A stretch of 64,000 bases of DNA from a virus (Duplodnaviria > Caudoviricetes): positions 41,908-105,907 of IMG/VR virus record IMGVR_UViG_3300037455_000462; one strand, written 5' to 3'. Shown in pieces: positions 1 to 64,000 of the stretch. The translations under genes and the position numbers were made by a program. Under the pieces are notes generated by a model. The model was not told the origin of the DNA, did no database searches, and was given only the letters and a program-made list of their open reading frames with translations. Positions within the stretch are counted from its first letter, which is position 1. Each line of letters begins with the position of its first letter.

Positions 1-2378
1 GACTTCAGTCCGCGAAGTCTGCAAACACGGTTGAGTTCTTCAATGCAGAAAGACCAAGAACGAGGGCTAATCTGACGGGTCTTGTTGCCCGTTGTTGATT
101 CAGTAGGGTCAATGTTATGCCACCTTGAATTCTTGGTGTCAGCACCCATAGCACCTATATGGTCGATTGTGAAATCGTCAAATCCGCCTTTCTCTTTCGC
201 CCATTTAGCCCATTCCTTGAAGTCGGGAACAAAGTTCACTGAAACGAAACGCTGTTTCAGAGCATCGCTCAACAACTGCCAATTCTGATTCACTTGGATA
301 TCGTCAGTAGGTCTGTTGGAGCAAGCCATACAATACCATTTGCTGCCGAGTCTGTAACCCGAAGTGGTCTGACGGTTCATCATAATCTGTGCGATACCGA
401 ACAATGTGTCGGGGTCTGCACGCAGGAACTCGTCAAACATCAAGATACCGCCGCCGCCGTGGACTTCGCTGTCCATTTCGATTCCGTCCTTGTCGTAAAC
501 AATGTCAACAGAACCGTTTGCTTCCGCATTACGAGCCTTGTCTATTTCACGGTCGCCCGTTGGTTGCCACATAGGAAGCCAACTCTTCGGGGCATCGGAA
601 GAATGCGCCGAAATATATTTCTTGAAATCCTTGTCAGTCATATTCCTGCCCTTGACCATTTCTTGGATTACGGGGTTTTGTTTGACCCTCTCGATGTCAA
701 TGTCATTTATCTTGACGGGCATAGGCATAAACAAGTCACCCGCCTGCAAGGTGGAACAGTCCACAACAATGATTGACATCATATTTCCCGTAGAACCGCC
801 GCTTTCAGCGATTTTCTTGTTTGCCGCTTTTATAAGGATTGATGGGATTGTGGTCTTTCCGATACCTGGCGCACCCCAAACCAACATAGGCTTACCCGTT
901 GGACGACCGTCCATAAGGATTTCGTTGATGTTGTCGTTCAAGTCATTCTCCAACTCGGAAGTGGTGACATCAACGGCATCTATGTTGAGGTAGGTTTGAC
1001 CGCCTTCTTTCTCGATGGCTTTCAGTCCGACACGGCGTTCATTGACCTCAACGGATTCGCTGATACCCGCAGCCTTTGAAACGTAGTCCAAGAATTTGAG
1101 GTAGTTGTCATATTCGAGACTGCCCTTTTCGATTTTGTCATAGTAACCGCTCTTTGAAGGATAGTTGACGGGCTTTCCGATTTCGGCATAAACGCCGCGA
1201 ATCTTGTGCTTGTGGATGAAGTTAACAATGTTCTGCGGCAAGTTAGCACCGAACATATCGAATGTCTTGCCGACAACGAATGTGAATCCGTCCATAAGTT
1301 TTATACCGACACTCTTGAAAGCACCTTTGATTTTGTCAAACGCTTTCTTGGCGTAGTCGCCGATAACACCCTCGTTCATCACATAGTTCTCTTGGATGAA
1401 CTTGGCTGTATCCATAACGTAGGTTTTTTGTTCGTCTGTGTCCATAATTCCAGTATTTCTGTAACTTTTCAATGTTTTAACCTTTCGCTTAACGTCTTGG
1501 GCATTGCCGACCATAGCACTCATCTGCTTCCTTGATATTTCGGCATCGTCAACGCTCATCTGACCGATAACGGGCATATATCCGAGGAACGGGTTGATTG
1601 TGGCTTCCCAATGGTCGATGACCTCTTGCTTATCGAAGTCTGAAGCAACAAACATATTCTTAACGGATTCAGCACTTGAAAGTTCCCACTCACGTATTGA
1701 ATCGTTATTGAATGTTGATTTGTAGAACATACCGTCAAAGACAGTTCCGTTTGAAACATTCCAACCGCTCAAGTCAACGTTTGGTAAATCCTTGAATGCG
1801 AATACAGCGCAGAAGTTCTTAACGTCTGTCACATTGAAAATGGAGTAGGGGAGTTCGACATCCTGCGTTGTCATACCTTCCAACTCGCCTTTCAGAAGCA
1901 TATCGTAAACAAGGTCTGCCGCATAGTTTATATCCCTCTTATCACCTTGGATATACGCTTTGTCACCACGGTTTTTAAGGGTTATCTCTTGGTGCGAAAG
2001 CCAATCGGCTTGTTCATCAGAAAGAGATTTGGACTTGCTTGCGTTTTCCTTCTGATTTTGTCTGACCTCGAAGTCGTGCATAGACTTGACACCCTTCATA
2101 TCGTCATCATCGTCATCGGGAATATCGTTTTCGAGAGAGTTGTTTCCGATGTTTTCGTCATCAACGTCATCGAAGAATCCCTCATTGACAACCATACGGC
2201 TGTTTCTGTTTTTAAGGAGTTCGTCAACGGATTCAGAAATCATTTGCGAATTCTCCGCGAAAAACTGCTCATAAAGTTTTCTTTTTTCCGAAATAGGCAG
2301 GCTCTTGTCAACCTTGTTCCAAAAGTTTTCCCTTGCGTATTTTGAAACAATGCCTATATTGTAATCAAATGCGTTCAT
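1..2378 (-). CDS. Large MoxR-like AAA+ ATPase with BspA/DUF285-like repeat segment (3' end outside window)
   Basis: Absent from the ORF track because it runs off the window. ATG at 2378 is in frame with Walker A WGAPGIGKT (~850-880) and Walker B ILMFDEF; repeat-like DLSGWNVSNGTVFDGMF near 1720-1790. Confidence 0.75.
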   Translation of the reverse strand, partial: MNAFDYNIGIVSKYARENFWNKVDKSLPISEKRKLYEQFFAENSQMISESVDELLKNRNSRMVVNEGFFDDVDDENIGNNSLENDIPDDDDDDMKGVKSMHDFEVRQNQKENASKSKSLSDEQADWLSHQEITLKNRGDKAYIQGDKRDINYAADLVYDMLLKGELEGMTTQDVELPYSIFNVTDVKNFCAVFAFKDLPNVDLSGWNVSNGTVFDGMFYKSTFNNDSIREWELSSAESVKNMFVASDFDKQEVIDHWEATINPFLGYMPVIGQMSVDDAEISRKQMSAMVGNAQDVKRKVKTLKSYRNTGIMDTDEQKTYVMDTAKFIQENYVMNEGVIGDYAKKAFDKIKGAFKSVGIKLMDGFTFVVGKTFDMFGANLPQNIVNFIHKHKIRGVYAEIGKPVNYPSKSGYYDKIEKGSLEYDNYLKFLDYVSKAAGISESVEVNERRVGLKAIEKEGGQTYLNIDAVDVTTSELENDLNDNINEILMDGRPTGKPMLVWGAPGIGKTTIPSILIKAANKKIAESGGSTGNMMSIIVVDCSTLQAGDLFMPMPVKINDIDIERVKQNPVIQEMVKGRNMTDKDFKKYISAHSSDAPKSWLPMWQPTGDREIDKARNAEANGSVDIVYDKDGIEMDSEVHGGGGILMFDEFLRADPDTLFGIAQIMMNRQTTSGYRLGSKWYCMACSNRPTDDIQVNQNWQLLSDALKQRFVSVNFVPDFKEWAKWAKEKGGFDDFTIDHIGAMGADTKNSRWHNIDPTESTTGNKTRQISPRSWSFCIEELNRVCRLRGLK

Positions 2379-2400
2379 ATATGATGAATAATGTTTTTTC

Positions 2401-4377
2401 TTATTGTTCTGGGATATTGATTTGTGAAATAAGGTCTTCCTTCCAATCCAAACCGTTCAAGAAACTCTCTTTGAGAGAACCGTTCACGAAAGCACGCCAA
2501 GTCAGATACTGACCGCGACCCTCGATAAATTCGTTCTCAACGGTTTCGATTACCTCATCAACATATTGTGGCGGAACAGCCCAACTTTCATCGTTGGTTT
2601 CTTTCACTTGTTGGAGTTTAGCCTTGACTTTCGTCCAAATGACAAGAACGGGCGGTGCTATGCGGTAGAACTTGCAGCGTCCTCTGATTGCGCCCCAACT
2701 GTCACCCAACTGACTTGAAAGTTTCTGCTCTGAAAGGTTGGTGATAATGATGAACCTGCTCATAATGTTCATTTCATCGGGTATCATACGCTCAATGCTC
2801 TTGACCTTTTCCTCTTCATCGGTCTGCTGCTGCGCCTTGCCTTTCTTGTTGAGTTTTTTCAACGTTTCTTGCGAAGGACATTCCTTCAGATACCTTTTCT
2901 TGTAATTCACAATGCCGCCTTCCTTGCAACTCTCTATGCTGTAGAAATTGCCTCTGATAACATCGCCCATATCGGAAGCGGTCGGGCATTTCACAGTAGG
3001 AAAGTCGCCTTTCGGCTCAAGAGCCTTTTTCCAAAAACCGATTTGGAAATCGCTGTCAAACAACTTCGGGGTATCGTCAAAAACAAGAACCTTTCCGTTG
3101 TTGTTGTATATGAAATTGTAAAGTTCCTTTGCGTTGCAGGTGGTGTTGTCACGCTCGGCATAGTCCCTTCCTTTTTCAAGTCTCATTTCTTTCTTGATTT
3201 CGTTCCAAGTTTCGGACTTACCGATACCGCCGACACCGCTGATGAAGATGGCGGGCGCACCGACATCCAATCTGTCCAATTTCTGAACCCTCGTGAGTTT
3301 GCAGAACTCAACAAGGAACTGTGTTCTTTTCTTCAAATCTTCCATCTGCGTGAAGTACAAATCAACCAATTTCTTGAACTCGCTGAAATTGTTTTTGTAC
3401 ATAATATTCACGAGACTGATGTCAATACCACGGTATTCAGTACCGTATTCGCTCGTAACACCCTCGGCTACATTGACACTCTCGTTTGTGAGAACGTTTG
3501 CCTTGATGCCGAACATATCGTCCGTACATATAATATACACCACGGCGCAATAAACCTCGATGGAACTGCGTTTGTTGACGGGAATACCGCCAGAGAGGAT
3601 GCGGCGCAGTTTGATGCCCTCGGCATCGCCAACACAAAGGCTTTCCGCAATGTCGTATGGTCTGAAATCAATGTTTTTCATATGTTCAGCCAAGTCGTTG
3701 ATACCCTCGACTGTAATCTTGTCACCAAGCCAACTCGGTTTCTTCGCCTCGTTCTTGACCCACTTCAACACGGCTACGGTCTTTGGGTTCTTTGCAATGG
3801 AATTCCAAGCGACCCTAATGTCGTCATTGGTGAGAGCCTCGTTAATCATTTCCTCGGTGAACTCGACTTGCATACCCTCGTACAGACCATTCTGATAAGC
3901 ATCTGGGTTCTTGATTATGTCAAACAGCAGGTCAAGCATACGGACAATACCCATATTCTTCGCGCTGATTGTGTAGTCGGCAACCTGCGAATCCTCTTTC
4001 AGATTGTAACTCTTGTAATAACGGATAACCGAACTGCTGCCGTTCCCAACGGGGGTCAACGTGACGGCGTTGCCGTTTCCGAGACCGCTCATTATGAGAA
4101 TTGTGTTCGTTCCGTCAATCAACTTGAAGAACGTATGGAAATACGCTTTCCAACCGCAGTTCTTGTTCAAGAGCGCGATTACGCTTTCCGCCATTTTCTT
4201 CATTTTCGGATTGTCCGCCACGACCAAATTAGGCTCTGTGGCAAACGGTGTCGCATTAAGTTTGTCCGCAATGGCAACAGTGTCGATTTCACTGCCGTTG
4301 GATTCAAGCAGAAGATTAGGGTCTTCTTTCACAGCACTTTTGCTTATGCGACTTATTGAATCAGATAAATTTTTCAT
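2401..4377 (-). CDS. P-loop/AAA-type ATPase domain protein, late gene
   Basis: Walker A GVGGIGKS, Walker B VLVFDD; TATAAATA upstream. Confidence 0.7.
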   Translation of the reverse strand: MKNLSDSISRISKSAVKEDPNLLLESNGSEIDTVAIADKLNATPFATEPNLVVADNPKMKKMAESVIALLNKNCGWKAYFHTFFKLIDGTNTILIMSGLGNGNAVTLTPVGNGSSSVIRYYKSYNLKEDSQVADYTISAKNMGIVRMLDLLFDIIKNPDAYQNGLYEGMQVEFTEEMINEALTNDDIRVAWNSIAKNPKTVAVLKWVKNEAKKPSWLGDKITVEGINDLAEHMKNIDFRPYDIAESLCVGDAEGIKLRRILSGGIPVNKRSSIEVYCAVVYIICTDDMFGIKANVLTNESVNVAEGVTSEYGTEYRGIDISLVNIMYKNNFSEFKKLVDLYFTQMEDLKKRTQFLVEFCKLTRVQKLDRLDVGAPAIFISGVGGIGKSETWNEIKKEMRLEKGRDYAERDNTTCNAKELYNFIYNNNGKVLVFDDTPKLFDSDFQIGFWKKALEPKGDFPTVKCPTASDMGDVIRGNFYSIESCKEGGIVNYKKRYLKECPSQETLKKLNKKGKAQQQTDEEEKVKSIERMIPDEMNIMSRFIIITNLSEQKLSSQLGDSWGAIRGRCKFYRIAPPVLVIWTKVKAKLQQVKETNDESWAVPPQYVDEVIETVENEFIEGRGQYLTWRAFVNGSLKESFLNGLDWKEDLISQINIPEQ

Positions 4378-4406
4378 ATTTAGAATTGTATTATATATGG
4401 CAAATA

Positions 4407-4414
4407 TATTTATA
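4407..4414 (-). promoter_or_regulatory. T4-type late promoter TATAAATA
   Basis: Exact motif 30 nt upstream of the ORF start at 4377. Confidence 0.7.
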
Positions 4415-5156
4415 TGTTACGGGGATTCTGTTTCTGAAATTCATTTATGTCAACTTTAACCCAATCAAGATGTTCGCGTTTGTCCATCAAAATGTACCAA
4501 TGACCGCCGTAGTCACTTTCCTCCCAACACAACTTCGCGTAATAGATGGTTTTTCCGTGTATATCCATCAGAGGGTATCTGAACATTCTGTCGGATGAAA
4601 CGTCTGTTGTCAATTCGCATTTGTCGTAATATTTCGCGGGGACATAATCCGCCCTCGCATAAACACGGAATCTTCTGTACTTCATCAAAGAACGCAATCC
4701 GTCCGCAATATCGTCATAATCGTACAAATGAAATATCTCGTATTGTTCCTCCGTATTCATAAACGCAGGCATAATGCAGCAGAACGCATCAGAACGCTTA
4801 TGCCCAACGACATACCCGTTCTTTTCGAGTATGCGTATAGCATTGTCTATGTCGTTGGAGTTGACGGGAAACTTCCAAACCTCGTGTTCTATGTCGCAGT
4901 CTTTGTCGATAAACACGCCGCCGACCCGTGACTTGAACACGGAGTATTCCGTGTTTTTGTCATCAATGTCATACCACATAAGACTTGAAACGAGTGCCAC
5001 GGCGACCGCTTTCATCCTCTCCACGTTGTTATTCGGCATTTCGTTGAATTTGTTGAATTCGTCCTTTTTGATTTTCAGATTCGACAATGACGCTCCGAGG
5101 TTTCCGAGCCTCTCCTTGCTTATGGGCTTTATGCCGAGTTTTTTTACGCCTTCCAT
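4410..5156 (-). CDS. Hypothetical protein with KLGIKPISKERL leader
   Basis: 248-aa ORF; N-terminal motif shared with ORFs at 28799, 29219, 43364 and 59062. Confidence 0.7.
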   Translation of the reverse strand: MEGVKKLGIKPISKERLGNLGASLSNLKIKKDEFNKFNEMPNNNVERMKAVAVALVSSLMWYDIDDKNTEYSVFKSRVGGVFIDKDCDIEHEVWKFPVNSNDIDNAIRILEKNGYVVGHKRSDAFCCIMPAFMNTEEQYEIFHLYDYDDIADGLRSLMKYRRFRVYARADYVPAKYYDKCELTTDVSSDRMFRYPLMDIHGKTIYYAKLCWEESDYGGHWYILMDKREHLDWVKVDINEFQKQNPRNI

Positions 5157-5704
5157 ACAGCCAACTTTATTTCAACCTCCTGCGCACGGAATGTGCAGTT
5201 AAATGTTTTCATATCAATCGTATTGTTTGAATAGTTGAAGTCGAGACCGTCTATGCTCGTGAACAAGACGTTCTTGTATTCAATGGTGAACGCCTCGTAC
5301 CCGTTTCCGTCAAAAATGCGCATAAACGGAACACCGTTTATGAACTTGTCGTTTGTTGACGAATAGTAGTAGTAGAACAAGTCGAGCATAAGAAAATAGT
5401 TTATGAACCCGTCATACAACTGCTGCGTGATTGTAAACTCCTTCTGCATCAGTTTCTCTGGCGATGCCGCCGAGCGGTATATCCTTGAATACGGGGTCTT
5501 TCTGTCGTATTGCTCGACCACATCGAACTGCACGTTCTGCATATTGAACCCTTGTATTCCGTAGTTCACATAGTCTATGCAGCGTCCGAACATATTGCCT
5601 GGGATTCTCTCCAAATACGGCATATACTTGTCTTCAATTTCTTGTGGAATGAGCGTCTTCGCAAAGAAGAACTCAAACATATTGTTTCTTGCGGGTTGTA
5701 ACAT
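5144..5704 (-). CDS. Putative tail tube/baseplate junction-type structural protein
   Basis: 186 aa, beta-rich pattern reminiscent of the T4 gp19/gp54 family; late promoter at 5721. Confidence 0.45.
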   Translation of the reverse strand: MLQPARNNMFEFFFAKTLIPQEIEDKYMPYLERIPGNMFGRCIDYVNYGIQGFNMQNVQFDVVEQYDRKTPYSRIYRSAASPEKLMQKEFTITQQLYDGFINYFLMLDLFYYYYSSTNDKFINGVPFMRIFDGNGYEAFTIEYKNVLFTSIDGLDFNYSNNTIDMKTFNCTFRAQEVEIKLAVWKA

Positions 5705-5720
5705 AAGTAAGAGTTTTCTT

Positions 5721-5728
5721 TATTTATA
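5721..5728 (-). promoter_or_regulatory. Late promoter TATAAATA
   Basis: Exact motif upstream of ORF 5704. Confidence 0.7.
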
Positions 5729-5737
5729 ACAATAAAA

Positions 5738-5768
5738 GAAAAACGCCCTCGGATTGGGGGCGTTTTTC
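5738..5768 (-). terminator. Rho-independent terminator
   Basis: GAAAAACGCCC...GGGCGTTTTTC inverted repeat downstream of ORF 5801..6001. Confidence 0.7.
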
Positions 5769-5800
5769 ATAGAATGGAAAATATTTGAAAGTTACAGAAA

Positions 5801-6001
5801 TTACTTATTTTCTTTTTTATCTTTGGTGTCATTCCCGTTTTCGGTTTGGGGGGCTTGGTTTTCCTCCTCTGCGAAATAGTTGGGAACGAGGATGTTTACA
5901 GCCGCGTAAACCAACGCAGCGTCTTTCAATGAGTATATGCCGCTTTGCTGTCCGATGACAGCAGCCTGCACAAGTACGTTAATTGCTTCTTTCTCGTTCA
6001 T
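5801..6001 (-). CDS. Small hypothetical protein
   Basis: 66-aa ORF tightly packed after the Hsp20 gene. Confidence 0.65.
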   Translation of the reverse strand: MNEKEAINVLVQAAVIGQQSGIYSLKDAALVYAAVNILVPNYFAEEENQAPQTENGNDTKDKKENK

Positions 6002-6003
6002 AG

Positions 6004-6444
6004 TTATTGGATTTCAATTTCGTGTGACGCTTCTTCTTCCTTTTCCTTTTTAGGCATATAGATTTCAAGAACGCCGTTCTTGAGTTGCGCCTTGATGTCC
6101 TTTGCATTAACTTCGTCACCAAACGGGATTTTCACGTCCTCGTCCTTTTTCATATTGACGAAATTGCCGTTGATGTCCTCCCTTGCGTAGATACGCACAT
6201 AGTTGATACCGTTGGAAGTCTTGGCGATTTCAATGCCGATTTGCTCTCTGTCGATTTCGGGGATAAGCAGCAAAGCGACTTTCATATCGTCATTATCCTC
6301 GATTTTCAGTCGCATACTGTCGTAACAGCAAGCGCAGTTGTTTTCGTTTCCTGCTGAAAAAAGTTTGTTGAAAGCCTCGTTGAAACCTTCAAAATTAGCA
6401 CCGAGTGCCGTAAACAAGTTGTCTAAATCTCTAATGTAGCCCAT
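6004..6444 (-). CDS. Small heat shock protein (Hsp20)
   Basis: IKAQLKNGVLEIYMPK and C-terminal IEI motif. Confidence 0.85.
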   Translation of the reverse strand: MGYIRDLDNLFTALGANFEGFNEAFNKLFSAGNENNCACCYDSMRLKIEDNDDMKVALLLIPEIDREQIGIEIAKTSNGINYVRIYAREDINGNFVNMKKDEDVKIPFGDEVNAKDIKAQLKNGVLEIYMPKKEKEEEASHEIEIQ

Positions 6445-6569
6445 AGTTTAATTTGTTTGTTTTAATACTATATAATAAAAATTGTCATTTTTTATTTGCC
6501 GTTGAAATTTTTTTTTCAACAGAGCATTGTTAGCAAATAATATACCAATCAGAGCGGACTGACATTTTG

Positions 6570-7916
6570 TCAGTTCTTTATCGTTTTCTTCAATGACTTC
6601 AAGTCATCCAAATACATATCAGACGGAACTTTCTTTCGCATTTCTTCAAGTTCTACCTTTTTGGAATCCCGCTCTTTTATGAGTTCGGCATACCTTTCCT
6701 TGGTAAGCGAATAAATCGGCATATTTATCAGATAGTCGAATGAATTTGAAACCTTGTCGAACTTGTTTGCTTCAAGCCAATCGCAGATTTCCTTTTTCGG
6801 GACGTTGTTCACTTTCAGTTTCTTGTCGATTATGGACTTCACGAAACGCGCCTTGTTCGTCAGCACCATAAGTTCCTTTTCGAGAACGCCTATCAGATAT
6901 TTCTTGCGTTTGTCATACCAAGTGAGTCGGTAGTCGCAGAAATAAGGAACGATGTCTTCCGCCTTGTCGAATTGCAGAAGCCTGCCGTTCTCGTCAAGTG
7001 TAACGACATTCTCCGTTTCCGAACTGTTTATGTGAAGCACGCTTTCGAGTTTGTTGGATTCGATAAGTTCCTTCAGTGCCGTGCGTGTGAATTTCACCAC
7101 ATAATCGACAACTGACGAACTGTTGTTGTCATAATCCACAATCACCTTTTTGTCAACAAGTGAGTCAAGGTATTCCTCGTATTTCTCGAATGTTATGGAC
7201 GGCGGCAAATCCGTCACCCTAACGGTGGTTGTGTTTAACACCTTGTAAACACCCGATATGAGCCACTTGTTTTTGTTTTCCTTATCCCTTGTGTATGTGC
7301 CTCCGAACTCCGCGAGCCAAGGCTTCAGTTCCTTCGGCTTTTTTCCGTTGAGATGCGCTATGCAGGCATCAACAACCTCAACGGGATTTCTGTTGAGTAT
7401 GTTCGTTGAATACCCCACCGCTATGCCTGGACTTCCGTTCAGCAGCAACGTTGGAACTATCGGCAGAAAAAAGTTCGGCTCTACTACATAGCCTTCCTCG
7501 ATTCTGTTTTCAAGCAACTCAAAGTCCTTGTATAAAAGTCTGAAATTTTTGGAAAGTTTTGTTCCGATATAACGGGGCGCACCCGCTGACGGAACACGGA
7601 GGCTTCCGTACTGACCGTAGCCTTCAAGCAGCGGCAGGCTGTTCTTGAAAGTCTGCCCCATATAGGTTATCGCATCGTACATACTTCTGTCGCCGTGCGG
7701 GTACAACGCCATAGACGAAACATATCCGCCGAATTGAAAAACCTTCATAGATTTCTCGTTCCCGTTTTTCCAAATCTTGTTCGCAACAAAAACAATCTTG
7801 CGCTGAACGGGCTTGAACCCGTCAATGCAACTCGGTATAGCCCTGTCCTCAACAACCGATTTCGCGAACAGCCGTTGGTCAACATCCAAAAAGTTGTCAA
7901 TAGTCCTTAATTTCAT
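6570..7916 (-). CDS. DNA topoisomerase II medium subunit (gp52/GyrA-like)
   Basis: RAIPSCIDGFKPVQRK, YPHGD, APRY active tyrosine, GIAVGY. Confidence 0.95.
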   Translation of the reverse strand: MKLRTIDNFLDVDQRLFAKSVVEDRAIPSCIDGFKPVQRKIVFVANKIWKNGNEKSMKVFQFGGYVSSMALYPHGDRSMYDAITYMGQTFKNSLPLLEGYGQYGSLRVPSAGAPRYIGTKLSKNFRLLYKDFELLENRIEEGYVVEPNFFLPIVPTLLLNGSPGIAVGYSTNILNRNPVEVVDACIAHLNGKKPKELKPWLAEFGGTYTRDKENKNKWLISGVYKVLNTTTVRVTDLPPSITFEKYEEYLDSLVDKKVIVDYDNNSSSVVDYVVKFTRTALKELIESNKLESVLHINSSETENVVTLDENGRLLQFDKAEDIVPYFCDYRLTWYDKRKKYLIGVLEKELMVLTNKARFVKSIIDKKLKVNNVPKKEICDWLEANKFDKVSNSFDYLINMPIYSLTKERYAELIKERDSKKVELEEMRKKVPSDMYLDDLKSLKKTIKN

Positions 7917-8464
7917 CTTACATTCTCCTTATACGAGTTCTTAAACAATGTGTCGAACACGCCACCGTAATAGCCTTCCTCCGCCATAATGGACAAAGCC
8001 TCCCTATAATCCCACTCGCCTATTACATTGTAGTCGCCTTTGTCCTTGCTGTCAAGCAGAAAATCCACGGTGACATCAAAATAATAGTCGCCTATTTTGT
8101 TGAAAGCGTGGTCTATCGGTATTCCTATTACAGTCATATATCCCTCCACGTACTTAACTTCGGGGTTTTCCATAACCTGCCCGTTGACGCTCAACTTACC
8201 GATTGATTCAAGTATGTTGGCTGCGTGGAGGGAATTGCTGTAACATTCCTTTTTCTGAAATCTCCCGTACTTGCGAAGTCTGTCGATGACATCGGACTCG
8301 AACAAATCGTAAACCGAATGAATCTCGATTGGGCGCAGGCAGGAGAGTTTCCTTTCGAAATATTCCTTTTGGTAGCCAGAAGAAAGTCGGGCGAAGTTCT
8401 TCAGCATATTCGCCGTAGAATGGTCGTCCGACTCCGTTATAAACTCAATATATTTCTTAACCAT
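7913..8464 (-). CDS. Hypothetical late protein with capsid-targeting-like N-terminus
   Basis: Begins MVKKYIEFITE; TATAAATA at 8483-8490. Confidence 0.65.
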   Translation of the reverse strand: MVKKYIEFITESDDHSTANMLKNFARLSSGYQKEYFERKLSCLRPIEIHSVYDLFESDVIDRLRKYGRFQKKECYSNSLHAANILESIGKLSVNGQVMENPEVKYVEGYMTVIGIPIDHAFNKIGDYYFDVTVDFLLDSKDKGDYNVIGEWDYREALSIMAEEGYYGGVFDTLFKNSYKENVR

Positions 8465-8485
8465 TACAAATCCAATTTGTCATAT

Positions 8486-10063
8486 TTATACCTGCTTGGA
8501 AGCATCGGTAAACAAATCGAATTTGAGTGTCGGGTATGATTCATAATTTGTTATCTTGATGTCGCTCGGCTCTAATCTCAAAAGCCTCTCGTATTCATCG
8601 TGGAACGGGTCAAAGGAGAGGTATATCGGAATCTCAATACCAGCCGCACCGAACAAATACGGATTTCTGTTGAGCATACGCTTCACGCCGTCAATGTGGT
8701 TTTTGTAGATGTGTGCGTTTCCGAGAGAACCTCCGAGCATTTTCGGAATCATATTCACTGTTTTTGCGATTACACACAGCATAACGGCGTAACTCATTAT
8801 GTTGAACGGAACGCCCAAAGCCATATCGCAGGAACGCTGAATCCAACGCAGACTCAAATAATGTTTCGGCACACCATATTCTTCCATAGCGTCCTCCTCG
8901 TTGCCTTCTCTGTCATCTTCCTCGCGTATCATTCTTTCTTCAAGAATGCGCTTCCTTTCCTCGTATGGAATAGGCTCTGTGTAGAACTCCATAGCGTAGT
9001 GGCAGGGCGGCAAAGCCATCTCGTCCATACGCTTCGGATTCCAAGCGGAAACAACAAGCCGTCTGTTGTTCGGGTCGTTTTTCAATTTGTCCATAACCTC
9101 TTTCAGTTGGTTGATTCCGCTGTTGTCGAAATCAGTCCACTGCGAACCGTAAATCACGCCGACATCGCCGTAAGTGTAAACTTTGTCACCGAACTTGGTG
9201 GATGAACCGAATTCCACGTTCTTCATAAAAGTATCGAAGTCAACAACCTCGCATCCGTCAGCCTTCGCAAGCCTCAAATAGTATGCGTATGCGTCCTTGT
9301 CCCAAATATGAACGTTCCGCTCGACAAGATATTTGATGTTCTTGCAGCCCTGCAAAAACCAAACAAGTTCAACGACAACAGACTTCAGAGCCATTTTCTT
9401 CGTTGTGATAACTGGCAGACCCTTGCGCAAGTCAAAATGCAGGTGGGCATCAAACAGACTTCTCGCCGTGCCGACCCTTGTCGGTGTGTCAACGCCGTTT
9501 TCAAGAATGTCGCGAAGCAGGTTGAGATACTGCACGTCACAATGTGATTCGTGGCGTTTGCGGAAAATATTCAAAAAAATGCACTCATCGTCCTTATACA
9601 CAATGTCCTTATGATACAGATTGGTGTTCAGCATATCAAAATAAGGAAAATACGTGTCGAACTTGTTTTCGTAGCCTTTCTTTATGATGCTCAAATAAAC
9701 GGTGTCAGCCAAGTCGTTGTCCATCAACTCCTTGAAAAGTTTAGCACCACCGATATAATACACTTCCTTGTAACCCTCGGCTTCAACAACGCTTTCGGCT
9801 TCCGCGATGCTGCCGACTATCCTCGGCATATTCTCATCCGTGGCGTTCATAGGCGCATAGTTCTTGTCACTTGTGACAATGACATTAAATCTGTCTTTTA
9901 GGGGATGTCCTATTGATTCATAGGTCTTTCTACCCATAACAACGGCGTTGCCTTTTGTCAGTTCGACAAAACGCTTCATATCCGTTTTGTTTTTCCAAGG
10001 CATACCGCCTCCAATCCCGATTCCTCCATCGGGGCTTGCTGCTGCAACAATGTTTCTAATCAT
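8486..10063 (-). CDS. thyA: Bifunctional dihydrofolate reductase-thymidylate synthase
   Basis: DHFR motifs MPW, VVMGRKTYESI, IGGA; TS motifs MALPPCH, QRSCD, GVPFN, AHIY. Confidence 0.95.
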   Translation of the reverse strand: MIRNIVAAASPDGGIGIGGGMPWKNKTDMKRFVELTKGNAVVMGRKTYESIGHPLKDRFNVIVTSDKNYAPMNATDENMPRIVGSIAEAESVVEAEGYKEVYYIGGAKLFKELMDNDLADTVYLSIIKKGYENKFDTYFPYFDMLNTNLYHKDIVYKDDECIFLNIFRKRHESHCDVQYLNLLRDILENGVDTPTRVGTARSLFDAHLHFDLRKGLPVITTKKMALKSVVVELVWFLQGCKNIKYLVERNVHIWDKDAYAYYLRLAKADGCEVVDFDTFMKNVEFGSSTKFGDKVYTYGDVGVIYGSQWTDFDNSGINQLKEVMDKLKNDPNNRRLVVSAWNPKRMDEMALPPCHYAMEFYTEPIPYEERKRILEERMIREEDDREGNEEDAMEEYGVPKHYLSLRWIQRSCDMALGVPFNIMSYAVMLCVIAKTVNMIPKMLGGSLGNAHIYKNHIDGVKRMLNRNPYLFGAAGIEIPIYLSFDPFHDEYERLLRLEPSDIKITNYESYPTLKFDLFTDASKQV

Positions 10064-10064
10064 A

Positions 10065-10637
10065 TCATTTAAGGTTTTCTTGTAAATATTCCTGCGCTTT
10101 CTTGAACAACTCCCTCGTTTTCGAGAGTGAGATGCCCATAGTTTCCGATATACTTATAAAATCGGTTTTTCCGTTATGCGTCTGCTTGAAACCGAACTTC
10201 ATATCAACAATGTCACGGCTGTTGCTGTCAAGTTCGCCCACAAGACGCTTGTAGTCAAGCACCAATTCCTCATAGCGGTTGTCGGTGTGCTGACCGTGGT
10301 CTATGTCGTCACCGTTGTCGTATGTGATTGAAGTGTAGGAATGAACGATGTTCTCATAGTTTCGGAAAGCCGAATTAAGTCTGTTGTAGGGTATTTTGAC
10401 GATGTTGCGCTGCAAGTTTATCTCGTTCTTCGCGTACTCCGTCATAAGCGGTTTGCAGAAAACCCAAAAATTAGGGTTTTTCTCTTCGTCATACCGTTCC
10501 ATACTTTTGGCAACGGCAATGGCACACACCTGCCTAACGTCATTTTGGGTTTCGACATTGAAGCAGTTGAATTTGCAGAATATGTAATTAAGTATTCTGC
10601 TGAAATCCTTTGATTTAATCAATTCCTCGAAGTTCAT
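10065..10637 (-). CDS. Sigma-70 family RNA polymerase sigma factor
   Basis: Region 2-like segment (AKSMERYD...FW) and region 4 HTH (ISETMGISLSKTRE). Confidence 0.75.
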   Translation of the reverse strand: MNFEELIKSKDFSRILNYIFCKFNCFNVETQNDVRQVCAIAVAKSMERYDEEKNPNFWVFCKPLMTEYAKNEINLQRNIVKIPYNRLNSAFRNYENIVHSYTSITYDNGDDIDHGQHTDNRYEELVLDYKRLVGELDSNSRDIVDMKFGFKQTHNGKTDFISISETMGISLSKTRELFKKAQEYLQENLK

Positions 10638-10921
10638 ATCTCGTCAACTTTTTTGTACATAGCATTGGTGACTGTTTCGACCGTTATATTGTCGATTGAT
10701 TCGGTGTTCGGTGTTCGCGAACACACTTCAAATACGCATTTCTTCGTGTTGTAAAAGGCAAATGCGTATTGCTTAATCTTTGTCACCGCACACAAATAAC
10801 GGCTTTTGCTGTCGTTATCCGAATCGCTAAACAAATCAAGTTGAACATTTCTCTTGATGGCGTACAAAACGCCATAGCCGCCTTCAGACGGCTTCTCCTT
10901 TCTCGAATCTTTCCATTCCAT
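10634..10921 (-). CDS. Hypothetical protein containing QLDLF
   Basis: 95-aa ORF in operon, starts MEWKD...KP. Confidence 0.6.
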   Translation of the reverse strand: MEWKDSRKEKPSEGGYGVLYAIKRNVQLDLFSDSDNDSKSRYLCAVTKIKQYAFAFYNTKKCVFEVCSRTPNTESIDNITVETVTNAMYKKVDEI

Positions 10922-10939
10922 AATAATTAAGTTTTATAG

Positions 10940-11719
10940 TTAATCTTTAATAATTTCCACGTTGTTGTAATCAATAGGTGTGTAAAATTTTCTGTTCTTT
11001 ATCAAACCTTCAGCCTCTCTGTAATATGATATGAATTCGTCCTTCGCGATTTCGTCAATTTCGTCCTTGTTCGGTATAATCTTCACATTAGGCACAATTT
11101 CGGTACACGAATAGTCAAATCGGTTTATCTTCACAAGAATCCTGCCTCCATCTTCCTGCACGCCATAGCAGTCCGTATAGAGAAAGTCCTTGGTTTTCTT
11201 CATAAAGTAATCGGGATATCCGTCAGTCGCGTGAATCTCCTTTTCAACAACGGGCGGCATAGCGACCGTTGGTTTCGGCTTCGGTGCTTGTGATTCCTCC
11301 GCAACTTGTGTTCTCGGCTTCATAACGGGTTCTTGCCTGCTCGGTTTCAGATTGAGCGTGTCCTTGAAATTGGGGTTCACGTTCTTCCAAACAAACTCGC
11401 CGTTCTCATTTTTTCTTATGAAACTGTCACGCTTATTGCACAGCGCATTTATCGACACCTCATCGTGTTCGCCACCAAGCCATTTCGTGCCGATTTCGCC
11501 AATGAGATTATACAGTTCCTCCGCTATGCGCTTCGGGCTGTAAAACTCACAATAATCCGTATACAGAGATTCACAGCACTTTTGCAAGTCGCCGTCAATA
11601 GCGGTTGTTTCCAAAACACCGTCATTGTACACAGCCTTCCAACCGCCTTCGGCGAATTGGATATTCACGTGCTTGCCGTCATCCCCGAACAGTTCTATTA
11701 TCTTTGTGGTAACATCCAT
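10940..11719 (-). CDS. Hypothetical protein
   Basis: 259-aa ORF in operon. Confidence 0.7.
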   Translation of the reverse strand: MDVTTKIIELFGDDGKHVNIQFAEGGWKAVYNDGVLETTAIDGDLQKCCESLYTDYCEFYSPKRIAEELYNLIGEIGTKWLGGEHDEVSINALCNKRDSFIRKNENGEFVWKNVNPNFKDTLNLKPSRQEPVMKPRTQVAEESQAPKPKPTVAMPPVVEKEIHATDGYPDYFMKKTKDFLYTDCYGVQEDGGRILVKINRFDYSCTEIVPNVKIIPNKDEIDEIAKDEFISYYREAEGLIKNRKFYTPIDYNNVEIIKD

Positions 11720-11721
11720 AA

Positions 11722-12276
11722 CTAAACATTAAACACTTTTACAAAATCACTCAAAAAGTCACAGCGGATTATCTTGTCGCATCCGCCAAGCGTGCGTGTG
11801 TCAACATATCTGTTGTACGGCGCGGAAATAAGAATACCGACACCTGCGTCAACGCCCTTGAATTTCTTCGGGTTGTCGTCAATGAAGTATTCAAGCCTGC
11901 CGAATCTGTTTTTGTCGTGGAGAAAGCACAAGTCGTTGAACTTGAAACCGTTTTTCACGAGCCATTCTATCGTGTATGTCTTTTGCAAGACATTCGGCTG
12001 CGTGGTAAGAATCACCACATCGTTTCTTGAAGCAAGTTCATTAAACGCATCCCTTGCACCCGCGATAGGCGGCGCATCATAGAAAAGTTCCTTGACGTGC
12101 TTGTTGAAGAAAAAGTCCTCGGCGTTGTCAAGCAATGGGAAGGATTCGCCCAAATCGTAGTGGGTCATATCCTCCATAGTCTTGTTGTCGTTGAACTCCT
12201 TGTTGTACACACCGATAGCCGCGAGAGTGAAATCCCGCAACACGCCATCGACATCTATACCTATTCTATTTCTCAT
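11722..12276 (-). CDS. 5'(3')-deoxyribonucleotidase (HAD family)
   Basis: DVDGVLRD and FIDDNP motifs. Confidence 0.9.
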   Translation of the reverse strand: MRNRIGIDVDGVLRDFTLAAIGVYNKEFNDNKTMEDMTHYDLGESFPLLDNAEDFFFNKHVKELFYDAPPIAGARDAFNELASRNDVVILTTQPNVLQKTYTIEWLVKNGFKFNDLCFLHDKNRFGRLEYFIDDNPKKFKGVDAGVGILISAPYNRYVDTRTLGGCDKIIRCDFLSDFVKVFNV

Positions 12277-12302
12277 TTGTGTATCGTTTTATGTGAAAAA
12301 AG

Positions 12303-12432
12303 CACATACCAAGAACCGCTTTTTAATCACTATGACCTATGATATTCGAATTGCTGGATAATTCTTTCTGTATGCGCAACGAGGAACGTTATTATGACTT
12401 TGGCAATCACGGATTATGCTGCGTGTTCCTCT
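12303..12432 (-). ncRNA. Candidate structured RNA of two tandem CAGCA stem-loops
   Basis: Stems GAGGAAC/GTTCCTC and AAGAATT/GGTTCTT, each followed 3 nt later by CAGCA; lies just downstream of a promoter motif. Confidence 0.4.
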
Positions 12433-12466
12433 CAATATCTATATAATAAAAATATCCGAAAAATAT

Positions 12467-13612
12467 TTACCTGCAATAAATTTTTCTTTCAAGCAACTCG
12501 CCTATTTCCGTGTCATACACGACATAGTATTGACAAGGCTCTTCGTATGCAAGACCGTTGCTCATCGCAAACGTGTTGTAGCCTATGATACTGCCGTTCA
12601 CAGCGGCGTTTGAAATCGAAGTGCAGCAATGGAAGTGACCGAGGAAAATTCTGTCTTGGTCGAATGTGTTGTTCCATTTCAGACTCAACCTATTGAGTGC
12701 AGGGTATATGCCGCAAACCGTACCCGTTCCGCTTCCACGAATCTGATAGCCGTGGCAGAAGATGAACCTTCTGTTGTCATCGGTGTCAACGATGGCAAGT
12801 TCACTGTCGGGTATGTTGAACTCTATGGGGAGTTTCAGAGCGGCACAGAACTTTTCGATGTTTTTGTACATCAACCACTCGTAACTCATCCTCACGCCGT
12901 TTGCGTGCTGAATCTTCTTTGTGGTGCGGCTGTGGTTTCCGACAATTCCGATGAACTGAATCTGCTTCAGTTTGGTGTTCTTGCATAGGAACTCCAACCC
13001 GCTTGTGATGAGGTTCTGTGCGAGCCAAGTCGCTTCAAGCGGTGTCATACCGTTGGTCTGCGCAAGTTCATCGTGGATATATCCGCTGATAGTGTCGCCA
13101 AGACTTGCAAAAATCAGACTTTCCACGTTATCCGAATTCAAGCAGGCTGCAAGATTGTCAAAGTAGTTTTCAATCCTATGTTTCGCAATCTCGATATTGT
13201 ACTCATTCTTTCCGAGAACGGATGCCGCCGTAACGGTTTCCTCTATGTGAGCGTCAGAAAACAACGCTATCGCATATCTGCTGCCGTCAACACGGGTTTT
13301 CGACTTGAATTCATATCGTTCAAACGGAAGCGATTCCACATCCTTGAACTTTTTGAAATTTTCAAATTCCTCTTGGTCAACTGTCGGTTGCTGAACCTGC
13401 TCCGCATCGGTTACAGACCCATTAGGGTCGGCGGTTTTGAATGTGTAAACAACTCCATTGTGCTTGTAGAAACCGTCCAACTTCAGCATTTCCGCTATTC
13501 TGTCACGGTTTTTGTGAATGTGTTTCGCGAGTTTTCTGATGCTCGTGAACGTCATTCCGTTACTGCCAACAATGGCTTGGCTCACATTCGGTTTAATTTC
13601 ATAGTTTGACAT
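12467..13612 (-). CDS. Calcineurin-like metallophosphoesterase
   Basis: SDAH, LGD, GNH, HG and GHFH motifs. Confidence 0.85.
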   Translation of the reverse strand: MSNYEIKPNVSQAIVGSNGMTFTSIRKLAKHIHKNRDRIAEMLKLDGFYKHNGVVYTFKTADPNGSVTDAEQVQQPTVDQEEFENFKKFKDVESLPFERYEFKSKTRVDGSRYAIALFSDAHIEETVTAASVLGKNEYNIEIAKHRIENYFDNLAACLNSDNVESLIFASLGDTISGYIHDELAQTNGMTPLEATWLAQNLITSGLEFLCKNTKLKQIQFIGIVGNHSRTTKKIQHANGVRMSYEWLMYKNIEKFCAALKLPIEFNIPDSELAIVDTDDNRRFIFCHGYQIRGSGTGTVCGIYPALNRLSLKWNNTFDQDRIFLGHFHCCTSISNAAVNGSIIGYNTFAMSNGLAYEEPCQYYVVYDTEIGELLERKIYCR

Positions 13613-13627
13613 ATTAGTTTATTTTGG

Positions 13628-14575
13628 TTATTTATTCAGTTTTCTTATTAAAATTCTTTTATAAACGCCGTTTCCGTCAATGGTAAACTGACCTCCTTCA
13701 ACGCCAAACCCACCATTTCCGTCCACATCGTGTTCGTGACCGACCAACTCAAACTGCCTACTGTTGTACTTATCCATAAAGGTAACGGGTACACCCATAG
13801 TGCCTTCATAGTCCATAGGTATATCCTCAACCTTATCGACATTGATTGCGTTGTAATTGTCGTACACAGAATATATATACGGGTCGAATTTTTTGTTTGT
13901 TTCCAAGAATTCGGGTTCAAATCCTATGTCCATATTGGTGAACCATCTTATTCCCCTAACGCGGATTGTCCTGCCCGTTTCCGTTTCACCGCCGCACGCA
14001 CCATCATAGGTTTCATACCCTTTCGGAACGTCAAACACACATCCCCCGCATCTTATACTGACACCAAGGCGTATGTCCCCGCGCTTGAAATATTGGAAAA
14101 GTTCCTTTGTCGTGACGGCATTGATGTTGCCAAGCACGACAAATTCCTTGCCGTGTTTCATAACAAGCGAAACAAATTCTCTGAAAAGCGAGAACGGGGG
14201 ATTCGTCACCACAACGTCAGCATCCTTCAAAATCTTGACACATTCCATTGAACGGAAATCGCCGTCACCATCCAAATATATGACCGATATATTATTGCCG
14301 TCATATTCAGCGCATACTGCGCGTTTTGAATCGGCAGTCAGAAGATTGCGTTCCACATAGCAGGAAGCAATAAGTTTCTTCAAGTCGAGTTCGGCGAAGC
14401 GGTCTTTAAAATAAGCAAAGAACTTACTGACACGATAGTCATCGCAGTTGCAATACACAACCTTGCCTCTGAAAAAATCGGCATAGTGAGCCAATTCCTT
14501 CTCGATGTCGGAATACCGAGTGTAGAACTCGTCCTTTTTGTCCTTTCTCGCTATGTTAAGCCCGCTGTTGTCCAT
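13628..14575 (-). CDS. Adenine DNA methyltransferase, EcoRI-like family
   Basis: DEFYT, VYCNCDD, GDFRS, VTNPPFSLFREF. Confidence 0.9.
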   Translation of the reverse strand: MDNSGLNIARKDKKDEFYTRYSDIEKELAHYADFFRGKVVYCNCDDYRVSKFFAYFKDRFAELDLKKLIASCYVERNLLTADSKRAVCAEYDGNNISVIYLDGDGDFRSMECVKILKDADVVVTNPPFSLFREFVSLVMKHGKEFVVLGNINAVTTKELFQYFKRGDIRLGVSIRCGGCVFDVPKGYETYDGACGGETETGRTIRVRGIRWFTNMDIGFEPEFLETNKKFDPYIYSVYDNYNAINVDKVEDIPMDYEGTMGVPVTFMDKYNSRQFELVGHEHDVDGNGGFGVEGGQFTIDGNGVYKRILIRKLNK

Positions 14576-15309
14576 CAGAAAAGTTTTTTGTTTGCTTCAT
14601 CAATGCGTTTGCTCGCAATGTCAAAATATTCCTGCACCAATTCAAACCCTATGAAACTGCGGTTGGTATTCACGCAGGCTACGCCCGTAGTGCCGCTGCC
14701 CATACAGTTATCAAGAACGATACCGTTTTCGGGACAATACGAGCGTATTAGGAATTCCATAAGTTCAACGGGTTTCTGTGTTGGATGGATTTGGTCTTGT
14801 CTTCTCCACATCTGCGGAAAATCAAGAACGGTGGACGGATGCCTTGTTCCTTTGTTATCGGTCTGAACACCTTTTATTCCGTATTGCATATTATTCACGT
14901 TATTTGGTGTATATTTTCTGCTGTACGGCTTACCTTCACCCATCTGTGGTTCATAATAAGACGCACTTTCACCAAATACAAGAATCATCTCGTGCTTTTT
15001 GAGTGGCATATATTTCGCAGTAAGCGGAGAGCCGCACTTCGACTTCTTCCACACCATATCGTATCGGAAAAGCCTCTCGTTTGACAACGCCAACTTGAAC
15101 GCAAAAAGACCCGCACCGAAAAGGACAATGTTGCCTTTCGGCTTGACTATGCGTTCATAGGCAGACCACATATCTTCAAACGGAATCACAACATCCCATC
15201 GGTTAGCCGTTGTTCCGTATGGAAGGTCACACAGAACCAAATCGACACTGTTGTCCGCAATGCCTTTCATCAGTTCTATGCAGTCCCCGTGTTGCAGGTC
15301 AATCATCAA
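14575..15309 (-). CDS. N4/N6 DNA methyltransferase (beta class)
   Basis: DLPY, HPTQKP, LDNCMGSGTT. Confidence 0.92.
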   Translation of the reverse strand: MMIDLQHGDCIELMKGIADNSVDLVLCDLPYGTTANRWDVVIPFEDMWSAYERIVKPKGNIVLFGAGLFAFKLALSNERLFRYDMVWKKSKCGSPLTAKYMPLKKHEMILVFGESASYYEPQMGEGKPYSRKYTPNNVNNMQYGIKGVQTDNKGTRHPSTVLDFPQMWRRQDQIHPTQKPVELMEFLIRSYCPENGIVLDNCMGSGTTGVACVNTNRSFIGFELVQEYFDIASKRIDEANKKLF

Positions 15310-16025
15310 AACAGACCTCCTTTCGGCGTGCTAATTTCATCAACGACACGTTTGTTAGCCATATCGCAATATGCTTCGTCCAATTCAAACCCGATATATC
15401 TCCTATTGCTTTTCAACGCGGCTATCGCGGTAGTGCCGCTGCCCATAAACGGGTCAAGCACAACTTCGTTTTCCAACGAACTGCACTCGATAAGCGTCTG
15501 CATAAGCCCAACGGGTTTCTGTGAATTGTGTATGTTAGAACCGTCCTCGTTTTTGTCCTTCGTGTTTTGGAACGAAAGAAGGTCTGATACACCGCAATCG
15601 TATATCGGTCGCCCGCTTCCCTTCCGCAAGAAGAATATATGCTCGACTTGACCCATATAGTATGTTCCGCATATCTTCGTCCTTTTGTCCCACACAAGCA
15701 ATTTCACGAAATGGAATCCGCTGTTTTTCACAGAATCGAAGAAATGCGGGAGGTTCACGTTGTTGCACATAATGTAACAATGCGAACCGTCTTTGAGTAC
15801 ACGGTAGAATTCGGGCAGATAATCGTCAATGTCAATGTCATTGTTCTCGAATATCCTTCCTTTCATCGTTAGTTCGGATTCATAATGTCCGCCCATAGTC
15901 CCGTTATTGCCCTTTGGCGTAACCCTATATGGAGGGTCTGTAGCAATAAGGTCTATACTTCCATCGGGTATCTGCTTCATACCCTCAAGGCAGTCCATAT
16001 TATATATCCGATTCAGTTCAAGCAT
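15306..16025 (-). CDS. N4/N6 DNA methyltransferase (beta class)
   Basis: DPPY, HNSQKP, LDPFMGSGTT. Confidence 0.92.
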   Translation of the reverse strand: MLELNRIYNMDCLEGMKQIPDGSIDLIATDPPYRVTPKGNNGTMGGHYESELTMKGRIFENNDIDIDDYLPEFYRVLKDGSHCYIMCNNVNLPHFFDSVKNSGFHFVKLLVWDKRTKICGTYYMGQVEHIFFLRKGSGRPIYDCGVSDLLSFQNTKDKNEDGSNIHNSQKPVGLMQTLIECSSLENEVVLDPFMGSGTTAIAALKSNRRYIGFELDEAYCDMANKRVVDEISTPKGGLF

Positions 16026-16053
16026 TTCTTATATATAATAAAAAATCAACAAA

Positions 16054-16857
16054 TTAAAATAGAGTTTTTGGCTTTTCTTCCAATCCGTCTATGTTGTCAA
16101 GCAGCACTTCGATTATATGATACTGTTGTAGTTTCTTCATAGCGATGCAGGATTTATACGATTTCCAATCAAAGGTCTTGAGCAGGTTCAGTATCTCGTC
16201 CTTTTTGCGATGCGTGACCTTTATTTTGTATTCACCGCTGTAATGCTCGCCGTCATTCAGAATCTTCCCCATAGTGGCATCACCCCAACAACACATACGG
16301 ATATCGTAGTCGGTTATCGAATCATAACCCGCTTTGTCTTGGCGGTAAATTGTAACACCGTCCAATTGAAATTTGCGCTGCTTGTTGAGACCGTGCCTCG
16401 GTCGCCTATAGATGTTGAAACAGCACCAAAGGTTCTTGCCAGAATAGGATGCGTAACCCAAGTCCTCCGAATAAATCAAATCAAATTTATACAGCCGAAC
16501 CGTATTGTTCAACTGACCTATCGGGAGAATAAAGGCGATATAGTCACATATATCCACAGCCTTGTTGAAGAATTTGATTGCAAGACCCATTTTATCACCA
16601 TAGGGCGGATTTCCTATCACAAGCCTGCCTTTTTTATAAGGTATATCCATTTCAAGGAAGTCACCGCACTCTATGCCGTCCGCTTCGGGTTCTATGTCAA
16701 TAGCCCTGCATTCCAATAAATTGGAGAAAGAACCGCTGCCCGCCGAAGGTTCTATTATGTCGGTGATGTTATCACGACCTATAACCTCGAATGTCTTGGC
16801 GACAAGTCTTTCAGCCAAATCTGTCGGCGTATAATATTTGTCCAACCTTATTTTCAT
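16054..16857 (-). CDS. N6-adenine DNA methyltransferase (gamma-type motif order)
   Basis: YYTP, EPSAGSG, GNPPY. Confidence 0.88.
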   Translation of the reverse strand: MKIRLDKYYTPTDLAERLVAKTFEVIGRDNITDIIEPSAGSGSFSNLLECRAIDIEPEADGIECGDFLEMDIPYKKGRLVIGNPPYGDKMGLAIKFFNKAVDICDYIAFILPIGQLNNTVRLYKFDLIYSEDLGYASYSGKNLWCCFNIYRRPRHGLNKQRKFQLDGVTIYRQDKAGYDSITDYDIRMCCWGDATMGKILNDGEHYSGEYKIKVTHRKKDEILNLLKTFDWKSYKSCIAMKKLQQYHIIEVLLDNIDGLEEKPKTLF

Positions 16858-17798
16858 TTCGGACGCACGGGTTGGTTGGCTAAATTATCTCTGTTTTTAA
16901 GAACCACAATGCACTCGCTCGGCAAAGCCTCGCACTCGCCAAAGTCGTTCCACAGTTTAACCATATCCTCTGTCGGCTCTTCGTACACCTCGTATGCCGT
17001 TGTCGCGAATGTTTCGGAATCCGTCCACAGAACAATGTCGCCTTTGCCGATTATATTGCCGTTGATGTCGTATGCGTGGTCTTGCGTGAACGGCTCTGAC
17101 GAAGCCGACCTAACGGCGAGATGCGTGTTGCGGTCAATCCAATACTTGTGGATTGTGTAACCGTATTGTTCCAAGAAACCGAATGTCTTTCTGTGGCGTT
17201 CCTCGGTCATACCAAATACGCCCACATCGAAGCACTCGAAAATGATTGGCGGGAAATTGTTACTCACTATGGTCTTTCTCGCGCCGCACAAAACCTCAAA
17301 CTCGTGATTCTCAACGTCAATCTTGATAAGACCGATGTTCACAAATCCGTAACTGTCAAGGGTTTTTGCATTGACTATGGGCGTGTATTCATCCACGTTA
17401 AGCGAGTCAAAACCGTTGAATCTGACTTCCTTTTCTTTGTTCGAAAGAAAATCCATATACACGTCAATGTGTTCGGATTTCTCCCACAGCAGAGCGTTGG
17501 CACACAGTGCATACGCGCTTTCCTTGTTAGGCTCGAATGCGTATGCGTGTACGAAATTGGTATCCCAACAATACTCGCCGAGGTTTGCGCCGACATCTAT
17601 GATGCACTTGCTGAAATCAAAGAAACCGTCCTCGTTTCTGTTTATCTTGTTTATGCCGTCAACCTCAAGACACAAAGGAACGGGGTAATGGTCGGGGTAG
17701 TTGCTTTTCAAGCAATTAACATCCCAATCGCGCATAATCACGGAGTTCTTCGGTATTCTGACTGGAAACTTGTTGTATTCCTTGTAATAAAGTTCCAT
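16854..17798 (-). CDS. FkbM family methyltransferase with C-terminal extension
   Basis: IDVGANLG, AFEP, IKIDVE. Confidence 0.85.
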   Translation of the reverse strand: MELYYKEYNKFPVRIPKNSVIMRDWDVNCLKSNYPDHYPVPLCLEVDGINKINRNEDGFFDFSKCIIDVGANLGEYCWDTNFVHAYAFEPNKESAYALCANALLWEKSEHIDVYMDFLSNKEKEVRFNGFDSLNVDEYTPIVNAKTLDSYGFVNIGLIKIDVENHEFEVLCGARKTIVSNNFPPIIFECFDVGVFGMTEERHRKTFGFLEQYGYTIHKYWIDRNTHLAVRSASSEPFTQDHAYDINGNIIGKGDIVLWTDSETFATTAYEVYEEPTEDMVKLWNDFGECEALPSECIVVLKNRDNLANQPVRPK

Positions 17799-17799
17799 A

Positions 17800-18663
17800 T
17801 TAAAATAATGTTTTGTTGTTTTCTATTTGATAATTGACGACAAGAACCTCGTCATCGGAATCGGACTTGTTTGTCTTATGATATGATGAATTATTGTATT
17901 TGCTGCCGAGATGGAACGTGTTGTATCTGCCGCATATATCTTCAAGTATCGGGTTTCCGTATTTCAGATTGTTTGAAACGGCAAACCTCACACCACGGCT
18001 GTCAAGGTCACGGAGAATGTCGGACAGCGTTTGCTCCTGCGATTCAGTCCAACCGTTCTTCTCGTTGTAAACAGCCACGCTTCCCAAATACGGTGGGTCG
18101 AAATACACGAAGTCACGCTCTCCGAAAACCGAATAGTCAATGCGGTCAAATGAAAGGTTCGTGCATTTCACATCCTTGCCGCTGAAACGGATTTTCATAT
18201 CGTAGATGCCTGCCTTTTGGACATCGGAAAAATACGAGCGGTTCTCACCAAACGGCATATTGAATTTGCCGTTGCTTCCGAACCTGCCCTGCGCGTTGAA
18301 TGCGTAGCAACAAAGAACATAGAGCGTAATCCAATCCCCGCCGTTTTTGTTGTAGTCGTCCCTCAACTTCAGATAGCCGTCCTTGTTGTATATTGACAAT
18401 CTGTATTTCTCTATCACATTGTATATCCCCGATATGATGTCATCAAAATCGGTCGTGGCAAAACCGTTGAACATAGAGAACACATAATCCGCATATTCAT
18501 TGTAAACATAAGAATCCGCATCGGCGTTCAGCAGCACAGTACCGCTGCCGCCGAACACATCGACAAACGTGCCGATTCGTTTCGGAAACAAAGGGACAAT
18601 CTGCGGGAGCAACTTGAATTTGTTCCCCGTGTAGTTGATTGGCGATTTCAGATAAGCGCACAT
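17800..18663 (-). CDS. Dam/D12-class adenine DNA methyltransferase
   Basis: NYTGNK, DVFGGSG, FNMPFG, DPPY. Confidence 0.9.
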   Translation of the reverse strand: MCAYLKSPINYTGNKFKLLPQIVPLFPKRIGTFVDVFGGSGTVLLNADADSYVYNEYADYVFSMFNGFATTDFDDIISGIYNVIEKYRLSIYNKDGYLKLRDDYNKNGGDWITLYVLCCYAFNAQGRFGSNGKFNMPFGENRSYFSDVQKAGIYDMKIRFSGKDVKCTNLSFDRIDYSVFGERDFVYFDPPYLGSVAVYNEKNGWTESQEQTLSDILRDLDSRGVRFAVSNNLKYGNPILEDICGRYNTFHLGSKYNNSSYHKTNKSDSDDEVLVVNYQIENNKTLF

Positions 18664-18665
18664 AA

Positions 18666-19094
18666 CTAATCCAATTCAGTAACCAAGAACGACCTCAATT
18701 TGCCGTCAAGGTATGCGTGTACGGTTGGATTCGTGTTGAGTTCGTCCTCCGTGTCCTCAACGCCGTAATCCTCCGTGTTACTGTTGGCATAGCGTTCCAT
18801 ATCGGTGAAGATAAGCCCGCTCCATCCGCCTGGACCTCCGAGGCTGTAAGTTTCAATCCCGTCACGAACCTCTCCGCTTTTCAACGTGAAACCGCCGTCA
18901 AAGTATTCAAGTTCGTGTTCACATCTGTCCAAGAATTCGTCAGTGCAGGTAAACGGGTTTTCGTGTTTCGCTTGCGGATTGTCCCACATAAGCGCAATCA
19001 GATGCTTGGCAAAGCCGAGGTCTTTCACCTCACCGTACTTGTCAATGACTTCATCGTACTTTACATCGTTGTAGTTTTTGTTCTTGCTTTCCAT
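18666..19094 (-). CDS. Hypothetical protein
   Basis: 142-aa acidic ORF in operon. Confidence 0.65.
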   Translation of the reverse strand: MESKNKNYNDVKYDEVIDKYGEVKDLGFAKHLIALMWDNPQAKHENPFTCTDEFLDRCEHELEYFDGGFTLKSGEVRDGIETYSLGGPGGWSGLIFTDMERYANSNTEDYGVEDTEDELNTNPTVHAYLDGKLRSFLVTELD

Positions 19095-19095
19095 A

Positions 19096-19824
19096 TTAAA
19101 AAAGTTTACTGTTAAACATATCCAATCGTTCCTTTGCTATGTTGAAATAGGTTTCGTCATTTTCTATGCCTATGAAATCCCTATTAAGATTAAGGCAGGC
19201 TACACCCGTAGTTCCGCTGCCCATACAGTTGTCAAGCACAACATCGCCCTCGTTAGTACCCATTCGGATTATACGCTCCATAAGGGCAACGGGCTTCTGT
19301 GTCGGATGACTTGTTTTCTCCTTCGAGTTATGCGGCAACGCGGGTATGTCAGCCCACACATCGGACAGCGTGATTCCGTCTTTCAGAACACCGTCCGTGT
19401 ATTCTTTGCGTTTCGTGTCTGGTAATATCTTTATGTTATTGAACGTCCCGTTCTCGCCTTTGCAATAATACGAGATTGGCTCGTAGCCGCTTGCGAGAGC
19501 GTGACCGCGTGTGTTGTTGAAACCGCGCTTCCTGCACCAAATGATTATCCGTTTCTCCTTGAAACAAGTGTCGAGGATTCGGCAGATGTGTCTGTTATAT
19601 TGGCGACTCGTGAAAAGGAAAACGTTGCCATTCGGCTTCAATATTCTGAAGTATTGGGCGACCAAGTATTCCACCCAAGACAAATACTCGCTCGATGTGT
19701 GCCATTGGTTGTCAAAGCCGTCAGCGACCACTTGGAAATAAGGAAGGTCGCAGACAACACAGTCAACCGAGTTGTCGGCGAAAGTCGGCATAACCGAAAG
19801 GCAGTCGTCATTATACAGTTTCAT
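19096..19824 (-). CDS. N4/N6 DNA methyltransferase (beta class)
   Basis: DLPY, HPTQKP, LDNCMGSGTT. Confidence 0.92.
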   Translation of the reverse strand: MKLYNDDCLSVMPTFADNSVDCVVCDLPYFQVVADGFDNQWHTSSEYLSWVEYLVAQYFRILKPNGNVFLFTSRQYNRHICRILDTCFKEKRIIIWCRKRGFNNTRGHALASGYEPISYYCKGENGTFNNIKILPDTKRKEYTDGVLKDGITLSDVWADIPALPHNSKEKTSHPTQKPVALMERIIRMGTNEGDVVLDNCMGSGTTGVACLNLNRDFIGIENDETYFNIAKERLDMFNSKLF

Positions 19825-19826
19825 CG

Positions 19827-20228
19827 CTACAGATTGAAATACGAATTGACTGTATCATATATGGAAGCCATACACGCATCAAGTTTGTCTATATAAACAA
19901 ACCTGCTGTCGATGTCGAACTTGGCATCCTTCCACGCGATTCTGTAAGTGACCGAGGTTTCGATGTGCGTGCCATCGGTCTTGAGGTTGTCATCGGGCTT
20001 GTTCATAACCTCGTATTCGTTGGTTATGATTCCCGTTATCTTTCCTTTGGAAACCGTAACGACATCGTTCACATCGTCATAACACTTGAAATACACCGTG
20101 TCGCCAATCGACAACTCGTGCCAACCGAATCTGTTGTTTGTCTGCGTGTCCTTTATGGCGTGCCTGCCTGCCTCCAATATGACACGGAGAGCGTTTTCCG
20201 TCTTTTCGAAATCTTTTTTATTGCCCAT
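19827..20228 (-). CDS. Hypothetical protein
   Basis: 133-aa ORF in operon. Confidence 0.65.
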   Translation of the reverse strand: MGNKKDFEKTENALRVILEAGRHAIKDTQTNNRFGWHELSIGDTVYFKCYDDVNDVVTVSKGKITGIITNEYEVMNKPDDNLKTDGTHIETSVTYRIAWKDAKFDIDSRFVYIDKLDACMASIYDTVNSYFNL

Positions 20229-21273
20229 TGATAAGTTTTTTTGCTATTTTCTTGATGTTCGATTTCACTTTGTCATCATATTCAAGCACATTGTCAACAT
20301 ACTTGTCAAGCATATCCTCTATGCTGACACACTCGCTCATACTGACTTTCGGCACATCTATAGTCAACGAACTTTTCTTCGGCACAAAATTGATGTTGTA
20401 AATGTCGGAGTTGTTGTTGATGTAGCCGTATATCTTGTGAAAACTCAATTTCGAAAGAAGGTCGGAATCAACGCAAATATCAATATACTTGCGTTTGCAG
20501 AACTCCTTGAATTCGCGAAGCGGAAGGTCTTTCACTTCCTCATAGTCAACTCTCTTGAACTCTGCCGACACGCCGTTCCTATAAAACTCTTCATCGCCGT
20601 TCTCTTTGACGCACATAACGCCTCTGTCGTTATCTCTGTCATTCTGCGACATCTGATATGGCGAACCCACATAGACTACGTTCTTGTAAGTCTGACGATG
20701 GTGTATGTGACCCGAATATATACGGCAGTCGAGTCGCGTGTCGTCCAAGTGGAGTTGGGATTCGGACTTGGTTCCAGAGGCGTTCATAGTGACACCGTTG
20801 AAATCGGCGTGGCAGACAACAATGTCGCAGTCATCCATACCGCAGAGCGTTTCGCTCAACAGACCGTTGTCGTTTATCCAAGGGACAAAGCCGACAACCT
20901 TGCCATTTGGCATAGCGATGCTTTTCGGCTCTTTGATTACACTGATGTTCGGTATATGCTTCAAGCAATCAATGGAAGTGATGTCGTTGCTGTCTTTTTC
21001 ATAGGCATCGTGGTTGCCGCAAAGCACATACACCTGCGAGAACATACGACCGAGTTTCTCGAAGATGTCCATAGTGAACGCCAACGTAGTAAGCCCGACC
21101 GTCTGTCTGTTGTCGAACACGTCCCCGCAATGTATGAGTATATCACCCTTGCGAGCCTTTTTCTCGAAAAGCGGGAACACGAATTTATCGAAGCATTCCC
21201 TAAAATGCTCCTCCCAAACTTTTGAATTGTTCTTTAATCCGAAATGCGTGTCGGAAATAAGCCAAATATTCAT
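20218..21273 (-). CDS. Recombination nuclease gp47/SbcD/Mre11-like
   Basis: SDTHFG, GDVFDNR, GNHD, SGHIH, YVGSPY. Confidence 0.9.
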   Translation of the reverse strand: MNIWLISDTHFGLKNNSKVWEEHFRECFDKFVFPLFEKKARKGDILIHCGDVFDNRQTVGLTTLAFTMDIFEKLGRMFSQVYVLCGNHDAYEKDSNDITSIDCLKHIPNISVIKEPKSIAMPNGKVVGFVPWINDNGLLSETLCGMDDCDIVVCHADFNGVTMNASGTKSESQLHLDDTRLDCRIYSGHIHHRQTYKNVVYVGSPYQMSQNDRDNDRGVMCVKENGDEEFYRNGVSAEFKRVDYEEVKDLPLREFKEFCKRKYIDICVDSDLLSKLSFHKIYGYINNNSDIYNINFVPKKSSLTIDVPKVSMSECVSIEDMLDKYVDNVLEYDDKVKSNIKKIAKKLINGQ

Positions 21274-21759
21274 TTAGAAAAGTTTTGACCACCCGTCATC
21301 GCAGACGAGCAGGTTGTTCAACAATGCTTTGTTTGTCGTGTATTTTGACAACTCCTCGTAGAGTTTCACTTTCGCGCCGTTTGGCAGGTCTTTGATTACG
21401 GAATCGTATTTGAGGTTGAAGTAGTCGCAATATATAAGCAATATATTACTCAACGTGGTTATGTTCTTAAACACCACATATATCCTCAAAAGGTTCATAG
21501 GTATGTCGGCGATTCCGAGTTTGCGGGAGTCAACATTGAATATGTCATTGCAGTCGCGAATGTCCATAGTCTTTATGTAATTCACAACGCTCTCCTCGAT
21601 TTCATCGACAACGCCGCCATAGTCGCTGACGGCGAACACATCCATATCCTCCGCCATAACACGCTTCATCGAAGATATGCTGTCCGATTCGGCAAAGGAA
21701 TCCTTGTCGTTGTTGTAGTAGATTCCGCGCAGTTTATTAACGTCAATTCTTTTTCCCAT
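21274..21759 (-). CDS. Hypothetical protein ending in KLF
   Basis: 161-aa ORF overlapping the end of the helicase N-half gene. Confidence 0.7.
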   Translation of the reverse strand: MGKRIDVNKLRGIYYNNDKDSFAESDSISSMKRVMAEDMDVFAVSDYGGVVDEIEESVVNYIKTMDIRDCNDIFNVDSRKLGIADIPMNLLRIYVVFKNITTLSNILLIYCDYFNLKYDSVIKDLPNGAKVKLYEELSKYTTNKALLNNLLVCDDGWSKLF

Positions 21760-21853
21760 TTTCTATCATTTTGAAAAACTCACCAATGGGTATCTTCATA
21801 GTTTCGCCCGTCCTTTTGTTGCGCACACAGATTTCCGATTCTCCGCAAACGCA
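21743..21853 (-). mobile_element. Atypically short split-intein N-fragment (36 aa)
   Basis: Cys1 directly after the P-loop Lys; intein block A pattern CxxGxSxI. Confidence 0.75.
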
Positions 21854-22441
21854 CTTACCAATATTGGACTGACCAACATAGCATACGAGTGTTTTCTCGT
21901 CATAGCCGCCCGTGATACCATCCATATATTTATAGCCGCTGCGGATTTTCTTGCTCGTGTCTTGGTAGTGCGAATCTGGCTCAAAGAAGTCCAATCCCTC
22001 GTCAAAATTGAAATTAACCCCGCTCGAAGAGCCAACCGTATCAACAATGCGCTGAACAACCGTGTCAACGTTGTCGATGTTGACATTCGTCATCTTGGCG
22101 AACTCAACACTGTCAACAAGATTCTTCTGCAAGAACTTCCACTTAATCCAAGACTCCGCCGTTTTCTTCAGCCACTCGCTGTCGTAGTTGTCCGTGTCTA
22201 TCGCGTAAACGGTTTCTATGAGTTCGTCTTCGATGTCAAGTTTGTCGCTATCGTGAACCAAAGCCTTCATTTGGTTCTCTGTCGGGACTTCCTTGTATTT
22301 GTCATAGAAACGCTTGGCAATGAGAATAAGGGCGGAGAGCGTCTTGTTGGAAAAGAAACTCTTGTCAACATTCTTGTAGTAAGTAGGGTTGTCCAAAATA
22401 TATTTGAACACCACGCTCTCATTAGTCGTCACTTTCTCCAT
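21743..22441 (-). CDS. Replicative helicase gp41/DnaB N-terminal half fused to a short split-intein N-fragment
   Basis: gp41-like N-terminus ending at Walker A GQSNIGK, then CVCGESEICVRNKRTGE...IPIGEFF and a stop. Confidence 0.8.
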   Translation of the reverse strand: MEKVTTNESVVFKYILDNPTYYKNVDKSFFSNKTLSALILIAKRFYDKYKEVPTENQMKALVHDSDKLDIEDELIETVYAIDTDNYDSEWLKKTAESWIKWKFLQKNLVDSVEFAKMTNVNIDNVDTVVQRIVDTVGSSSGVNFNFDEGLDFFEPDSHYQDTSKKIRSGYKYMDGITGGYDEKTLVCYVGQSNIGKCVCGESEICVRNKRTGETMKIPIGEFFKMIENGKKN

Positions 22442-22691
22442 CCCACGGTGTGTTTAATATTGTTATGTTATCGTCCTTGACTTTTATGTTACCGCGATTG
22501 ACAAGTTCCTGCATAAGTTCGGAGAGTATCTCATCATCCGCACTCACAACCTCGGACAACTTGCCGTACTTGAATTTCTGACCGCAATACACGACCATAT
22601 CATACAGCAGGTCATCCGAAGTCGGATAGGTGCTTTCATACTGATAAGTTCCCGTTATGTACTTGACGGGAACTTTGTTATAGTCAATCAT
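22422..22691 (-). CDS. Hypothetical protein
   Basis: 89-aa ORF between uvsX-C and the helicase gene. Confidence 0.65.
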   Translation of the reverse strand: MIDYNKVPVKYITGTYQYESTYPTSDDLLYDMVVYCGQKFKYGKLSEVVSADDEILSELMQELVNRGNIKVKDDNITILNTPWDGESDD

Positions 22692-23371
22692 TAGTTTTCA
22701 AGTTGTTCTTTGATGAGGGTGTCGGTGTCGATGTCATCGCCGTCACCGTCCTCATCCAAAATGGTTTCAATTTCGTCATTGTTCTTGCTGTCGCTGTAAG
22801 CGAATATGCCTTTGATTACGTTTTCGTCAAGGCGTTTAATCGCATCCTCGTTCCAAACTTTAGCGGAACACACCTCCGACCATTTGAACGGTTCTAACCG
22901 ATGGTCGGTGCAGATATACCTGCCGCTGTCTGACGGTTGGAAATAGACGTTCTCGTCAAGCGGGTGCTGACGGCATTTCTCCTTCTCGGCATCGCCGAGT
23001 TTGGCGTATTCCTTCGCCGTGATGAACTTTCCGCGACCGATACCGCAGGCATCCCAACTCATATACTCCTGCAAGCCGACAAATCGGTTCATACCTTTTT
23101 GGAACGAGATATGGAACTTCACGACAGTCGGTACGCAGAAGCGGTTTTTCTGCGGCTTGGCTGTGACAATGATACCCGTTTGGTCTGTGCCTTCCTTCAG
23201 TTTGGCTTTCGTCATATTGAGAATGATGGACGCGCCGTACACAACACCAGTGTTATGATTGATGACACCATTATCTGTGATGTAATGCTGAACTTCAGCA
23301 ACAGTCAAATCATTAACTTTCATACAAGAGCCTTCTTGTACACTTTTTACCTTTAATGTCTTTAATTGCAT
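22691..23371 (-). CDS. uvsX: Split-intein C-fragment (40 aa, 23252-23371) plus UvsX/RecA C-terminal half
   Basis: VNDLTV...HYITDNGVINHN then TGVVYGASII...KNRF. Confidence 0.9.
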   Translation of the reverse strand: MQLKTLKVKSVQEGSCMKVNDLTVAEVQHYITDNGVINHNTGVVYGASIILNMTKAKLKEGTDQTGIIVTAKPQKNRFCVPTVVKFHISFQKGMNRFVGLQEYMSWDACGIGRGKFITAKEYAKLGDAEKEKCRQHPLDENVYFQPSDSGRYICTDHRLEPFKWSEVCSAKVWNEDAIKRLDENVIKGIFAYSDSKNNDEIETILDEDGDGDDIDTDTLIKEQLEN

Positions 23372-24323
23372 ATTCTACTGCTTTTTTAATTGATTGTATG
23401 TTATTATTTTTTACATATAAATCGTTTACCCTTATTATTCCCAAAATATCATCGCGCACAGACATAATAACTTTATCTCTAATTTCGTCATATTCCATAT
23501 TATGCCAATATCCACCGTCATATTCCAATATGATAATACCATTATCGCATTTTATATACCCGTCACACACAATATACTGTTTATTATATACATCACACAA
23601 CATTGTATTTTGCACATTAATTCCAAAATGTAAATGTTTCACGTCAGATAAAAATGAAGACAAATTATCAAAAAACACATTCTCCTCCTTTGAAGAATAA
23701 GGTGTCCGCTCTCTCCAAAATTTATCTGGATTATCAATATATAACGCTTTTTTACTTTCAGACATTTTTTGAATATGTCTATAATACTCTTGTTCATCGG
23801 AATAACATTCTTTACAAGAACCGTTATATTTTCTAATAATCTTCTTGGATTCTTCTTCGCTAAAGCCAAGACCAATCCAATACGCAACAGACCAAACACT
23901 CATTTGGGATAACTCCTCGCGGCTATATTTTTGATTTTTAATTTCTGTAAACTTTTTTTGATAACCCGACACCATTTTAATAGCATCGTCTTCAGAATAC
24001 CCACGAGATATATAGTATTCAGCACATCGTTTACTATTTCTACGCTGTTGATATAGAATACGCCTTTTTATATCCGAAACATCATCCCATCCCATAGATT
24101 TCCAATAATCTATGGAAACAACACTTGAATTCTTACCATTACGCAATGACTTCATATATTTTGATATATTGTCATATACAGTCCTCATACGTTTTGTTTT
24201 TGATGTTTTGAATATATCATACAACAATTCTATGTGGTTTCTATTGTCTAAATTGACATTCGGGAATGAAACTGATATGTATTTTAAAAAATCGTTATAA
24301 TTTTTGATGTCATCGTATTTCAT
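23313..24323 (-). CDS. Free-standing homing endonuclease, Vsr/DUF559-like
   Basis: Repeated YW..G.S helices and C-terminal CDGY...ILEYDGGYWH; AT-rich; lies between the intein halves. Confidence 0.8.
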   Translation of the reverse strand: MKYDDIKNYNDFLKYISVSFPNVNLDNRNHIELLYDIFKTSKTKRMRTVYDNISKYMKSLRNGKNSSVVSIDYWKSMGWDDVSDIKRRILYQQRRNSKRCAEYYISRGYSEDDAIKMVSGYQKKFTEIKNQKYSREELSQMSVWSVAYWIGLGFSEEESKKIIRKYNGSCKECYSDEQEYYRHIQKMSESKKALYIDNPDKFWRERTPYSSKEENVFFDNLSSFLSDVKHLHFGINVQNTMLCDVYNKQYIVCDGYIKCDNGIIILEYDGGYWHNMEYDEIRDKVIMSVRDDILGIIRVNDLYVKNNNIQSIKKAVEYAIKDIKGKKCTRRLLYES

Positions 24324-24357
24324 TGTACTTTATTTTTAATATTTATAAAGTACAATG
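24321..24357 (-). promoter_or_regulatory. 13-bp hairpin covering the endonuclease start codon, overlapping a late promoter (24340-24347)
   Basis: CATTGTACTTTAT (24321-24333) / ATAAAGTACAATG (24345-24357). Confidence 0.8.
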
Positions 24358-24364
24358 CGGCGGA

Positions 24365-25345
24365 TTATTCATTAAAAATGAATTGTTTTACAATATCGCC
24401 GTTAATCAAATCTCTTGCATATACCCAATTAGAATCATCATTAACATCGTCAGTTTCTCCTCCAACATAAAAACGATGGTCTTCCGAGCAAGTTATGACA
24501 CTACCATCTTCAAACTCAATAGTATATGTGTTTTTTTCAAATTCCCAAGTTTTCAATATCTCCTTATTTCCGCATAATGTCATAACTTCATCACCAACTC
24601 GTATATCCTCAATGTTTTTATACAAACCATCGGACATCAAAACTTTTGAACCAGGTATCAAACATCCACCGCTCTGTATGTCCTGCGAATACAAGTCAAG
24701 GGTTTTGTATGTGTGGTTGGTGAACACGAAAGTCCCGCCGATGATTCCGAGTTTGGACATCATAATTCTGAACACGGACTTCATCATCTTGGCGCGGCTC
24801 ATATCAGCCTTGTCTGTGTAAGCCTTCGCATCGTCAATCTCTTTCTGCGAGGCAAGGTTGCCCGCGCTGTCAAGGGCTATGAAAAGTTTCGGAATCTCGT
24901 TGCCGTCCGATTTCTCCTCGATGAGTTTGTCAAGGATGTTTGTCACATTGCTTCTGAACTCTTGGATTGTCTGCACGGGTTCGTAGCGCATCATATCCAA
25001 GTCGATTCCGAAATTGGACGCAAGCGTGTCGTCAACGGCGTTCTCGCTGTCGTAGAATATGACGAAATATCCCATCTTCTGCGCCTCTCGGCACATATTG
25101 AGCAGAAGGTAGGTTTTGCCGACACCCGACTCACCAGACAGACAAACACTTCTGTTGTTCGGAACGCCTTTCAAAAGGCTTCCGCTCATACAAGCGTTGA
25201 GAATGTAGTTGCCCGTATGGATATACTCGGTGATTTTTGAAGTGCCTCCGCCCTCGGACAGAAGTGCGCCGAATTTGGAGTTCTTGTTCATTTCCTTGTT
25301 GAGGTCGGCGATTGAAAACACGCCGCCTTTTGACTGTTTTGCCAT
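24365..25345 (-). CDS. uvsX: UvsX/RecA N-terminal half plus split-intein N-fragment (99 aa, from 24664)
   Basis: GESGVGKT, YDSE, LDSAGNLAS, TNHTY, then SGG followed by CLIPGSKV...CSEDHRF. Confidence 0.92.
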   Translation of the reverse strand: MAKQSKGGVFSIADLNKEMNKNSKFGALLSEGGGTSKITEYIHTGNYILNACMSGSLLKGVPNNRSVCLSGESGVGKTYLLLNMCREAQKMGYFVIFYDSENAVDDTLASNFGIDLDMMRYEPVQTIQEFRSNVTNILDKLIEEKSDGNEIPKLFIALDSAGNLASQKEIDDAKAYTDKADMSRAKMMKSVFRIMMSKLGIIGGTFVFTNHTYKTLDLYSQDIQSGGCLIPGSKVLMSDGLYKNIEDIRVGDEVMTLCGNKEILKTWEFEKNTYTIEFEDGSVITCSEDHRFYVGGETDDVNDDSNWVYARDLINGDIVKQFIFNE

Positions 25346-25363
25346 AGTGATATGTATTTTGGT

Positions 25364-25684
25364 TTATAATAATTCCATTTCAGAATAATCATCGTCATCA
25401 TCGTCATCGGATTCAAATGCCTCGTCCGATTCAAAATCGACAATTTCATCCTCGTGAATGTCGCTGATATAGTCGCAAATGTAGCCATACAGTTCCATAA
25501 TGTACTCTTTGTCGCCGTCAACTGTGAACGTCTCTCTGTCCTTGCATTCGATATGCAGGCGGAAACGCTCCGAATCAAGAGCATTGTGTTGCAGTTCCTT
25601 GATATAAATGCGACCAAGGTCTTCATCCTTGAAATGCACGAGCATCCCGTGTGGTGCTTCCTCTGATACAATTCTAATCCACAT
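25364..25684 (-). CDS. Hypothetical protein with acidic tail
   Basis: 106-aa ORF behind the promoter motif at 25703. Confidence 0.65.
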   Translation of the reverse strand: MWIRIVSEEAPHGMLVHFKDEDLGRIYIKELQHNALDSERFRLHIECKDRETFTVDGDKEYIMELYGYICDYISDIHEDEIVDFESDEAFESDDDDDDDYSEMELL

Positions 25685-25729
25685 AATATTCCGTTTTTAC
25701 TAATATAATAAAAAAACACAAAAAATAAA

Positions 25730-26584
25730 TCAAAACAAGCCTTTTCGTGAGCATCCCTTCAGATACAGACTTTCCTTTACGATAGTGTCGTTCCTGCTTC
25801 CGAAAATCCTTGTGTAGGAACTGTTGCCGCTCAACACGTACTCGTGTCTGTCATAAAGGTATCTCGGAACTTCGTATGTATTGTCGTCATCCCCGTTTAT
25901 TCCGTTGAACGAAAGGGCGTATGGACATTTCAATTCAAACATCCAATTCCAAAGTTCCTCAAAGTCGATAGAACCGAAATACATCCCCTTTGTGTTCGCA
26001 TACGGCGGGTCAAGGTAAACAAAGTCATTTGCATTCGGCTTTATGTCACTATACGTGCAATTTATGAATTCAACGTCATTCTCATTCAAAAGAGAATTCC
26101 ACTCATACACAATGGTCGCGAGTTTATCGGGTTGTATGCCATCCCGTGTCGCGTGATATGTATTGTTGAAATTACCATCCTTGTTGAACCTCGGAACACC
26201 GTTTGTCGTTGTGCGCATAATGAACATAAAGTCAAGCGGGTCTTTTGTCTCGTTATAACGAGAACGAATACCAACGAAGTAATCTTTCTTTTCCTCTATA
26301 CTCTTTTTCTCGTGAATACCGCGCCACAATTCGCGGTAATGCTCAATCACATCGTAAGGTCTGTCCTTTATCGCGTTCCACAACTCGATAAGGCTTCCGT
26401 TCAAATCGCTGCACACATAGCGACCAACCTTGATTTTGCTCGAAAGCAGCCTGCGCAAAACACTCGCACCGCCGCAAAACGGCTCGTAGTATGTTTCTAT
26501 TTTCTTCGGGAAATATCCGATTATATATTCCGCTTGGCTGCGCTTGCTGCCGCTCCACTTGATTACGGGTTCAAACATTCTCAA
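25730..26584 (-). CDS. Dam/D12-class adenine DNA methyltransferase
   Basis: KWSGSK, EPFCGG, RFNKDGNFN, DPPY. Confidence 0.9.
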   Translation of the reverse strand: MRMFEPVIKWSGSKRSQAEYIIGYFPKKIETYYEPFCGGASVLRRLLSSKIKVGRYVCSDLNGSLIELWNAIKDRPYDVIEHYRELWRGIHEKKSIEEKKDYFVGIRSRYNETKDPLDFMFIMRTTTNGVPRFNKDGNFNNTYHATRDGIQPDKLATIVYEWNSLLNENDVEFINCTYSDIKPNANDFVYLDPPYANTKGMYFGSIDFEELWNWMFELKCPYALSFNGINGDDDNTYEVPRYLYDRHEYVLSGNSSYTRIFGSRNDTIVKESLYLKGCSRKGLF

Positions 26585-26596
26585 ATTACCCTTTCT

Positions 26597-27148
26597 CTAT
26601 TTTTCAACGTAGTTCAACTCAAACGATTCGTATGTCTTGAACATTCTGATTCCGTGGAAATCGTCCTGCTTCTTCAGCACGTTCTTCAACTCGGCGACAC
26701 ATTCCTCCGTTTTGGTATACTCTCGCCTTCTGACATAGTATTGCATATTTTCGATGCATTGGTTGCACTTGGCTACACAGTATTCCATCTCCTTCTTGAA
26801 CCCGCCGATGAGGATGAACGGCTTGAACTCGTCCTTGCCGAAGTATTCGTCCGCTTCTTTTCCGTTTTTGAAATCGACATCACCGTTGTCGTCAAACACT
26901 GCGACATTCGTGTTCTTATAGGTGTTCATAAATTGCAGAACCGCGCTTCTGAACTTTCCGTTTTTGAGCAGGTTCACGAAATGGTAGTAATGGGTATCCT
27001 CGAATTCCTCGATTCCCTCGACCATTCCGTTGATGTAATTTTTGAACTTCAGCGCGATTGCAATGCGTTTCTGCGCTTCAAGTTTGTCGTGATTGATTTC
27101 ACGCCAACTTTTTTTCAACACATAAAAAATAAACTTGATTCTTTCCAT
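26597..27148 (-). CDS. Hypothetical protein
   Basis: ORF; start placed at MERIKF just after the upstream gene's stop. Confidence 0.6.
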   Translation of the reverse strand: MERIKFIFYVLKKSWREINHDKLEAQKRIAIALKFKNYINGMVEGIEEFEDTHYYHFVNLLKNGKFRSAVLQFMNTYKNTNVAVFDDNGDVDFKNGKEADEYFGKDEFKPFILIGGFKKEMEYCVAKCNQCIENMQYYVRRREYTKTEECVAELKNVLKKQDDFHGIRMFKTYESFELNYVEK

Positions 27149-27149
27149 A

Positions 27150-27770
27150 TCATTTCTTTTTGTAGATTTCCAAAAATTCATCAACACTGATAACGTGCAT
27201 AATGTTCTTTCTGTCCGCAACCATCTCATCATAAGTAAGTTGGGATTTTTCGGGGAACACCAAATCCTGCGGGTTGTCGTGGTATTCGATTACACAGCAT
27301 CCGCAGTCGGTATCGACCGTGTTGAACTTGATGCCCTGCTTGTGGAGCATAGTTATCGCTTTCCACACGTCACCGTTCCAACCTCCGACCACTCTCGGCA
27401 CAAGTTGAGCCTCGTAGTTGAGCGGTATGCAGTCGTGTACAACAATGCGACCGCCCTTGTTCAGATGTTTGAGGCTGTTGATAATGTCCCTGCCCGCGAA
27501 TTCCTCCGTGTGCATACCGTCAACGAAAATGATGTCAAACTTCTGCTCGGTCTGCGCGAACAGTTCGTCAGAAGTCATACGCCAAGTGAGGCAAGGCGGA
27601 ATCATATCCTCGTTCTTTATCAAGTCGTTGAACTCCGTGAACGGGTCAACACAATACTTTTCCTCACATTCAACGAACACAAAGCAGCGTCCGTCATCCA
27701 AGCCGATTTCGAGATAACTCTTGTAACCGTTTTGCTTGATAAGATAATTGATAATATCAGTATGTTTCAT
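27150..27770 (-). CDS. Class I SAM methyltransferase (Methyltransf_24-like)
   Basis: YLEIG, FDIIFVDGMH, IVVHD, WNGDVWK. Confidence 0.85.
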   Translation of the reverse strand: MKHTDIINYLIKQNGYKSYLEIGLDDGRCFVFVECEEKYCVDPFTEFNDLIKNEDMIPPCLTWRMTSDELFAQTEQKFDIIFVDGMHTEEFAGRDIINSLKHLNKGGRIVVHDCIPLNYEAQLVPRVVGGWNGDVWKAITMLHKQGIKFNTVDTDCGCCVIEYHDNPQDLVFPEKSQLTYDEMVADRKNIMHVISVDEFLEIYKKK

Positions 27771-27838
27771 AAGAAAAAAATTTTACAATAGAATATAATA
27801 AAAAAATCCGAAATAATCAAACACCTATGCACATTTCT

Positions 27839-27846
27839 TATAAATA
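27839..27846 (+). promoter_or_regulatory. Late promoter TATAAATA
   Basis: Upstream of the plus-strand three-gene island starting at 27863. Confidence 0.7.
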
Positions 27847-27862
27847 TTAAAAATATTCAGCG

Positions 27863-28783
27863 ATGAAAATATACACAGTCACAGAACTCACAAGAATACT
27901 TGAAGGAAAAGAGGGTATATGCAACGGTATGACCCTTGACGAGATTTCCGACAAATACGAGAATTTCAAGGGAAGCGACAAATCAATGCTCCGCTCAATC
28001 TTGCAACTCCTTTCCGATATGGAATACACGGAGAACTATCTTGACGTGCTTAACGAACTGCTTTCCGACAAGCGTGTCCGCAACATTATGAAAAAAGGAT
28101 TCGGCGGTATTTGGGCTGATATGGACATAAGGGTTTCAACGGACACCACGGTTAGAACCGACATTGTAATCCCCACACAGAACGAGATTGATATGACGAA
28201 GAGCCTCAAATGGGGTCTCACCAACCACGGGAACACAATCGAGCATATCCACAAGAAATACCCTATGCTCAAAGGCACGCCAATCGTGACGTTCAACGGC
28301 AAATACATCATTGACGGACATCACAGATGGTCGCAGATATACTGTATGAACAAGGTTCGTGACGGAGAGCCGACAAAGTTCGCCGCAATCAATCTCGTGA
28401 ACAAGGACGTTGACCCCATCGACATTCTGAAAATCACACAGACAACGATAGGAGTGGACTTGCACCCAGAGGAAATTGTGCCGCACGTCACAACCGAAAA
28501 CCCGAAGAACAACCTTCTGAACAAGGCGTGCAGCGAGGAAATCCTTAAAGAGTACATCGAAAACAAGATTTCTGACGATACTGTAAGCCGTATGATTGAA
28601 TACCACAAGAAAGACGGTCTGAAAGACAAAAACAGCGTCATCGGTTTCATACTGAAGAACTCGCTCGAAATGAAAGAGAACAACAACTGCATAGACGATG
28701 CCCCGAATCGCGGTGCTATGCCGCAGACCGATGCGGACAAAAACCTCTTCAACCACATCAAAAAGACATCCGACATATCATAG
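27863..28783 (+). CDS. ParB/Srx-like domain protein
   Basis: PTQNEI and YIIDGHHRW motifs. Confidence 0.75.
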   Translation: MKIYTVTELTRILEGKEGICNGMTLDEISDKYENFKGSDKSMLRSILQLLSDMEYTENYLDVLNELLSDKRVRNIMKKGFGGIWADMDIRVSTDTTVRTDIVIPTQNEIDMTKSLKWGLTNHGNTIEHIHKKYPMLKGTPIVTFNGKYIIDGHHRWSQIYCMNKVRDGEPTKFAAINLVNKDVDPIDILKITQTTIGVDLHPEEIVPHVTTENPKNNLLNKACSEEILKEYIENKISDDTVSRMIEYHKKDGLKDKNSVIGFILKNSLEMKENNNCIDDAPNRGAMPQTDADKNLFNHIKKTSDIS

Positions 28784-28798
28784 AACACAACCGATAAT

Positions 28799-29212
28799 AT
28801 GGAACACATAAAAGACTATAAGTCGTTTATCGGGGAAAAGATGAACATCGCCCCTATGACAAAGGACAGACTCGACAGAATAAGCAAGGGCGAGGGGCTG
28901 TTCTACGTGTACAAGGACACGGACGGCGAATCGGTCTATGTGAGCGATTTCCCGTTGAGATGGGACGGCATAGAGGGAATCGGAAAATATAGGGATTTCA
29001 ACGATGCCGTGAAATCCATATCGAACTACGACACAGCGAACACGCTGTATTCCGCGAACATAGCGAATACAGTGATGGACACTTTCAAATACGACACACT
29101 TGACAAGATATATGAAAACGGAATCCGACTGTTCGACCCGAAGAAAAAAGACTTCGAGTCAGCCGTCTTGCCGACAATAACCGATGTTGTGAGATACATA
29201 TTAAAACATTGA
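28799..29212 (+). CDS. Putative head-packaged protein, single repeat unit
   Basis: KSFIGE-KMNIAPMTKDRL leader; domain homologous to the three units of the next gene. Confidence 0.7.
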   Translation: MEHIKDYKSFIGEKMNIAPMTKDRLDRISKGEGLFYVYKDTDGESVYVSDFPLRWDGIEGIGKYRDFNDAVKSISNYDTANTLYSANIANTVMDTFKYDTLDKIYENGIRLFDPKKKDFESAVLPTITDVVRYILKH

Positions 29213-29218
29213 CGGAAT

Positions 29219-30583
29219 ATGCTGAATTACCAAGAATACATAAACGAAAAACTGAACATCGCGCCCGTCACAAAGGAAAGGCTTGACAAGATAACGCACA
29301 GCATACGCGATGAGAAAAGCATCAAGATATACAAGAACAAATATACCGAACTGCTAATCAGCAGAGACAAAATAGACTCAACCGACTACAAAGAAATCGG
29401 TTCATTCGATACATTGAAAGACGCTATCCGCTTCAAGGGTGAAAACTACCAAAAGCAGACCGTACTGTATTCTATGTTCTTGGCTGTGGAATTGATGGAT
29501 TTGTTCGGTTACAAAAAATTGGAAGAACTGTTCAGCGGTGGATTTGAACTTTTCGACCCGTCCTCGATATACAACAAAGGCGAATTGACAATAATCATCG
29601 ACACCACCGACTACTTCAATGCCATACAAGAATACAATAGGCTTGAGTTGTATAAAAAGATGCAGGAAGACGCTAAAAAAAGGATGCAGAAGAATGAAAA
29701 GGAACAAATGATGAAAGACCTCTGCGGGAGGTTGTCATACAGCGTCACCGAAAAACTGAACATTTCCCCCGTTACAAAAGAAAGGCTGTCCAAACTAACA
29801 GATAAATTACACAAAGACAACAAAATACGTTTGTATCAAAGCAAAGACAGAGAAATCATAGTCAGCGAAGAAATAATCGACTCAAGAAAATTCAGCGAGT
29901 TCAAGTCATTCAACAAAATAGAAGACGCGCTGACTTATTTGGATTCATACACAAAAGGCAAGACCACTCCCGTTGTGTATTCTATGCTAATGGCGGAAGA
30001 AATGAGGGACGCGCTCAATTACAAATCAATAAATGACTTGTTCGACAACGGATTTGTGATGTTTGACCCGCTGACAATAAACAACAATTATATATCCATT
30101 GTATGCACGGAGGAAGAATACATAAACGCTATGCTTTATTACACAATGAATAAACGCGACCTTAACGTCTCGGTAAAACAACCTATGGCAAACGGTGGAT
30201 TGTCGGAAAAACTGAACATAAAACCAATCACCAAAGACAGACTTGGACGATTGAAAGACAACCTCGGCATACACATCTACCAAGACCATTATGGCGAATG
30301 CCTCATAAGCAGGGAGGAAGTAAAAAACAGCAGATTCACAGAGGTGGCAAAGGTGAGCGATTTAAGCGATGTGCTAAATTGGATTGAGGAATACGACCCT
30401 ACCGCCGCCATATATTCAATACATTTGGTCAAAGACCTAATCGAAGAATTCGGATATTCATCTTTGGAAGACGCTTTTGAAAACTTTGCCGTTTCGTGTT
30501 TCGACCCGTCAGATGCGTCCGATGTGATAACGGTAATCGAAGATATGGAAAACTATGAACGTGCTATGAAGAACGCAAAATAA
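29219..30583 (+). CDS. Putative head-packaged polyprotein of three homologous units
   Basis: Three E-KLNIxP(V/I)TKxRL motifs, each followed by a YS...FxY...FDP domain. Confidence 0.75.
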   Translation: MLNYQEYINEKLNIAPVTKERLDKITHSIRDEKSIKIYKNKYTELLISRDKIDSTDYKEIGSFDTLKDAIRFKGENYQKQTVLYSMFLAVELMDLFGYKKLEELFSGGFELFDPSSIYNKGELTIIIDTTDYFNAIQEYNRLELYKKMQEDAKKRMQKNEKEQMMKDLCGRLSYSVTEKLNISPVTKERLSKLTDKLHKDNKIRLYQSKDREIIVSEEIIDSRKFSEFKSFNKIEDALTYLDSYTKGKTTPVVYSMLMAEEMRDALNYKSINDLFDNGFVMFDPLTINNNYISIVCTEEEYINAMLYYTMNKRDLNVSVKQPMANGGLSEKLNIKPITKDRLGRLKDNLGIHIYQDHYGECLISREEVKNSRFTEVAKVSDLSDVLNWIEEYDPTAAIYSIHLVKDLIEEFGYSSLEDAFENFAVSCFDPSDASDVITVIEDMENYERAMKNAK

Positions 30584-30588
30584 ACGGC

Positions 30589-31302
30589 TCATTTCAGACA
30601 TATCCTCACATACAAATCATCCCGCACACCCTTATAGAAATATCCGAAACTCGGAATACGCAGATACATACCGTTGCGTAAACGCATAGGTGTCTTTATG
30701 TACCTTCCGACACCGTTCACCTTTATGTACATAATATCCCGTATATCGTTTTTTCTCATATAATAGTAATACACGAGAACGTATTTGCCATAATGCTTCT
30801 TGAACGAAAAGTTTTTGTCGAGCGCGAATTTAACTGACAAAAACATATTGACGCGAAAACCGCCGACCTTTTTGCCCATACCTTCGTAGCACACAACATC
30901 CCCTATGCAGATTTTCGGCGGAATGGTGACGGTCACGCTGTCGCCGTTGTCGTAGGTTATGGTTCTTATGCAGCCGTTAAAACCCTCTTCGAGCGTTATG
31001 ACAACCTCGACACGGGTATCTTTTTCCGTCATCTTCGGTTCTTCCGACTTTTTGCGTTTCAATTCGGCACGCTCCTTGCGATGCTTGACACGATATCCCT
31101 TGCAGATTCGGTTGTAGGCATCGACAATTTTCTTATACAGTTCCTCGTCACCGCCTTTGTCGGGGTGTTTGAACATCGACAGCACTCTGAACTGATGCTT
31201 GACTTCATTCAAGTCAGCATTGTCTTGTAATCCGAGAGTCTTGTAAGGGTTGTCGGAATCAACGAACACGCCGTTTATGTCACCGCCGCTCATATCGCAC
31301 AA
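30589..31302 (-). CDS. DnaJ-domain protein
   Basis: NPYKTLGL, HPDKGG, ITLEEGFNG. Confidence 0.88.
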   Translation of the reverse strand: MCDMSGGDINGVFVDSDNPYKTLGLQDNADLNEVKHQFRVLSMFKHPDKGGDEELYKKIVDAYNRICKGYRVKHRKERAELKRKKSEEPKMTEKDTRVEVVITLEEGFNGCIRTITYDNGDSVTVTIPPKICIGDVVCYEGMGKKVGGFRVNMFLSVKFALDKNFSFKKHYGKYVLVYYYYMRKNDIRDIMYIKVNGVGRYIKTPMRLRNGMYLRIPSFGYFYKGVRDDLYVRICLK

Positions 31303-32144
31303 ATATTTCTTTTCTTTTTGTACTGCATAAGGTTAAGCAACTCCATATACTTGTTGGTTATATCCCTATACAGTATCGCCGTCTTGGAAGGCTCTTTTCC
31401 GCAATACGATGTTGTCGAGACATTATCGCTGTTATAACCGACATAATAATAACCGATTGACGGTATGTATGTTTCCTCAAGCGAATGGGTTATGAGGTCG
31501 TATGCCGAATCGTCCATTATCTCCGTGTCCTCGATAAAGGCATATCTCCTATCCCTAACAGTACCCTTTGAGAGAATCTTCGGGCAATCGCAGGAAAGGA
31601 ACGGATGCGACCATCGGTAAACACCAAGAGGCTCTTGAAACGAAAAATACATATTCCCGAAATTCACACGTATAGTGTCGCCGCAGCGAACTCCCCCCAT
31701 AAACTCACCCCTGCTTGAATATACATTGCCGTTGATGTAAAGGAAATTCGAATAGTTGGTCGAAATCATTTCCGTTGACGGGTACTGTATCTGCGCAAGC
31801 CGCATATAGCGCAGTATATTCTCCCCAATAAGGTCATCGTGGTCGAGAAAAAACACAAAGTCATCGTCTTGCCGACAATTTTTGAAACCGAGCATTTTCA
31901 TAGCCCCAGGGAAAGTGCGTTTCTCGGTCGCTCTGACAATCTTCATTTTCTGTAGTTTATGCCTAACACGCGAAAGCGATTCCACTTTGTCGAACAGCGA
32001 AAGACATTCGTTCTCAAAGTAAGCGTCATCACTTGCATCGACAACAACAAACTCGAAATCGTCAAAGTCCTGGCAGAACACCGACATAAGCGTGGCGTAC
32101 AGCAGGGGCATATTCCTATGGGTGGGCATCACTATCGAAATCAT
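31290..32144 (-). CDS. Glycosyltransferase family 2
   Basis: ISIVMPTH, VVVD, FLDHDD; start placed at MISIV. Confidence 0.85.
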   Translation of the reverse strand: MISIVMPTHRNMPLLYATLMSVFCQDFDDFEFVVVDASDDAYFENECLSLFDKVESLSRVRHKLQKMKIVRATEKRTFPGAMKMLGFKNCRQDDDFVFFLDHDDLIGENILRYMRLAQIQYPSTEMISTNYSNFLYINGNVYSSRGEFMGGVRCGDTIRVNFGNMYFSFQEPLGVYRWSHPFLSCDCPKILSKGTVRDRRYAFIEDTEIMDDSAYDLITHSLEETYIPSIGYYYVGYNSDNVSTTSYCGKEPSKTAILYRDITNKYMELLNLMQYKKKRNICAI

Positions 32145-32145
32145 A

Positions 32146-34083
32146 TCAGAACAGTCTCTTCGGGCGTTTAACGGTTTTTTCTGTATAGACACGCTTCAAA
32201 CCCTCTCCTTCAATGAGAGCCTTTTTGCGCAATGACGAATCACCGCCAAACCAAACATTGAGTTTCTCATCGCTTTTGTCGGTTATCTCGTAATAGTACA
32301 GCCGTGGGTTCTTTATGATTTCCTCATACTCGGAATCCGTTAGGGCGGCAAGACCTTTCTTGTACGAAACGTCCCACTTGGAAGCATCGTTCTTTTTAAG
32401 CCAATCCTCCCACTCGTCATCGTAGTAGAAGTCTATGCGCTTACCCGTTTTCTTGTTTTTCGCTATAATCACGGGGGTTTCACAACGGGCGATTCTGTGT
32501 TCCCTAAACAGTTCTGGCCACCATCTCTCAAACAGATTCACCAACAAACTCGCGCAACTTATGCCGTCCACATCGGCATCGCTGTAAATGTATATCTCTC
32601 CGTAGCGCAGGTTGTCCTCAACCAAGTTGCCGCTTTTGTCATAGACAAACGGGCTTTTGCCAAACTGCAAGCCGAGCGCACCAAGTATGCTCTTTATTTC
32701 CTCGTTGGCGATAGCCTTTGATTCGCTGACTTCCCTCACGTTCAATGATTTTCCTTTCAGCGGGAACGCGCCTTGCGTTTCGGGGTCGCGGTATTTGCGG
32801 AAACCCGCCATAGGGCTGTCGCCCTCGCATAGCATAAGCGTGCATTTCCTGCGGTTCTTGCCTTTCGCCTCAACGAGTTTGTTTATCTTGACTTTCGCTA
32901 TCTCCTTGTTGGCGTTGCGCACGGCGGCTCTGTCGTCCGCCTCCGCCTTTCTCGAAACCCAATCCATAATGGAGTTGGTGATTTCGGAATTGAACACAGA
33001 CTTCAAAGTCTTTTCCGTGACAGTGTGGCTTGTGCCGAAATTCCTCGCATCGGTTATGAGTTTCTCCTTTGTCTGCGAACTGTACGCTGGGTTCTCGACA
33101 GAGCAGGACACAAACACCCAAAGTTTGTTCTTGATGTCGCTCGGCTTCAAGTCAACCTTGTGGCGTTTCTTGATACGCTCGCGAAGATAACTCACAACTT
33201 GGTCTGCTATATAGTTGACGTGCGTGCCGCCGTCCTTCGTTTCGGCAGAGTTTACAATCGAAATCTGCGTGAACGAGTCTGCGGGCGCGAAACCCACTTC
33301 CCATCCTTTGCCTTTCTCGAATATCACGTTATCGCAGTACATACCGCAATATGCCTCGAATGACTTGAAAGCGAACAGTTTGCCGTTGAACTTGATTTTC
33401 AGATTCGGGTTGGTGGCGGCAGCGTCAATCACACGCTTCTGCATCATAAGCAGATGGTCTTCGTCAATGGATGAAATGCCAAATCTTTTCAAGTCGGGTT
33501 CAAATGTAATCTCCGTGTATTTCTTCTTGCTATCCTTGACTTTCGGCTTTGACTGTTTCGACATATTGTTCTCGAACACCTGCGCGAATTCCTTTTTGCC
33601 GTCAGCGGTCTTGACCGTGAACTTGGTGGAGAATATGTTTGTCAACGTAGCACCAAGCCCGTTTGTACCGACCCAATCCCTTTTTTCCGTGTCATCGAAA
33701 TTAGAGCCTGCGCGTAGTTTGGAAAATATGAGCGTTGGGACGTACATTTTCTCCGTCTTGTGCATCTCAACGGGAATACCTCCGTTGTCATATACTGTTA
33801 TCGTGTTTTTCTTCGAGTCAACGGTTATGTTGATTGCGTTGAGTTTTCCGTTGCGCTTCGATTCGTCAACGGAGTTGCTGAATATCTCGTCAAAGAGTTT
33901 CAGCAGGGCGGGAACATAGCGGACGCAGCGTTCCGTGAACCTGCCGCTTTTCTCATCATACACCCATTCGGTAACGGGTTCGGTGAGAACGGTAGAACCG
34001 ACATAGGTTCCAGGTCTCAAGAGGACGTGTTCGGTTTCCGTCAGACTCTTGTATTTTTCCTCAATGCTTTTCTGTTTTGCCAT
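32146..34083 (-). CDS. DNA topoisomerase II large subunit (gp39+gp60/GyrB-like)
   Basis: EHVLLRPGTYVGS, DNGGIP, GTNGLG, EGDS, DADVDG. Confidence 0.95.
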   Translation of the reverse strand: MAKQKSIEEKYKSLTETEHVLLRPGTYVGSTVLTEPVTEWVYDEKSGRFTERCVRYVPALLKLFDEIFSNSVDESKRNGKLNAINITVDSKKNTITVYDNGGIPVEMHKTEKMYVPTLIFSKLRAGSNFDDTEKRDWVGTNGLGATLTNIFSTKFTVKTADGKKEFAQVFENNMSKQSKPKVKDSKKKYTEITFEPDLKRFGISSIDEDHLLMMQKRVIDAAATNPNLKIKFNGKLFAFKSFEAYCGMYCDNVIFEKGKGWEVGFAPADSFTQISIVNSAETKDGGTHVNYIADQVVSYLRERIKKRHKVDLKPSDIKNKLWVFVSCSVENPAYSSQTKEKLITDARNFGTSHTVTEKTLKSVFNSEITNSIMDWVSRKAEADDRAAVRNANKEIAKVKINKLVEAKGKNRRKCTLMLCEGDSPMAGFRKYRDPETQGAFPLKGKSLNVREVSESKAIANEEIKSILGALGLQFGKSPFVYDKSGNLVEDNLRYGEIYIYSDADVDGISCASLLVNLFERWWPELFREHRIARCETPVIIAKNKKTGKRIDFYYDDEWEDWLKKNDASKWDVSYKKGLAALTDSEYEEIIKNPRLYYYEITDKSDEKLNVWFGGDSSLRKKALIEGEGLKRVYTEKTVKRPKRLF

Positions 34084-34589
34084 TTTTCGTTTACAACCTT
34101 TTTCAATAGTTCCAATGCTTCGCTGACCCTTATGCCCGCAGGAACGGATATACCGTCACACTTGCCGCGAGAGCCTACAAAGTATAGCCAAGCGGCTCTG
34201 CCCGAATTTATCTCACACGCACTCAAACTGTGGTTGGCATAATCGCAGGGCATTTTCAGCATATCCCTATTTATAGGGAGTTCAACGGTCAGCGTGTATA
34301 TGTTGTAGCAATTGCGAGTTCCGTTTTCGTCAATATAGGAATCGTATGGTTCGCCCGCCTCTTCCTCGTATGGAGCGTCATCCCAATCGTCACCCCACTG
34401 CTCGCGCATATCGGCGACAGTGAACCAAAGTTTCACGGCGACACCGCCGTGTTCGGATTCCTCATCGGGTTCGACACATTCCACATAGCACAGTTTTGTG
34501 TTGTGGTCTGTGTCGTAGGCTTCCGTGTCGGTCATAAACCATTCTCGGAATTTCTCATCCTCAAATTTGTCGGTCAAGTCAACTTTCAT
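34041..34589 (-). CDS. Hypothetical protein
   Basis: 182 aa, contains QWGDDWDDAPY. Confidence 0.65.
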   Translation of the reverse strand: MKVDLTDKFEDEKFREWFMTDTEAYDTDHNTKLCYVECVEPDEESEHGGVAVKLWFTVADMREQWGDDWDDAPYEEEAGEPYDSYIDENGTRNCYNIYTLTVELPINRDMLKMPCDYANHSLSACEINSGRAAWLYFVGSRGKCDGISVPAGIRVSEALELLKKVVNEKWQNRKALRKNTRV

Positions 34590-35005
34590 AAATCATTAGG
34601 GACTTTGCAATAAGTCGATGTGTATTTGATTATGTATATGGCATCAGCGTCCTTGTCATTGGTATCGTCAAGCATACCGATTGACGGGTTTTCATAAACA
34701 CGCACTTTTGTTATAGTGCCGTCCCTTTCAAACTCGACAATCTCAAACGGTTTCTTGTACTGACCGCAAACCATTTCGCTGTCGTACATCCGCTTTTCAG
34801 TACCCATAAACTTTTTCAAATTGGGCATAGGTCGGCAGGCGAGGTACGGGTTTTTGCACCGCATAATAATCTCGCCGAGATGCACGTCAAGACTCATAAC
34901 GCTCTCCGTCACCAAAAGGCGGTCAACCGCCGTCAAGTCTTCGGGCATCCTAACTTCAAAAAGGGAGTTAGCCCCTCTTGCGCAGTAATCATAAGTGTGT
35001 TCCAT
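34586..35005 (-). CDS. Hypothetical protein
   Basis: 139-aa ORF in operon. Confidence 0.6.
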   Translation of the reverse strand: MEHTYDYCARGANSLFEVRMPEDLTAVDRLLVTESVMSLDVHLGEIIMRCKNPYLACRPMPNLKKFMGTEKRMYDSEMVCGQYKKPFEIVEFERDGTITKVRVYENPSIGMLDDTNDKDADAIYIIKYTSTYCKVPNDL

Positions 35006-35092
35006 TATGTATTGTTATCTTTTTCTTCGGATTTGTCATCGGATTCGCCGTCAGACAAAGCCTTTTCGTATCATCAATATATGCGTTATATA

Positions 35093-35710
35093 TCACTTGC
35101 CTATATTATCGGCTTCGTTGTAACCAATCAAACGCATAAGTCTGTCCTTATGCTGCTCTGTCTGCGGAGTACCCGAAAAGTTATAGTAGTTGAACAGCAG
35201 TATTTTCACCTTGTCGGACACGGGCGCAGCCCAATCCGAATAGTACACCCTCGCGGTGAACGAGTTTACGCGGCTTCTGAAATACATCTTCAGTTCATCG
35301 GAAAAGTCGCTGAAACGGACATTCTCCCCGACCCAAATCGAAAACGAGTCGCGTATGAAGCGCGAAACGGTCGTTAGCCTCTGTTTTCCGTCAATGACCT
35401 GCTTGACTTTCGAGCCGTCTTTGAACTCGTGTTCAACAACAACGAATTCCTCTATGGGTTTCTCCAACAATATGTTCTCGATGAACGATGTTCTTTGGCA
35501 GTCGTTCCAAACATAGTCGCGTTGCAGTTTTATTCCGTAGTCGGGCAGAAACACGTCAAAATCATAGCGTCTGTTGCGATAAGTGTAATTATCGTCCCGA
35601 AGGGCTTCAAACAGTCTGTTGTCAAGAACAACATTCTTGTTCATATCCACGGTTGAGGGAACGCCGTTCAGACCGCAGATTCGTTTCACATCTTCCAATT
35701 CAACTTTCAT
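35093..35710 (-). CDS. DUF262 (ParB-like) domain protein
   Basis: LQRDYVW and VIDGKQRLTT; start placed at MKVELE. Confidence 0.85.
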   Translation of the reverse strand: MKVELEDVKRICGLNGVPSTVDMNKNVVLDNRLFEALRDDNYTYRNRRYDFDVFLPDYGIKLQRDYVWNDCQRTSFIENILLEKPIEEFVVVEHEFKDGSKVKQVIDGKQRLTTVSRFIRDSFSIWVGENVRFSDFSDELKMYFRSRVNSFTARVYYSDWAAPVSDKVKILLFNYYNFSGTPQTEQHKDRLMRLIGYNEADNIGK

Positions 35711-35732
35711 AGCAAAAAATCTTATTACGCCG

Positions 35733-35799
35733 CAAAGATACAAATTTTTTATATACACAAGATTTTTTTATACAAAAGTTATGAACAGATTTATCAACA
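35733..35799 (-). promoter_or_regulatory. Bacteroidota-type promoter (TATCTTTG) with tandem upstream DnaA-box-like 9-mers
   Basis: -7 element at 35733-35740; TTATGAACA at 35779 and TTATCAACA at 35791. Confidence 0.65.
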
Positions 35800-37794
35800 C
35801 TATTTCGATGTGACGCTGAATTTGAGTTTGTTGTTTTTCTTGTCAACGCCGACACTCACCTTGTTCTTGCCATCGCCGTCATTGATAATCAAGTCGGTTA
35901 TCTCATCGGATATGTCGTGTTGGATTGAGCGTATCAATGCCCTCGCGCCCATTTTCTCCTCCGCAGACTTCTTCACAATGAACGTCTTTGCTTCGCCGCT
36001 GATGGAAAGTGAATATCCGAGGTCGGAAAGCGACTGTCTGACTTCCTCGATTTCGTTGTTGAAAATCTTTTCGAGTTCGGACTCTCCGAGTTCGTTGAAA
36101 TAGCAGATGCTGTCGATTCTGTTCAAAAACTCTGGTGAGAAAATCTTGTTCACCGTTTTCTCTATGATTTTCTTTCGGTTTTCCTCGTTCCGTCTTTCCA
36201 AGTCGTCCTTTTCCGATGCAAAACCTATGACACCGCCTGCGTTTTTAGCCTCCTTGACACCCGCGTTGCTTGTGAGTATGATGATGGTGTTGACGGCTGA
36301 ATGCTTCACGCCGTTGGCATCCGTTATGTAGCCTTCGTCAAGCAGTTGGAGTATCGTGTTGAAAATGGACGGATGCGCCTTTTCGATTTCGTCAAAAAGG
36401 ATGACAGAATAGGGGTTGTTCTTGATTGCGTTGCAGAGAACACCGCCCTCGCCGTAGCCTACGTAGCCAGGGGGCGCACCAATGAGTTTGTTCACGCTTA
36501 TTTCATCGGAATACTCGCTCATATCAAGGCGAACCATAGAATCCTCCGAACCGAAAAGATACTCGGAGAGTTTCTTCGCGAGGAACGTCTTGCCGACACC
36601 CGTAGAGCCGAGGAATATGAAATTGCCTACCGTGTGGTTTTTCTTGCGGATTCCGAGTCTGTTTCTCTTGACGGTCTTGCAGACCATAGACACAGCCTCA
36701 TCCTGCCCGATGACCTTTTTCGATATGTCGCTCTCCATATTCTTCATCCTCGCCATATCGCTTTCCGTGAGTTTGGCAACGGGAACTCCCGCCATATCGC
36801 TGATTGCGGAAAACACGTCCTCGTCCGTTATCACGTTGTCGGTCTGCGACTTGAACGCCATAGAACTCAAATCGTTGATTGAGCATTCAAGGTCGGAAGC
36901 CTCCTCGTTCAGTTTCAGAATCCGAAGCATACTGTCCTTTATGCTGCCGTCATTGTGGTTGACGGCATCCTTAATCTCGTTTTTCTTATCCTCAAGTTGG
37001 GAAGCCCGTTTCGCGATGTGCGAGTCTGGCGTATGCACCCTATTGGCGTGCCTTGCGTAAATATGCTCCATAACAAGCACAGCCTTTTTCGGCATTTGGA
37101 AACCGTTTTTGACATACTTGTCGGAGAGGGCGACAATCTTGTCGGTTGTCTGCTCGTCCATAACGGTTCTGAAATACTGATTGTAGTGCGAGATTTTCTT
37201 GTGGAGGATTTCCTTCGTGTTCTCGATGGACTGCGGCTTGACATTGATTCTCGTGAAGTGGCGGAGAAGGTCGTACTTGTTCTCTATGCTCTTGAGTTCG
37301 TTGTTGTTGCAGCAGCAAATGACCTTGACACCGTATTTTATGGCACGCTCGATATGCTGCCATATCATAAGGTTCACAACATTGTCGTTGATTATGGAGG
37401 CTATGTTGTCGATGAACAGAACACGCTTGTCGTGTTTGTCCATAATGTACTCGAACACGCTGTTAAGCCGTTCCTCGTAGTCGGAAACCTTCTGTATGCC
37501 ATCGGTGAGGCGCAACTGAATGAGTTCCCATATCTTCATATTGTAGAACGGCATAGGTGATTTGTATGTGTCGGCGAGATATTGTATGTGCTTCACAAGG
37601 GAAGTCTTGCCAACGCCGTTTGCGCCCGTGATTATGACGTTGTTCTGCGGTATCAGCAGAGCGTCAAATACACGTCTCGCATAGTCCTCGAAAAAAAGTG
37701 ATTCAACGCCTTCGACCTTATCGAGGCATTGGTTTTCTGGTTTCGTGTCCCCGTAAATCTTAACGGGTTCGCCTTTCGGCATATCAATCTTCAT
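35800..37794 (-). CDS. ClpB/ClpC-like AAA+ chaperone
   Basis: GANGVGKT, VIGQDEA, GSTGVGKT, DMSEY, GAPPGYVGY, FDEIEKAH. Confidence 0.92.
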   Translation of the reverse strand: MKIDMPKGEPVKIYGDTKPENQCLDKVEGVESLFFEDYARRVFDALLIPQNNVIITGANGVGKTSLVKHIQYLADTYKSPMPFYNMKIWELIQLRLTDGIQKVSDYEERLNSVFEYIMDKHDKRVLFIDNIASIINDNVVNLMIWQHIERAIKYGVKVICCCNNNELKSIENKYDLLRHFTRINVKPQSIENTKEILHKKISHYNQYFRTVMDEQTTDKIVALSDKYVKNGFQMPKKAVLVMEHIYARHANRVHTPDSHIAKRASQLEDKKNEIKDAVNHNDGSIKDSMLRILKLNEEASDLECSINDLSSMAFKSQTDNVITDEDVFSAISDMAGVPVAKLTESDMARMKNMESDISKKVIGQDEAVSMVCKTVKRNRLGIRKKNHTVGNFIFLGSTGVGKTFLAKKLSEYLFGSEDSMVRLDMSEYSDEISVNKLIGAPPGYVGYGEGGVLCNAIKNNPYSVILFDEIEKAHPSIFNTILQLLDEGYITDANGVKHSAVNTIIILTSNAGVKEAKNAGGVIGFASEKDDLERRNEENRKKIIEKTVNKIFSPEFLNRIDSICYFNELGESELEKIFNNEIEEVRQSLSDLGYSLSISGEAKTFIVKKSAEEKMGARALIRSIQHDISDEITDLIINDGDGKNKVSVGVDKKNNKLKFSVTSK

Positions 37795-37869
37795 TGTAAG
37801 AAAGTTTAGAACAACAATTGTGCGTTTTGAATAATATAATAAAAAAATCCGAAAAATGCAAACAACGGG

Positions 37870-38025
37870 TTATTCGCCGTTGTTTTCCTTTTTTGAATCC
37901 TCCCACAATTTCTTCAGCATATCAAGTTTGCGCTTCCTTTCCTCCTCGCGCTCCTTGTTTGTTTTCTTTTTCGGTTTGAGATTTAAATTCCTAATTCTCT
38001 GCCTTCCGCAGTTGCATCCTCCCAT
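37870..38025 (-). CDS. Small basic protein (51 aa, MGGCNCG...)
   Basis: Below the ORF-track cutoff; fills the gap after the 713-aa gene. Confidence 0.55.
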   Translation of the reverse strand: MGGCNCGRQRIRNLNLKPKKKTNKEREEERKRKLDMLKKLWEDSKKENNGE

Positions 38026-38033
38026 AACAATTA

Positions 38034-40175
38034 TTATCTTAAAATATCATAAACGAAAGCATCGCCCGTGAGCGTTTGGTTGACGCAGACAACCTCTATG
38101 ATTGGTCTGTCGTTTATCTCCGATGCGGGTATGACAACACCGCATCCGTATGCACCGTTGTCGCCTTTGTTCAAGGCATCGGTCTTAATCACTATGTTAT
38201 GCCCGTGCAACTCGTTCACCGTCATATTGTCGAACACAATGCGGACAGTCTGCCCGTTGCACCAAGAAACGAATGTGTCGTCAATGTAGAACACTATGTC
38301 GTATGCGGCGGGGGTGTTCTGCACAACGTACATCCTCACCATATTGGTAGCCTCCATAAGTCTGAACCTAACGTTGTTGTTCTCTCTGTCCTGCTCGTTC
38401 AGACTCATATAATGCTCCGACTGCGAATCGATGACACCCGAATCGCACACAACAGTCGGCAGGTTGTAGCCGTTGTTCTTTGTCTTGATGGTTATCTCAT
38501 TCGGAACGCTGCTGTCGATGTCAACGCCGTAGCCCTTGTGAATGATGTCGGTGTTGTATTGAAGTCTGTCGGTAAGCCTGCCCCTAACGATTGAATTGAT
38601 GTCATCACTGTTCTTGGCAATCAAGTCGATGAGCGTGTTTCTGTCGGCAAACGCGAGGTTGGCATTCTCAACGCTCCTTTCGAGGTCAAGAACCTTGGCG
38701 ACAATGGAATTGTAGTTCGTCATAAACAGAAGCACGTTCTCCAAGTCGGTCAGCCTCTCGTTCATAGAATTCACGCTGTGGTTCATTCTCATAAACATAT
38801 CCGCTGATTGCAGCATACGGGTCATAGCATCGCTGAACAGACTCATTGAGAATGTGTTGTACTCGTTCACCAATGTGGTGATGCCCTGCTTGTTCGGCTC
38901 GATGTCGATACGCAGGTTCAGTTTGAAACCGTAACTGTTTCCGTTCTGAACACCGTTCAGCGGTTTGTATTTCGGGTATCTTTGAAAATAGTCCCAAATA
39001 GTAGTTGACTTCACATCGTCAAGGAACAGTATGCCGTAGAGGTTTGATGTTTTCTTGCCCGAACTTCTGTCAACAATGTTGTAATAGACAAGGACGGTGT
39101 TGAACTCGAAACTGTCGCTCAATGCAGACTTGTTGTAGTCGTCCATAGTAACCATAGCACCCTCGACTATCTCCTTGTACGAGTTAGCCTCAAAGTCTAT
39201 GCACATACCGTCAATGTCGGTCTTGTACAGAAATGCGTTTGCGTTATCGTGCGTCATCGGGGTCACATCGTCACCTTGGGATATGTTGTATGTGCCTTGA
39301 CCGTCATATAATGCGCCATAAGTCAAGCCTGCGTCATCCGTTGCATAATGCTCGTCAAATGACGGGTTCTCGTCCGTCTGACCGAGAATCCAAGCGTCAC
39401 TCGCATTGACATTGTAGGTATTATGGACAGAGCCTTCCTCGAAGTTGCCGTCAAACTCCTGCTTGAAAAGAACGTGGGGGGTGTTGCCCGCCTCGCTCGG
39501 TATATGCACATAGACCTCGGTGTAAGCCTCCTGCTCGATATCAACATTGTTCGTTATGTCAATCTGACCTATGTATTTCACAACAGACTTGTATCCACCG
39601 ATTATTCCCAATTCGGCGTTACTGTCAAATTGTATCGAATCACCGCCCTCGACAAACCTTTTCTCATTATGGTCTAATATGGACTGCGCTGTATAGTTGT
39701 CGCCATTCTCCCAATTGACAGCACCCATCTCCTTCAAGAAATGCCAAAAGACACGTTCCGCCACTGAACGGTCTGTGTCATTATCGTTGCCTTCCGATAT
39801 GAGAAGTTCCTCCATATTGAAAAGATAGTCCTGCATAAGTTCGGCGAACCTAACGGCGGACTTGGTTTGCACGCCTTGGCTACATCTTGTATTCATTCCA
39901 TCAAAACCAAGTAACTGCAAATAATTCTGATAATAGTTACTTAAAGATTGTGAACGGGCATAAGAACTGCTATCGCCTTGATAACCCGCATCGGGTGATG
40001 TGTTTCTATTGGGATTTATAATGTCGGGCAAATCCAAACACACGAAATGTGAGAACACGAAATCCTTGTCATTATTGGCAAGACACTTTGACAAATCCCT
40101 TGCGGCACTTGAGAATGTGTAGAACGTTGTTCCGTTTGGATTGAGTTTCTTTATGACGGGTGTAAATGCTGACAT
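38034..40175 (-). CDS. Putative virion structural protein
   Basis: 713 aa with coiled-coil segment; late promoter at 40235-40242. Confidence 0.6.
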   Translation of the reverse strand: MSAFTPVIKKLNPNGTTFYTFSSAARDLSKCLANNDKDFVFSHFVCLDLPDIINPNRNTSPDAGYQGDSSSYARSQSLSNYYQNYLQLLGFDGMNTRCSQGVQTKSAVRFAELMQDYLFNMEELLISEGNDNDTDRSVAERVFWHFLKEMGAVNWENGDNYTAQSILDHNEKRFVEGGDSIQFDSNAELGIIGGYKSVVKYIGQIDITNNVDIEQEAYTEVYVHIPSEAGNTPHVLFKQEFDGNFEEGSVHNTYNVNASDAWILGQTDENPSFDEHYATDDAGLTYGALYDGQGTYNISQGDDVTPMTHDNANAFLYKTDIDGMCIDFEANSYKEIVEGAMVTMDDYNKSALSDSFEFNTVLVYYNIVDRSSGKKTSNLYGILFLDDVKSTTIWDYFQRYPKYKPLNGVQNGNSYGFKLNLRIDIEPNKQGITTLVNEYNTFSMSLFSDAMTRMLQSADMFMRMNHSVNSMNERLTDLENVLLFMTNYNSIVAKVLDLERSVENANLAFADRNTLIDLIAKNSDDINSIVRGRLTDRLQYNTDIIHKGYGVDIDSSVPNEITIKTKNNGYNLPTVVCDSGVIDSQSEHYMSLNEQDRENNNVRFRLMEATNMVRMYVVQNTPAAYDIVFYIDDTFVSWCNGQTVRIVFDNMTVNELHGHNIVIKTDALNKGDNGAYGCGVVIPASEINDRPIIEVVCVNQTLTGDAFVYDILR

Positions 40176-40479
40176 AGTGTTTTATTTTTATCGTTGTAAA
40201 ATTTATATCCGTAAAAAATACAAATCGTTGTTATTATTTATATCTTATCCGTTTTTCGGACAAACAAAACCAAAATCGCGGAAAAACCAAAAAATCAAAA
40301 AAATCGCGCCCGCTTCAGCACTTTAAAAACGCGCACACTTTACCTATAATTACAGATTTGGTAAAAACCTTATAAATGATTATATACCAAGCATATATCA
40401 TTTGAATAAAAAAATTTTGCCATACATAACCAAATATTATGGTTTTTTATTATATTATGATACCCCGAAACACATCGGT

Positions 40480-40547
40480 TGTTGATAACTTTGTTGATAA
40501 CTTTTTCAGAAAAACGTGTCGGGTGTATAAAATATTTTGTATTTTTG
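40480..40547 (+). promoter_or_regulatory. Bacteroidota-type promoter (TATTTTTG) with tandem upstream DnaA-box-like 9-mers
   Basis: TGTTGATAA at 40480 and 40492; -7 element at 40540-40547. Confidence 0.65.
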
Positions 40548-40589
40548 CAGCGTGATTGAATGAAAAAATAACCATTAAAAATAGCGATT

Positions 40590-41348
40590 ATGAAGAGCAA
40601 CAACAAGCACATTGTATTCTTTGACCTTGAAACAACGGGTCTTGACAAGGAAAAGGACAGAATCGTCCAAATCGGTATGCGCAAGATGGACTACGAGGGC
40701 AACGCGATTTCGACATTCGATATGAAGTTCAACCCCTGCGGGGTGCAGTCAACGCCAGAGGCTTTGGAAAAGCACGGGCTGACCGATGAGTTTCTCAAGA
40801 CGCAGCCTACATTCGCCGAATACGCCGACCATATCATCCGCTATTTGGACGGCTGCGACCTCGGCGGTCACAACTGCATCAAGTTCGACATCCCGTTCCT
40901 TATGATGGAGTTCGAGCGTTGCGGCAAGTTGTTCACCATCGAGAAGCGCAGAATCATCGACACCCGCCTGCTCTATATGCAGTTCAACGCGAAGGTTCTC
41001 GTTGATATGTATCGCGAGTATTGCGGCGAGCCTGCCTGCAATCCGCACGATGCTATGTGCGACACGCTTATGTGCTGCGGTCTGTACGAAGCCCTTGTGG
41101 AGAAACACGGAATCTCGATGGATGACGTTGACGACATCTGCGGCAACAACACCCGTATAGACATTGACGGTTTCTTCGTCTTGAACGATGACGGCAAAGT
41201 CTGTCTCGGCAAAGGCAAATACAAGGGTATGCCCATCGAGAAGGCTGACCCTTCATATTTCGAGTGGATGTTCAACAACAAGGGCATACCCGAAGAAACG
41301 AGGAATCTCGCGGCACGATGCCACAAATACATAATGCGCCGCAAATAG
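40590..41348 (+). CDS. DnaQ-like 3'-5' exonuclease
   Basis: FDLETTG, GHNCIKFD, HDAMCD. Confidence 0.92.
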   Translation: MKSNNKHIVFFDLETTGLDKEKDRIVQIGMRKMDYEGNAISTFDMKFNPCGVQSTPEALEKHGLTDEFLKTQPTFAEYADHIIRYLDGCDLGGHNCIKFDIPFLMMEFERCGKLFTIEKRRIIDTRLLYMQFNAKVLVDMYREYCGEPACNPHDAMCDTLMCCGLYEALVEKHGISMDDVDDICGNNTRIDIDGFFVLNDDGKVCLGKGKYKGMPIEKADPSYFEWMFNNKGIPEETRNLAARCHKYIMRRK

Positions 41349-41463
41349 CGGTGGGCGTTTTTGTTCTTTTTCATATTGATAGGGCGGATGCAGAAGCACC
41401 CGCCCTTTTTATATATCGCGCATATATGAAGAAACCGCACTGCCTCGCAATGCGGTATCCTTG

Positions 41464-42579
41464 TTATGAGTTTGTCGTCAGTATCACATAGTGGTCGATG
41501 TACTTCATTGTTGTCTTGACAACTTTGTCGTAGGTCAGCCGTTCAAGTGAAGGCGGCATTTTCATACCGCTGATGTTGGTGAACCTCATCGGGTTCTCGT
41601 ACAGAACGGCATCGTTCATTTCGCGTCTGATTTGCAGGCTTGACATAACGGTTTCGTAGCGTTCCTTTGTGAGAAGGTTTTTCGCGTCCGCTATGAGTTC
41701 CTCCATACGTCCTTTGAGTTTGTTTGTGTTCACAGAATCCGTGCAGGCTGTGATATAGACCACGCCGCTGTCGTGTTTTGCCATAACGCCGCCGCATACA
41801 TAGTAGGTCAGACCGAGTTTCTCGCGGAGTTCGACATAGAATGGGGATTCGAGACCGTTTGTCAGCATATCTATGCCTACTTGCAGGAACGGGTAGTCGG
41901 ATTTGTTCACCCTTTTCTTCGAGAACAAGAACACGGGTGTTTTGTCATCGGACGCGATTTCAACGGGTTCTATTCCGCTGCGCTTTCCGAATTTGTATGG
42001 GGCTTCGTCTTTGTCGATGCTGCGGTATTCCGCTTTGTCAAAGAACTCCGTTCTCTTTCTGCCGACTTCGACCACGCGGGCTGCTTTGGTGAAGCGTTCA
42101 GCGTAAACGCGATTCATATCCTCGTATGTGAAGTTCTCAATATCGGATTTCTTTCCGATTGTCATATATTCACCCCACCATTTGCGCATAACTTGCAGCC
42201 AACTTGCTCTGTCGGAGTCGAATATGTTGTCCATATATTCTTGCAGGACTACGTTGCGCTCGTTGATGAAATCTTCATCGGTCACACAATCCAAACCGCC
42301 CGTCAGACGCTTGTAGAGTTCGGTTTTCAGTTCGTTTGTAAGATATTTGTCGAGACCCGTGAAATACACGACAACGCTTTCTGTCGATGTGTATGCGTTC
42401 CAATTGATACCGAGTTTCGACAGTTTGTCGTACATATCCTTGAACGTCTTGCAGATTAAGTGTTCCATAAGGTGCATTGTTCCCTGCTGACCTTCTTTTT
42501 CGATTCTTGAGCCTGCATCAAAAACAATATGCAGGGTAGTCATTTTCAGACTTTTCTTTTTGAAAATGTAGTTTTTCAT
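41464..42579 (-). CDS. M16 family zinc peptidase
   Basis: HLMEH, NAYTS, ELREKLGLTY. Confidence 0.9.
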   Translation of the reverse strand: MKNYIFKKKSLKMTTLHIVFDAGSRIEKEGQQGTMHLMEHLICKTFKDMYDKLSKLGINWNAYTSTESVVVYFTGLDKYLTNELKTELYKRLTGGLDCVTDEDFINERNVVLQEYMDNIFDSDRASWLQVMRKWWGEYMTIGKKSDIENFTYEDMNRVYAERFTKAARVVEVGRKRTEFFDKAEYRSIDKDEAPYKFGKRSGIEPVEIASDDKTPVFLFSKKRVNKSDYPFLQVGIDMLTNGLESPFYVELREKLGLTYYVCGGVMAKHDSGVVYITACTDSVNTNKLKGRMEELIADAKNLLTKERYETVMSSLQIRREMNDAVLYENPMRFTNISGMKMPPSLERLTYDKVVKTTMKYIDHYVILTTNS

Positions 42580-42620
42580 CTATGAATGGATTTAAGTGGT
42601 TTGTAATATATGTATAACTC

Positions 42621-43364
42621 TTATCTTTTCAGCGACATATTGAGCGGGGGCTTTATTTCGCCCATAACCGTTTTCGGCAGGTTCGCCGATTCATCTGAAG
42701 GCAGGCTGACGCAGCCTTCCATATTGAGGTCGCCTCCCACGTATTTTGGTGCGCCTTTCAGCGAAACGAGGTTTTCGCAGTCGAACAAGTCGAAGTCGCC
42801 CCCTATTCGTGACGGTGCGCCATCGATTGTTTTCAGATTATGGCAATGCGCACATTCCAAATATCCGTGGATTATCTTCGGTGCGCCCTTCAGTGACGTT
42901 ATGCCGCTTGAACTGACAATGAGGTTGCCGACCTCATTCGGCATACCTTCAAGCGATGTCAATTTCGTGCATCCGTAGCAGTTGAACAGACCGTCAACGA
43001 ATTTCGGAGCGTGTTCGAGTGATTCAAGGCTTGTGCAGTCGTGGCATTCGAAAGACAACGCGGATATGGGCGCACCTTCGAGGGTTTTCAGTTTCGTGCA
43101 GTAATTGCAGTCGAATTTGCCTTCTATCGTCCCGAATTTGAGCGGCAGTTTTCCATCGACCAAATCATCGTTCCTTACAGTCACCCTCTGTTTTGAATCG
43201 TAGCGTCTCGTTCCGATGTTGTATTTCAGATTGTAAATACGGATGAACTTTTTCGTTTTTTCATCGTGTTCTGGCTCATTGCCCATCTCGTCCAATGTCT
43301 TTTTCGATATGGGCTTTATGTCGAGTTTCTCGTTTACGAATTCAGAACTGTTCAGTATTTCCAT
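42621..43364 (-). CDS. Leucine-rich-repeat-like protein with capsid-targeting-like leader
   Basis: Repeats C..L.SLEGAP..V.G.F; N-terminus EFVNE-KLDIKPISK. Confidence 0.75.
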   Translation of the reverse strand: MEILNSSEFVNEKLDIKPISKKTLDEMGNEPEHDEKTKKFIRIYNLKYNIGTRRYDSKQRVTVRNDDLVDGKLPLKFGTIEGKFDCNYCTKLKTLEGAPISALSFECHDCTSLESLEHAPKFVDGLFNCYGCTKLTSLEGMPNEVGNLIVSSSGITSLKGAPKIIHGYLECAHCHNLKTIDGAPSRIGGDFDLFDCENLVSLKGAPKYVGGDLNMEGCVSLPSDESANLPKTVMGEIKPPLNMSLKR

Positions 43365-43379
43365 AATTCAGTGTTTTTG

Positions 43380-43413
43380 TATTTATATGTATGTTGTTTC
43401 GCCCATATAAATA
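43380..43413. promoter_or_regulatory. Divergent pair of late promoters
   Basis: TATAAATA on minus at 43380-43387 and on plus at 43406-43413. Confidence 0.7.
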
Positions 43414-43437
43414 TAAAGATATATTGTTCATAAAGAT

Positions 43438-46400
43438 ATGGGAGGAAAACCCGCTACTATTTCAGATTTGTTCACGCCGATGCAAGCCATACAGACTTGT
43501 ATGGAAAGTAATCATAAGGAGATTTCGAGCAGCATAGCGACTCTCAACGAGTCGGTTCTTGGGTGTTCGAAGTCTATGGGCAGTGTTTCCAAATCGTTCA
43601 AGCGGACGGTTGAGAATGCAAAAACACAGACCGTTTCTTCAATAAAGGAACTGAACAAGTCCGTGAAAAATGCAATAAAGGACGCGACCAACGCAATCGC
43701 CAAGTCTTTGAGTGATGGTATGAGCGGTGTCGCCGCCGCAAGCGCGGCTGCTGCATCTGCTTCGGCTGCGCCTATGGGCGCGATAGGGGAGGCTATGCAG
43801 CAAAACGCCATCGTTATGAACAATATGCTGAAAGAAGTCACCGCGATAGGCAAGAGTGTCAGCCAACTCAAAAAGTCGGTCAAGAAAAACGCAAATAGCG
43901 ACAAGAAGAATGTGGGCGACAAACTGAAAGAAGGTGCTGCGCCGAAAAAGGAGGCTGCACCGCAGAAAAGCGGCAAGTTCCAAGGTCTGAAAGACTTGGG
44001 CGAGGCTGCTTCCCTTTTCAGCGAACTGTCTATGAAAGACGCTGTGCTGATGAAAACAAAGGTTCAGAAAGTCCTTGCAGCCGCAAAGGAAATGGAGGAT
44101 TTCGGAAAGGACTTCGATGCCAAGAACGCGGAGGAACTCGCAAAGGTTCTCGCGACACTTGGAAAGTCAGCCGCTTCTTTCACGGGCTATCTCGCATCCG
44201 TTGCCCTTATCGCCCCGCTTGCTTTGGTGACTGCCAAGTTGCTCAATCCGACAATCAGTTCCGTTGTCGAGGCGGTAGAGCCTATCGCTGACGAGGACGT
44301 GAACAAGTATGACGGTGCTGCTATAACGCTCGAATCCCTCGCCAAGGGAACAGTCAAGTTCGTGGCATACCTCGGTTTGGGAGCGGTGTTCGCTCCGTTT
44401 GCCTTGGCTACGGCTCTGCTTATGAACCCGACCATCAAACTGATGGTGAAAGCACTCGACCCGATTGCGGACACGGAGGCTAACAAGTATGACGGCGCAG
44501 CCGTTACGCTTGAGGCAATGGCTTCGGGTTCTCTGAAATTCCTCGCTTCTATGGCGTTGAGCGTTGTTCTCGCCCCCGTTGCTATGGTCGGCGCGGGACT
44601 GTTCGCCCTGCTGCTTCTTGAAACAAGGGCGGTGTTCGGCATAATGGCGAAAAAGGAAACCACACGCGATATGCGCAGGGCTTCCAACAACCTTGACAAA
44701 ATGAGCGGCGCAGCCTTGATGTTCGAGGCTTCTATGGCGTTAAGCACCATACTCGCTCCCGTTGCTATGGTCGGTGTCGCTTTGTCAACGCTCGTTATTG
44801 GCGGAAGCGCGACACTGTTCAACGCTATAGGGGACGCTAAAATCAGCAGGAATATCAGACGTGGTGCTATAACGCTTGAATGGATGAGCATCGGAATTCT
44901 CGGATATACATTGTCGCTGCTCGCAACGACTATGATACTTCGCTACCTCATCACGGGCGGAGGCGAGAAAGTCGATTGGATGAACATAGTGGCGGTCGCT
45001 TCGGCATTGCCCGTGTTCGGTCTTATGGTAGGTTCTGCTTTCGTTTTCAACGAGATAGGTATGGCATCGACTTCTATAGCGAAGGGCAGTCTTGCCGTTA
45101 TGCTTATGGGCGCGTCAACGGTTCTTTTCACATTGAGCCTGCTCGTCACCTATATGATAACCAAATCGATGGTCGGCGACATATTCAAGGACGGCAAGTT
45201 CGACATAAAGAACGTGGTCGCCCTCGCGAGCATACTGCCCGTGTTCGGTCTTATGCTCGGTGCTAACGCAGTGTTCAGCAGGATAGGAAACGAAAAATCA
45301 GTCAAGGACACGCTTATGGGTGGACTGTCCGTAATCGTTATGTCTGTTTCCCTCATATCGTTTGCGGGTGCTATGTGGGTGACACACCAAATCACAAAGA
45401 ACATCATAAGCAAGGGCGACAAGACCGACTTGTGGGCTATCGTGGCTGACGTGGCGGTGTTTGCCCTTATGCTCGGAGGCAACTATGTGTTCCGCAGGCT
45501 TGGCAAGGAAAAGTCTGTGAAGGAAACAGTGGCGGGCGGTGTGTCCGTTGTCGCTATGAGCGTTGGTCTTGTGACGTTTGCGGGTGCTATGTGGGTCACT
45601 CATCAGATGACAAAGAACATTATCAGCAACGCCAACGGAAGCGACATAGGTGCTTTGGTTGCCGATGTCGCCGTGTTCGCGCTTATGCTTGGTGGCAATT
45701 ATATATTCAGAAGACTTGGCAAGGAAAAGACCGTCAAGGAATCATTGATGGGATTGGCAAGCATAGCCGCTATGAGCGTTGGTATCATAGCGTTCAGCGG
45801 TGCTATGTGGGTGGCTCACAAGATTGCTAAACAGATTGTCGGTGACGCTGACGCAAAAAGCATAGTCACCACGCTCGGCATATTCGCATTGATGACGGGT
45901 TCTGTATTCTTGTTCAAATTCGCGGGCAAGAACTTCAAGGACATCGCGAAAGGTACGGGCAGTATGGTTCTTATGGCTGTCGGCATAGGCGCATTCGGTT
46001 ACGGATTGAGTTTCTTCACCGATGCGGTCAAGGACACTAAATGGTGGCAGTTGCTCGCTATGCCCGCACTTGTTCTCGCATTCGGCGTTGAGTTCGCCGC
46101 ACTCGGATACTTGGTCGAGTTCATTGCCCTCGGTGCTGTTTCGGTTGCCGCTATGGGCGCAGCCCTCGTTCCGTTTGGTTGGGGTGTCGGCAAATACGCT
46201 GGCTATCTGAAAGAGGCGGGTCTTGATTGGAAAACGGTCGGTCAGATGGCGGGATTGATTATGATGTTCGGCGTGGAGATGTCCTTATTGGGGCCGCTCT
46301 CCCCGCTGATACTTATGGCTGATGCCGCTATGGGTGTTATGGGTGCTACACTCGTTGCATTCGGATTCGGTGTGAACAGTTACGCAACTTCCGTCAAGGA

Positions 46401-48987
46401 TAGCGGCATTGATTGGAAAACTGTCGGCAAGATGGCAGGACTGATTATGCTGTTCGGTGCTGAATTCGCGGCGATAGGTCCAGTATCACCACTGATACTT
46501 ATGGCTGACGCTGCAATAGGCGTTATGGGCGGCTCGCTCTATTCAATAGGTTTGGGCATAGGCAGGTTCGCAGGAGAAATCAACAAATCCCGTGTAGGTG
46601 TCAAGACCATATTGAAGATGGCGGGCATAATCGGAACGTTTGCAACGGAATTCTCCGCATTGGCTTTGGTATCCCCGTTTGTTATGGCGGGTTCTGCCGC
46701 AGGCATCTCTATGGGTGCTGCGCTGAATAGCATAGGAAAAGGTTTGCAGGAGTTCGCCGCAGCCAAACTCCAACCGAATAGCGTTGAAACGTTCTCGAAA
46801 ATGATGATAACGCTCCGCGACACTTTCGCTGTTATGGCGGGAAGCGGCGAGGCAGGAGGCAAGGGAGGCATACTTGGTACGCTCATCAAGGGAACTATCG
46901 CGGCGTTCAGTCCGAGCGGTGTCGAAAAGGGTATCGCGGTTTCAAAGAAAATGGGTGACGCGCTCTACAGCATAGCAAAAGGACTGATGCAGTTCCAAAA
47001 CGGAATAGGCGACCAAATAACCGACAAGGAATTTATGCAGCAGTTCGCCGATTCCGTTTCGACAGCCGTGTCCTCAATATCGAGCGCGTTCAGAACCGTG
47101 GGTGAAAGTTGGGTCAGCATCAAGTCGCCCGAACCGAGAACCGTGTTCGGCAAACTGTTCCGCAGGCTTACGGCGGGTGTGTTCGATGTCAAGACGAAAA
47201 ATTCTGTCGAGGAAGGCATAAGGGCTACCCGCAATATGGGCGACAGTCTCGCAAGCATAGCGAAAGGTCTGAAGGAATACAAAGACCTCGTTCCGAATGA
47301 AAAGGACGCAGGATGGGTAGGCGCGGTCGCCAACAACATCGCCATAATGCTTGACGCATTGGTCGCCCCGCTTGCGAAGTTCGGTACTGTCGAGGAATCA
47401 TTCGAGGTTGTCAAGTCACAATCTTCCAATATCTCGCAGGGCTTCGCCTCCATACAGAGTGCGGTTGACAGCACAGTAAACTACAACAGCAAGAAAGTTG
47501 ACATTGCCCGCGCTATGGAGAATGTCGGTCAAATCGGAACTTTGATTTCGGGTATGGCTGAAGGTGTCAAGACGTTCTCGCAACTCAACCCGAAGAAAGA
47601 CATCGGAACGGCATACGACATCAATGACGATTGGACTTTGACGGGCAACGGCGGAGGTATGATTGGAAACATACAGCAGATGCTCTGCGGATTCTTCCCC
47701 GCTTTCATACTTCTCGGAAAGAAACTTGAGGAAACGGGTACTTATGAGGAAATCATAGAACCCGCCGAATACGGTTTCTTGGGCAACACGAAGAAGGCGG
47801 CTAAAACCGAGAAGAAATCCTATGTCGGTATGGCGATAGATGCCGCCTCCAACATAGGCACTATAATCAGAGACCTCGCGGAGGGTATGAAAACCTTTAA
47901 CGAGTTGTACCCCGATTCTTCAAAACTGACTGTCGGCGTGGGCAATGTTATCAAGGCAATCTCAACCATATTCACGGCATTCGGTAACATAGGATATGTC
48001 ATCGAAAGCGGTAGCGGCGGTGTGCAACCCGTTCTGCCAAACGGCGCGGAAAACGGTTTTGACTTTGGTATGATTCACGCCAATGTGAGGAGACTTCGCT
48101 ATTCGGCAAACGGCGGCGATATGTCCGAAACATTCGAGAAAGTGAATTCGAATATAAGCAATATCATAAAAGGCTTGGGTGAGTCTATGAACACCATTAA
48201 GGGTCAGATGGGTACGGTGAGCGAAATCAGCAAGAATATGCGCGGATACATATTCTCCATAATGAATATGTCAACCGCAGCATTTGTGTTGAGCGACCAC
48301 GAGGCTGGTGATTCAGCCCTTATCTACGAAGGCAACAAGATAGAGGCATACGAATTGGGCGCATTTGACTTATTCATCGCAAAAAGCGCGGACGAGAACG
48401 CTGCGCAGATGAAGAAAGTCGTGAACAAGGTTGCCACTATGGGCGATACCATTATGAAGATTCCGAAAGACGCAGGCAAGAAGTTCACCGTGTTCACACA
48501 AGACCTCGTTAAGGGTATGAACCAACTTGCGGCTACACGCAACAACGTGACCGCCGCAACCAAGTTCATCGACAGTCTGACAAAGGCGAAAAACGAGCAG
48601 GTGTTTGAGAACATCGCGTCCAACACGGAACGAATCGCGCAGGCTTTGAACTCCATAAGTGTCAACACTATGCAACCATACGCTGAAATGATTGCGGGTA
48701 TGGGAGAAATGGCGAAGAACGCTTCTAATGCGAAGAAGATTATGGACGAGATACGCGACCTCATCGAGGATATGGTTGACAAAATCGGTGAACTCCGTAA
48801 CGGCGGAGGCGGCAGTTCTGACAACAACGGAAGCGGCAACAAACCGCAGACCGTCATTCCTCAACAGAAACCTCAACCTACACCTCCTCAACCTCAACAG
48901 AGAGTCAAGGCTGACGTTTCGTTTGACAAGAACACAATCGATGCGTTGAAGAAACTTACACAAGCAATAAACGACAAAATATTGTAA
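43438..48987 (+). CDS. Tape measure protein
   Basis: 1849 aa, Ala/Gly-rich, tandem hydrophobic helical repeats; late promoter. Confidence 0.75.
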   Translation: MGGKPATISDLFTPMQAIQTCMESNHKEISSSIATLNESVLGCSKSMGSVSKSFKRTVENAKTQTVSSIKELNKSVKNAIKDATNAIAKSLSDGMSGVAAASAAAASASAAPMGAIGEAMQQNAIVMNNMLKEVTAIGKSVSQLKKSVKKNANSDKKNVGDKLKEGAAPKKEAAPQKSGKFQGLKDLGEAASLFSELSMKDAVLMKTKVQKVLAAAKEMEDFGKDFDAKNAEELAKVLATLGKSAASFTGYLASVALIAPLALVTAKLLNPTISSVVEAVEPIADEDVNKYDGAAITLESLAKGTVKFVAYLGLGAVFAPFALATALLMNPTIKLMVKALDPIADTEANKYDGAAVTLEAMASGSLKFLASMALSVVLAPVAMVGAGLFALLLLETRAVFGIMAKKETTRDMRRASNNLDKMSGAALMFEASMALSTILAPVAMVGVALSTLVIGGSATLFNAIGDAKISRNIRRGAITLEWMSIGILGYTLSLLATTMILRYLITGGGEKVDWMNIVAVASALPVFGLMVGSAFVFNEIGMASTSIAKGSLAVMLMGASTVLFTLSLLVTYMITKSMVGDIFKDGKFDIKNVVALASILPVFGLMLGANAVFSRIGNEKSVKDTLMGGLSVIVMSVSLISFAGAMWVTHQITKNIISKGDKTDLWAIVADVAVFALMLGGNYVFRRLGKEKSVKETVAGGVSVVAMSVGLVTFAGAMWVTHQMTKNIISNANGSDIGALVADVAVFALMLGGNYIFRRLGKEKTVKESLMGLASIAAMSVGIIAFSGAMWVAHKIAKQIVGDADAKSIVTTLGIFALMTGSVFLFKFAGKNFKDIAKGTGSMVLMAVGIGAFGYGLSFFTDAVKDTKWWQLLAMPALVLAFGVEFAALGYLVEFIALGAVSVAAMGAALVPFGWGVGKYAGYLKEAGLDWKTVGQMAGLIMMFGVEMSLLGPLSPLILMADAAMGVMGATLVAFGFGVNSYATSVKDSGIDWKTVGKMAGLIMLFGAEFAAIGPVSPLILMADAAIGVMGGSLYSIGLGIGRFAGEINKSRVGVKTILKMAGIIGTFATEFSALALVSPFVMAGSAAGISMGAALNSIGKGLQEFAAAKLQPNSVETFSKMMITLRDTFAVMAGSGEAGGKGGILGTLIKGTIAAFSPSGVEKGIAVSKKMGDALYSIAKGLMQFQNGIGDQITDKEFMQQFADSVSTAVSSISSAFRTVGESWVSIKSPEPRTVFGKLFRRLTAGVFDVKTKNSVEEGIRATRNMGDSLASIAKGLKEYKDLVPNEKDAGWVGAVANNIAIMLDALVAPLAKFGTVEESFEVVKSQSSNISQGFASIQSAVDSTVNYNSKKVDIARAMENVGQIGTLISGMAEGVKTFSQLNPKKDIGTAYDINDDWTLTGNGGGMIGNIQQMLCGFFPAFILLGKKLEETGTYEEIIEPAEYGFLGNTKKAAKTEKKSYVGMAIDAASNIGTIIRDLAEGMKTFNELYPDSSKLTVGVGNVIKAISTIFTAFGNIGYVIESGSGGVQPVLPNGAENGFDFGMIHANVRRLRYSANGGDMSETFEKVNSNISNIIKGLGESMNTIKGQMGTVSEISKNMRGYIFSIMNMSTAAFVLSDHEAGDSALIYEGNKIEAYELGAFDLFIAKSADENAAQMKKVVNKVATMGDTIMKIPKDAGKKFTVFTQDLVKGMNQLAATRNNVTAATKFIDSLTKAKNEQVFENIASNTERIAQALNSISVNTMQPYAEMIAGMGEMAKNASNAKKIMDEIRDLIEDMVDKIGELRNGGGGSSDNNGSGNKPQTVIPQQKPQPTPPQPQQRVKADVSFDKNTIDALKKLTQAINDKIL

Positions 48988-48989
48988 TA

Positions 48990-50894
48990 ATGGTAAACGG
49001 CAACAAGACAACGGCTAACAACGACCAACTTCTGATAAGTGTCAAGACCCCGTATAACGGTGTGTCGAAGGTCAACTCATACTCCGCTTCAGTGAAAGGG
49101 GAAACCGAATCCCTATATTACAGAAAGGAGTTCAGATGGTCTTATGACGGCATATTGTACAATGATTGGCGAGAACTGACAAACGACAATCTGCGTGTTT
49201 TGCTGCCCGACCCCGCGAAACCGTTTTACCCGCAGTACAAATTCACGCAGGTCGGTGACGGCGAACTTGAATTTGAGAGCATCGCGCTTGAAGTCGTGTC
49301 GAAAGAGGGAATAATCAACAACATACCGCTTTGCGGAATAAGCGACAACGAAGCCTGCTGCGGTCAGCAGAACTTGGTGTTCGATTGCTGTGGCGGCGGA
49401 TTCAACCCATACGCCCTCGGAAACTCGGCGTTCATATACTCGCAGTTGTCGCAGGTTGTTTCCAATATGTTCGGTTTCTGCGTTCAATATTACAAGACAA
49501 GCGCAGACCAACGCTCGAAGGACGTTGTGCTTCACGAATACTCGCTGCTCAATGTCATAGCGGAAGGCAGTATCAAGATAGTGATACCCGACAACCAACT
49601 TCCGAGCAGGGAAATCAACTTCAACCCGCTTATGATGGACTACCCGACAGTGTTCGAGGTGCATATCGTTAAAAACGGGTTCAGACAAGTGTTCGGTCAA
49701 GACTCCAAACCCGAAGTCGGTGACTATCTGTATTTCGAGCAGTATATGAACAAGATGTACGAGATAAACGCTGTTTCCGAAACGGACGATTATCTGTACA
49801 GCGGTTCGTATTGGAGAGTGAGCCTCGTTCAGTATCAAAAGAAAGCGTCCGTGAAGTTCGAGGATAAGCAGTTTGAAGAGGAAGTTGACACGCTCATATT
49901 CAATATGGACAAGTTCAACATCGAAGCCGAGAACGAGGAAAAGGATGCAAGAAAACCCGACCAATACAACACAATCGGAACAAACGAGAATGATTATGTC
50001 AGAAGACTTCTCGACAAGAAACTGCATATCGGCACAGACCCGCTTTATAACAATTGGACTATGATTTCCAAGTCTTATTACGCATTGAAGTCAATCGAGC
50101 GCGGAAACATCGCCTTGCAATACCGATACAACAGAGGTTGGGACAGCGAGGAGCGTATGTTCACTTTTTGGATAAGACCGAAATACACGAACACGAAGAA
50201 TATCAGCAGGCGAATTGAAGCCATTGTTGATGTTGACGGCTATATGGGTCTGAAGGTTGACAACACAGCCGTTTTTGTTGCAGGCACTTATCTCAACCTA
50301 ACGGGTACTGACTATCCGAAGTTTGTCAAGATAACGGGTATTGTTGATGACGTTCTTGTTACGAACCAAATCTATGTTGACGATTGTATGAAAAATGCGG
50401 TTGCGACACAGATTTCGAGTAATAATTTCTTGTATTCCGAGGGCGGCTTCAATCTCATACAGACACCGAACAGTTTCATTGTGTCAATCAACGGGGATGA
50501 ACATATATTCAATTTCGGAAGCGAGTTGGTTATGAACGCTGACGAATGGTATGGCATCGTTCTCGCTGTCAAGCCCGAAGACAAGAAACTCGGACTTTGG
50601 GTTTATCCTCTTGGCAAGGGCGACAGAAATTTACGCAGTATGGATTCAACGATAGACCTCAAATACTATAAGACAATAGGATGCAAGGGTGATATGAGCG
50701 TTGATGACGGATATTGGGGGTTGCTTGGCTGTGAACTTGACATAACTAACATAAGGATATGGAACGAGATTTGCGAAGAGAGCCTGCACAACATCATACT
50801 GTCGCAGTATGTCGTAAAGGATTCTCACCTTTGCGAACTTGTTGACAACGCGCAGCCCGAACTTCTGATTGACCGTGTTACCAATCCGAGGTAA
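48990..50894 (+). CDS. Virion structural protein (possibly gp14-like neck domain)
   Basis: Follows tape measure gene; YYKT...DVVLHEY and FG...PEVGDYLY patterns. Confidence 0.5.
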   Translation: MVNGNKTTANNDQLLISVKTPYNGVSKVNSYSASVKGETESLYYRKEFRWSYDGILYNDWRELTNDNLRVLLPDPAKPFYPQYKFTQVGDGELEFESIALEVVSKEGIINNIPLCGISDNEACCGQQNLVFDCCGGGFNPYALGNSAFIYSQLSQVVSNMFGFCVQYYKTSADQRSKDVVLHEYSLLNVIAEGSIKIVIPDNQLPSREINFNPLMMDYPTVFEVHIVKNGFRQVFGQDSKPEVGDYLYFEQYMNKMYEINAVSETDDYLYSGSYWRVSLVQYQKKASVKFEDKQFEEEVDTLIFNMDKFNIEAENEEKDARKPDQYNTIGTNENDYVRRLLDKKLHIGTDPLYNNWTMISKSYYALKSIERGNIALQYRYNRGWDSEERMFTFWIRPKYTNTKNISRRIEAIVDVDGYMGLKVDNTAVFVAGTYLNLTGTDYPKFVKITGIVDDVLVTNQIYVDDCMKNAVATQISSNNFLYSEGGFNLIQTPNSFIVSINGDEHIFNFGSELVMNADEWYGIVLAVKPEDKKLGLWVYPLGKGDRNLRSMDSTIDLKYYKTIGCKGDMSVDDGYWGLLGCELDITNIRIWNEICEESLHNIILSQYVVKDSHLCELVDNAQPELLIDRVTNPR

Positions 50895-50927
50895 TAATTA
50901 TAAATAATATAATATAAGCAAACAAAT

Positions 50928-52880
50928 ATGCCAACTGATGTAGCATTAAGCGAACTCATATTGAACATATTGTCAAAGGCGCAGTATGAATCAATACAAA
51001 ACCCATCGTCAGACGAATTATATCTGACACCGATATTGTTGGATTCCGTTCCCACAAGTGGGAGTATGAATCTTGTATCATCAAACGGTGTACTTGAAGC
51101 GTTGAATTTAATGTCATTGCTTGGACTCTCTGATGTTTCACTTCAGAATTCGGACGATAGCGAAATTTTGTCATTTGATGTGTTACAAAACAAATGGACT
51201 AATATTTTTTTAAAAACCATAGGAAATGAATCGCTACTTGGTTATGGAAATATAAAAACCAATAACGATTTTTCAAAAGTTCAGTCGTTGACATCTGATA
51301 TAGATATGAGCGAGGTTTACGGCAGTGTATCATATAACAACTCGAATGTGATGTTTAGTGCTAAAAACTCATTCACGGTATATGTTGATACTTTTGCAAA
51401 TAATGAAAATGTTTTTATTTTGATGAATATTTCGTCATCAACAATAACATATACATTTAATTTTTCATCACTTCTGGTTTCTTCTATTTTTGGTGACGGC
51501 GGAACATTGTCTGGGTATAATTTATCAATACCAATTCCGTCTAATTCTTCTGTATTATTAACATACAGAATATTTCCAAATGAATGTGTGTCATATAGTG
51601 TTTTTGACTATAATATCACAAATGTTTTAGTGGAAGATAGTGTCTTGGATGATGACACTGTAGCCCTCGTGTTCAAGAACGACTCAACGGGCGATTTGAG
51701 GTTTTTCGACATAGATGACGCTGCAATCTACCCGCCCGTGTTCAGCGGCTACACAATCCAACCTTATGTAAGATTTACTCGTAACAAGAACGGCAAAAGT
51801 GTTGTGATTCACAAAACTAATTTTTCATCTCGCCGTTGGGGTGAATTTAACAGATATCGTTTGTATTGTGATACTTCTGTTAGTGGCGGCTTTGATTGGA
51901 TTGTAAAAATAAATGGTACAAATAAAAGTGGAACTGTATCGTGGAATGTTGGTGATACACTTGATAGTATAGTCACACAGTTAAATACGGGCAGGGTTGA
52001 TACATACCTTACATTCACCCACAATACTGATGAGTCATTCATCCGCATCGTGAAGGGTGGCTATTCGAGTTCGGCATTCACGATTTCCAACGTCAGCAAC
52101 GCAACGCTTGAGGACTTGAGCCTCTACACGAGGGTAGGCGGGGTTCAGCAGTCGGAGTCCCATAGGGAATGGCAGGCGCAGACCGTGGAGTCTATGTTCC
52201 CGAACAGCGGATTCCTGCCCGCCAACACAGCGCAATACGCGCAGAACGGTTACAACCTCTCGTACAGATGCGGTGCTAACCTCGCAAAATACAAGTCCTA
52301 TTGGCGCACCAACGGCAGCGCGTCCTATGTCGCAGAAAGCAGTGTCGGCAGGATGAGCGAGGCGGGATTCAACAGTCTCAACGGAAGTTCAACGCCTGCG
52401 TATCAAGCCCTCTATGACAAATACCAAGGCTCTTGGGACAACTATATGGAGGCGGGTATGGTTCAGATAGACGACACCCATACGGGAGGCATAGAATACC
52501 AATCCTACGACAACGGTGACGTGCAGAACGCATTCCTCGCCTCCGTGGAGACGATGACTTTTGACGGCTCGTACATCCACGCCTTCCCCGCAGCCTACGC
52601 AGCCGCGTCAGTCGCGGATTCAGACCTCGGCGCGTTCCATCTTCCAACGAACCACGAGATTGCCGTGTTTATGCGGGATGACGCGATGGCTAAAATAAAC
52701 ACTGCGTTCTCCTATCTGTCTTCCGCCAATGCGTTGAGCAACGGGGGATATTATTGGTCTGTTGCCCAGTATTCGAGTTACAACAGTTGGTTCTACTACG
52801 GCGGCACTGGTGCATTGCCTAACCGCACCAAGTCCTACACTTACTCGGCCCGCGCGTTGGCTTACCTACCCCTATCTTGA
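50928..52880 (+). CDS. Tail fibre/receptor-binding protein with C-type-lectin-fold DGR variable region
   Basis: FHLPTNHE...YYWSVAQY...SW...ARAL C-terminus; late promoter at 50899-50906; hairpin downstream. Confidence 0.75.
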   Translation: MPTDVALSELILNILSKAQYESIQNPSSDELYLTPILLDSVPTSGSMNLVSSNGVLEALNLMSLLGLSDVSLQNSDDSEILSFDVLQNKWTNIFLKTIGNESLLGYGNIKTNNDFSKVQSLTSDIDMSEVYGSVSYNNSNVMFSAKNSFTVYVDTFANNENVFILMNISSSTITYTFNFSSLLVSSIFGDGGTLSGYNLSIPIPSNSSVLLTYRIFPNECVSYSVFDYNITNVLVEDSVLDDDTVALVFKNDSTGDLRFFDIDDAAIYPPVFSGYTIQPYVRFTRNKNGKSVVIHKTNFSSRRWGEFNRYRLYCDTSVSGGFDWIVKINGTNKSGTVSWNVGDTLDSIVTQLNTGRVDTYLTFTHNTDESFIRIVKGGYSSSAFTISNVSNATLEDLSLYTRVGGVQQSESHREWQAQTVESMFPNSGFLPANTAQYAQNGYNLSYRCGANLAKYKSYWRTNGSASYVAESSVGRMSEAGFNSLNGSSTPAYQALYDKYQGSWDNYMEAGMVQIDDTHTGGIEYQSYDNGDVQNAFLASVETMTFDGSYIHAFPAAYAAASVADSDLGAFHLPTNHEIAVFMRDDAMAKINTAFSYLSSANALSNGGYYWSVAQYSSYNSWFYYGGTGALPNRTKSYTYSARALAYLPLS

Positions 52881-52897
52881 TTCTTGTCCGATTTTTG

Positions 52898-52923
52898 GCG
52901 ACCGACCGCTGTCGGTCGGTCGC
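52898..52923 (+). other. GC-rich 11-bp hairpin with 4-nt loop, DGR target-recognition type
   Basis: GCGACCGACCG-CTGT-CGGTCGGTCGC starting 18 nt after the stop codon. Confidence 0.7.
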
Positions 52924-52953
52924 GGACAATTTTTTGAATAAACTCTCATTTTT

Positions 52954-52984
52954 AATAAAGCCCGTTAATTCGGGCTTTATTTTT
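52954..52984 (+). terminator. Rho-independent terminator
   Basis: AATAAAGCCCG...CGGGCTTTATT followed by Ts. Confidence 0.7.
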
Positions 52985-53045
52985 ATAGTTTAAGTATATT
53001 TGTGATTTTTTTATTATATTAGTTTGTAACCAAAAATTTAGAATT

Positions 53046-53759
53046 ATGGATTTGAAAGGACTAATGGCGGTTCAAGTGCCGCAAAAAACAAGAACTTACG
53101 CCCCGATTTCTTACGAGGAAATTCACAATTCCATTATGGAAAACATTGAGCGTAACAACTTTGTACTCAACGGAACATCCGTCCGCACCCGCAATGGTGC
53201 TGATGCTGTCGTTATGTATGACCTTGGCGACAAACTCGCCAAGGAGGACAGCAAGGAACTCGGAATCCGTGTAGGATTCAAGAACTCGTACAACCGAAGG
53301 GTCAGTTTCGGTTTTGCCATCGGCAGCGTTGTGTTCATCTGCACAAACGGTATGGTTAGCGGCGAGTATATGATTAAGAAGCAGCATCGTATGAACGACT
53401 TGAACGTCTATGTCACCGACCTCATCGGTCAGTATTTCTCCCAAGTCCGTTACGAGCATACTCGGAACATTATGTTTATGAACGACTTGAAGCAGCAGAG
53501 GGTTGACCGTGCGGTCGCCTCCCGCGTAATCGGTGACTTGTTCACGAACAACAGAATCATCAACCAAGGTCAGTTGCGTAAAATGGCTGACGAAATCTAC
53601 CATTCCACGAATTTCGGCAATCTGACCGACAACGAAACAATCAGTGGTTGGGATTTGTACAACCACGGAACTGAAGCATTAAAAACATCGGCTAATGTCA
53701 ACTACTTTGCAAAACATACAACCTACAACGATTATTTCAGAGGATATTTTGGAATCTGA
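53046..53759 (+). CDS. DUF932-like protein
   Basis: NSYN...G..VFICTNGMV motif. Confidence 0.7.
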   Translation: MDLKGLMAVQVPQKTRTYAPISYEEIHNSIMENIERNNFVLNGTSVRTRNGADAVVMYDLGDKLAKEDSKELGIRVGFKNSYNRRVSFGFAIGSVVFICTNGMVSGEYMIKKQHRMNDLNVYVTDLIGQYFSQVRYEHTRNIMFMNDLKQQRVDRAVASRVIGDLFTNNRIINQGQLRKMADEIYHSTNFGNLTDNETISGWDLYNHGTEALKTSANVNYFAKHTTYNDYFRGYFGI

Positions 53760-53915
53760 AATAAACGACCTCATTGACAAGTTGGACAAGCCGAAGGGAA
53801 CGCTCAAACTTATGAATGACGCTCTCTTCGGCTGCGACTTGGAAGATGTTGATTTTGACGGTTGTGATATGGAAGTAGAGCCGAAAGAAAAGGAAAAACC
53901 AACAATAACGTATAT

Positions 53916-55052
53916 ATGATGTACACATTGCTTATAGACGGACACAACTTTTTGTTCAGAACGATGTATGTGTTTCCGAGCAAGAAAGGCGAACTTATGC
54001 TTTCGACTGACGAATCTCGGAAATTGTATGTGTCCAAACTCGAACAGAATCTCAATGCTGTTCTCCGCGACTTGGAGAATATCGTTGACAGATGCGTGTT
54101 CATTATGGACTCGGCTTCTTGGAGAAAGTCGATAGAGTCCGATGTCGATTACAAGGGAACTCGCCATCAAGATGAAACCGTTGATTTCAACGGTCTTGAC
54201 AAGTGTGTAGCCGAATTCACGGAGATTGTGAAAAACTACAACGTGACGGTTTCCAAGACAAAGAAAGCGGAGGCTGACGACCTTATATTCTATTGGTCTA
54301 ACGTCCTCACGGCAAAGGGGATTCCCGTGATTATGTACACGAGTGACAAGGATATGCTCCAACTTGTGCGCAGCGTGAACGGCGTTCCGTCAGTCCTATA
54401 TTCTGATGTCACTAAAAAAATGTACACCCCGAAGGATTTTCTGAAAGGAAAGGATGTTTCGGAAACCATTTACGAGGCGTTTACAAACAAGCACAAGATT
54501 GATGTGTTTGATGAAAAAACGCAGTTCGAGTATCTCTTGAAGAAACGCAGTCTTGAAATGATTGAAGTCGATGCTGACGAGTGTCTTTTCACAAAGGTCA
54601 TTGTCGGCGACAAATCCGATAATATCTCGTCAATTTATTCATATGTCAAGAATGGGAAAACATATAACGTGACGGAGAAGAAAGCGGAGAAAATCCTTGA
54701 GAATTTCAAGGATAAGGTCGGCGGTCTGAATGCCGAATACCTATTTCTTGACGATACCGTGAACGCCCTTGCGCAATCCTGCTGCGAGGTTGTCGGCGTT
54801 GACTGTGCTGACAAGATAGCGGAGAATATCAGACGGAATACTAAATTCATCGTGCTGAATAGGAATGTGATTCCAGAGGATGTGGTTGAGGGAATGCACG
54901 AGGATGTCAAGGTTCTCGCAAAAACTATGCGCAGGGTCAAATACAACGCCTTGAAACCGCAGGAATCCGTTGTCAAGAAAACGGAGAGGATTTTCAAAGG
55001 TGTTGATGATTCCGATATGTCGTTTATCAAAGAAAAGAAAACACTGTTCTGA
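53916..55052 (+). CDS. 5'-3' exonuclease / T4 RNase H-like
   Basis: LIDGHN, YKGTR, EADD, SDKDMLQL, GDKSDNI. Confidence 0.92.
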   Translation: MMYTLLIDGHNFLFRTMYVFPSKKGELMLSTDESRKLYVSKLEQNLNAVLRDLENIVDRCVFIMDSASWRKSIESDVDYKGTRHQDETVDFNGLDKCVAEFTEIVKNYNVTVSKTKKAEADDLIFYWSNVLTAKGIPVIMYTSDKDMLQLVRSVNGVPSVLYSDVTKKMYTPKDFLKGKDVSETIYEAFTNKHKIDVFDEKTQFEYLLKKRSLEMIEVDADECLFTKVIVGDKSDNISSIYSYVKNGKTYNVTEKKAEKILENFKDKVGGLNAEYLFLDDTVNALAQSCCEVVGVDCADKIAENIRRNTKFIVLNRNVIPEDVVEGMHEDVKVLAKTMRRVKYNALKPQESVVKKTERIFKGVDDSDMSFIKEKKTLF

Positions 55053-55582
55053 TGAAAAAGTATGATGAATTTGTAGCGGAAAAAAACTACAATAAGTACA
55101 AGTCCAACAAGTATGAAGATGAGGTGAAGTCAGCCGTGTACGACTATGTTAGCGGATTGACATCATCGGTCAATGACGATTTGAGAAAAGGAAAGGAAGT
55201 CCCGTCAATCACGAATGTTTTGGACAAAGCGTTTGTTGAACGGAAAAAATTGGATGTTTATCGTACCGTTGATTGGTCGTATATGGAAAATGTGTACGGG
55301 ATAACGGAGGAAAACATCAAGGATAAAATCGGAAGCGAGATAACCAACAAAGGCTATATGTCAACGGCAAGCATTATGGAATCCCCTTGGGGCAGCAAAT
55401 GGTCGGAGAATGAGTTGGTTGTGCATATAGTCAGCGACAAAGAATACCCTTGTGTTGACATAAACAAGATGTTTGACGCGGATGAGATTGATTGCGAGGA
55501 ACAAATGGAAATTCTTGTTCCGAGAAACACGACAATCCGCTTGGTTGACGCTGAAAAAAAAGTTTGGCGGCAAGTTCTGTGA
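55052..55582 (+). CDS. VIP2/Alt-like ADP-ribosyltransferase, probably frameshifted near the C-terminus
   Basis: VYR, GYMSTAS, EQMEILVPR; N-terminus MKKYDEFVAE. Confidence 0.8.
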   Translation: MKKYDEFVAEKNYNKYKSNKYEDEVKSAVYDYVSGLTSSVNDDLRKGKEVPSITNVLDKAFVERKKLDVYRTVDWSYMENVYGITEENIKDKIGSEITNKGYMSTASIMESPWGSKWSENELVVHIVSDKEYPCVDINKMFDADEIDCEEQMEILVPRNTTIRLVDAEKKVWRQVL

Positions 55583-55632
55583 GAACGGGAATTGGTTTAT
55601 TGAAGCAAAAATTGTATAACAAAATTCATATT

Positions 55633-56193
55633 ATGAAAAAGTTTTTATCAACAGCATTTTTGGTGGTGGCGTTCTTTATGATGTTTCTGTCTATCACAGC
55701 CCTTGTGAAAGACAGAATGGAATACGCCACTATCTTTACGGTTGCCTCTATGGTGGCACTTATTATCGTCAATGTCGTGACATACATTGACGTGTTGGGT
55801 ATGGAAAAGGAATCGAAAAGTATGAAAGACGAATTCGATGGATTGAAGAAAGCACTTTTCCCGCAGGAAAACCAAGCCGACTACATCAAGAAGGTGTTGG
55901 ACAGCATCCCATACGCCGCCCGTGCGGAGATTCAGAAGCAGAACAGAGAGAACGAGTCCGCTCTCGGCAGGGATGTATGCTGCATACAAACAAAGTTGGG
56001 CGGATATACCGATGACGAGATTGTCGAACTCTACAAGTGCGGCGCACTTCCCCAAACCGATTCTGGCGTTGACTACAACCGCCTCAAGAAGATTTCTTCC
56101 GCAAGGGGTATTTGCTTCAAAGGCATAACCATTGAAGAGAAAGAAGCGGTCGTGGAAAACGATAACGGAATGGAAAACAAACCCGCTGAATAG
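55633..56193 (+). CDS. Membrane protein with two N-terminal hydrophobic helices
   Basis: Start placed at MKKFLS. Confidence 0.65.
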   Translation: MKKFLSTAFLVVAFFMMFLSITALVKDRMEYATIFTVASMVALIIVNVVTYIDVLGMEKESKSMKDEFDGLKKALFPQENQADYIKKVLDSIPYAARAEIQKQNRENESALGRDVCCIQTKLGGYTDDEIVELYKCGALPQTDSGVDYNRLKKISSARGICFKGITIEEKEAVVENDNGMENKPAE

Positions 56194-56201
56194 GAGGCAT
56201 T

Positions 56202-56642
56202 ATGGAACTGTTCGATTATATTAAACTTTTGTTTGACCGCTCGAAACAGAAAGAGTGGGAAGACCTTGAAGTCAGCGAGAAGGTCAAATACCAATTTATG
56301 CTTAACCGCTTTATGGGAATCCGTTACCCGACATACGCGCAGCAGTTGAACATTGTGAAAACCGATGGTCTCGGCGTGGCTGAAGTTTGGCGTGCTGTCG
56401 CTTCGAGGTTCTATAAAGGTGTTCCAAAATTCATCTATACAAAAACGGCGAAAGGCGAGAAGGCTAATAATCCGCTCGCCAATGTTTCCAAAGAGGCGAT
56501 AAGCATTTGGTGCGACCGCAACGAATGCGGTCTCCGCGAACTCAAAGAGCATTTGGACTTTGACCCCAAGCGCACGCTTGACGAGTTGAAATACATTGAA
56601 AAAAACTATATTGTCAAAGAAAATAAGAAAGAAAATGAATGA
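56202..56642 (+). CDS. Clamp loader small subunit (gp62-like)
   Basis: LFDYIK...FMLNRFMG pattern, size and replication context. Confidence 0.55.
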   Translation: MELFDYIKLLFDRSKQKEWEDLEVSEKVKYQFMLNRFMGIRYPTYAQQLNIVKTDGLGVAEVWRAVASRFYKGVPKFIYTKTAKGEKANNPLANVSKEAISIWCDRNECGLRELKEHLDFDPKRTLDELKYIEKNYIVKENKKENE

Positions 56643-56862
56643 TTTTTTGAAATTTATGGTGATTTTTATGGTCGCCTTGGTCGTAGTGCCGATTCTCTCA
56701 TTTGTATTCGGCTATCTGCTTTATCTTGTGTGGAACAAGATTTTGGTTGACGTGGTTTCCGTGTTCAACGTAATGAGTTATTGGAAAGCGTATTTCTTGA
56801 CATTGGCTTGTTTGCTTCCGTCATCAGTAGGCTCGGTGTATAAATCATACAAAGATGAGTAA
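56635..56862 (+). CDS. Small membrane protein
   Basis: Hydrophobic 75-aa ORF. Confidence 0.6.
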   Translation: MNDFLKFMVIFMVALVVVPILSFVFGYLLYLVWNKILVDVVSVFNVMSYWKAYFLTLACLLPSSVGSVYKSYKDE

Positions 56863-57550
56863 TCCGCTTACGCCCAATGATGTGGCGAAAATGATGGTGA
56901 GCGTTTCGGAAATGGGATTTCGGCTTTACCCGAAATCCTATAAGACCGATGAACAGATTGTCAAGATACTGAAATTGAGGAATTCTCGGTTGATGTATCG
57001 AAACGAGTTTTTCGTGCTTCTCGAAATGCACTATGGCAGTGTGTCCAATTGGTTCGACTTGTTCAGAAAACGTTTCGGCGATTCGGTTTCGATAGACGAG
57101 CATTATGACGAATTGGTCGCCAATTTCTCATCACCCGAAATCATAGCGTATTACAATATCTACCCGAATTTGAGTTATTTCTTTTTCGAGTTGATGGACT
57201 GCGAGGACGAAAGGGACGGCAGGGTCAAGAACAAGACGGTTATGAACTTGCCAGACACCGAGATAAGGTCTATGTATGTCAACCTGCGAAACCTCTATAC
57301 GCAGGAAACGGTTGACAAACTCAACAAGTTCCTAATTGCGAAAAATATGATGACGGACAACGCTATGTTCAAGAAGCCCGCCGTGTTGAGCCTTGACATA
57401 CCAGCGTTGCTTGACCTTCTCGGCGAGTTTGTGGGTCGGTACAAGGACGAGAAGTTCGCTGACGAGATTTATTCGGCGATATCGTTTATCGACATAGACG
57501 AACTGTCAAAAGTCCGCATAACCCTGCTTACGGATTATCCACATTTATAA
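56855..57550 (+). CDS. Hypothetical protein
   Basis: 231-aa ORF in operon. Confidence 0.7.
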   Translation: MSNPLTPNDVAKMMVSVSEMGFRLYPKSYKTDEQIVKILKLRNSRLMYRNEFFVLLEMHYGSVSNWFDLFRKRFGDSVSIDEHYDELVANFSSPEIIAYYNIYPNLSYFFFELMDCEDERDGRVKNKTVMNLPDTEIRSMYVNLRNLYTQETVDKLNKFLIAKNMMTDNAMFKKPAVLSLDIPALLDLLGEFVGRYKDEKFADEIYSAISFIDIDELSKVRITLLTDYPHL

Positions 57551-57568
57551 ATAGGGAAATTTAATTGT

Positions 57569-58201
57569 ATGAAATTGTTATCTGATTATACAAATCCGAA
57601 GCAGGTAAAGGATAATTACGGAACTCACTCTGACGAATATCCCGACATAAACGAACTTGAGGACGGTATATACCGTGCGCTGTTCTATGCGTGGGTGTTT
57701 GAACTTGTTGACGGAAGGATGTTCAAGACACATTACGGTGTCAAACACGGAAGGCATTGTGCGAAAATGACAACATACCAAGTTGCAGGAGGGGAATTCA
57801 AGGAAGTCTCGTCATTTGAAAACGGTTGCACACAGCATATACTTGAATTGCCGAATGGCAAATATCTCGGCAGATGGTATGGCAGTTGCTTTGAATTGTC
57901 TGACGGCACTTGCTACAAAACCGATGTCGGTATAAGGTGCAGCCGCAAGTGCGCACCGTTGAAACCGTATGACGTGATTAACGGCGAACTGACTGAATCC
58001 ACGTTTGACAACGGATGCAAAATGCACATATCACAGTTGAAAGACGGCACATACAAAGGCAGATGGTACGCATATTGCTTTGAACTTGAAAACGGCGATT
58101 GCTATGCGACCGACATAGGTGTCCTTCGCAGCAGGGAACTCACGCCGCTTGGAACATATTCCGTAACAAACGGCGTTGTGAAAGAGTTGGAAATGTGCTG
58201 A
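57569..58201 (+). CDS. Late protein with three ~61-aa tandem repeats
   Basis: L.(D/N)G.Y...Y...FEL..G...T..G repeated three times; TATAAATA at 57546-57553. Confidence 0.75.
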   Translation: MKLLSDYTNPKQVKDNYGTHSDEYPDINELEDGIYRALFYAWVFELVDGRMFKTHYGVKHGRHCAKMTTYQVAGGEFKEVSSFENGCTQHILELPNGKYLGRWYGSCFELSDGTCYKTDVGIRCSRKCAPLKPYDVINGELTESTFDNGCKMHISQLKDGTYKGRWYAYCFELENGDCYATDIGVLRSRELTPLGTYSVTNGVVKELEMC

Positions 58202-58202
58202 A

Positions 58203-58236
58203 AAACAAAGGGCGGCATCAGCCGCCCTTTTTGTTT
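58203..58236. terminator. Bidirectional terminator
   Basis: AAAGGGCGGC-ATCA-GCCGCCCTTT between convergent genes. Confidence 0.8.
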
Positions 58237-58240
58237 GCCG

Positions 58241-58621
58241 TTAGTCTCTGTTCCTTTGTTTCCAAAACGAGCAGGTCATATCATATCTTGAAAACACGTC
58301 ATCAACGCTGCCCGCGCTGTGGCATATCAGTTGTCCTTCCAAAGTCCCGTATTCGGTTTCTATGGTGAGGTCGTATTTTCTGTATGCGGGTCTGTTGATG
58401 TCGGGTGAAGTGCCTGCGAAGTAGTTGTAGTACACGCCCGCGCTTGATATGACATCCTTGACACCCTTCACGGTGCGGAGTGCCGCTATGTGCGCTTGCG
58501 CGTTTTCCCAACCCATATCGCTGTAACTGTGCGTTGTGTATGGTTTTGACGCTGTGTAGAGTCTGTTGATTAACAGCGTGAGTTGGTAGTTGTTGTCTAT
58601 GCTGTTTTGTGTTGTGTTCAT
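58241..58621 (-). CDS. Hypothetical protein
   Basis: 126-aa ORF. Confidence 0.65.
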   Translation of the reverse strand: MNTTQNSIDNNYQLTLLINRLYTASKPYTTHSYSDMGWENAQAHIAALRTVKGVKDVISSAGVYYNYFAGTSPDINRPAYRKYDLTIETEYGTLEGQLICHSAGSVDDVFSRYDMTCSFWKQRNRD

Positions 58622-58624
58622 AGT

Positions 58625-59062
58625 TTATTTTGTTTTTCTCCTTTGTTTTCTGCTTACGGATTTGAGTGTTTCTATTTCGCGTTTGAATTCGCTGACATTA
58701 ACGATGAACGCACCCCAAGGACTTCCCCAACCTGGGTCTTCCTCCAACCCAATCATATAGTATTCGTTTTCTTTTTTGTAAATACCGAAAATGTTTTCGT
58801 TTTCTATTTCAAACTCGAATATTTTTGAATAGCCGTCCATTTTCAGAAATTCCAATGCCGCTTCCTCGTCATCTCCGAGTGTAGTCCATTCCGTATTGAA
58901 TGACACGCTTTCCCAATATGCAAACAGTTCCGTTTTGATTCTGTCCTCAATCCTGCCCTTGTTTTTCGTGTTGTTTACGATGTCCTTTATGCTATCGACA
59001 TTTATGGGCTTTATGTTCAGTTTCTCCAACAGAAATGATTTCGTGTTCAGTATTTTTGTCAT
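58625..59062 (-). CDS. Hypothetical late protein with E-KLNIKPI leader
   Basis: MTKILNTKSFLLE-KLNIKPI; late promoter at 59081. Confidence 0.7.
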   Translation of the reverse strand: MTKILNTKSFLLEKLNIKPINVDSIKDIVNNTKNKGRIEDRIKTELFAYWESVSFNTEWTTLGDDEEAALEFLKMDGYSKIFEFEIENENIFGIYKKENEYYMIGLEEDPGWGSPWGAFIVNVSEFKREIETLKSVSRKQRRKTK

Positions 59063-59080
59063 TCAGCGTGCGTGTTTCAT

Positions 59081-59115
59081 TATTTATATACTCGTTCACG
59101 CCGCCGTTATAAATA
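59081..59115. promoter_or_regulatory. Divergent pair of late promoters
   Basis: TATAAATA on minus at 59081-59088 and on plus at 59108-59115. Confidence 0.7.
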
Positions 59116-59129
59116 TTTAAAAATGTTTT

Positions 59130-60899
59130 TTGATGGGATTTCTTGATACCTCAAAGGTGAAGGCTATTGATTTGTTGAAGCAGGCGTATCTGTATCTTAA
59201 CAAGATGTACGGTATGTCCGATTCGGTCTTTACTCCGAGTTCACCAACGGGACAGATTCTATCCGTTGTCGCCAACATTTCGGAGTTGGTGTTCCTTTAT
59301 CTTGAGCGTGCGGCATCCGAACTCAATATTATGCGTGCGCAGACAATCGAAAGCGTACACGGTCTTTCGAGGCTGACGGGTCACGACCCGTACAGAGGTT
59401 CATCGGCATACGGTATGATGAAAGTCAAACTGAATCCGTCCGCGCTTCTCGATTTCAACGGCTCTTATATAAAAATACAAAACAATACGGCGTTTGTAAT
59501 AAAGGAAAACGGCAACCAATATTTCCTCAATATGGATACCGATTACATAATGCTGCAACAAGACTCCGACCCCGTGAACATAGAATTCGTGCAGGGTTCT
59601 CGCTCAACGCAGACGTTTGTCGCTGACGGCAAGAAGTTGCAGTCTTACAATGTGAATGTAAAAGGTCTCACAGACCACGATAGGGTGAGGGTGTTTATCG
59701 ACAATGTTGAGTGGAAGAAAGTTGACAGCCTTTATGATATGGGCGGTGACGAGCCGTGCTTTATGTGCAAGAGTTCGGTCAATATGGGATTGACCGTGTT
59801 TTTCGGAAACGGGAATTTCGGAAGGATACCCGAAAGCGGAACTACTATAACTGTGGAGGTTGTGAACCATCTCGGTGACGCGGGCAATCTCTCTGGAACC
59901 TCGCTCAACATCGAGTTCGTTGACGCGGGATTTGACAATGACGGCGAAACCGTTGACCTCAACAAGTTTTTGTCCGTTATGATAGAGACACCTCCTATGA
60001 TGGGTGCTTACGCAGAGCCTTTGGAACTGACAAGAAGGCTCGCCCCGCATCAAAGCAAGAGTTTCGTTCTCGCAAACCAAGACAACTATGTGGCTTATCT
60101 GTCAAGGTACAGCCAATTCAATGTCATTGACGCATACAACACGAAGGACGATTCGTATTTGGATGACGATAATGTCATCTACCTTCAAATCGCCCCGAAC
60201 ATAAAGGACAAACTCTCGAAGCAGTCTGATTCGATAGACTATTTCAACCTGCCCGAAAACGAGTTCCTGCTTAACGATTTCGAGAAAAACGCCATAATCC
60301 GTGCGCTTGACGACAGCGGTCAGCAACTCGTTTCCTCTGAAGTCGTTATAAACGACATAGTGCTGAAGCGATATGCGCTCGTTGTCGCTGTGAAGTATTT
60401 TGAGAACAGCGAGAAAACGAGGATATGGACTGACATACGCTCGAAACTGAACACGTATTTCACGAACATAAACAGAACGGATATGATTCCGAAGTCGGAC
60501 ATTGTTTCGCTTCTTGAGGGGATTGAAGGGATAGACAGTGTGAACGCATACTTTGTTTCCGAGGAAAACGAGAATGCGATAAGGAACGGCTATTATATAG
60601 AAACATACGACTATATAAACCCTGACACGCATCTTCACGACAAAATAGAAAGGAGAATCGACCTCAACCCGAATGAAGACCCGCTTATCGGATTGGACAA
60701 TTTCGGCGATATTGTGTTGAAAAAAGGCGAGGTTGCTGTGATACGTGGCGGATGGAACGACAGAGACGGCAACGCATACAACACGGAATTGGATATGAAC
60801 CAACTCTGCGGTCTTACCGTGGTGTTCACATCGGCTACGGAAAACACTATTTTTAACAAGGTACAGCAGGAAGCATTAAACAGACTTCTGAAATTCTAA
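59130..60899 (+). CDS. Baseplate wedge subunit (gp6-like)
   Basis: ELNI.RAQ..ESV, VFFGNGNFGRIP, G.AGN motifs. Confidence 0.75.
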   Translation: MMGFLDTSKVKAIDLLKQAYLYLNKMYGMSDSVFTPSSPTGQILSVVANISELVFLYLERAASELNIMRAQTIESVHGLSRLTGHDPYRGSSAYGMMKVKLNPSALLDFNGSYIKIQNNTAFVIKENGNQYFLNMDTDYIMLQQDSDPVNIEFVQGSRSTQTFVADGKKLQSYNVNVKGLTDHDRVRVFIDNVEWKKVDSLYDMGGDEPCFMCKSSVNMGLTVFFGNGNFGRIPESGTTITVEVVNHLGDAGNLSGTSLNIEFVDAGFDNDGETVDLNKFLSVMIETPPMMGAYAEPLELTRRLAPHQSKSFVLANQDNYVAYLSRYSQFNVIDAYNTKDDSYLDDDNVIYLQIAPNIKDKLSKQSDSIDYFNLPENEFLLNDFEKNAIIRALDDSGQQLVSSEVVINDIVLKRYALVVAVKYFENSEKTRIWTDIRSKLNTYFTNINRTDMIPKSDIVSLLEGIEGIDSVNAYFVSEENENAIRNGYYIETYDYINPDTHLHDKIERRIDLNPNEDPLIGLDNFGDIVLKKGEVAVIRGGWNDRDGNAYNTELDMNQLCGLTVVFTSATENTIFNKVQQEALNRLLKF

Positions 60900-61480
60900 C
60901 GGAGGCTTTTCGTGAACTTCTTTTGCGCTTCCGCGATTGAACCGTTCTCAAAATAATCCTCATCGCAATATATCATCTCGTGTATCAGATTGTAGTTCAC
61001 GCAACGGCAATCTGATATTTTTGTTATGTCGTAACGCTTCACGGATTCCATTATGTTCACTTTCCTTGAAATCTGCTCTGCGGTGTCCGTTGTGATTTCC
61101 TTTATGAAGTTCTGTTTGTCCGCGCTGTCAATGTCGGGGTATTCCGCTATCTCACGTTCTATCCTGCGTGAATACAAGTCGTATATGTAGCCGAACACTT
61201 GAATCCTTATATTTAGCGGCAGCACTCGCATATCTATACCGTAAAAGTGTTTGGGATTCTTTTTTGATTGACCCATAGACATAATGTATGGGAATGTGTC
61301 GTACAAGTCTTTTCTGTCTGTGGCGTAGCGGAAGGTGTAGAGTTTCCCAGGCAGAAGCCAAGTTTTGTTTATCGGCATATATTGGAGTTTGTTATAGAAC
61401 CCCACTTGTATTCGCTGTTCAGAGCCGTAGTCTTTCAGAACGTCTCTAACCCTTGATTGGAAATCGTATGTATAATTCAT
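60896..61480 (-). CDS. DNA end protector protein (T4 gp2-like)
   Basis: PGKLYTFRY...YDTFPYI...FYGID...LP pattern. Confidence 0.65.
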   Translation of the reverse strand: MNYTYDFQSRVRDVLKDYGSEQRIQVGFYNKLQYMPINKTWLLPGKLYTFRYATDRKDLYDTFPYIMSMGQSKKNPKHFYGIDMRVLPLNIRIQVFGYIYDLYSRRIEREIAEYPDIDSADKQNFIKEITTDTAEQISRKVNIMESVKRYDITKISDCRCVNYNLIHEMIYCDEDYFENGSIAEAQKKFTKSLR

Positions 61481-61486
61481 ATATAA

Positions 61487-61519
61487 TTAAAATGCGTATG
61501 ATGTCACAAGATAATCTTC
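61487..61519 (-). repeat. Orphan duplicate of the last 11 codons of the gp25-like gene
   Basis: Encodes EDYLVTSYAF*, as does 62460-62492, differing only at synonymous sites. Confidence 0.85.
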
Positions 61520-61548
61520 AGTGCGATTTATAATGAATAATACTGTTA

Positions 61549-62418
61549 TTACAAATCACTTAAATTAAGTATATTTCTTCTTTTTTTATATCCCATATCA
61601 TCTAACATACGTAAATAAGAATTTCCAGCCTCTCTATATTGCTTTGCCCTTTCTGATGGCTGTCGTTTGTCGAATGTTGTTGTGCAAAAACATTCGTCAC
61701 CTTCGTATTTAATGTAATGGTATCCGATTACTGGTATATATGTTTCTTCAAGAGAATGTGTTATTATATCAAAAACCCAGTCGTCTCCCGTTTCAGTGTC
61801 TTTTATAAAAGAATATCTATTATTTTTTATTGTATTTTTTGAAAGTATTATTGGTTTAAATGGTGAAATAAATGGATGAGACCATTTGTAAACGTCAATT
61901 GGATTTGAAAAGGAAAACCACATATTACCAAAATTCACACGATTTGTTGTCTCGCAACGCTCACCTATAATACCACGAATAACTTTATAATCATATACGT
62001 TATTATTCTTATATAAGAAATACGTATATTTAGTGGTTATCATTTCTGATGAAGGATATTTCATTTGAGCAATGTGCATATAATATAGTAATCTTTCGCC
62101 AAGAATGTCATCGTGGTCAAGAAAAATAACGAAATCATTATCTTTTGTGCAATGTTCGAATCCGAGCATTTTCATAGCACCAGGTAGATTTGTATTTTCT
62201 TTTGCTCTAATAATTTTAAGTTTAGATAGTTTATGCCGATTACTTGATAAAAATGGATTTTCATCAAACATAGTAAAACATTGTTGTTCAAAATATTCGT
62301 TTTTGCTCGAATCAACGACAATAAATTCAAAGTCATTATAATCTTGACCGAATACTGACATTAATGTTGCATAAAGTAATGGCATTTTTTTGTGTGTTGG
62401 CATTACTATTGAAATCAT
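61549..62418 (-). CDS. Glycosyltransferase family 2, AT-rich paralog of 31290..32144
   Basis: MISIVMPTH..MPLLYATLMSVF, PGAMKMLGF and FLDHDD shared with the other copy. Confidence 0.85.
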   Translation of the reverse strand: MISIVMPTHKKMPLLYATLMSVFGQDYNDFEFIVVDSSKNEYFEQQCFTMFDENPFLSSNRHKLSKLKIIRAKENTNLPGAMKMLGFEHCTKDNDFVIFLDHDDILGERLLYYMHIAQMKYPSSEMITTKYTYFLYKNNNVYDYKVIRGIIGERCETTNRVNFGNMWFSFSNPIDVYKWSHPFISPFKPIILSKNTIKNNRYSFIKDTETGDDWVFDIITHSLEETYIPVIGYHYIKYEGDECFCTTTFDKRQPSERAKQYREAGNSYLRMLDDMGYKKRRNILNLSDL

Positions 62419-62459
62419 ATCAAATTTATTTTTATATTTGGAATAATGTGTTTGTATAA

Positions 62460-62843
62460 TTAAAATGCGTATGAGGTAACAAGATAGTCTTCTATGTATA
62501 TGTCAACCACGCAGCCGAATGAATAATTGTTCGGTCTCTCGAAGAAATTTACCTTGCAGTAGATATTGATGTTCGAGTCGGTTGTTGACTTGACATATTT
62601 TTGGATTTGCAGATTTATTTCGTTTTGTATGTAGTTCGCACTGACATTTGTCTCGAAAATATATTTTTCCAAGTCTATTCCGAAATCGGGCATACACAAA
62701 AGGCTTCCCTTTTCGGTATATAACAGAACTTCCAATTTCTGTATGATATTGATTAGTCTGTCGTGTATTTCCAACGCCTTTTCGGAGTATCTTGGCGACT
62801 CGTCAGATATTGCGAAAATCTCATTTATGTCGTATGATTCCAT
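62460..62843 (-). CDS. Baseplate protein (gp25-like)
   Basis: LYTEKGS...PDFGIDL..YIFE; start placed at MESYD; late promoter at 62879-62886. Confidence 0.75.
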   Translation of the reverse strand: MESYDINEIFAISDESPRYSEKALEIHDRLINIIQKLEVLLYTEKGSLLCMPDFGIDLEKYIFETNVSANYIQNEINLQIQKYVKSTTDSNINIYCKVNFFERPNNYSFGCVVDIYIEDYLVTSYAF

Positions 62844-62889
62844 TAGATATTGTATAAATATAAAGATTAAATCTTGATTATTTATAATT

Positions 62890-64000
62890 ATGACCGATAA
62901 AGAATTACGAGACTTGTACATTTCATACCAAAATAGTGGTACAAGTATGTCATTTAATGAATGGATTGAAACACAAGAAAAAGAAAAATCTTGCGAATGT
63001 GATAAGCATACGGATTCTTCTGATAAAAACGAAGAATGTGTAGCAAAACCTATAGTTAATATATGTTGTCCTCCAAAAAAAGTTATTGGTAGGGGTAAAC
63101 AAGGCATACAAGGCGTGCAAGGTGTTCAAGGATTTTGTGGATTACAAGGTGGTCAAGGCATCCAAGGTGTTCAAGGTTTGCAGGGTCAACAAGGAATCCA
63201 AGGTGAACAAGGCATCCAAGGTGTTCAAGGCTTGCAGGGCGAACAAGGAATCCAAGGTGTTCAAGGCTTGCAGGGTGAACAAGGAATCCAAGGTGTTCAA
63301 GGCTTGCAGGGCAAGCAAGGCATCCAAGGTGTTCAAGGTCAACAAGGAATCCAAGGCTTGCAGGGCGAGCAAGGCATCCAAGGTGTTCAAGGTCAACAAG
63401 GAATCCAAGGCTTGCAGGGCGAGCAAGGCATCCAAGGCGAACAAGGCATCCAAGGTGTTCAAGGTTTGCAGGGTGAACAAGGAATCCAAGGTGTTCAAGG
63501 TTTGCAGGGTGAACAAGGAATCCAAGGTGTTCAAGGTCAACAAGGTATTCAAGGTGTTCAAGGCAAGCAGGGAACACAAGGCATCCAAGGTGTTCAAGGT
63601 TTGCAGGGTGAACAAGGAATCCAAGGTGTTCAAGGTTTGCAGGGCGAACAAGGTCAACAAGGCATCCAAGGAGTTCAAGGCTTGCAGGGCGAACAAGGAA
63701 TTCAAGGTGTTCAAGGTCAACAAGGCATCCAAGGTGTTCAAGGTTTGCAGGGTGAACAAGGAATCCAAGGTGTTCAAGGTTTGCAGGGCGAACAAGGAAT
63801 CCAAGGAGTTCAAGGCTTGCAGGGCGAACAAGGAATCCAAGGAGTTCAAGGCTTGCAGGGTGAACAAGGAATCCAAGGTGTTCAAGGCAAGCAGGGAACA
63901 CAAGGCATCCAAGGTGTTCAAGGCAAGCAGGGAACACAAGGCATCCAAGGTGTTCAAGGTCAACAAGGAATTCAAGGTGTTCAAGGTTTGCAGGGTGAAC
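62890..64000 (+). CDS. Collagen-like (Gly-X-Gln)n fibre protein (3' end outside window)
   Basis: ATG at 62890, Cys-rich N-terminus, then uninterrupted G-X-Q triplets from ~63094 to the window end. Confidence 0.85.

Follow-up and report, generated by a model that had tools for sequence, protein, structure and literature searches.

A candidate two-part N-terminal tag, pairing a T4-type capsid-targeting propeptide with a second conserved peptide, on numerous proteins of an uncultured jumbo phage

The capsid-targeting sequence (CTS) of phage T4 is the standard portable signal for loading foreign proteins into a phage head. It is a short N-terminal propeptide, MKTYQEFIAE (PMC8442874), found on the unrelated and fast-evolving proteins IPI, IPII, IPIII and Alt, the last of these an ADP-ribosyltransferase, and it is removed by the prohead protease gp21. 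This protease is active inside the shell and recognizes the motif L/I-X-E; within the CTS, processing depends on residues 8 and 10 and targeting on residues 4 and 7 (PMC9026906). The internal proteins of T-even phages are diverse and share the CTS alone (PMC3012670). A second parallel is offered by the giant phages phiKZ, 201phi2-1 and SPN3US, which are jumbo phages with many internal head proteins and paralogous families, and in which a gp21-related protease cuts after Glu and N-terminal propeptides are thought to be prohead-targeting. These propeptides differ from the tag described below in exceeding 100 residues, in having no shared short tag and in their motif, (S/A/G)-x-E (PMC5694885, PMC10052503), and no common retained peptide has been reported for them. 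In phage P1, an N-terminal signal of ~30 residues on DarB is sufficient to send a heterologous protein into a myovirus capsid, from which it is delivered with the DNA (PMC9024508).

The DNA analysed here (the window) is a stretch of 64,000 nucleotides on a 106-kb contig from an uncultured jumbo phage, the contig being 33% complete by CheckV. Some of its proteins share a 12-residue core peptide, K-L-N-I-x-P-(V/I)-(S/T)-K-(E/D)-R-L, which occurs nine times in the window, 18 times on the contig (nine of these upstream of the window) and 67 times, in 57 proteins, in a complete and collinear relative of 413 kb (G001). A degenerate DNA pattern for the peptide gave three exact matches in the window against 0.00 in 100 shuffles, which excludes a chance origin, and in IMG/VR it matched four other contigs only. 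A profile of the tag was also built; among 1.84 billion proteins, 213 cluster representatives bear the core peptide, all of them metagenomic, and in these it nearly always lies at residue 1 or is repeated two to four times. Every match examined had a metagenomic source and was annotated as 'hypothetical protein' at most. The peptide is previously undescribed, and the T4 work cited here describes no such segment after the cut. On the contig, 13 of the 15 tagged proteins have a leader of 10–13 amino acids in front of the peptide, typically of the form M-x-I-L-x(3-4)-(Y/F)-(I/V)-x-E. The original prediction had placed the tag on a handful of genes, as in T4, but it was found on ~10% of those of G001, with 57–91 bearers per genome. 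Such a spread points to an unusually large set of putative virion-packaged proteins.

All seven N-termini quoted in the original prediction were located where it had placed them, and BLASTP agreed that their bodies are unrelated apart from a single pair. This pair is encoded on the plus strand. Its first member (28799..29212, 137 aa) begins ...KSFIGE-KMNIAPMTKDRL, with the leader in codons 1–13 (28799–28837), the peptide at 28838–28873 and a predicted cut after Glu13; it is a single copy of the unit that is repeated in the next gene and had no PDB fold match. That next gene (29219..30583, 454 aa) encodes a three-unit protein with a leader at 29219–29248 (...QEYINE-KLNIAPVTKERL) and copies of the peptide at 29249–29284, 29753–29788 and 30209–30244, each directly after a Glu (INE, VTE and LSE). 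The internal copies at 29753 and 30209 are additional to those noted originally. The two genes come after gene 27863–28783, with gaps of 15 and 6 nt, and that gene is preceded by a late-type promoter, TATAAATA, at 27839..27846 on the plus strand.

Two further tagged proteins are encoded on the minus strand. The first (42621..43364, 247 aa) begins ...SEFVNE-KLDIKPISKKTL, with the leader at 43329–43364, the peptide at 43293–43328 and its own TATAAATA at 43380–43387. Its body had been called LRR-like, and rightly so: it has a DUF285-type repeat, its paralogs match DUF285 and LRR_4, and its AF2 model (pLDDT 90) gave weak PDB fold matches that were all to LRR proteins. The second (58625..59062, 145 aa) begins ...KSFLLE-KLNIKPINVDSI, with the leader at 59024–59062, the peptide at 58988–59023 and its own TATAAATA at 59081–59088; a homolog was sought in the 413-kb relative and none was found.

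The two parts also occur separately. A peptide-only protein of 248 aa (4410..5156, minus strand) reads MEGVK-KLGIKPISKERL, with the peptide at 5106–5141 and neither a leader nor a preceding Glu. Its gene overlaps the preceding, weakly tail-tube-like gene 5144–5704, which has TATAAATA at 5721–5728, and its G001 ortholog (42% identical) is likewise leaderless and keeps KLKISPVTKARL. A leader-only protein of 183 aa (7913..8464, minus strand) starts with MVKKYIEFITE (8432–8464) followed by SDD; it has its own TATAAATA at 8483–8490, and the leader is kept in the G001 ortholog. The second leader-only protein (55052..55582, plus strand, 176 aa) starts with MKKYDEFVAE (55052–55081). Its proposed identity as an ADP-ribosyltransferase was supported by Pfam (ADPrib_exo_Tox, E 1.3e-9) and by a match to a PHROG ADP-ribosyltransferase family. 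The start of this gene overlaps the stop of the preceding gene, 53916–55052; no TATAAATA was found upstream and no homolog in G001.

The leader resembles the T4 CTS in ending in hydrophobic-x-Glu with an aromatic residue at P4, and the short form MKKYDEFVAE is identical to the T4 sequence at seven of ten residues. At the targeting positions, both short forms (MKKYDEFVAE and MVKKYIEFITE) match MKTYQEFIAE, while the long form of 12–13 residues keeps the aromatic P4 and has its second hydrophobic position at P9, which in T4 lies at P7. Further bearers of the leader alone occur in G001, where there are 10 such proteins. One of these, of 90 aa and beginning MKTYSDFIGE, gave a weak match (E 0.0039, profile positions 1–63) to phrog_7857, 'internal virion protein'; the window proteins gave no match to known internal virion protein profiles.

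Copies of the tag were located by the core pattern, with the upstream side left out of the search, and the residues in front of them were then counted. Among 181 N-terminal copies, P1 is Glu in 180, P3 is I/V/L/M in 150 and F in 25, P4 is aromatic in 129 and P9 is L/I in 148. All 46 internal copies have Glu at P1 (p 1.5e-53) and 42 have V/I/L/M at P3 (p 2.5e-22), whereas P4 is aromatic in three, which equals background. The joints thus retain the cutting determinants and lose the residue that matches one of the T4 targeting positions. The leader had originally been seen as an N-terminal feature, but the peptide also forms the joints of multi-unit proteins, a further difference from T4. The product of one stand-alone gene of the contig, which has its own leader, shares 80% identity with unit 3 of a three-unit G001 protein and 97% with unit 2 of another metagenomic protein. 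Units appear to undergo fission and fusion at the joint, being exchangeable between polyproteins and genes of their own.

Late expression, read here from matches to the TATAAATA promoter and not from transcripts, is a feature of the tagged genes. The window contains 16 matches to it, where 4.5 would be expected. Of the seven genes listed in the original prediction, six follow it as claimed, either directly (8464, 43364, 59062) or within an operon (5156, 28799, 29219), the exception being the ADP-ribosyltransferase gene at 55052. In G001, TATAAATA operons hold 39 of the 56 tagged genes and 149 of the 502 remaining genes (odds ratio 5.4, p 8e-9), an enrichment of tagged genes in late operons. 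G001 also encodes a Peptidase_S77 (49.5 bits) and a Gp23 capsid protein (98.1 bits), both exceeding the Pfam cut-offs. The S77 protease and Gp23 capsid protein of the relative are features shared with T4, as are the TATAAATA late promoters; neither gene was found on the contig, which is 33% complete. Three tagged genes lie directly downstream of the G001 capsid gene and a same-strand tagged array lies within 2 kb upstream, many tagged genes being arranged in tandem arrays. A 14-residue repeat, DYLAE(K/Q)L in form, occurs 12 times in tandem in the G001 protease ORF, and every one of the 12 has the cut motif of the tag. The likeness of the tag to these repeats does not reach significance (best E 0.43, with 9 of the top 40 matches). 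The reading of the leader as a T4-like CTS with a terminal Glu site hence stands in its motif, its identity to T4 and the protease and capsid genes of the relative, with the cut itself being predicted.

The bodies behind the tag are varied. The 87 units of the contig and the 413-kb relative fall into 27 BLASTP clusters (the 15 contig proteins alone into ~11 groups), and at least 20 groups that begin with the tag are mutually dissimilar by BLASTP. Body types include LRR-like/DUF285 and Fib_succ_major modules and a deaminase. Compared with their best hits in the relative, tagged proteins have a median identity of 43%, the median for the remaining proteins being 75% (p 7e-6). The tag is far more conserved than the bodies, whose rapid divergence parallels that of the T-even internal proteins (PMC3012670). 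In contrast to T4 internal proteins, the putative cargo is rich in LRR-like and lectin-like modules and is not basic, mature units having a median pI of 6.1, equal to background.

The reading that we favor, with a little better than even confidence, is of a two-part tag for packaged cargo, in which a cleavable T4-type CTS propeptide is followed by a retained peptide that docks to a common partner. The source phage would be an uncultured large T4-like myovirus. Part 1 would bring the protein into the prohead scaffolding core and would end in a (L/I/V)-x-Glu site for the prohead protease, which is of the S77 (gp21) type. As part 2 starts where the cut is predicted, the mature protein would have it as its new N-terminus; part 2 is selected independently of part 1, and would most likely dock to one common partner, by which cargo may be held in the filled head or may exit with the DNA. 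Cargo would consist of small fast-evolving modules, many with binding-type repeats (LRR/DUF285, Fib_succ_major), some enzymes and most without a family assignment, each module being either the product of an individual, leader-bearing gene or one unit of a polyprotein that has the tag at each joint.

Certain observations count against packaging. The commonest recognizable bodies among 125 representatives are DUF285 (14) and Fib_succ_major (13), followed by LRR_4 (2), and DUF285/LRR and Fib_succ_major are better known in cell-surface proteins than in injected effectors. The ADP-ribosyltransferase, with the most T4-like leader, lacks a late promoter, and the pI of the cargo is another such point, as are the P9 position in the long leader, the lack of significant likeness between the tag and the protease repeats, and the absence of the protease and capsid genes from the contig. 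A total of 57–91 packaged proteins per genome would also be more than SPN3US has, with its ~50 reported head proteins (PMC5694885).

The second segment might have no function of its own, and could instead be the P' side, after the cut, of a longer protease recognition site, or else a neutral spacer that came along with the leader. This would fit with the peptide always starting right after the Glu where a leader is present, and with AF2 models that put the cut inside one short helix spanning both parts. It is nevertheless unlikely. The residue after the Glu in the leader-only proteins of G001 gives E|S, E|A, E|G, E|N or E|M, and continuations such as E|S, E|A or E|G indicate that the protease should not need K-L-N-I. 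The peptide-only protein at 4410–5156 and its ortholog, conserved between genomes, keep the peptide in the absence of leader and Glu, and a spacer would not stay so conserved over 12 residues, with I and P invariant, in 213 diverged clusters. That the second segment is a separate element, as originally suggested, is thus borne out from both sides. AF2 models of two unrelated bodies give the first ~30 residues a pLDDT of 54–75 against 80–98 for the bodies (55–58 for residues 1–30 and 80–90 for the body of the 28799 protein), and in these models the second peptide is a flexible linear appendage outside the cargo fold.

Another possibility, which we also consider improbable, is that the tag docks binding modules on the virion exterior, as decoration or accessory-fiber proteins on a common anchor, rather than in the head interior. 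The recognizable bodies are indeed binding-type folds (DUF285, Fib_succ_major, LRR_4), the tagged genes are late ones that lie to either side of the capsid gene, and the peptide-only gene 4410–5156 is coupled to a weakly tail-tube-like gene. Such an anchor would, however, leave unexplained the conserved cleavable leader of T4 CTS type, the retention of the (V/I/L)-x-E determinants alone at internal joints and the interchange of units between stand-alone genes and polyproteins. An anchor peptide between polyprotein domains would also be useless unless cleaved, and the prohead protease works inside the shell (PMC9026906).

A similarly low probability is given to the peptide being a docking or recognition site for a partner in the cell other than the capsid, such as an enzyme that modifies many tagged clients, or an adaptor handle by which target-binding modules are brought to a phage machine, with polyproteins processed outside the head. 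A short conserved handle with a variable binding repeat would resemble substrate-adaptor families, and the window encodes a candidate machine in the form of a Lon-like ATP-dependent protease at 35800–37794 (phrog_4871, E 3e-145). Near one tag cluster of G001, at 286 kb, there is also a protein with a CxxxCxxC motif, which we take to be the radical-SAM cysteine pattern. Yet the tagged genes are spread over at least 10 separate clusters with no enzyme neighbor common to them, and the link to a T4-type leader, a protease cut rule and late head genes would go unexplained.

Where tag residues are identical, the same codon is used in 41% of pairs, and codon usage predicts 38%, a chance level that indicates selection on the peptide and no recent DNA exchange. 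Two paralogous families (24 and 19 units) do make up half of the units, and tandem arrays occur, but that the shared N-termini are duplication leftovers or a recombination cassette shuffling bodies, with no protein-signal role, is highly improbable given that randomized synonymous sites (0.41 observed, 0.38 expected) leave no DNA homology to drive exchange, that the tag is far better conserved than the bodies and that it occurs on at least 20 mutually dissimilar groups.

Returning to the two-part tag, known signals suggest how part 2 might work. The P1 DarB signal fits the role proposed here for a retained, uncleaved signal, although it belongs to a single protein in stepwise Dar assembly, has no sequence similarity to the tag and is not a signal common to dozens of cargo proteins. 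In encapsulins, cargo loading relies on short linear peptides on unrelated cargo that dock to the inner face of an HK97-fold shell; they are usually C-terminal and work without a protease or DNA. Their sequence differs from the tag, and by analogy they may serve as a working model for docking by part 2. More speculatively, and we regard this as doubtful, K-L-N-I-x-P-V-S-K-E-R-L may be a self-sufficient cargo-docking peptide for which the leader is optional, directed at one fixed virion site (the inner shell, the portal or the DNA exit path), which would let the phage load, retain and inject a changeable library of 60–90 small binding and enzyme modules, each coming from a gene of its own or from a polyprotein cut by the protease. 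If true, no larger programmable repertoire for protein delivery would be known in a phage.

The T4 CTS is already used for protein delivery, and should the tagged proteins prove to be packaged, the retained peptide would offer a new engineering handle for capsid contents and delivery. The equation of joints with cut sites would then also give a simple reading of cargo polyproteins in metagenomic phage genomes, in which the tag profile is a specific marker for cataloguing such cargo. The T4 principle appears, in this phage lineage, to have been extended to about one-tenth of the genes, with the addition of a peptide that would survive maturation; the injected set, if packaged, would be exceptionally diverse, with many fast-evolving binders of LRR-like and lectin-like type, which may have host defenses as their targets.

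All seven N-termini on which the original prediction of a portable leader was based (genes starting at 28799, 29219, 43364, 59062 and 5156, with shorter leaders at 8464 and 55052) were found at the places described. The tag is made up of two parts, namely a leader resembling the capsid targeting sequence (CTS) of T4 and ending in Glu, and a 12-residue peptide that would be retained if the protein is cut after this Glu. Translated in all six frames, the contig has 18 copies of the peptide core, K-L-N-I-x-P-(V/I/M)-(S/T)-K-(E/D)-R-L, spread over 15 proteins; nine of these copies lie inside the window. The full tag, a leader of 10–15 residues ending in Glu and then the peptide, is carried by 13 contig proteins, and the peptide occurs without a leader in two, 4410–5156 (MEGVK-KLGIKP...) and the product of one gene outside the window. 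Internal peptide copies were found in two contig ORFs; the ORF at 29219 has three copies, each at the head of a homologous unit of ~125 residues. A degenerate DNA pattern encoding the peptide matched exactly three times in the window and never in 100 shuffles.

The window spans bases 41908–105907 of the source contig (IMG/VR; 105,907 bp), which CheckV rated 33% complete. PHROG matches to a baseplate wedge protein (59133–60899), a subunit of topoisomerase II and a Lon-like ATP-dependent protease (35800–37794, minus strand; phrog_4871, E 3e-145) point to a large myovirus whose replication genes are T4-like. Also present are an Hsp20-like protein (6004–6444, minus strand), a 525-aa ORF (8486–10063, minus strand) whose N-terminus appears DHFR-like by eye and which is possibly a DHFR-thymidylate synthase fusion, a series of ORFs (13628–19824, minus strand) with N-termini resembling DNA methyltransferases by eye, and a late ORF of 1849 aa (43438–48987, plus strand) with no PHROG match, in a stretch where G+C, uniquely within the window, exceeds 50% (0.516, against 0.40–0.47 elsewhere). 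No cultured relative was matched by blastn with region 27800–31000 among 50,697 phage records. The degenerate peptide pattern matched only four IMG/VR contigs besides the source, among them G001 (413,021 bp, rated 100% complete), which is collinear with the source contig at a nucleotide identity of about 71–86%.

A profile built on the 40 N-terminal residues matched 77 times in G001 and 91 times in G002, a second lineage with the tag; when genes were called independently, the 67 copies in G001 were spread over 57 of its 558 proteins. Among 1.84 billion cluster representatives, a 36-position tag profile matched 213 proteins (E <= 0.001), with nearly all matches beginning at residue 1 or recurring two to four times. 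The clusters of the ten matches looked up were exclusively metagenomic, with 'hypothetical protein' as their best name.

Tagged genes are associated with a late-type promoter motif. The window has 16 occurrences of this motif, TATAAATA, where 4.5 would be expected, and most of them precede a start codon by 20–37 nt, as at the baseplate wedge gene. Six of the seven genes were confirmed to lie behind this motif, the exception being the ADP-ribosyltransferase gene at 55052. In G001, 39 of 56 tagged genes, compared with 149 of 502 others, belong to operons led by TATAAATA (odds ratio 5.4, p 8e-9), and both late promoters and tagged genes are missing from the 200–260 kb region.

Tag copies were located with a core pattern starting at Lys and the upstream residues were tabulated afterwards, with positions counted back from the predicted cut after Glu. 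P1 is Glu in 180 of 181 N-terminal copies and in all 46 internal ones (p 1.5e-53), and P3 is I/V/L/M in 150 of 181 (F in a further 25) and V/I/L/M in 42 of 46 (p 2.5e-22), respectively. P4, however, is aromatic in 129 of 181 N-terminal copies but in only 3 of 46 internal copies, which is background level, and P9, which is L/I in 148 of 181 N-terminal copies, is unconserved internally. In T4, gp21 cleaves after L/I-X-E, and processing of the 10-residue CTS depends on residues 8 and 10, while targeting depends on residues 4 and 7 (PMC9026906). The internal copies, or joints, of multi-unit proteins therefore keep both processing determinants and lose the aromatic P4, equivalent to targeting residue 7 of T4, as would be expected if the cut alone is needed there. 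Targeting would then be supplied once, by the N-terminus of the protein, with joints serving only for cutting. This is supported by a natural fission/fusion: a 129-residue protein, encoded by a stand-alone gene of the contig and bearing a leader of its own, shares 80% identity with unit 3 of a G001 protein of three units, in which the peptide is preceded by ...YVSE alone, and 97% identity with unit 2 of a different protein of metagenomic origin.

The prohead protease and capsid genes were detected only in relatives, with Pfam S77 and Gp23 both giving no match in the source contig. In G001, a protease matches Peptidase_S77 at 49.5 bits (cut-off 27) and a capsid protein (62022–63818) matches the Gp23 family at 98 bits. 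Three tagged genes lie immediately downstream of the capsid gene, and an array of tagged genes on the same strand (49–60 kb) lies within 2 kb upstream of it. In the protease ORF (290916–292859, minus strand; 647 aa), the S77 domain is followed, in the C-terminal half, by a tandem array of 12 repeats of the HNDYLAE(K/Q)LxxNF type, each 14 residues long and carrying a hydrophobic-x-Glu (L-x-E) cut motif; the product resembles a fusion of protease and scaffold that would be cleaved into short peptides. The tag core stretch Y-I-x-E-K-L-N resembles these repeats, but an origin of the tag as a copy of DYLAE(K/Q)L was rejected, the resemblance being weak and non-significant (best E 0.43).

The two parts of the tag are separable. 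Ten G001 proteins are leader-only, and the residue after their Glu is S, A or G in eight and N or M in two. One of them, a 90-residue protein starting MKTYSDFIGE, weakly matches a PHROG of internal virion proteins; another, of 735 aa (155125–157332, minus strand; MNYIKTYDKFVNE|S...), matches PGA_cap (E 2.7e-52) and a MATCAP-like carboxypeptidase (E 1.1e-11) and is a candidate packaged enzyme. Conversely, 4410–5156 and its 42%-identical G001 orthologue keep the peptide while lacking both leader and Glu. In AF2 models of two unrelated bodies, the tag has one short helix spanning the cut and another after an extended I-x-P stretch, with pLDDT of 54–75 against 80–98 for the bodies. The separability and low pLDDT indicate that the tag behaves as a flexible linear motif outside the fold. 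Gene 4410–5156 (minus strand) shares 13 nt with the end of a late gene (5144–5704, minus strand) that weakly matches a tail-tube PHROG (E 2e-4), a hint that the peptide may find its partner in the tail or exit path.

Other recurrent N-termini were observed. M(T/S/A)HI(M/K)(K/R)I(D/N)E(M/F), which ends in I-x-E, begins eight otherwise different small proteins (source contig 2771–3457, 7554–7862 and 14662–15201, outside the window; G001 29861, 175983, 301758, 302551 and 344002) and may represent a further leader class; G001 302551–303084 later has ...CNE-RLNIQPVTKERL. MK(N/L)LS(D/Q)(Y/S)... begins several late proteins with unrelated bodies (window 2401–4377, minus strand, and 57569–58201, plus strand; source contig 13691–14140 and 37259–37813).

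When tagged proteins of the contig and G001 were cut at every tag copy, the 87 units fell into 27 BLASTP clusters (24, 19, 7, 6, 4 and 3 members, three pairs and 18 singletons), with multi-unit proteins drawing on different clusters. Pfam assigned few of 125 representatives: DUF285 (14), Fib_succ_major (13), LRR_4 (2), and one match each for a MafB19-like deaminase and for pentapeptide repeats. No enzyme gene accompanies the tagged genes. Fold searches of the 28799 body, ESM Atlas look-ups of 4410–5156 and 58625–59062, and PDB sequence searches with 2401–4377 and 5144–5704 gave nothing usable. Median identity to the best G001 match is 43% for tagged proteins and 75% for other genes (p 7e-6); the tagged proteins evolve fast while the tag stays nearly constant. 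The surface-protein flavour of DUF285 and Fib_succ_major, the very large number of bearers and the non-basic pI count against packaging.

Further possibilities were discarded. Basic DNA-binding cargo of the T4 style was not seen, the median pI of 6.1 being equal to background. Synonymous codons for the same residue in two tags are identical in 41% of cases, against 38% predicted by codon usage, so that selection acts on the peptide; these randomised synonymous sites rule out a DNA recombination cassette, recent recombination, gene conversion or an mRNA element. No RVT_1 reverse transcriptase was detected in the source contig, G001 or G002 for a diversity-generating retroelement acting on the lectin-like bodies, or remotely on the tail-fibre C-terminus at 52734–52929. 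A secretion or lipoprotein signal is dismissed by the absence of a hydrophobic core and lipobox Cys.

In the features testable from sequence, the leader largely fits a T4-type capsid-targeting propeptide, the short leader MKKYDEFVAE nearly reproducing the T4 CTS MKTYQEFIAE (PMC8442874). Such targeting is already known in kind, given that the internal proteins of T-even phages are a diverse set with only the CTS in common (PMC3012670, PMC9026906). Literature searches on capsid targeting sequences, the sequence of the T4 CTS, prohead proteases and jumbo-phage ejection proteins (the peptide sequence itself not being a query) gave no description of a second segment kept after the cut. The favoured reading of this segment is that it would dock to a single common virion partner, for retention or exit; less probably, it may be no more than the P' side of the cleavage site, hold proteins on the outside of the virion or dock to a non-capsid partner. 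No description was found in Pfam, PHROGs or the literature covered of the 12-residue peptide predicted to be retained, of tagging on the scale seen in the complete relative (about 10% of its genes), of the tag's use as a polyprotein joint or of the dominance of binding-type cargo.

Follow-up and report, generated by a model that had tools for sequence, protein, structure and literature searches.

Ten proteins encoded on the contig of a giant T4-like phage (G000, 105.9 kb) end in Leu-Phe, namely six DNA methyltransferases (MTases), a topoisomerase, a flap nuclease and two proteins without known function. This C-terminal tail is probably a docking peptide for the sliding clamp of the phage itself, by which DNA modification would be tied to replication. 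The stretch of the contig analysed here comprises 64,000 nucleotides and is referred to as the window. No paper describing such a Leu-Phe tail was found in the literature.

Tailed proteins of the contig

The nine window proteins named in an earlier note proved to be real open reading frames (ORFs), correctly placed, and all end in Leu-Phe. Six of them are MTases encoded on the minus strand, three with the Pfam domain PF01555, two with PF02086 and one recognised by PHROG only. The PF01555 enzymes are N6/N4 DNA methyltransferases of 244 aa (beta-class; 14575..15309; E 2.6e-31; ending EANKKLF), 239 aa (15306..16025; E 5.7e-35; ending PKGGLF) and 242 aa (19096..19824; E 1.5e-49; ending FNSKLF). 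The D12/Dam-class is represented by an adenine DNA methyltransferase of 287 aa (17800..18663; PF02086, E 2e-31; ending NNKTLF) and a DNA methyltransferase of 284 aa (25730..26584; PF02086, E 3.3e-33; ending SRKGLF). The sixth, a methyltransferase-like protein of 267 aa (16054..16857; ending KPKTLF), has no match in Pfam, and its identity comes from PHROG alone (phrog_5172, E 1e-29; phrog_799 'DNA methyltransferase', E 5e-14).

The tail is also present on the large (GyrB-like) subunit of a type II topoisomerase (32146..34083, minus strand; 645 aa; PF00204, PF01751, PF16898 and PF02518; ending RPKRLF) and on a 5'-3' exonuclease / flap endonuclease similar to T4 RNase H (53916..55052, plus strand; 378 aa; PF02739, E 6e-19; ending EKKTLF). 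The ninth is a helical protein of 161 aa without assigned function (21274..21759, minus strand; ending DDGWSKLF), encoded between a gp41-like fragment and gp47, for which nothing matching was found in Pfam, PHROG, PDB or Atlas. The tenth tailed protein lies on the same contig outside the window (L001:8747-9406, minus strand; 219 aa; ending EPKLF).

Frequency and composition of the tail

The count of LF termini against chance that the earlier note had proposed gave 10 of 108 ORFs, whereas the frequency of the LF dipeptide predicts 0.43 (binomial P = 3e-11); ORF totals here and below come from a simple codon-usage caller made for this analysis and are approximate. LF is the commonest C-terminal dipeptide of this contig. 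Related genomes show the same enrichment, with 12 of 222 ORFs in G001 (P 1e-10), 8 of 143 in G003 (P 4e-8) and 22 of 507 in the complete 413-kb G004 (P 2e-17), and G006 has eight LF and seven LW ends among 430 ORFs. Chance alone predicts about 0.4-1.7 LF ends per genome, so that some tailed proteins seen in a single genome may be chance members. In the LF tails of the window's contig, Leu is encoded by CTT, CTG, CTA, TTA or TTG and Phe by TTT or TTC, followed by TAA or TGA. Since the Leu, Phe and stop codons differ among tails, selection acts on the protein and not on a DNA motif.

Among 68 distinct tails from five genomes, Leu is present in 100%, and the final residue is Phe in 87% and Trp in 13%. 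Position -4 is Lys in 49% (control 14%), and position -5 is Asn in 16%, Lys in 13% and Val in 12%. Lys or Arg at -3 or -4 was found in 69% of these tails versus 31% of the control, so that the remark in the earlier note about basic residues before LF is statistically true. The invariant part of the motif consists of two residues only, plus the Lys bias.

Conservation and appended nature of the tail

In four related phage contigs the orthologues still end in LF, and the residues before it drift. Those of the MTase at 14575..15309 end in GKKLF (G001) and NKKLF (G004), and those of the MTase at 25730..26584 in KKTLF (G001), KRCLF (G004) and DNSLW (G006), while the orthologue of the PHROG-only protein in G001 (70% identity) ends in KTKSLF. 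Topoisomerase large subunits of 73-85% identity end in VKSLF, TASLF and PKELF, and flap endonucleases in PNTLF (G003) and NKALF (G004). In the 161-aa protein, L160 and F161 are invariant in eight homologues with identity down to 41%. Some orthologues are untailed (G003 89939-90745 and G003 7420-8064).

The tails were also compared with the closest MTase homologues, as the earlier note had suggested. Fifty of the 120 closest database homologues of the MTase at 19096..19824 end in LF, five in LW, three in IF and three in VF; among the remaining ones many are untailed and end just past the conserved IAKERL helix. Tailed MTases have about 8-10 extra residues relative to untailed homologues. The tail has been appended, since in the closest untailed homologues the chain stops directly at the end of the last conserved helix. 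A flexible end segment outside the folded domain is likewise seen in the AF2 model of the 161-aa protein, with a pLDDT of about 80 in the core (residues 50-153) and below 50 in the tail (154-161). It counts against clamp docking that the linker extends only about 6-10 residues past the fold, which is very short.

Polymerase tail and sliding clamp in related phages

The gp43-like polymerase carries the tail in three related lineages. A PolB piece of G004, matching residues 543-774 of T4 gp43, ends in KSALF. The full-length PolB of G006 ends in EGLW, and six or seven MTases of that genome end in LW too. In L109, an independent contig, the C-terminal PolB piece ends in NALW and is directly followed by the clamp gene. 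The corresponding gp43 termini are KKASLFDMFDF in RB69 and EKASLDFLFG in T4, and both polymerases bind gp45 through this very C-terminus (PMC6212786). The same tail on the polymerases of relatives makes it most likely a clamp hook. The window's contig (CheckV 33% complete) contains no polymerase gene, no clamp gene and no gp44-like clamp loader, and the link therefore depends on relatives that share about 73-85% identity.

A clamp is encoded in relatives G003 (69057-69854), G004 (203606-204397), G005 and G006 (131692-132573), in single copy in every relative at least 90% complete, and a gp44-like clamp loader is present in G003, G004 and G006. The family was recognised by profile and structure comparison; the Pfam and PHROG gp45 models did not detect it, its sequence being too diverged. 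The five top matches of the family profile against PDB sequences are sliding clamps (E 7e-4 and up), and hhalign against a gp45 profile of 11 sequences gave 97.2% and E 4e-11 over 190 columns. The AF2 model (pLDDT 95.5, pTM 0.91) matches PCNA in Foldseek (E about 4e-12 to 1e-11, prob 1.00, TM 0.6-0.7). The protein is acidic (pI 4.5-4.8) and its gene adjoins PolB in two other lineages. Judged by its profile and modelled fold, this previously unrecognised protein is a two-domain sliding clamp of gp45/PCNA type and a remote homologue of gp45.

Proposed role of the tail

K-x-L-F, or L-[FW] in the wider clade, would act as a short linear peptide for docking, carried on a flexible C-terminal extension. 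The tail would bind the clamp physically by inserting into a hydrophobic pocket of this gp45/PCNA-type protein, at the site that the phage DNA polymerase would use via its own identical tail. Once placed by the gp44-like loader on phage DNA undergoing replication, clamps could carry or recruit polymerase, flap nuclease and topoisomerase II, together with MTases of at least four families and, in relatives, a Mom-like modifier, dUTPase and others. New phage DNA would be modified during or soon after copying, with a timing set at the replication fork, and the benefit may be protection from host restriction. As the earlier note proposed, the MTases may have been acquired and may act against several host restriction systems.

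There is somewhat better than an even chance that the two-residue code of the clade (Leu-Phe/Trp) loads a whole modification arsenal onto its own diverged PCNA-like clamp and co-evolves with it, with F or W by lineage. The arsenal would comprise MTases of at least four unrelated families, a Mom-like modifier, dUTPase, resolvase and homing endonuclease, possibly also DNA glycosyltransferases, acting beside polymerase, flap nuclease and topoisomerase. If true, the clade would possess a viral 'tool-belt' coupling protective DNA modification to replication, into which newly captured enzymes are plugged by appending a few residues.

Comparison with known clamp-binding motifs and alternative explanations

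The sliding-clamp-binding motifs (SCBMs) of T4 and RB69 include the gp43 C-terminus, gp33, gp55 and the LDFLF loop of T4 ligase, all of which sit in the hydrophobic pocket of gp45 (PMC6212786, PMC7892883). Similar to these, the tail is a short hydrophobic/aromatic peptide after Lys on a flexible end, located at the C-terminus of a B-family polymerase and common to other predicted clamp clients. Like T4, the phage has homologues of gp23, gp44, gp46, gp47, gp41, UvsX and gp55, with the putative clamp as the gp45 counterpart. Unlike the T4 SCBM, the motif is cut down to K-x-L-[FW]-COOH, and LDFLF does not fit, only L-F being common; the closest likeness in RB69 is the K-K-A-S-L-F half of the gp43 tail. 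The gp55-like late sigma (G000 4220-4582, 120 aa) lacks the motif, again in contrast to T4, and the tail is found on many DNA MTases, other modifiers, topoisomerase II and dUTPase, none of which is known as a gp45 client in T4. The minimal clamp-docking peptide proposed in the earlier note remains the best-supported reading, given the polymerase tail of relatives, the clamp with its loader and the add-on tail, but the interpretation given there is supported only in part.

In eukaryotes, DNMT1 is coupled to PCNA via the PIP box (QxxLxxFF), and PCNA is a 'tool-belt' for FEN1, Lig1, Pol delta and UNG2 (PMC9690074). Maintenance DNA MTase, flap nuclease and polymerase there use one site of a PCNA-fold clamp, coupling methylation to replication, and the phage scheme would be alike. 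However, there is no sequence relation: the phage motif is strictly C-terminal and occurs on many orphan viral MTases, and the 68 distinct tails do not follow the PIP consensus, having no Q at -8/-7 and a single C-terminal aromatic only. Unlike that of DNMT1, phage methylation would presumably serve protection and not the inheritance of marks.

The bacterial beta-clamp motif (QL[S/D]LF or QLxLxL) is found in Pol II, IV, V, delta, Hda, MutS and others, and the pentapeptide sits at the C-terminus in several clients. The phage tail resembles it in ending in L-F, in its C-terminal position, which the bacterial motif often has too, and in being modular on unrelated DNA enzymes, and could be a degenerate form that docks on the host beta sliding clamp (DnaN). 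L-F agrees with positions 4-5 of the pentapeptide, with Leu in 100%, Phe in 87% and Trp in 13% of the 68 distinct tails, and the window's contig is itself without a clamp gene. Nevertheless, Q1 and the first Leu are missing, with mostly N, K or V at -5 and Lys at -4 in 49%; the clade has its own clamp, loader and B-family polymerase, which bears the same tail; and the swap from F to W is lineage-specific and occurs together with the phage polymerase. Docking on DnaN is thus unlikely, and the trimeric-type two-domain phage clamp is the likely partner.

The tail could instead direct proteins to some other hub or site where phage DNA is handled, for example to the clamp loader or the ssDNA-binding protein of the phage, or serve as an import or retention signal of a replication compartment. 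Such an address would suit the polymerase, topoisomerase, nuclease, DNA modifiers, dUTPase and deoxynucleotidase, as any signal towards replicating DNA would. Yet helicase, primase, UvsX/RecA, gp46, gp47 and the late sigma would need the same address and are untailed, and tail position and chemistry equal those of the clamp-binding polymerase terminus of T4/RB69 (PMC6212786), which makes this explanation improbable. If helicase, primase, UvsX, gp46 and gp47 make no use of the clamp, it is as expected that they are untailed.

Short hydrophobic C-termini can also be degrons, and the ssrA tag, ending in LAA, is an example. The window encodes a ClpB/ClpA-like two-ring AAA+ protein (35800-37794), a DnaJ-like protein and an M16 peptidase, so that the tail could be read by this AAA+ protein or a host protease to time the removal of early enzymes. 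We regard this as very unlikely: the tail is only weakly similar to known degrons, the surroundings of the AAA+ gene showed no ClpP-type peptidase, tailed enzymes such as the replicative polymerase, the topoisomerase and the flap nuclease are needed throughout replication, and the lineage-specific F to W switch shared with the polymerase is better explained by a binding pocket that co-evolves. The LF ends might also arise by chance, through composition or from a signal in the DNA at gene ends, such as a T-rich terminator or promoter over the stop, as some T-rich gene ends like AAA CTT TTT TAA might suggest. This is effectively refuted by P values of 3e-11 to 2e-17 per genome, by the use of two stop codons, both Phe codons and all of five different Leu codons with no conservation downstream, and by the invariance of the tail within protein families whose members share as little as 41% identity.

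Untailed proteins and predicted client spectrum

Returning to the tail as a probable clamp-docking peptide, its distribution only partly follows the division made in the earlier note, according to which the two non-DNA methyltransferases and the structural proteins lack it. The FkbM-type methyltransferase (16854..17798, minus strand; PF05050, E 2.3e-10; ending PVRPK) and the Methyltransf_24 protein (27150..27770, minus strand; PF13578, E 3.3e-11; ending IYKKK) are indeed untailed. However, so is a seventh DNA MTase of the window, the EcoRI-type adenine DNA methyltransferase (13628..14575, minus strand; PF13651, E 5e-102; ending RKLNK), as well as its orthologues in G001 and G004; absence of the tail is therefore not confined to non-DNA MTases.

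The predicted client list is wider than the earlier note assumed. A total of 69 tailed proteins belong to 29 unrelated families, none of them being a recognisable virion protein. Fifty of the 69 act on DNA or nucleotides, a deoxynucleotidase among them, and relatives contribute C5 MTases, a Mom-like modifier, dUTPase, a resolvase and an HNH endonuclease. It counts against the clamp reading that a GNAT acetyltransferase and about 18 proteins without known function are also tailed.

The source phage and its relatives

The window covers bases 41908-105907 of a contig from the incomplete genome of a very large, T4-like myovirus. This contig (G000), an IMG/VR virus record, is linear, 105,907 bp long and 33% complete (CheckV), with about 200 kb of the genome missing. 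Its genes encode a tail sheath and a gp15-like protein, together with gp47, a fragment resembling gp41, UvsX/RecA split by an intein, the large subunit of topo II, an FEN of the RNase H-like type and a late sigma factor resembling gp55. The relatives supply the gp23 capsid protein, gp44, gp46 and a gp43-type PolB. No megablast match to 5.6 kb of the window was found in GenBank phages. The related records G001 (192 kb, 70% complete), G002 (36 kb), G003 (122 kb, 38% complete), G004 (413 kb, 100% complete) and G006 (363 kb, 96% complete) were read whole, and G005 (388 kb, 93% complete) was searched only.

The interrupted UvsX/RecA lies on the minus strand at window 22691-25345. Its N-part ORF carries Hint/intein motifs, its C-part ORF an intein-splicing motif, and a 336-aa ORF is located between them. 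A DnaB/gp41-like helicase fragment of 232 aa (21743-22441, minus strand) is found nearby.

A shared C-terminal Leu-Phe tail

Nine window proteins listed in the earlier note as ending in Leu-Phe (LF) all do so (9/9), at the positions assigned to them. A tenth, of 219 aa and ending in EPKLF, has its gene on the contig but upstream of the window. With approximate ORF totals from our own calls, here as for the relatives below, LF ends are present on 10/108 proteins of the contig, where 0.43 would be expected (P = 3e-11); LF is also the commonest C-terminal dipeptide among these 108 proteins. The enrichment is present in G001 (12/222 proteins), G003 (8/143) and G004 (22/507, P = 2e-17), and the 430 proteins of G006 include eight ending in LF and seven in LW. 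The observation of shared LF tails is confirmed. The tail is not a DNA signal, because its coding varies (five codons for Leu, both for Phe, two different stops) and the DNA downstream differs.

Of the ten tailed proteins on the window's contig, five are methyltransferases (MTases) with Pfam assignments (three PF01555 and two Dam-type PF02086), and a sixth is MTase-like by PHROG only. The others are a GyrB-type topoisomerase subunit, a 5'-3' exonuclease/FEN and two proteins without assigned function (161 aa and 219 aa). As had been claimed, no tail is found on the FkbM-type or the Methyltransf_24 protein. A genuine seventh DNA MTase, missed by the earlier note, is an EcoRI-type adenine DNA MTase (window 13628-14575, minus strand; PF13651, E 5e-102). 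It lies directly beside the tailed MTase array and is untailed, as are its orthologues in G001 and G004. This enzyme may work away from the clamp or serve another function.

Tail carriers in the relatives include the replication and nucleotide enzymes PolB, dUTPase and NT5C deoxynucleotidase, and the modifiers C5 MTases, further N6/N4 and Dam MTases, two PHROG-defined MTases and a Mom-like modifier. A serine resolvase, a NUMOD4-HNH endonuclease, a GNAT acetyltransferase and about 18 proteins of no known function also carry it. Across five genomes, the 69 tailed proteins form 29 clusters without sequence relation to each other; 50/69 act on DNA or nucleotides and 0/69 are recognisable virion proteins. 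The helicase, primase, UvsX, gp46, gp47, clamp loader and gp55-like sigma are untailed.

The 161-aa tailed protein was considered as the gp55 late sigma, since its gene adjoins gp47, just as gene 55 of T4 does. This assignment was rejected, as phrog_234 matches a different, untailed 120-aa ORF. The 161-aa protein had no match in PDB sequences, Atlas or Foldseek.

Three paralogues of 416-457 aa in G003 (17591-18931, 19718-21091 and 23100-24350; stretches L017/L018) all end in K-L-F. They showed no Pfam or PHROG family beyond a weak glycosyltransferase-10 match (E 0.002), and may be DNA glycosyltransferases that share this tether. In G001, an 88-aa protein (109313-109579; L012:9313-9579, minus strand) ends in ...KSKRLF next to an 87-aa paralogue without the tail. 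In size and tail the 88-aa protein is reminiscent of a clamp-dependent co-activator of the gp33 type; no homology was found.

Conservation of the tail

Among orthologues LF is kept while the residues before it drift. Topoisomerase orthologues end in PKRLF, VKSLF, TASLF and PKELF, and those of FEN in KKTLF, PNTLF and NKALF. In the 161-aa protein, L160 and F161 are kept in eight homologues, down to 41% identity. The 68 distinct tails follow the pattern K(-4, 49%)-[KSTAG](-3)-L-[F 87% / W 13%]-COOH. For the MTase at window 19096-19824, the 120 closest database homologues include 50 ending in LF, five in LW, three in IF and three in VF. Many of its untailed homologues end directly after a conserved ...IAKERL helix, which marks the tail as a short module that has been appended.

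The DNA polymerase of relatives carries the tail

The polymerase tail is the key result for the clamp reading. In G004, the gp43-like PolB is split, and the ORF matching T4 gp43 543-774 ends in ...KSALF. G006 encodes an intact PolB of 981 aa ending in ...EGLW, and six or seven of its MTases end in LW in place of LF. In L109, an unrelated ENA contig, a PolB C-terminal piece ends in ...NALW, and this contig also encodes an MTase ending in ...KPLWE and a 193-aa protein ending in ...NKLF. The polymerase gene of G005 is fragmented and its C-terminus is not cleanly readable.

C-terminal clamp-binding peptides are a textbook class, described for gp43, gp33, gp55 and ligase of T4/RB69 (PMC6212786, PMC7892883). 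The gp43 proteins of T4 and RB69 bind gp45 via this same C-terminus (PMC6212786), which in PDB chains reads ...EKASLDFLFG in T4 and ...KKASLFDMF.. in RB69. The K-K-A-S-L-F half of the RB69 peptide resembles tails found here, such as KKKTASLF, SKSALF and KSKALF.

The two PolB ORFs of G004 (286876-289693; L053:6876-9693) are in permuted order: the C-terminal half (gp43 543-774, SALF end) comes first, and the N-terminal exonuclease half (gp43 11-494) follows downstream.

A diverged sliding clamp

Searches of the seven related records with PF00712, PF02768, PF00705, PF09116, PF02916 and phrog_223 revealed no credible clamp; a weak PF02916 match was rejected because it lies inside a prohead-protease protein. 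Phmmer with T4 gp45 and an 11-sequence gp45 HMM gave only matches of E 0.03 or worse. The top match in gp45 searches, G001 186606-187268, is an unrelated protein of an 'MKIL..F' N-terminal family. Comparison of 86 G004/G006 core-gene alignments with gp45 by hhalign gave no match; the clamp was missed there because the clamp pair fell below the BLAST orthology cut-off.

In the runs with the gp45 HMM and with hhalign, G006 131692-132573 came out as a weak top match, and jackhmmer joined it to G004 203606-204397 and G003 69057-69854. A profile search of 1.8 billion representatives extended this family to 142 relatives of about 250 aa, from which a 78-sequence alignment was built. Against PDB sequences, the best five matches of the alignment were archaeal PCNA entries (E 7e-4 to 4e-2), and against the 11-sequence gp45 profile it matched over 190 columns (probability 97.2%, E 4e-11). 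The predicted fold is a two-domain beta-alpha clamp subunit (pLDDT 95.5, pTM 0.91), and the model matches PCNA in Foldseek (E ~4e-12, prob 1.00, TM 0.6-0.7). A clamp family overlooked by standard gp45, PCNA and DnaN models is now identified.

The clamp protein is acidic (pI 4.5-4.8) and its gene is single copy in all relatives with a completeness of at least 90%. The gene adjoins PolB in two further lineages and lies inside the MTase array in G006. G003, G004 and G006 each encode a gp44-like clamp loader. The clamp and polymerase genes of the window's own genome are not on its contig, which is 33% complete.

Predicted function of the tail

The comparative evidence supports well the reading of the tail as a predicted clamp-docking peptide, which we consider probable. 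Most economically, L-[FW]-COOH would be the sliding-clamp-binding motif of this clade, used by the polymerase and copied onto many DNA-modifying and DNA-processing enzymes. The clamp would thereby serve as a tool-belt, with methylation coupled to replication. Among the alternatives, docking on the host beta clamp carries most weight, followed by an address for another hub or compartment, then by a degron recognised by the Clp-type AAA+ protein of the phage, and lastly by chance, which is excluded.

PCNA is the docking platform of DNMT1 and FEN1 in eukaryotes. If the phage tail binds the clamp, anti-restriction methylation would be physically coupled to phage replication, in a manner similar to the DNMT1-PCNA coupling; we infer both the timing of methylation and its anti-restriction benefit. 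Such coupling would explain how each new genome copy is protected before host nucleases act, in a phage with many orphan MTases. So minimal a peptide would allow horizontally acquired enzymes to join the replisome. An L-F/W end would then be a simple rule predicting a replication-fork role for phage proteins of no known function, such as those of 161 aa and 219 aa.

In the literature searched, clamp-binding motifs were found for polymerases, ligase, gp33/gp55 and MuC, and none for phage methyltransferases; full-text searches retrieved no paper on clamp-tethered phage methyltransferases. The novelty lies in the minimal motif, in the large number of phage DNA MTases and other modifiers that bear it, and in the diverged family of clamps.

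Other C-termini and further genes

Several close homologues of the 19096-19824 MTase (P0008-P0016, P0020, P0024 and L107:10001-10741 on another phage contig; ~72-74% identity) end in ...P-I-W plus 1-5 residues. The polymerase of the L107 phage is of the Pol III alpha type, and an S-adenosylmethionine synthetase is encoded beside the P-I-W MTase. P-I-W was rejected as a third tail type, as no tail is shared among 25 neighbouring L107 genes, and none of the IMG/VR relatives retrieved with the P-I-W MTase as query was of this type. The P-I-W end may represent another docking code, suited to another clamp. Huge arrays of ~130-160-aa paralogues (>40 copies) occupy ~85-98 kb and 242-262 kb of G004; many of their C-termini follow another recurrent pattern, ...PEGMY-like.

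The window also encodes a DnaJ-like protein (30589-31302), a GmrSD_N-domain protein (35093-35758), a two-ring ClpA/ClpB-type AAA+ protein (35800-37794), an M16-family peptidase (41464-42579) and an ADP-ribosyltransferase (55052-55582). Elsewhere on the contig (9764-11071, minus strand), a TnpB/IS605 OrfB-type gene (PF01385, PF07282, PF12323) adjoins the gene of the tenth LF-tailed protein.

What the first reader, a model, noticed from the sequence alone, without database searches (positions are those of the whole stretch)
21743..22441. Helicase gene ends in a 36-aa split-intein N-fragment with no partner in the window
Seen: the gp41-like ORF stops matching helicase at Walker A GQSNIGK and continues CVCGESEICVRNKRTGETMKIPIGEFFKMIENGKKN*. 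The next genes are an unrelated ORF and gp47, and I found no intein C-fragment/helicase C-half in the 64 kb. Known: the gp41 P-loop is an intein insertion site; typical split inteins have roughly 100-aa N-fragments with the partner close by, and very short N-fragments are the rare atypical class known mainly from terminases. Inference: the essential helicase is assembled by trans-splicing from distant loci. Such a short fragment would also be useful for protein semisynthesis.
Basis: partly seen in the sequence, partly recalled or inferred. Interest (0 to 1): 0.8.

Follow-up and report, generated by a model that had tools for sequence, protein, structure and literature searches.

The report
Remote atypical split intein in phage helicase
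A huge uncultivated phage encodes the front half of its only replicative helicase with a 36-residue piece of a self-splicing element (intein), and the matching back half lies about 75 kb away in its closest complete relative; it is a real, widespread new member of the known rare class of lopsided split inteins.

Summary
Window 21743-22441 (-) encodes a 232-aa gp41/DnaB-like helicase N-half. It stops at Walker A (GQSNIGK) and continues with a 36-aa Cys1/block-A tail.

No helicase C-half or intein C-piece exists in the window or in the whole 105.9-kb contig. That contig is only about 33% of a huge Lak-like phage genome.

The partner exists in relatives. In a 413-kb record rated 100% complete (N-half 92% identical), a 406-aa gene lies 74.6 kb downstream on the same strand. 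It encodes a 130-aa intein C-piece ending CHN|S, followed by the helicase C-half. Our contig is collinear with that record and ends about 14 kb short of the partner's position.

- The two exteins abut exactly on one helicase profile (positions 366 and 367).
- The C-piece folds as a HINT domain lacking its first 18-28 residues. The best structural match is the VidaL intein.
- 32 N-half clusters and 51 C-half clusters keep the catalytic residues.
- The complete relative has no intact DnaB-type helicase.

Atypically split inteins are already known (AceL/GOS TerL, VidaL, PolB16), so this is a new member rather than a new kind. First readers in this scan noted what look like the same GQSNIGK| tail in helicases of other genomes; I checked none of those notes.

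The parts
21743..22441 (-). Gene for the helicase N-precursor (232 aa): N-extein plus IntN plus stop codon
   Evidence: ORF list and sequence. 32 homologous clusters have the same length and the same end.
21854..22441 (-). N-extein, residues 1-196: the helical N-terminal domain of a gp41/DnaB-like helicase, then the first strand and Walker A up to GQSNIGK
   Evidence: phrog_19 profile 163-366, E 1.1e-12. 43% identity to the intact LR756500 helicase, residues 11-202. The AF2 model has a confident helical domain at residues 7-141, and residues 146-199 are unstructured on their own.
21746..21853 (-). IntN, residues 197-232 (36 aa): Cys1, block A (C-V-C-G-E-S-x-I), a beta hairpin and helix alpha-1 (I-G-E-F-F-K-M-I). 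The split is at the S2 position, after the first helix
   Evidence: C197 is invariant in 32 of 32 clusters, and the tail pattern is conserved. AF2 predicts strand 203-207, strand 214-218 and helix 219-231. The partner's IntC model aligns to inteins only from their residue 18-28 onward, so it lacks exactly this segment.
21274..21759 (-). Downstream 161-aa ORF that overlaps the end of the IntN gene by 17 nt. It is neither the partner nor an endonuclease by any search run
   Evidence: No Pfam or PHROG hit. BLASTP against the ORF in the same position in LR756500 is not significant.
20218..21273 (-). gp47/Mre11-like phosphoesterase. It shows that the gene order helicase, small ORF, gp47 is kept as in LR756500, where the helicase is intact
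   Evidence: Metallophos E 5e-14. Gene order in L002.

Best explanation
The ORF is one of two precursor genes of the phage's replicative gp41/DnaB-like helicase. It makes the helicase N-terminal domain and Walker A up to Gly-Lys, fused to the 36-residue N-piece (Cys1, two strands and the first helix) of a class-1 mini-intein of about 166 aa that is split close to its N-terminus (atypical split, S2 type). A second gene, outside this contig fragment, makes the remaining intein piece of about 130 aa (block B C-A-D-x-H, block F, terminal His-Asn), followed by Ser+1 and the helicase C-half. After translation the two intein pieces would dock and complete the HINT fold, and protein trans-splicing would join Lys196 to Ser+1. 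That would restore the P-loop GQSNIGK-S and a full-length helicase. Shown here: the anatomy of the N-gene, its conservation, the partner in relatives, the exact abutment of the exteins, the HINT fold of the partner piece, and the absence of an intact helicase in a complete relative. Inferred: that this phage carries the partner (expected about 14 kb beyond the contig's left end) and that splicing actually occurs. The intein is related to a contiguous intein at the TerL P-loop of a related huge phage. I infer that it spread between GK|S/T P-loop sites and that its halves were later uncoupled by genome rearrangement.
For: The N-gene ends at GK|C with a conserved 30-42-aa tail in 32 clusters.

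Partner genes in relatives:
- G001, 299,129-300,349 (-), 406 aa, with a 130-aa IntC ending CHN|S. The N-gene is at 374,983-375,678 (-), so the two are 74.6 kb apart on the same strand.
- G002, N-gene at 166.8 kb and partner at 324.5 kb on the same strand.
- G003 shows the same layout as G001, but it is 100% identical to G001 over the 12 kb compared, so it is not independent.

PHROG phrog_19 places N-half residues 7-196 on profile 163-366, and partner residues 131-359 on profile 367-582. The two are exactly contiguous, and the intein parts stay unaligned. Pfam DnaB_C starts at profile position 37 in the partner.

Among 51 IntC-bearing partner clusters, C60, A61, D62, H64, D111, H129, N130 and S+1 are invariant.

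The AF2 model of IntC has pLDDT 80. In the Foldseek PDB list the hits are inteins or the related BIL (bacterial intein-like) HINT domains. The best is VidaL 6vgv (E 9e-7, 31% identity), and the Cat atypical intein 6dsl_B ranks fifth. VIA-align gives Z 13.4 to VidaL, with model residues 18-132 on chain residues 28-143. Other inteins align from their residue 18-24 onward, so the first two strands and the helix are missing from IntC.

The five best hits of IntC against PDB sequences are all inteins.

G001 (CheckV 100% complete) has one DnaB_C match only, the partner, so it has no intact helicase.

The G000 contig is collinear with G001 314,350-413,021, so the partner's position falls about 13.6 kb beyond the contig's end.

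The same phage also carries a canonical split intein in UvsX, so trans-splicing is not an isolated oddity here.

IntC is 41% identical (E 6e-24) to a contiguous intein at the TerL P-loop of G002.
Against: The partner gene of this very phage has not been seen, because the contig is a 33% fragment. A relative at 87% N-half identity (G004, 192 kb, 70% complete) has no partner within its contig, so the position of the partner is not fixed. The block B Thr is replaced by Ala (C-A-D-x-H). IntN alone gives no significant match to PDB sequences, and its AF2 confidence is only 58-64. No experiment shows splicing. The only search for fused forms is, by the tool's own statement, weak evidence.
Confidence: 0.85

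Rival explanations
1. The two halves associate through the intein pieces but are never covalently joined. On this reading the intein has become a mere dimerisation module for a two-chain helicase.
For: Splicing is untested. The block B Thr is replaced by Ala in all 51 partners. The P-loop would lie at the junction, so a non-covalent assembly cannot be excluded from sequence alone.
Against: Cys1 is invariant in 32 of 32 N-halves. The block B His, the block F Asp, the penultimate His, the terminal Asn and Ser+1 are invariant in 51 of 51 partners, across sequences only 43-50% identical. Those are the residues needed for splicing chemistry, and docking alone would not hold them fixed. A 166-aa domain left inside Walker A would probably block ATP binding.
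Confidence: 0.06
2. The gene is a truncated remnant. The phage would have lost its helicase C-half and would rely on the host DnaB or on another helicase.
For: No C-half is present in 105.9 kb. G004 also lacks one in 192 kb.
Against: The contig is only about 33% complete. The N-half and its tail are conserved at the same length in 32 clusters. Both relatives that are at least 90% complete carry the partner. Collinearity places the partner just off the contig.
Confidence: 0.05
3. It is an assembly or sequencing artefact, such as a chimeric join or a frameshift inside an ordinary helicase gene.
For: The source is a metagenome-assembled contig, and I could not inspect read mapping.
Against: The same stop and the same tail recur in independent assemblies from three sources and in five IMG/VR records. 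The downstream synteny with gp47 is kept. The tail is in frame and has intein motifs.
Confidence: 0.01

Closest known systems
AceL TerL and GOS TerL, naturally atypically split inteins, and their engineered consensus Cat (PDB 6dsl)
   Same: Both have a short IntN and a long IntC. Known IntN lengths are 25 and 37 aa, and this one is 36 aa. The split comes after the first alpha-helix (S2 position, as described in PMC13014065). The host is a phage, and I recall the TerL insertion site as the P-loop too, but only the G002 TerL intein was checked here. The CatC chain is a structural match (Z 12.7) and a weak sequence match (E 0.015). A contiguous intein at the TerL P-loop of related phage G002 is 41% identical to the helicase IntC.
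   Different: The host protein is the replicative helicase, not the terminase. Identity to CatC is only 24%. This intein has Cys1 and Ser+1. From memory, unverified here, AceL has Cys+1 and GOS has Ser1/Cys+1. The halves lie 75-157 kb apart in complete relatives.
VidaL intein (PDB 6vgv/6vgw), a naturally atypically split intein with a 16-aa IntN
   Same: It is the best structural match of the partner's IntC: Foldseek E 9e-7, 31% identity, Z 13.4, rmsd 2.5 A over 110 residues. It is cysteine-dependent and has a long IntC.
   Different: VidaL is split after strand beta-2 (S1 position), giving 16 aa, whereas this intein is split after alpha-1 (S2 position), giving 36 aa (PMC13014065). Earlier notes of this scan place VidaL-type inteins in gp41 five residues earlier in Walker A (AG|TGVGKS), not at GK|S; I did not check that. 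I could not retrieve a paper that states VidaL's native host protein.
Fractured phage genes with canonical split inteins (gp41-1 to gp41-9, NrdJ-1, IMPDH-1; Dassa et al. 2009, PMC2677866)
   Same: A phage gp41-type helicase is made from two genes by a split intein. The paper's evolutionary model predicts a final step in which the two halves become uncoupled in the genome.
   Different: Those inteins have the canonical split, with an IntN of about 90-100 aa. They sit at other helicase positions (for example residue 356 of P-SSM2 gp41). Their halves are adjacent, usually with a free-standing endonuclease gene between them. Here the split is atypical, the site is the P-loop, no endonuclease is adjacent and the halves are far apart. 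The window's UvsX gene, in contrast, does show the classical fractured arrangement.
Cyanobacterial DnaE split intein, with the host gene halves at separate loci
   Same: An essential replication protein is encoded at two distant loci and, in the DnaE case, is known to be joined by trans-splicing (cited in PMC2677866).
   Different: DnaE is a cellular gene with a canonical split (IntN about 100-120 aa) in the polymerase. Here the genome is that of a phage and the split is atypical.

Membership tests
Intein (HINT domain, class 1) | A nucleophile (Cys, Ser or Thr) as the first intein residue directly after the N-extein, with the block A pattern | tested here: met
   C197 follows GQSNIGK and is invariant in 32 of 32 clusters. 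The block A pattern C-V-C-G-[DE]-[ST]-x-[IV] is conserved.
Intein (HINT domain, class 1) | Block B His, block F, and block G ending His-Asn followed by Ser, Thr or Cys at +1 | tested here: met
   Tested on the partners from relatives. C-A-D-x-H (H64), M-Y-D (D111), H129-N130 and S131 are invariant in 51 of 51. The block B Thr is Ala. The partner of this phage itself is not in the contig.
Intein (HINT domain, class 1) | HINT fold | tested here: met
   AF2 model of the G001 IntC, pLDDT 80. The best structural matches are inteins, followed by the related BIL and Hedgehog HINT domains. VidaL gives Z 13.4, and 70 chains reach Z of 8 or more. The fold is complete only with the IntN segment added; modelling the two chains together was not possible with the tools.
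Intein (HINT domain, class 1) | The flanks form one continuous host protein once the intein is removed | tested here: met
   On phrog_19 the N-extein ends at profile position 366 and the C-extein starts at 367. The intact LR756500 helicase reads GIGK-SIW at that point.
Intein (HINT domain, class 1) | Protein splicing activity | not testable with these tools
   This needs co-expression of the two precursors and detection of the ligated product.
Naturally atypically split intein (short IntN, long IntC) | IntN of about 15-37 aa and IntC longer than 100 aa, on separate genes | tested here: met
   IntN is 36 aa here and 30-42 aa in the family. IntC is 119-168 aa, and 130 aa in G001. The known range is 15-37 aa (PMC13014065).
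Naturally atypically split intein (short IntN, long IntC) | The partner gene is present in the same genome | tested here: inconclusive
   It is absent from the 105.9-kb contig, which is 33% complete. It is present in both relatives that are at least 90% complete (G001 and G002). Collinearity puts it about 14 kb beyond the contig's end.
VidaL family (S1-type split) | Split after strand beta-2, with an IntN of about 16 aa | tested here: not met
   IntN is 36 aa and includes the first helix (predicted helix 219-231). IntC aligns to VidaL only from chain residue 28. Identity is 29-31%.
Fractured gene arrangement (Dassa 2009) | Both halves adjacent, usually with a free-standing homing endonuclease gene between them | tested here: not met
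   The next gene is an unannotatable 161-aa ORF, followed by gp47. The halves are 74.6 kb apart in G001 and 157 kb apart in G002.

The most novel reading that the evidence does not exclude
This would be an undescribed and abundant family of S2-type, Cys1/Ser+1 atypically split inteins at the GK|S point of the replicative helicase of Lak-like huge phages. It would derive from a TerL P-loop intein by ectopic spread between P-loops. Its two genes are permanently uncoupled by 75-157 kb, so the phage's only helicase can form only after two separately transcribed products meet. Such an arrangement could also serve as a timing or dosage control of replication.
Probability: 0.35. Interest if true: 0.55.

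Novelty: new member of a known kind. Interest (0 to 1): 0.42.

Why it matters
Natural atypically split inteins are few: AceL TerL, GOS TerL, VidaL and PolB16 are the ones named in the papers I could read. They are valued for protein semisynthesis and live-cell protein editing, because natural ones tend to be better behaved than artificially split ones. This family adds a fifth lineage with dozens of natural variants (32 IntN clusters and more than 50 IntC clusters) that could be mined for kinetics, orthogonality and tolerance of the flanking sequence. At 30-42 aa, however, the N-piece is less convenient for peptide synthesis than the 15-25-aa ones.

Biologically, it shows that huge phages tolerate having their only replicative helicase encoded at two loci 75-157 kb apart. 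That is the 'uncoupled' end state predicted by the fractured-gene model, here in a virus rather than a cell. For annotation, a helicase N-half like this one should not be called a pseudogene or a misassembly.

Tried and rejected
The metagenome-contig scan was not used.
- The partner was sought in the own contig with the DnaB_C HMM, with tblastn of two intact helicases, and with the close relative's partner. Nothing was found.
- IntN alone (36 aa) against PDB sequences gave only chance hits.
- The search for longer, fused forms of the N-half found one intact 433-aa helicase at 38% identity and no contiguous-intein form. The tool itself calls this weak evidence.
- G004 (N-half 87% identical, 192 kb, 70% complete) has no partner. 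It shares no collinear DNA with the G001 regions tested, apart from a multi-copy repeat family, so the 75-kb spacing cannot be generalised.
- BLASTP of the 161-aa downstream ORF against the ORF in the same position in LR756500 was not significant, so I do not claim homology.
- Papers that would state VidaL's native host and the gene layout of AceL/GOS TerL are not held (PMC7275667, PMC7232844, PMC4661395). Searches for 'T4Lh' and 'Lake Vida' found nothing relevant. My recollection that VidaL came from a T4-like helicase is therefore unverified.
A3 contained 11 N-truncated intein-free helicases and was replaced by A4.

Full report
**1. What is in the sequence**

The ORF at window 21743-22441 (- strand) encodes 232 aa. 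Residues 7-196 match the PHROG family of DnaB-like replicative helicases (phrog_19, profile positions 163-366, E 1.1e-12). They are also 43% identical to the N-half of an intact 435-aa helicase of the huge phage LR756500.

The match ends at Walker A, GQSNIGK (K196). In LR756500 the sequence continues GIGK-SIW.... Here it continues with Cys197 and 35 more residues before the stop.

The tail has the intein block A pattern, C-V-C-G-E-S-x-I, followed by an I-G-E-F-F helix motif. AlphaFold2, run with the family alignment, predicts strand 203-207, strand 214-218 and helix 219-231 for the tail (pLDDT about 60). It predicts a confident helical N-domain at residues 7-141.

Downstream lie an unrelated 161-aa ORF that overlaps by 17 nt, and a gp47/Mre11-like gene.

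**2. The tail is neither chance, nor a pseudogene, nor an artefact**

A search of 5.8 billion proteins found 32 clusters at 43-95% identity. With one 172-aa exception, which I left out of the alignment as a probable fragment, they are 226-238 aa long and come from ENA, JGI and Logan assemblies. In the alignment of 32 sequences (the window's protein plus 31 of the clusters), every sequence ends in the same way. Cys197, Val198, Asn208 and Ile219 are invariant, Cys199, Thr211 and Phe222 are nearly so, and the tail is 30-42 aa long with a median of 34.

Five IMG/VR records carry the same gene with a stop at the same place.

The search for longer forms gave one intact helicase at 38% identity and no fused-intein form. 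The tool describes that result as weak evidence.

**3. Where the partner is**

The window is the last 64 kb of a 105,907-bp viral contig that CheckV rates about 33% complete. Its relatives are huge phages, LR756500-LR756504 and the Lak phages of Prevotella.

No helicase C-half and no intein C-piece is present anywhere in the contig. The only intein signal on it belongs to UvsX (see section 8).

A search with the C-half of the intact LR756500 helicase found many proteins of 362-406 aa. Each has an N-terminal extension of 119-168 aa that ends [IL]-L-S-H-N, directly followed by S-I-[WFY]-L and the helicase C-domain. These are the expected partners.

| Record | Size, completeness | N-half identity to ours | N-gene | Partner gene | Distance |
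|---|---|---|---|---|---|
| G001 (IMGVR_UViG_3300031994_000001) | 413,021 bp, CheckV 100% | 92% | 374,983-375,678 (-) | 299,129-300,349 (-), 406 aa | 74.6 kb downstream, same strand |
| G002 | 387,654 bp, 93% | 45% | 166,794-167,471 (+) | 324,495-325,823 (+) | 157 kb, same strand |

The G001 partner has a 130-aa IntC ending F-L-C-H-N|S-I-F. G003 shows the G001 layout, but it is 100% identical to G001 over the 12 kb compared, so it does not count separately.

Our contig is collinear with G001 from 314,350 to the end of that record (blastn identity 64-86%). The contig's position 1 corresponds to about 313,900 in G001, so the partner's position falls about 13.6 kb beyond the contig's left end.

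G004 (N-half 87% identical, 192 kb, 70% complete) has no partner on its contig and is not collinear with G001 in that region. The spacing is therefore not fixed across the group.

**4. Do the two pieces fit?**

- On the same PHROG profile, the N-half covers positions 163-366 and the G001 partner covers 367-582. The exteins abut exactly, and both intein parts stay unaligned. Pfam DnaB_C starts at profile position 37 in the partner, just behind Walker A.
- Among 51 partner clusters, the block B C-A-D-x-H (His64), the block F Asp111, His129-Asn130 and Ser+1 are invariant. The usual block B Thr is Ala.
- The AF2 model of the G001 IntC (pLDDT 80, pTM 0.75) matches inteins and the related BIL HINT domains in Foldseek's PDB list. 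VidaL is first (E 9e-7, 31% identity) and the atypical consensus intein Cat is fifth.
- VIA-align gives Z 13.4 to VidaL, with model residues 18-132 on chain residues 28-143. It gives Z 12-13 to the Npu and Ssp DnaB, gp41-1 and NpuDnaE inteins, which are aligned only from their residue 18-24 onward.

IntC therefore lacks precisely the first two strands and the helix that IntN carries. Together the pieces make a mini-intein of about 166 aa. It is split after the first helix, which is the S2 position as defined in PMC13014065.

**5. Is the split helicase the phage's real helicase?**

In the 100%-complete G001 the only DnaB_C match is the partner (profile 37-252). The partner protein also matches only one place in that record. 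There is no intact copy.

LR756500 and the Lak phages carry an intact, intein-free helicase. Presence or absence of the intein is thus all-or-none: each genome has either both pieces or neither.

**6. Mechanism**

The best-supported reading is protein trans-splicing that joins Lys196 to Ser+1 and restores GQSNIGK-S. I put this at about 0.85.

Shown here are the anatomy, the conservation, the partner in relatives, the fold and the extein continuity. Inferred are the presence of the partner in this phage and the chemistry itself.

The rivals are assembly of the halves without splicing, a dead remnant, and an assembly artefact. All are disfavoured by the invariance of the catalytic residues, by the recurrence in independent assemblies, and by the collinearity argument.

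**7. Origin**

The helicase IntC is 41% identical (E 6e-24) to a contiguous intein in the terminase large subunit of G002. That intein is inserted at the TerL P-loop, R-Q-S-G-K|C ... S-H-N|T. Its N-terminus shows the same C-x-x-x-S-T ... I-G-E-L-F pattern.

The two insertion sites resemble each other (Q-S-x-x-G-K|S/T). Transfer between P-loops is a reasonable inference, but I did not test it.

**8. Comparison with what is known**

Atypically split natural inteins are an established rare class: AceL TerL (25 aa), GOS TerL (37 aa), VidaL (16 aa) and PolB16 (15 aa) (PMC13014065, PMC10189870). Split inteins in phage gp41 genes are also known. Those have the canonical split, sit at other sites, and have adjacent halves with an endonuclease gene between them (PMC2677866). 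That paper predicted genomic uncoupling of the halves as the final evolutionary step.

The present case combines three features. The split is S2-type atypical, the site is GK|S of the helicase, and the loci are uncoupled within a phage genome. I file it as a new member of a known kind.

First-reader notes of this scan describe what appears to be the same GQSNIGK| tail of 34-36 aa in at least three other genomes. Other notes and follow-up reports describe VidaL-type 13-16-aa pieces in gp41 helicases at a different Walker A point. I did not check those notes, and they do not count as evidence.

**9. Limits**

Several key papers are not held, so VidaL's native host is unverified. No two-chain model could be made.

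Noticed in passing
window 22691-25345 (- strand): The UvsX/RecA-like recombinase is a classical 'fractured gene'. ORF 24365-25345 is UvsX residues 1-227 plus a canonical IntN of about 100 aa (...QSGG|C-L-I-P-G...). ORF 23313-24323 is a free-standing 336-aa gene. ORF 22691-23371 starts with an IntC of about 40 aa ending V-I-N-H-N|T, then the UvsX C-part. The close relative G001 has an intact, intein-free UvsX (...QSGG-TG...), so a 1.4-kb element is present here and absent there.
   Followed up: partly
window 23313-24323 (- strand): The 336-aa ORF between the UvsX halves has no Pfam or PHROG hit. The protein-atlas neighbours are viral DUF559/Vsr-like and NUMOD3 proteins (score 0.94, 147 shared features, so a lead only). 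That would fit the Vsr-like free-standing homing endonucleases of Dassa et al. 2009. It contains an E-Y-D-G-G-Y-W-H motif.
   Followed up: partly
L013:913-3294 (+) = G002:C1:114,190-116,571: The terminase large subunit (793 aa) of a related 388-kb phage carries a contiguous intein at its P-loop (R-Q-S-G-K|C ... S-H-N|T). It has an extra segment of about 40 aa at the position where the helicase intein is split, and it is 41% identical to the helicase IntC. G002 also has a further weak intein signal at about 273.1-273.4 kb in a 492-aa frame, which I did not examine.
   Followed up: partly
window about 63,000-64,000 (contig 105,000-105,907) and G001 411,200-413,021: Both this contig and the 413-kb relative end inside the same array of diverged repeats (many overlapping blastn matches at 64-68% identity). 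The assemblies probably broke at this repeat.
   Followed up: no
window 21274-21759 (- strand): The 161-aa ORF just downstream of the IntN gene overlaps it by 17 nt and ends in W-S-K-L-F. The ORF in the same position next to the intact helicase of LR756500 ends in K-K-L-F. The two are not detectably homologous by BLASTP. Other readers have noted the L-F tails.
   Followed up: partly
L015:9,890-10,980 (G001 about 325.9-327.0 kb) and G004 14-60 kb: A segment of about 300-700 bp from G001 matches more than 50 places in G004 at 64-85% identity. This is a highly multiplied gene family or domain in these huge phages, possibly the tagged protein family described in earlier notes.
   Followed up: no

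Follow-up and report, generated by a model that had tools for sequence, protein, structure and literature searches.

We analysed a stretch of 64,000 nucleotides (the window), which covers bases 41908-105907 of a 105.9-kb uncultivated-virus contig with an estimated completeness of 33%. In this window three + strand genes form an island at 27863-30583 that is flanked on both sides by − strand genes and in which the AT skew turns to +0.30. On the upstream side lie a Dam-type methylase gene, a 211-aa ORF and a second methyltransferase gene, and on the downstream side a DnaJ-like gene, a 300-aa ORF and the gene for the large subunit of topoisomerase II. The features of the island and of the wider window are as follows, in window coordinates.

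27839-27846, + strand: TATAAATA, a T4-late-promoter-like motif, 24 nt 5' of the ATG of the first island gene.
27863-28783, + strand: ParB/Srx-like gene, 306 aa; the conserved anchor of the island, without a tag.
28799-29212, + strand: single-unit tagged gene, 137 aa.
28829-28873, + strand: putative cleavage site I-G-E (Glu codon 28835-28837) and 12-aa tag core.
29219-30583, + strand: three-unit tagged gene, 454 aa; the units are residues 1-168, 169-320 and 321-454.
29219-29248, + strand: 10-aa leader resembling the T4 capsid-targeting sequence, ending in I-N-E (Glu codon 29246).
29249-29284, + strand: tag core 1, 12 aa.
29627-29743, + strand: Lys/Glu-rich linker from unit 1 to unit 2, missing in single-unit homologues.
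29744-29788, + strand: internal junction V-T-E (Glu codon 29750) and tag core 2.
30200-30244, + strand: internal junction L-S-E (Glu codon 30206) and tag core 3.
30589-31302, − strand: DnaJ-like protein with J and C-terminal domains, adjoining the island.
35800-37794, − strand: ClpB-like double AAA+ protein, near the island.
42621-43364, − strand: full two-part tag on an unrelated leucine-rich-repeat-like body, with its own TATAAATA.
55052-55582, + strand: Alt-like ADP-ribosyltransferase, 176 aa (PF03496, 38.1 bits, cut-off 23.4).
58622-59062, − strand: tagged gene with an unrelated body, with its own TATAAATA.

A first-pass annotation of this DNA had placed the island on the strand opposite to its neighbours and, together with a ParB-like gene, behind a promoter motif, and both observations were borne out. 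The motif TATAAATA, which corresponds to the T4 late-promoter consensus, occurs 35 times on the whole contig (G000:C1), where about eight copies are expected from shuffled sequences. These copies are nearly always found 15-37 nt before an ATG and on the coding strand, and they stand in front of the island and of about half of the tagged genes described below, which suggests that TATAAATA serves as a T4-late-type promoter. A single-sequence search with T4 gp55 gave no homologue, either on the contig or in the two relatives searched, and it is the motif that suggests late timing of the island. Scans of the island for sigma-70 promoters and terminators gave hits at shuffle level only, and its DNA and proteins had no match at either level in the phage GenBank collection.

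The first island gene probably belongs to the ParB/Srx superfamily, and the ParB-like designation of the first-pass annotation is accepted at that level only. The 20 best structural matches of its model are all ParB, Noc, Srx or KorB proteins, at weak similarity (Z 3.9-5.2, 79-108 aligned residues, rmsd 2.8-5.7), and the motif DGHHRW is invariant in 35 homologues. Against Pfam ParBc_2 (PF08857) the protein scores 11.4 bits, below the cut-off of 23.6. The first 36 residues are predicted to be disordered. Altogether 808 homologues were found, typical of big phage contigs, one of which is named ParB/Sulfiredoxin in one source. Phage P1 packages DdrB, a protein with a ParB domain, together with its Dar anti-restriction cargo (PMC5512222), and the ParB-like gene of the island may be seen, by analogy, as a parallel to DdrB, in that a ParB-superfamily protein would be associated with packaged cargo.

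The two other island genes encode four copies of one unit, three in the long ORF and one in the short ORF, as had been noticed at first pass. The single unit aligns to the three units of the long ORF with E-values of 2.1e-16, 7.8e-15 and 2.6e-9 (34, 32 and 27% identity), the latter are 27-46% identical to each other, and the aligned units have Y, S, YS and FDP positions in common. This repeat architecture is far beyond chance. Units are 134-168 aa long, and every one opens with [I/V/L]-x-E followed by KLNIxPxTKxRL. The Glu codons before the tags lie exactly where they had been reported (28835, 29246, 29750 and 30206), each followed by the Lys codon of K[L/M]NI (28838, 29249, 29753 and 30209). 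In an AlphaFold model of the unit, built on a 10-sequence alignment, residues 31-137 form a confident alpha/beta domain of about 107 aa (pLDDT block means 80-91), whereas the tag residues 1-20 have pLDDT values below 50, that is, they are disordered.

The domain had been described as not assignable, and it matched no Pfam, PHROG, PDB, BFVD or ESM Atlas family reproducibly in our structure and profile searches. Comparison with Pfam and PHROGs yielded sub-threshold and inconsistent matches only; LPD5 (18.9 bits, cut-off 27), DUF6340 and eight others each appeared in one of 14 members and were taken as chance. Foldseek found nothing in PDB or BFVD at E<=0.001, and a search of the ESM Atlas with the unit model gave no usable match. 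The best hit of a VIA-align search of 48,161 chains, the central domain of Pelota (Z 4.4, rmsd 3.2, 74 aligned residues), is within noise. Since neither a known family nor a known fold could be matched to the domain, a role of the units as injected anti-defence effectors is speculation.

The tag itself is not the start of the domain, which had been proposed to be of about 125 aa, and is instead a portable module common to many unrelated proteins. It comprises 24-27 residues, of which about 12 make up a leader that ends in aliphatic-x-Glu and a further 12 make up the core, with the pattern K-L-[N/D]-I-x-P-[V/I/M]-[T/S]-K-[D/E]-R-L. At least 11 genes of the 106-kb contig carry it at their head, in front of unrelated bodies, among them leucine-rich repeats of two kinds and members of several orphan families. 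Fourteen tag copies are 81% identical at codon positions 1-2 and 41% at third positions, so that selection acts on the peptide and not on the DNA; a DNA- or mRNA-level element was rejected as the nature of the repeat on the same grounds. The three tags of the long ORF have their first 14 nucleotides in common.

Beyond this contig, the tag was seen only in a handful of giant-phage contigs. A degenerate DNA pattern of the core was found in only four other viral contigs, of 413, 192, 144 and 85 kb. A profile search of 1.84 billion protein representatives returned 58 matches, which by the matched stretch are the tag or the same domain (about a dozen of them also have the domain described here), and nothing outside the family appeared. 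The loci fetched from this small clade of giant phages contain 82 tagged proteins, and library hits raise the number to 139; roughly one gene in seven carries the tag. Variants without a leader occur as well. The − strand ORF at window 4410-5156 starts only five residues ahead of the core, with Lys in place of Glu, and a DUF285-like repeat protein of the 192-kb relative (L055:1933-2553, − strand) starts with Met and the core. Upstream of the window, a − strand gene of the same contig (G000:C1:33025-34035) encodes two units of a different domain with the internal junction T-N-E and the core.

Multiple tags in one chain are a general property of the clade, as 27 of the 139 tagged proteins have two to four of them, mostly spaced by 138-195 aa. 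When fetched loci and library hits were pooled, 45 distinct internal tags were obtained. The residue before the core (P1) is Glu in all 45 and likewise in all 70 N-terminal tags. P3 of the internal tags is V, I, L or M in 40 cases and Ala or Thr in the other five, while P2, P4 and all positions further upstream are not conserved. N-terminal tags are preceded by a leader of the form M-[K/E]-I-L...[E/Q]-[Y/F]-[I/V]-[N/S]-E, and their clade logo at positions −5 to −1 is [E/Q][Y/F][I/V][N/S]E. Since this leader precedes N-terminal tags only, it occurs once per chain, and the Glu site with the core occurs once per unit. The same recognition sequence lies in a segment predicted to be flexible at every boundary (3/3 here, 45/45 internal tags in the clade), and some chains combine unrelated units, among them P0018, in which the domain of the island precedes two leucine-rich-repeat units. 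The junction pattern is what would be expected if each chain had a single targeting signal and each unit a cleavage site of its own.

Both parts of this pattern have a counterpart in phage T4. The prohead protease gp21 acts at L/I-X-E, where it cleaves behind the Glu, and for capsid targeting the N-terminal 10 residues of the internal protein IPIII are enough (PMC9026906). At the level of sequence, the logo of the internal tags is the gp21 logo (PMC9026906). The leader of ORF 29219 is identical to the T4 ipII/ipIII leader (taken from NC_000866) at six of 10 residues and has in addition one F/Y exchange. The T4 internal proteins are diverse except for their leader (PMC3012670), and in the window a leader of the short T4 type was found on two further proteins. 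ORF 55052-55582 carries the short leader only, with seven of 10 residues identical to that of T4, and its product is likely an Alt-like injected enzyme, in parallel to T4 Alt. The other is a 183-aa ORF without a family match (window 7913-8464, − strand), which has a short leader ending in I-T-E and its own TATAAATA.

Peptidase_S77, capsid and portal genes were not found on the contig (33% complete by estimate), and we therefore infer T4-type head machinery from the relatives. Peptidase_S77 is above the cut-off (48-49.5 bits) in a 413-kb genome estimated to be complete (G001) and in its 144-kb near-twin (G003); over the stretch with the His and Ser motifs, where GEL[N/D]HP and SSR are aligned, this protease and T4 gp21 are 32% identical. 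A gp23-type capsid gene (PF07068, 97-98 bits) is present in the 413-kb and 192-kb relatives (G001 and G002), and the capsid protein of the former has three [I/L]-x-E-S sites in its first 51 residues. The protease ORF of the 413-kb relative (L056:2917-4860, − strand, 647 aa) continues after the protease domain with twelve repeats of an exact 14-residue period, each of which reads Y-L-A-E followed by Q/K-L. One repeat reads YLAE-KLN and mirrors the tag site, and the local context of these sites is the same as at the tag. The repeat region looks like a self-destructing scaffold that would be cut at every repeat, and so into 14-mers, by its own protease.

Taken together, we lean, on balance, towards the reading that the 454-aa ORF encodes a tag-delimited precursor. 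The 10-residue N-terminal leader, similar to the T4 capsid-targeting sequence, would bring the whole chain into the prohead core, and a gp21-type prohead protease would cleave each of the three tag sites, [V/I/L]-x-E, behind its Glu. Three proteins of about 14-19 kDa, each starting with KLNIxPxTKxRL, would be released, and ORF 28799 would be the single-unit form of the same cargo. We infer packaging, cleavage, late expression and ejection. A head-packaged precursor cut into several effectors had been proposed in the first-pass annotation; the processing fits every sequence test applied here, and it is the anti-defence effector part of that proposal which is left without support.

The core fits this reading less well. 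Conservation is higher in the 12 residues that follow Glu than in those that precede it. T4 sites, by contrast, show little conservation after the cut, and the T4 model does not account for a conserved P' side of 12 residues, which might just as well mark an uncleaved docking peptide. The long ORF would then encode a tandem-domain protein whose tags are linear motifs for docking to a common partner, such as the prohead core or a DNA-bound hub, the multi-unit proteins would be multivalent, and the leader would keep its targeting role and might be removed or not, with the internal tags left uncut. The leaderless variants, which start at or near the core and in one case (window 4410-5156) have no Glu, add to this, since they indicate that the core has a function of its own. 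Such an arrangement is the main alternative, and we regard it as less likely than the precursor. The invariant Glu, the predominantly aliphatic P3 and the variable P2 of the internal tags correspond to what a gp21-type site requires, and the protease-scaffold ORF of the relatives shows the same context, Y-[L/I/V]-x-E with K-L behind it, 12 times. Moreover, leaderless variants have the core at a free N-terminus, a position that internal copies would reach only by cleavage. It is a guess that the retained core acts as an extended recognition element for the protease or the prohead core, or as a sorting signal after cleavage.

The position of the island among replication and methylase genes, and not among structural ones, raises the question whether the tag is related to the capsid at all. 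With a DnaJ-like gene adjoining the island and a ClpB-like gene nearby, the tag might mark clients of these chaperones, or be another sorting or regulatory signal, and its resemblance to the T4 leader would be convergent. This we consider unlikely. In the 413-kb genome tagged genes lie on both sides of the major capsid gene, which they flank and follow in the same orientation, about half of the tagged genes of the present contig have their own TATAAATA, and the window also encodes the Alt-like enzyme with its canonical leader. Nor would this view account for the agreement with the gp21 logo.

In the relatives the island has the same position, between methyltransferase and DnaJ-like genes, with different contents. 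In the 413-kb genome three separate genes, each with one unit of the domain, are grouped around the ParB-like gene (75% identical), and a two-unit protein of unrelated units is also encoded. In the 192-kb genome the ParB-like gene is accompanied by a single unit and an unrelated tagged gene. In the nearest relative, a contig set of up to 223.6 kb, the ParB-like gene is 98% and the unit of the short ORF 91% identical, and a 134-aa one-unit protein stands in place of the 454-aa ORF. This protein has the first seven leader residues and I-N-E identical, and unit 3 follows directly on them; its identity is 83% with residues 328-454, 46% with unit 1 and 32% with unit 2. Its one-unit structure implies that units 1 and 2 are an in-frame gain in the present phage or a loss in the relative, with the joint inside the tag. 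The identity gradient of 98, 91 and 83% suggests that the units evolve faster than the neighbouring ParB-like gene, and faster divergence would fit a role in conflict without proving one.

The distribution of the long form is narrow. Homologues of the 454-aa chain all align to unit 3 only, and the three-unit form was found only on this contig and on one contig of 23 kb. A scan of JGI metagenomes for the three-unit protein found nothing, and a second JGI scan with the alignment returned only the known relatives and one 48-kb contig. Together with the single unit of the nearest relative, this restriction to two contigs is what one would see if the long ORF were a recent accidental fusion or a decaying duplicate array with the internal tags as relics. 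Such an origin is highly improbable in our view, as all three tags match the consensus perfectly although the units have diverged to 27-46% identity, the frame is open across 454 codons, and the other multi-tag proteins of the clade obey the same junction rules.

Building on the precursor reading, it is tempting to speculate on a cargo system with two signals. The removable leader would load the chain, and cleavage would bare the retained 12-residue signal for a later step, for instance DNA anchoring or ordered ejection. Because the first signal is needed only once per chain, cargo genes could be strung into polyproteins, which would be co-packaged in a fixed ratio and cut in the head, and the coding sequence of the tag would act as a recombination joint for units. 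We put this extended scheme forward tentatively, as possible rather than probable.

Several known systems resemble the one proposed here in part. As in T4 IPI-III and Alt, an N-terminal leader of 10-12 residues with the same pattern ends in aliphatic-x-Glu (PMC9026906, PMC3012670), the leader is conserved and the bodies that follow it are diverse and fast-evolving, the cargo includes an ADP-ribosyltransferase, and the clade has, in relatives, a gp21-type protease and a gp23-type capsid gene. Unlike in T4, which has four or five cargo genes and no cargo polyproteins, the tag is found here on about one gene in seven and recurs inside proteins, giving putative precursors of two to four units, and the further conserved 12-residue motif after the putative cut would remain on the mature protein. 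The phages phiKZ, 201phi2-1 and SPN3US, whose ejection and inner-body proteins are processed by proteases of the gp175/gp245 type, are likewise giant; their heads contain dozens of packaged proteins, including paralogous cargo families, and many of these are cut after Glu at short motifs (PMC9026906). They differ in having long, non-conserved propeptides with redundant sites, and their cargo has neither a portable tag in common nor tandem arrays of independent units. The capsid and protease of the present clade are T4-like and not phiKZ-like. Polyvalent proteins also combine several conflict-type modules in one polypeptide that is thought to travel with the DNA, and some of the modules are freed by proteolysis (Iyer et al. 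2017, PMC5512222). In contrast to these, the units described here are small, often repeat the same domain and have no embedded peptidase, and the head protease would do the cutting, acting in trans on a dedicated tag. Neither polyvalent-protein domains nor an embedded peptidase were found above the cut-off in the units, LPD5 being the sub-threshold match mentioned above. [quoted passage not shown]

Should the tag act in the proposed way, head-packaged cargo would be encoded by one in seven genes of these phages, with genomes of 300-400 kb. Their injected arsenal would be far larger than that of T4, and the sequence alone would suffice to recognise it. With tag-delimited polyproteins, a DNA phage would have a new route to package several proteins per targeting signal, and the orphan domains behind the tags would form a defined set to be screened against bacterial defence systems. 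The T4 leader has already been used to load foreign proteins into capsids, and the long and specific cleavage-and-tag sequence would be a ready tool for the same purpose.

Some further observations concern other genes of the window. With the ClpB-like (35800-37794, − strand) and DnaJ-like (30589-31302, − strand) proteins the phage has chaperones of its own. The Dam-type methylase (25730-26584, − strand) and the large subunit of topoisomerase II (32146-34083, − strand) both end in basic residues followed by Leu-Phe, as do their orthologues in the relatives. A bifunctional dihydrofolate reductase-thymidylate synthase is encoded by a single ORF of 525 aa (8486-10063, − strand), an arrangement that is, to our knowledge, unusual for a phage.
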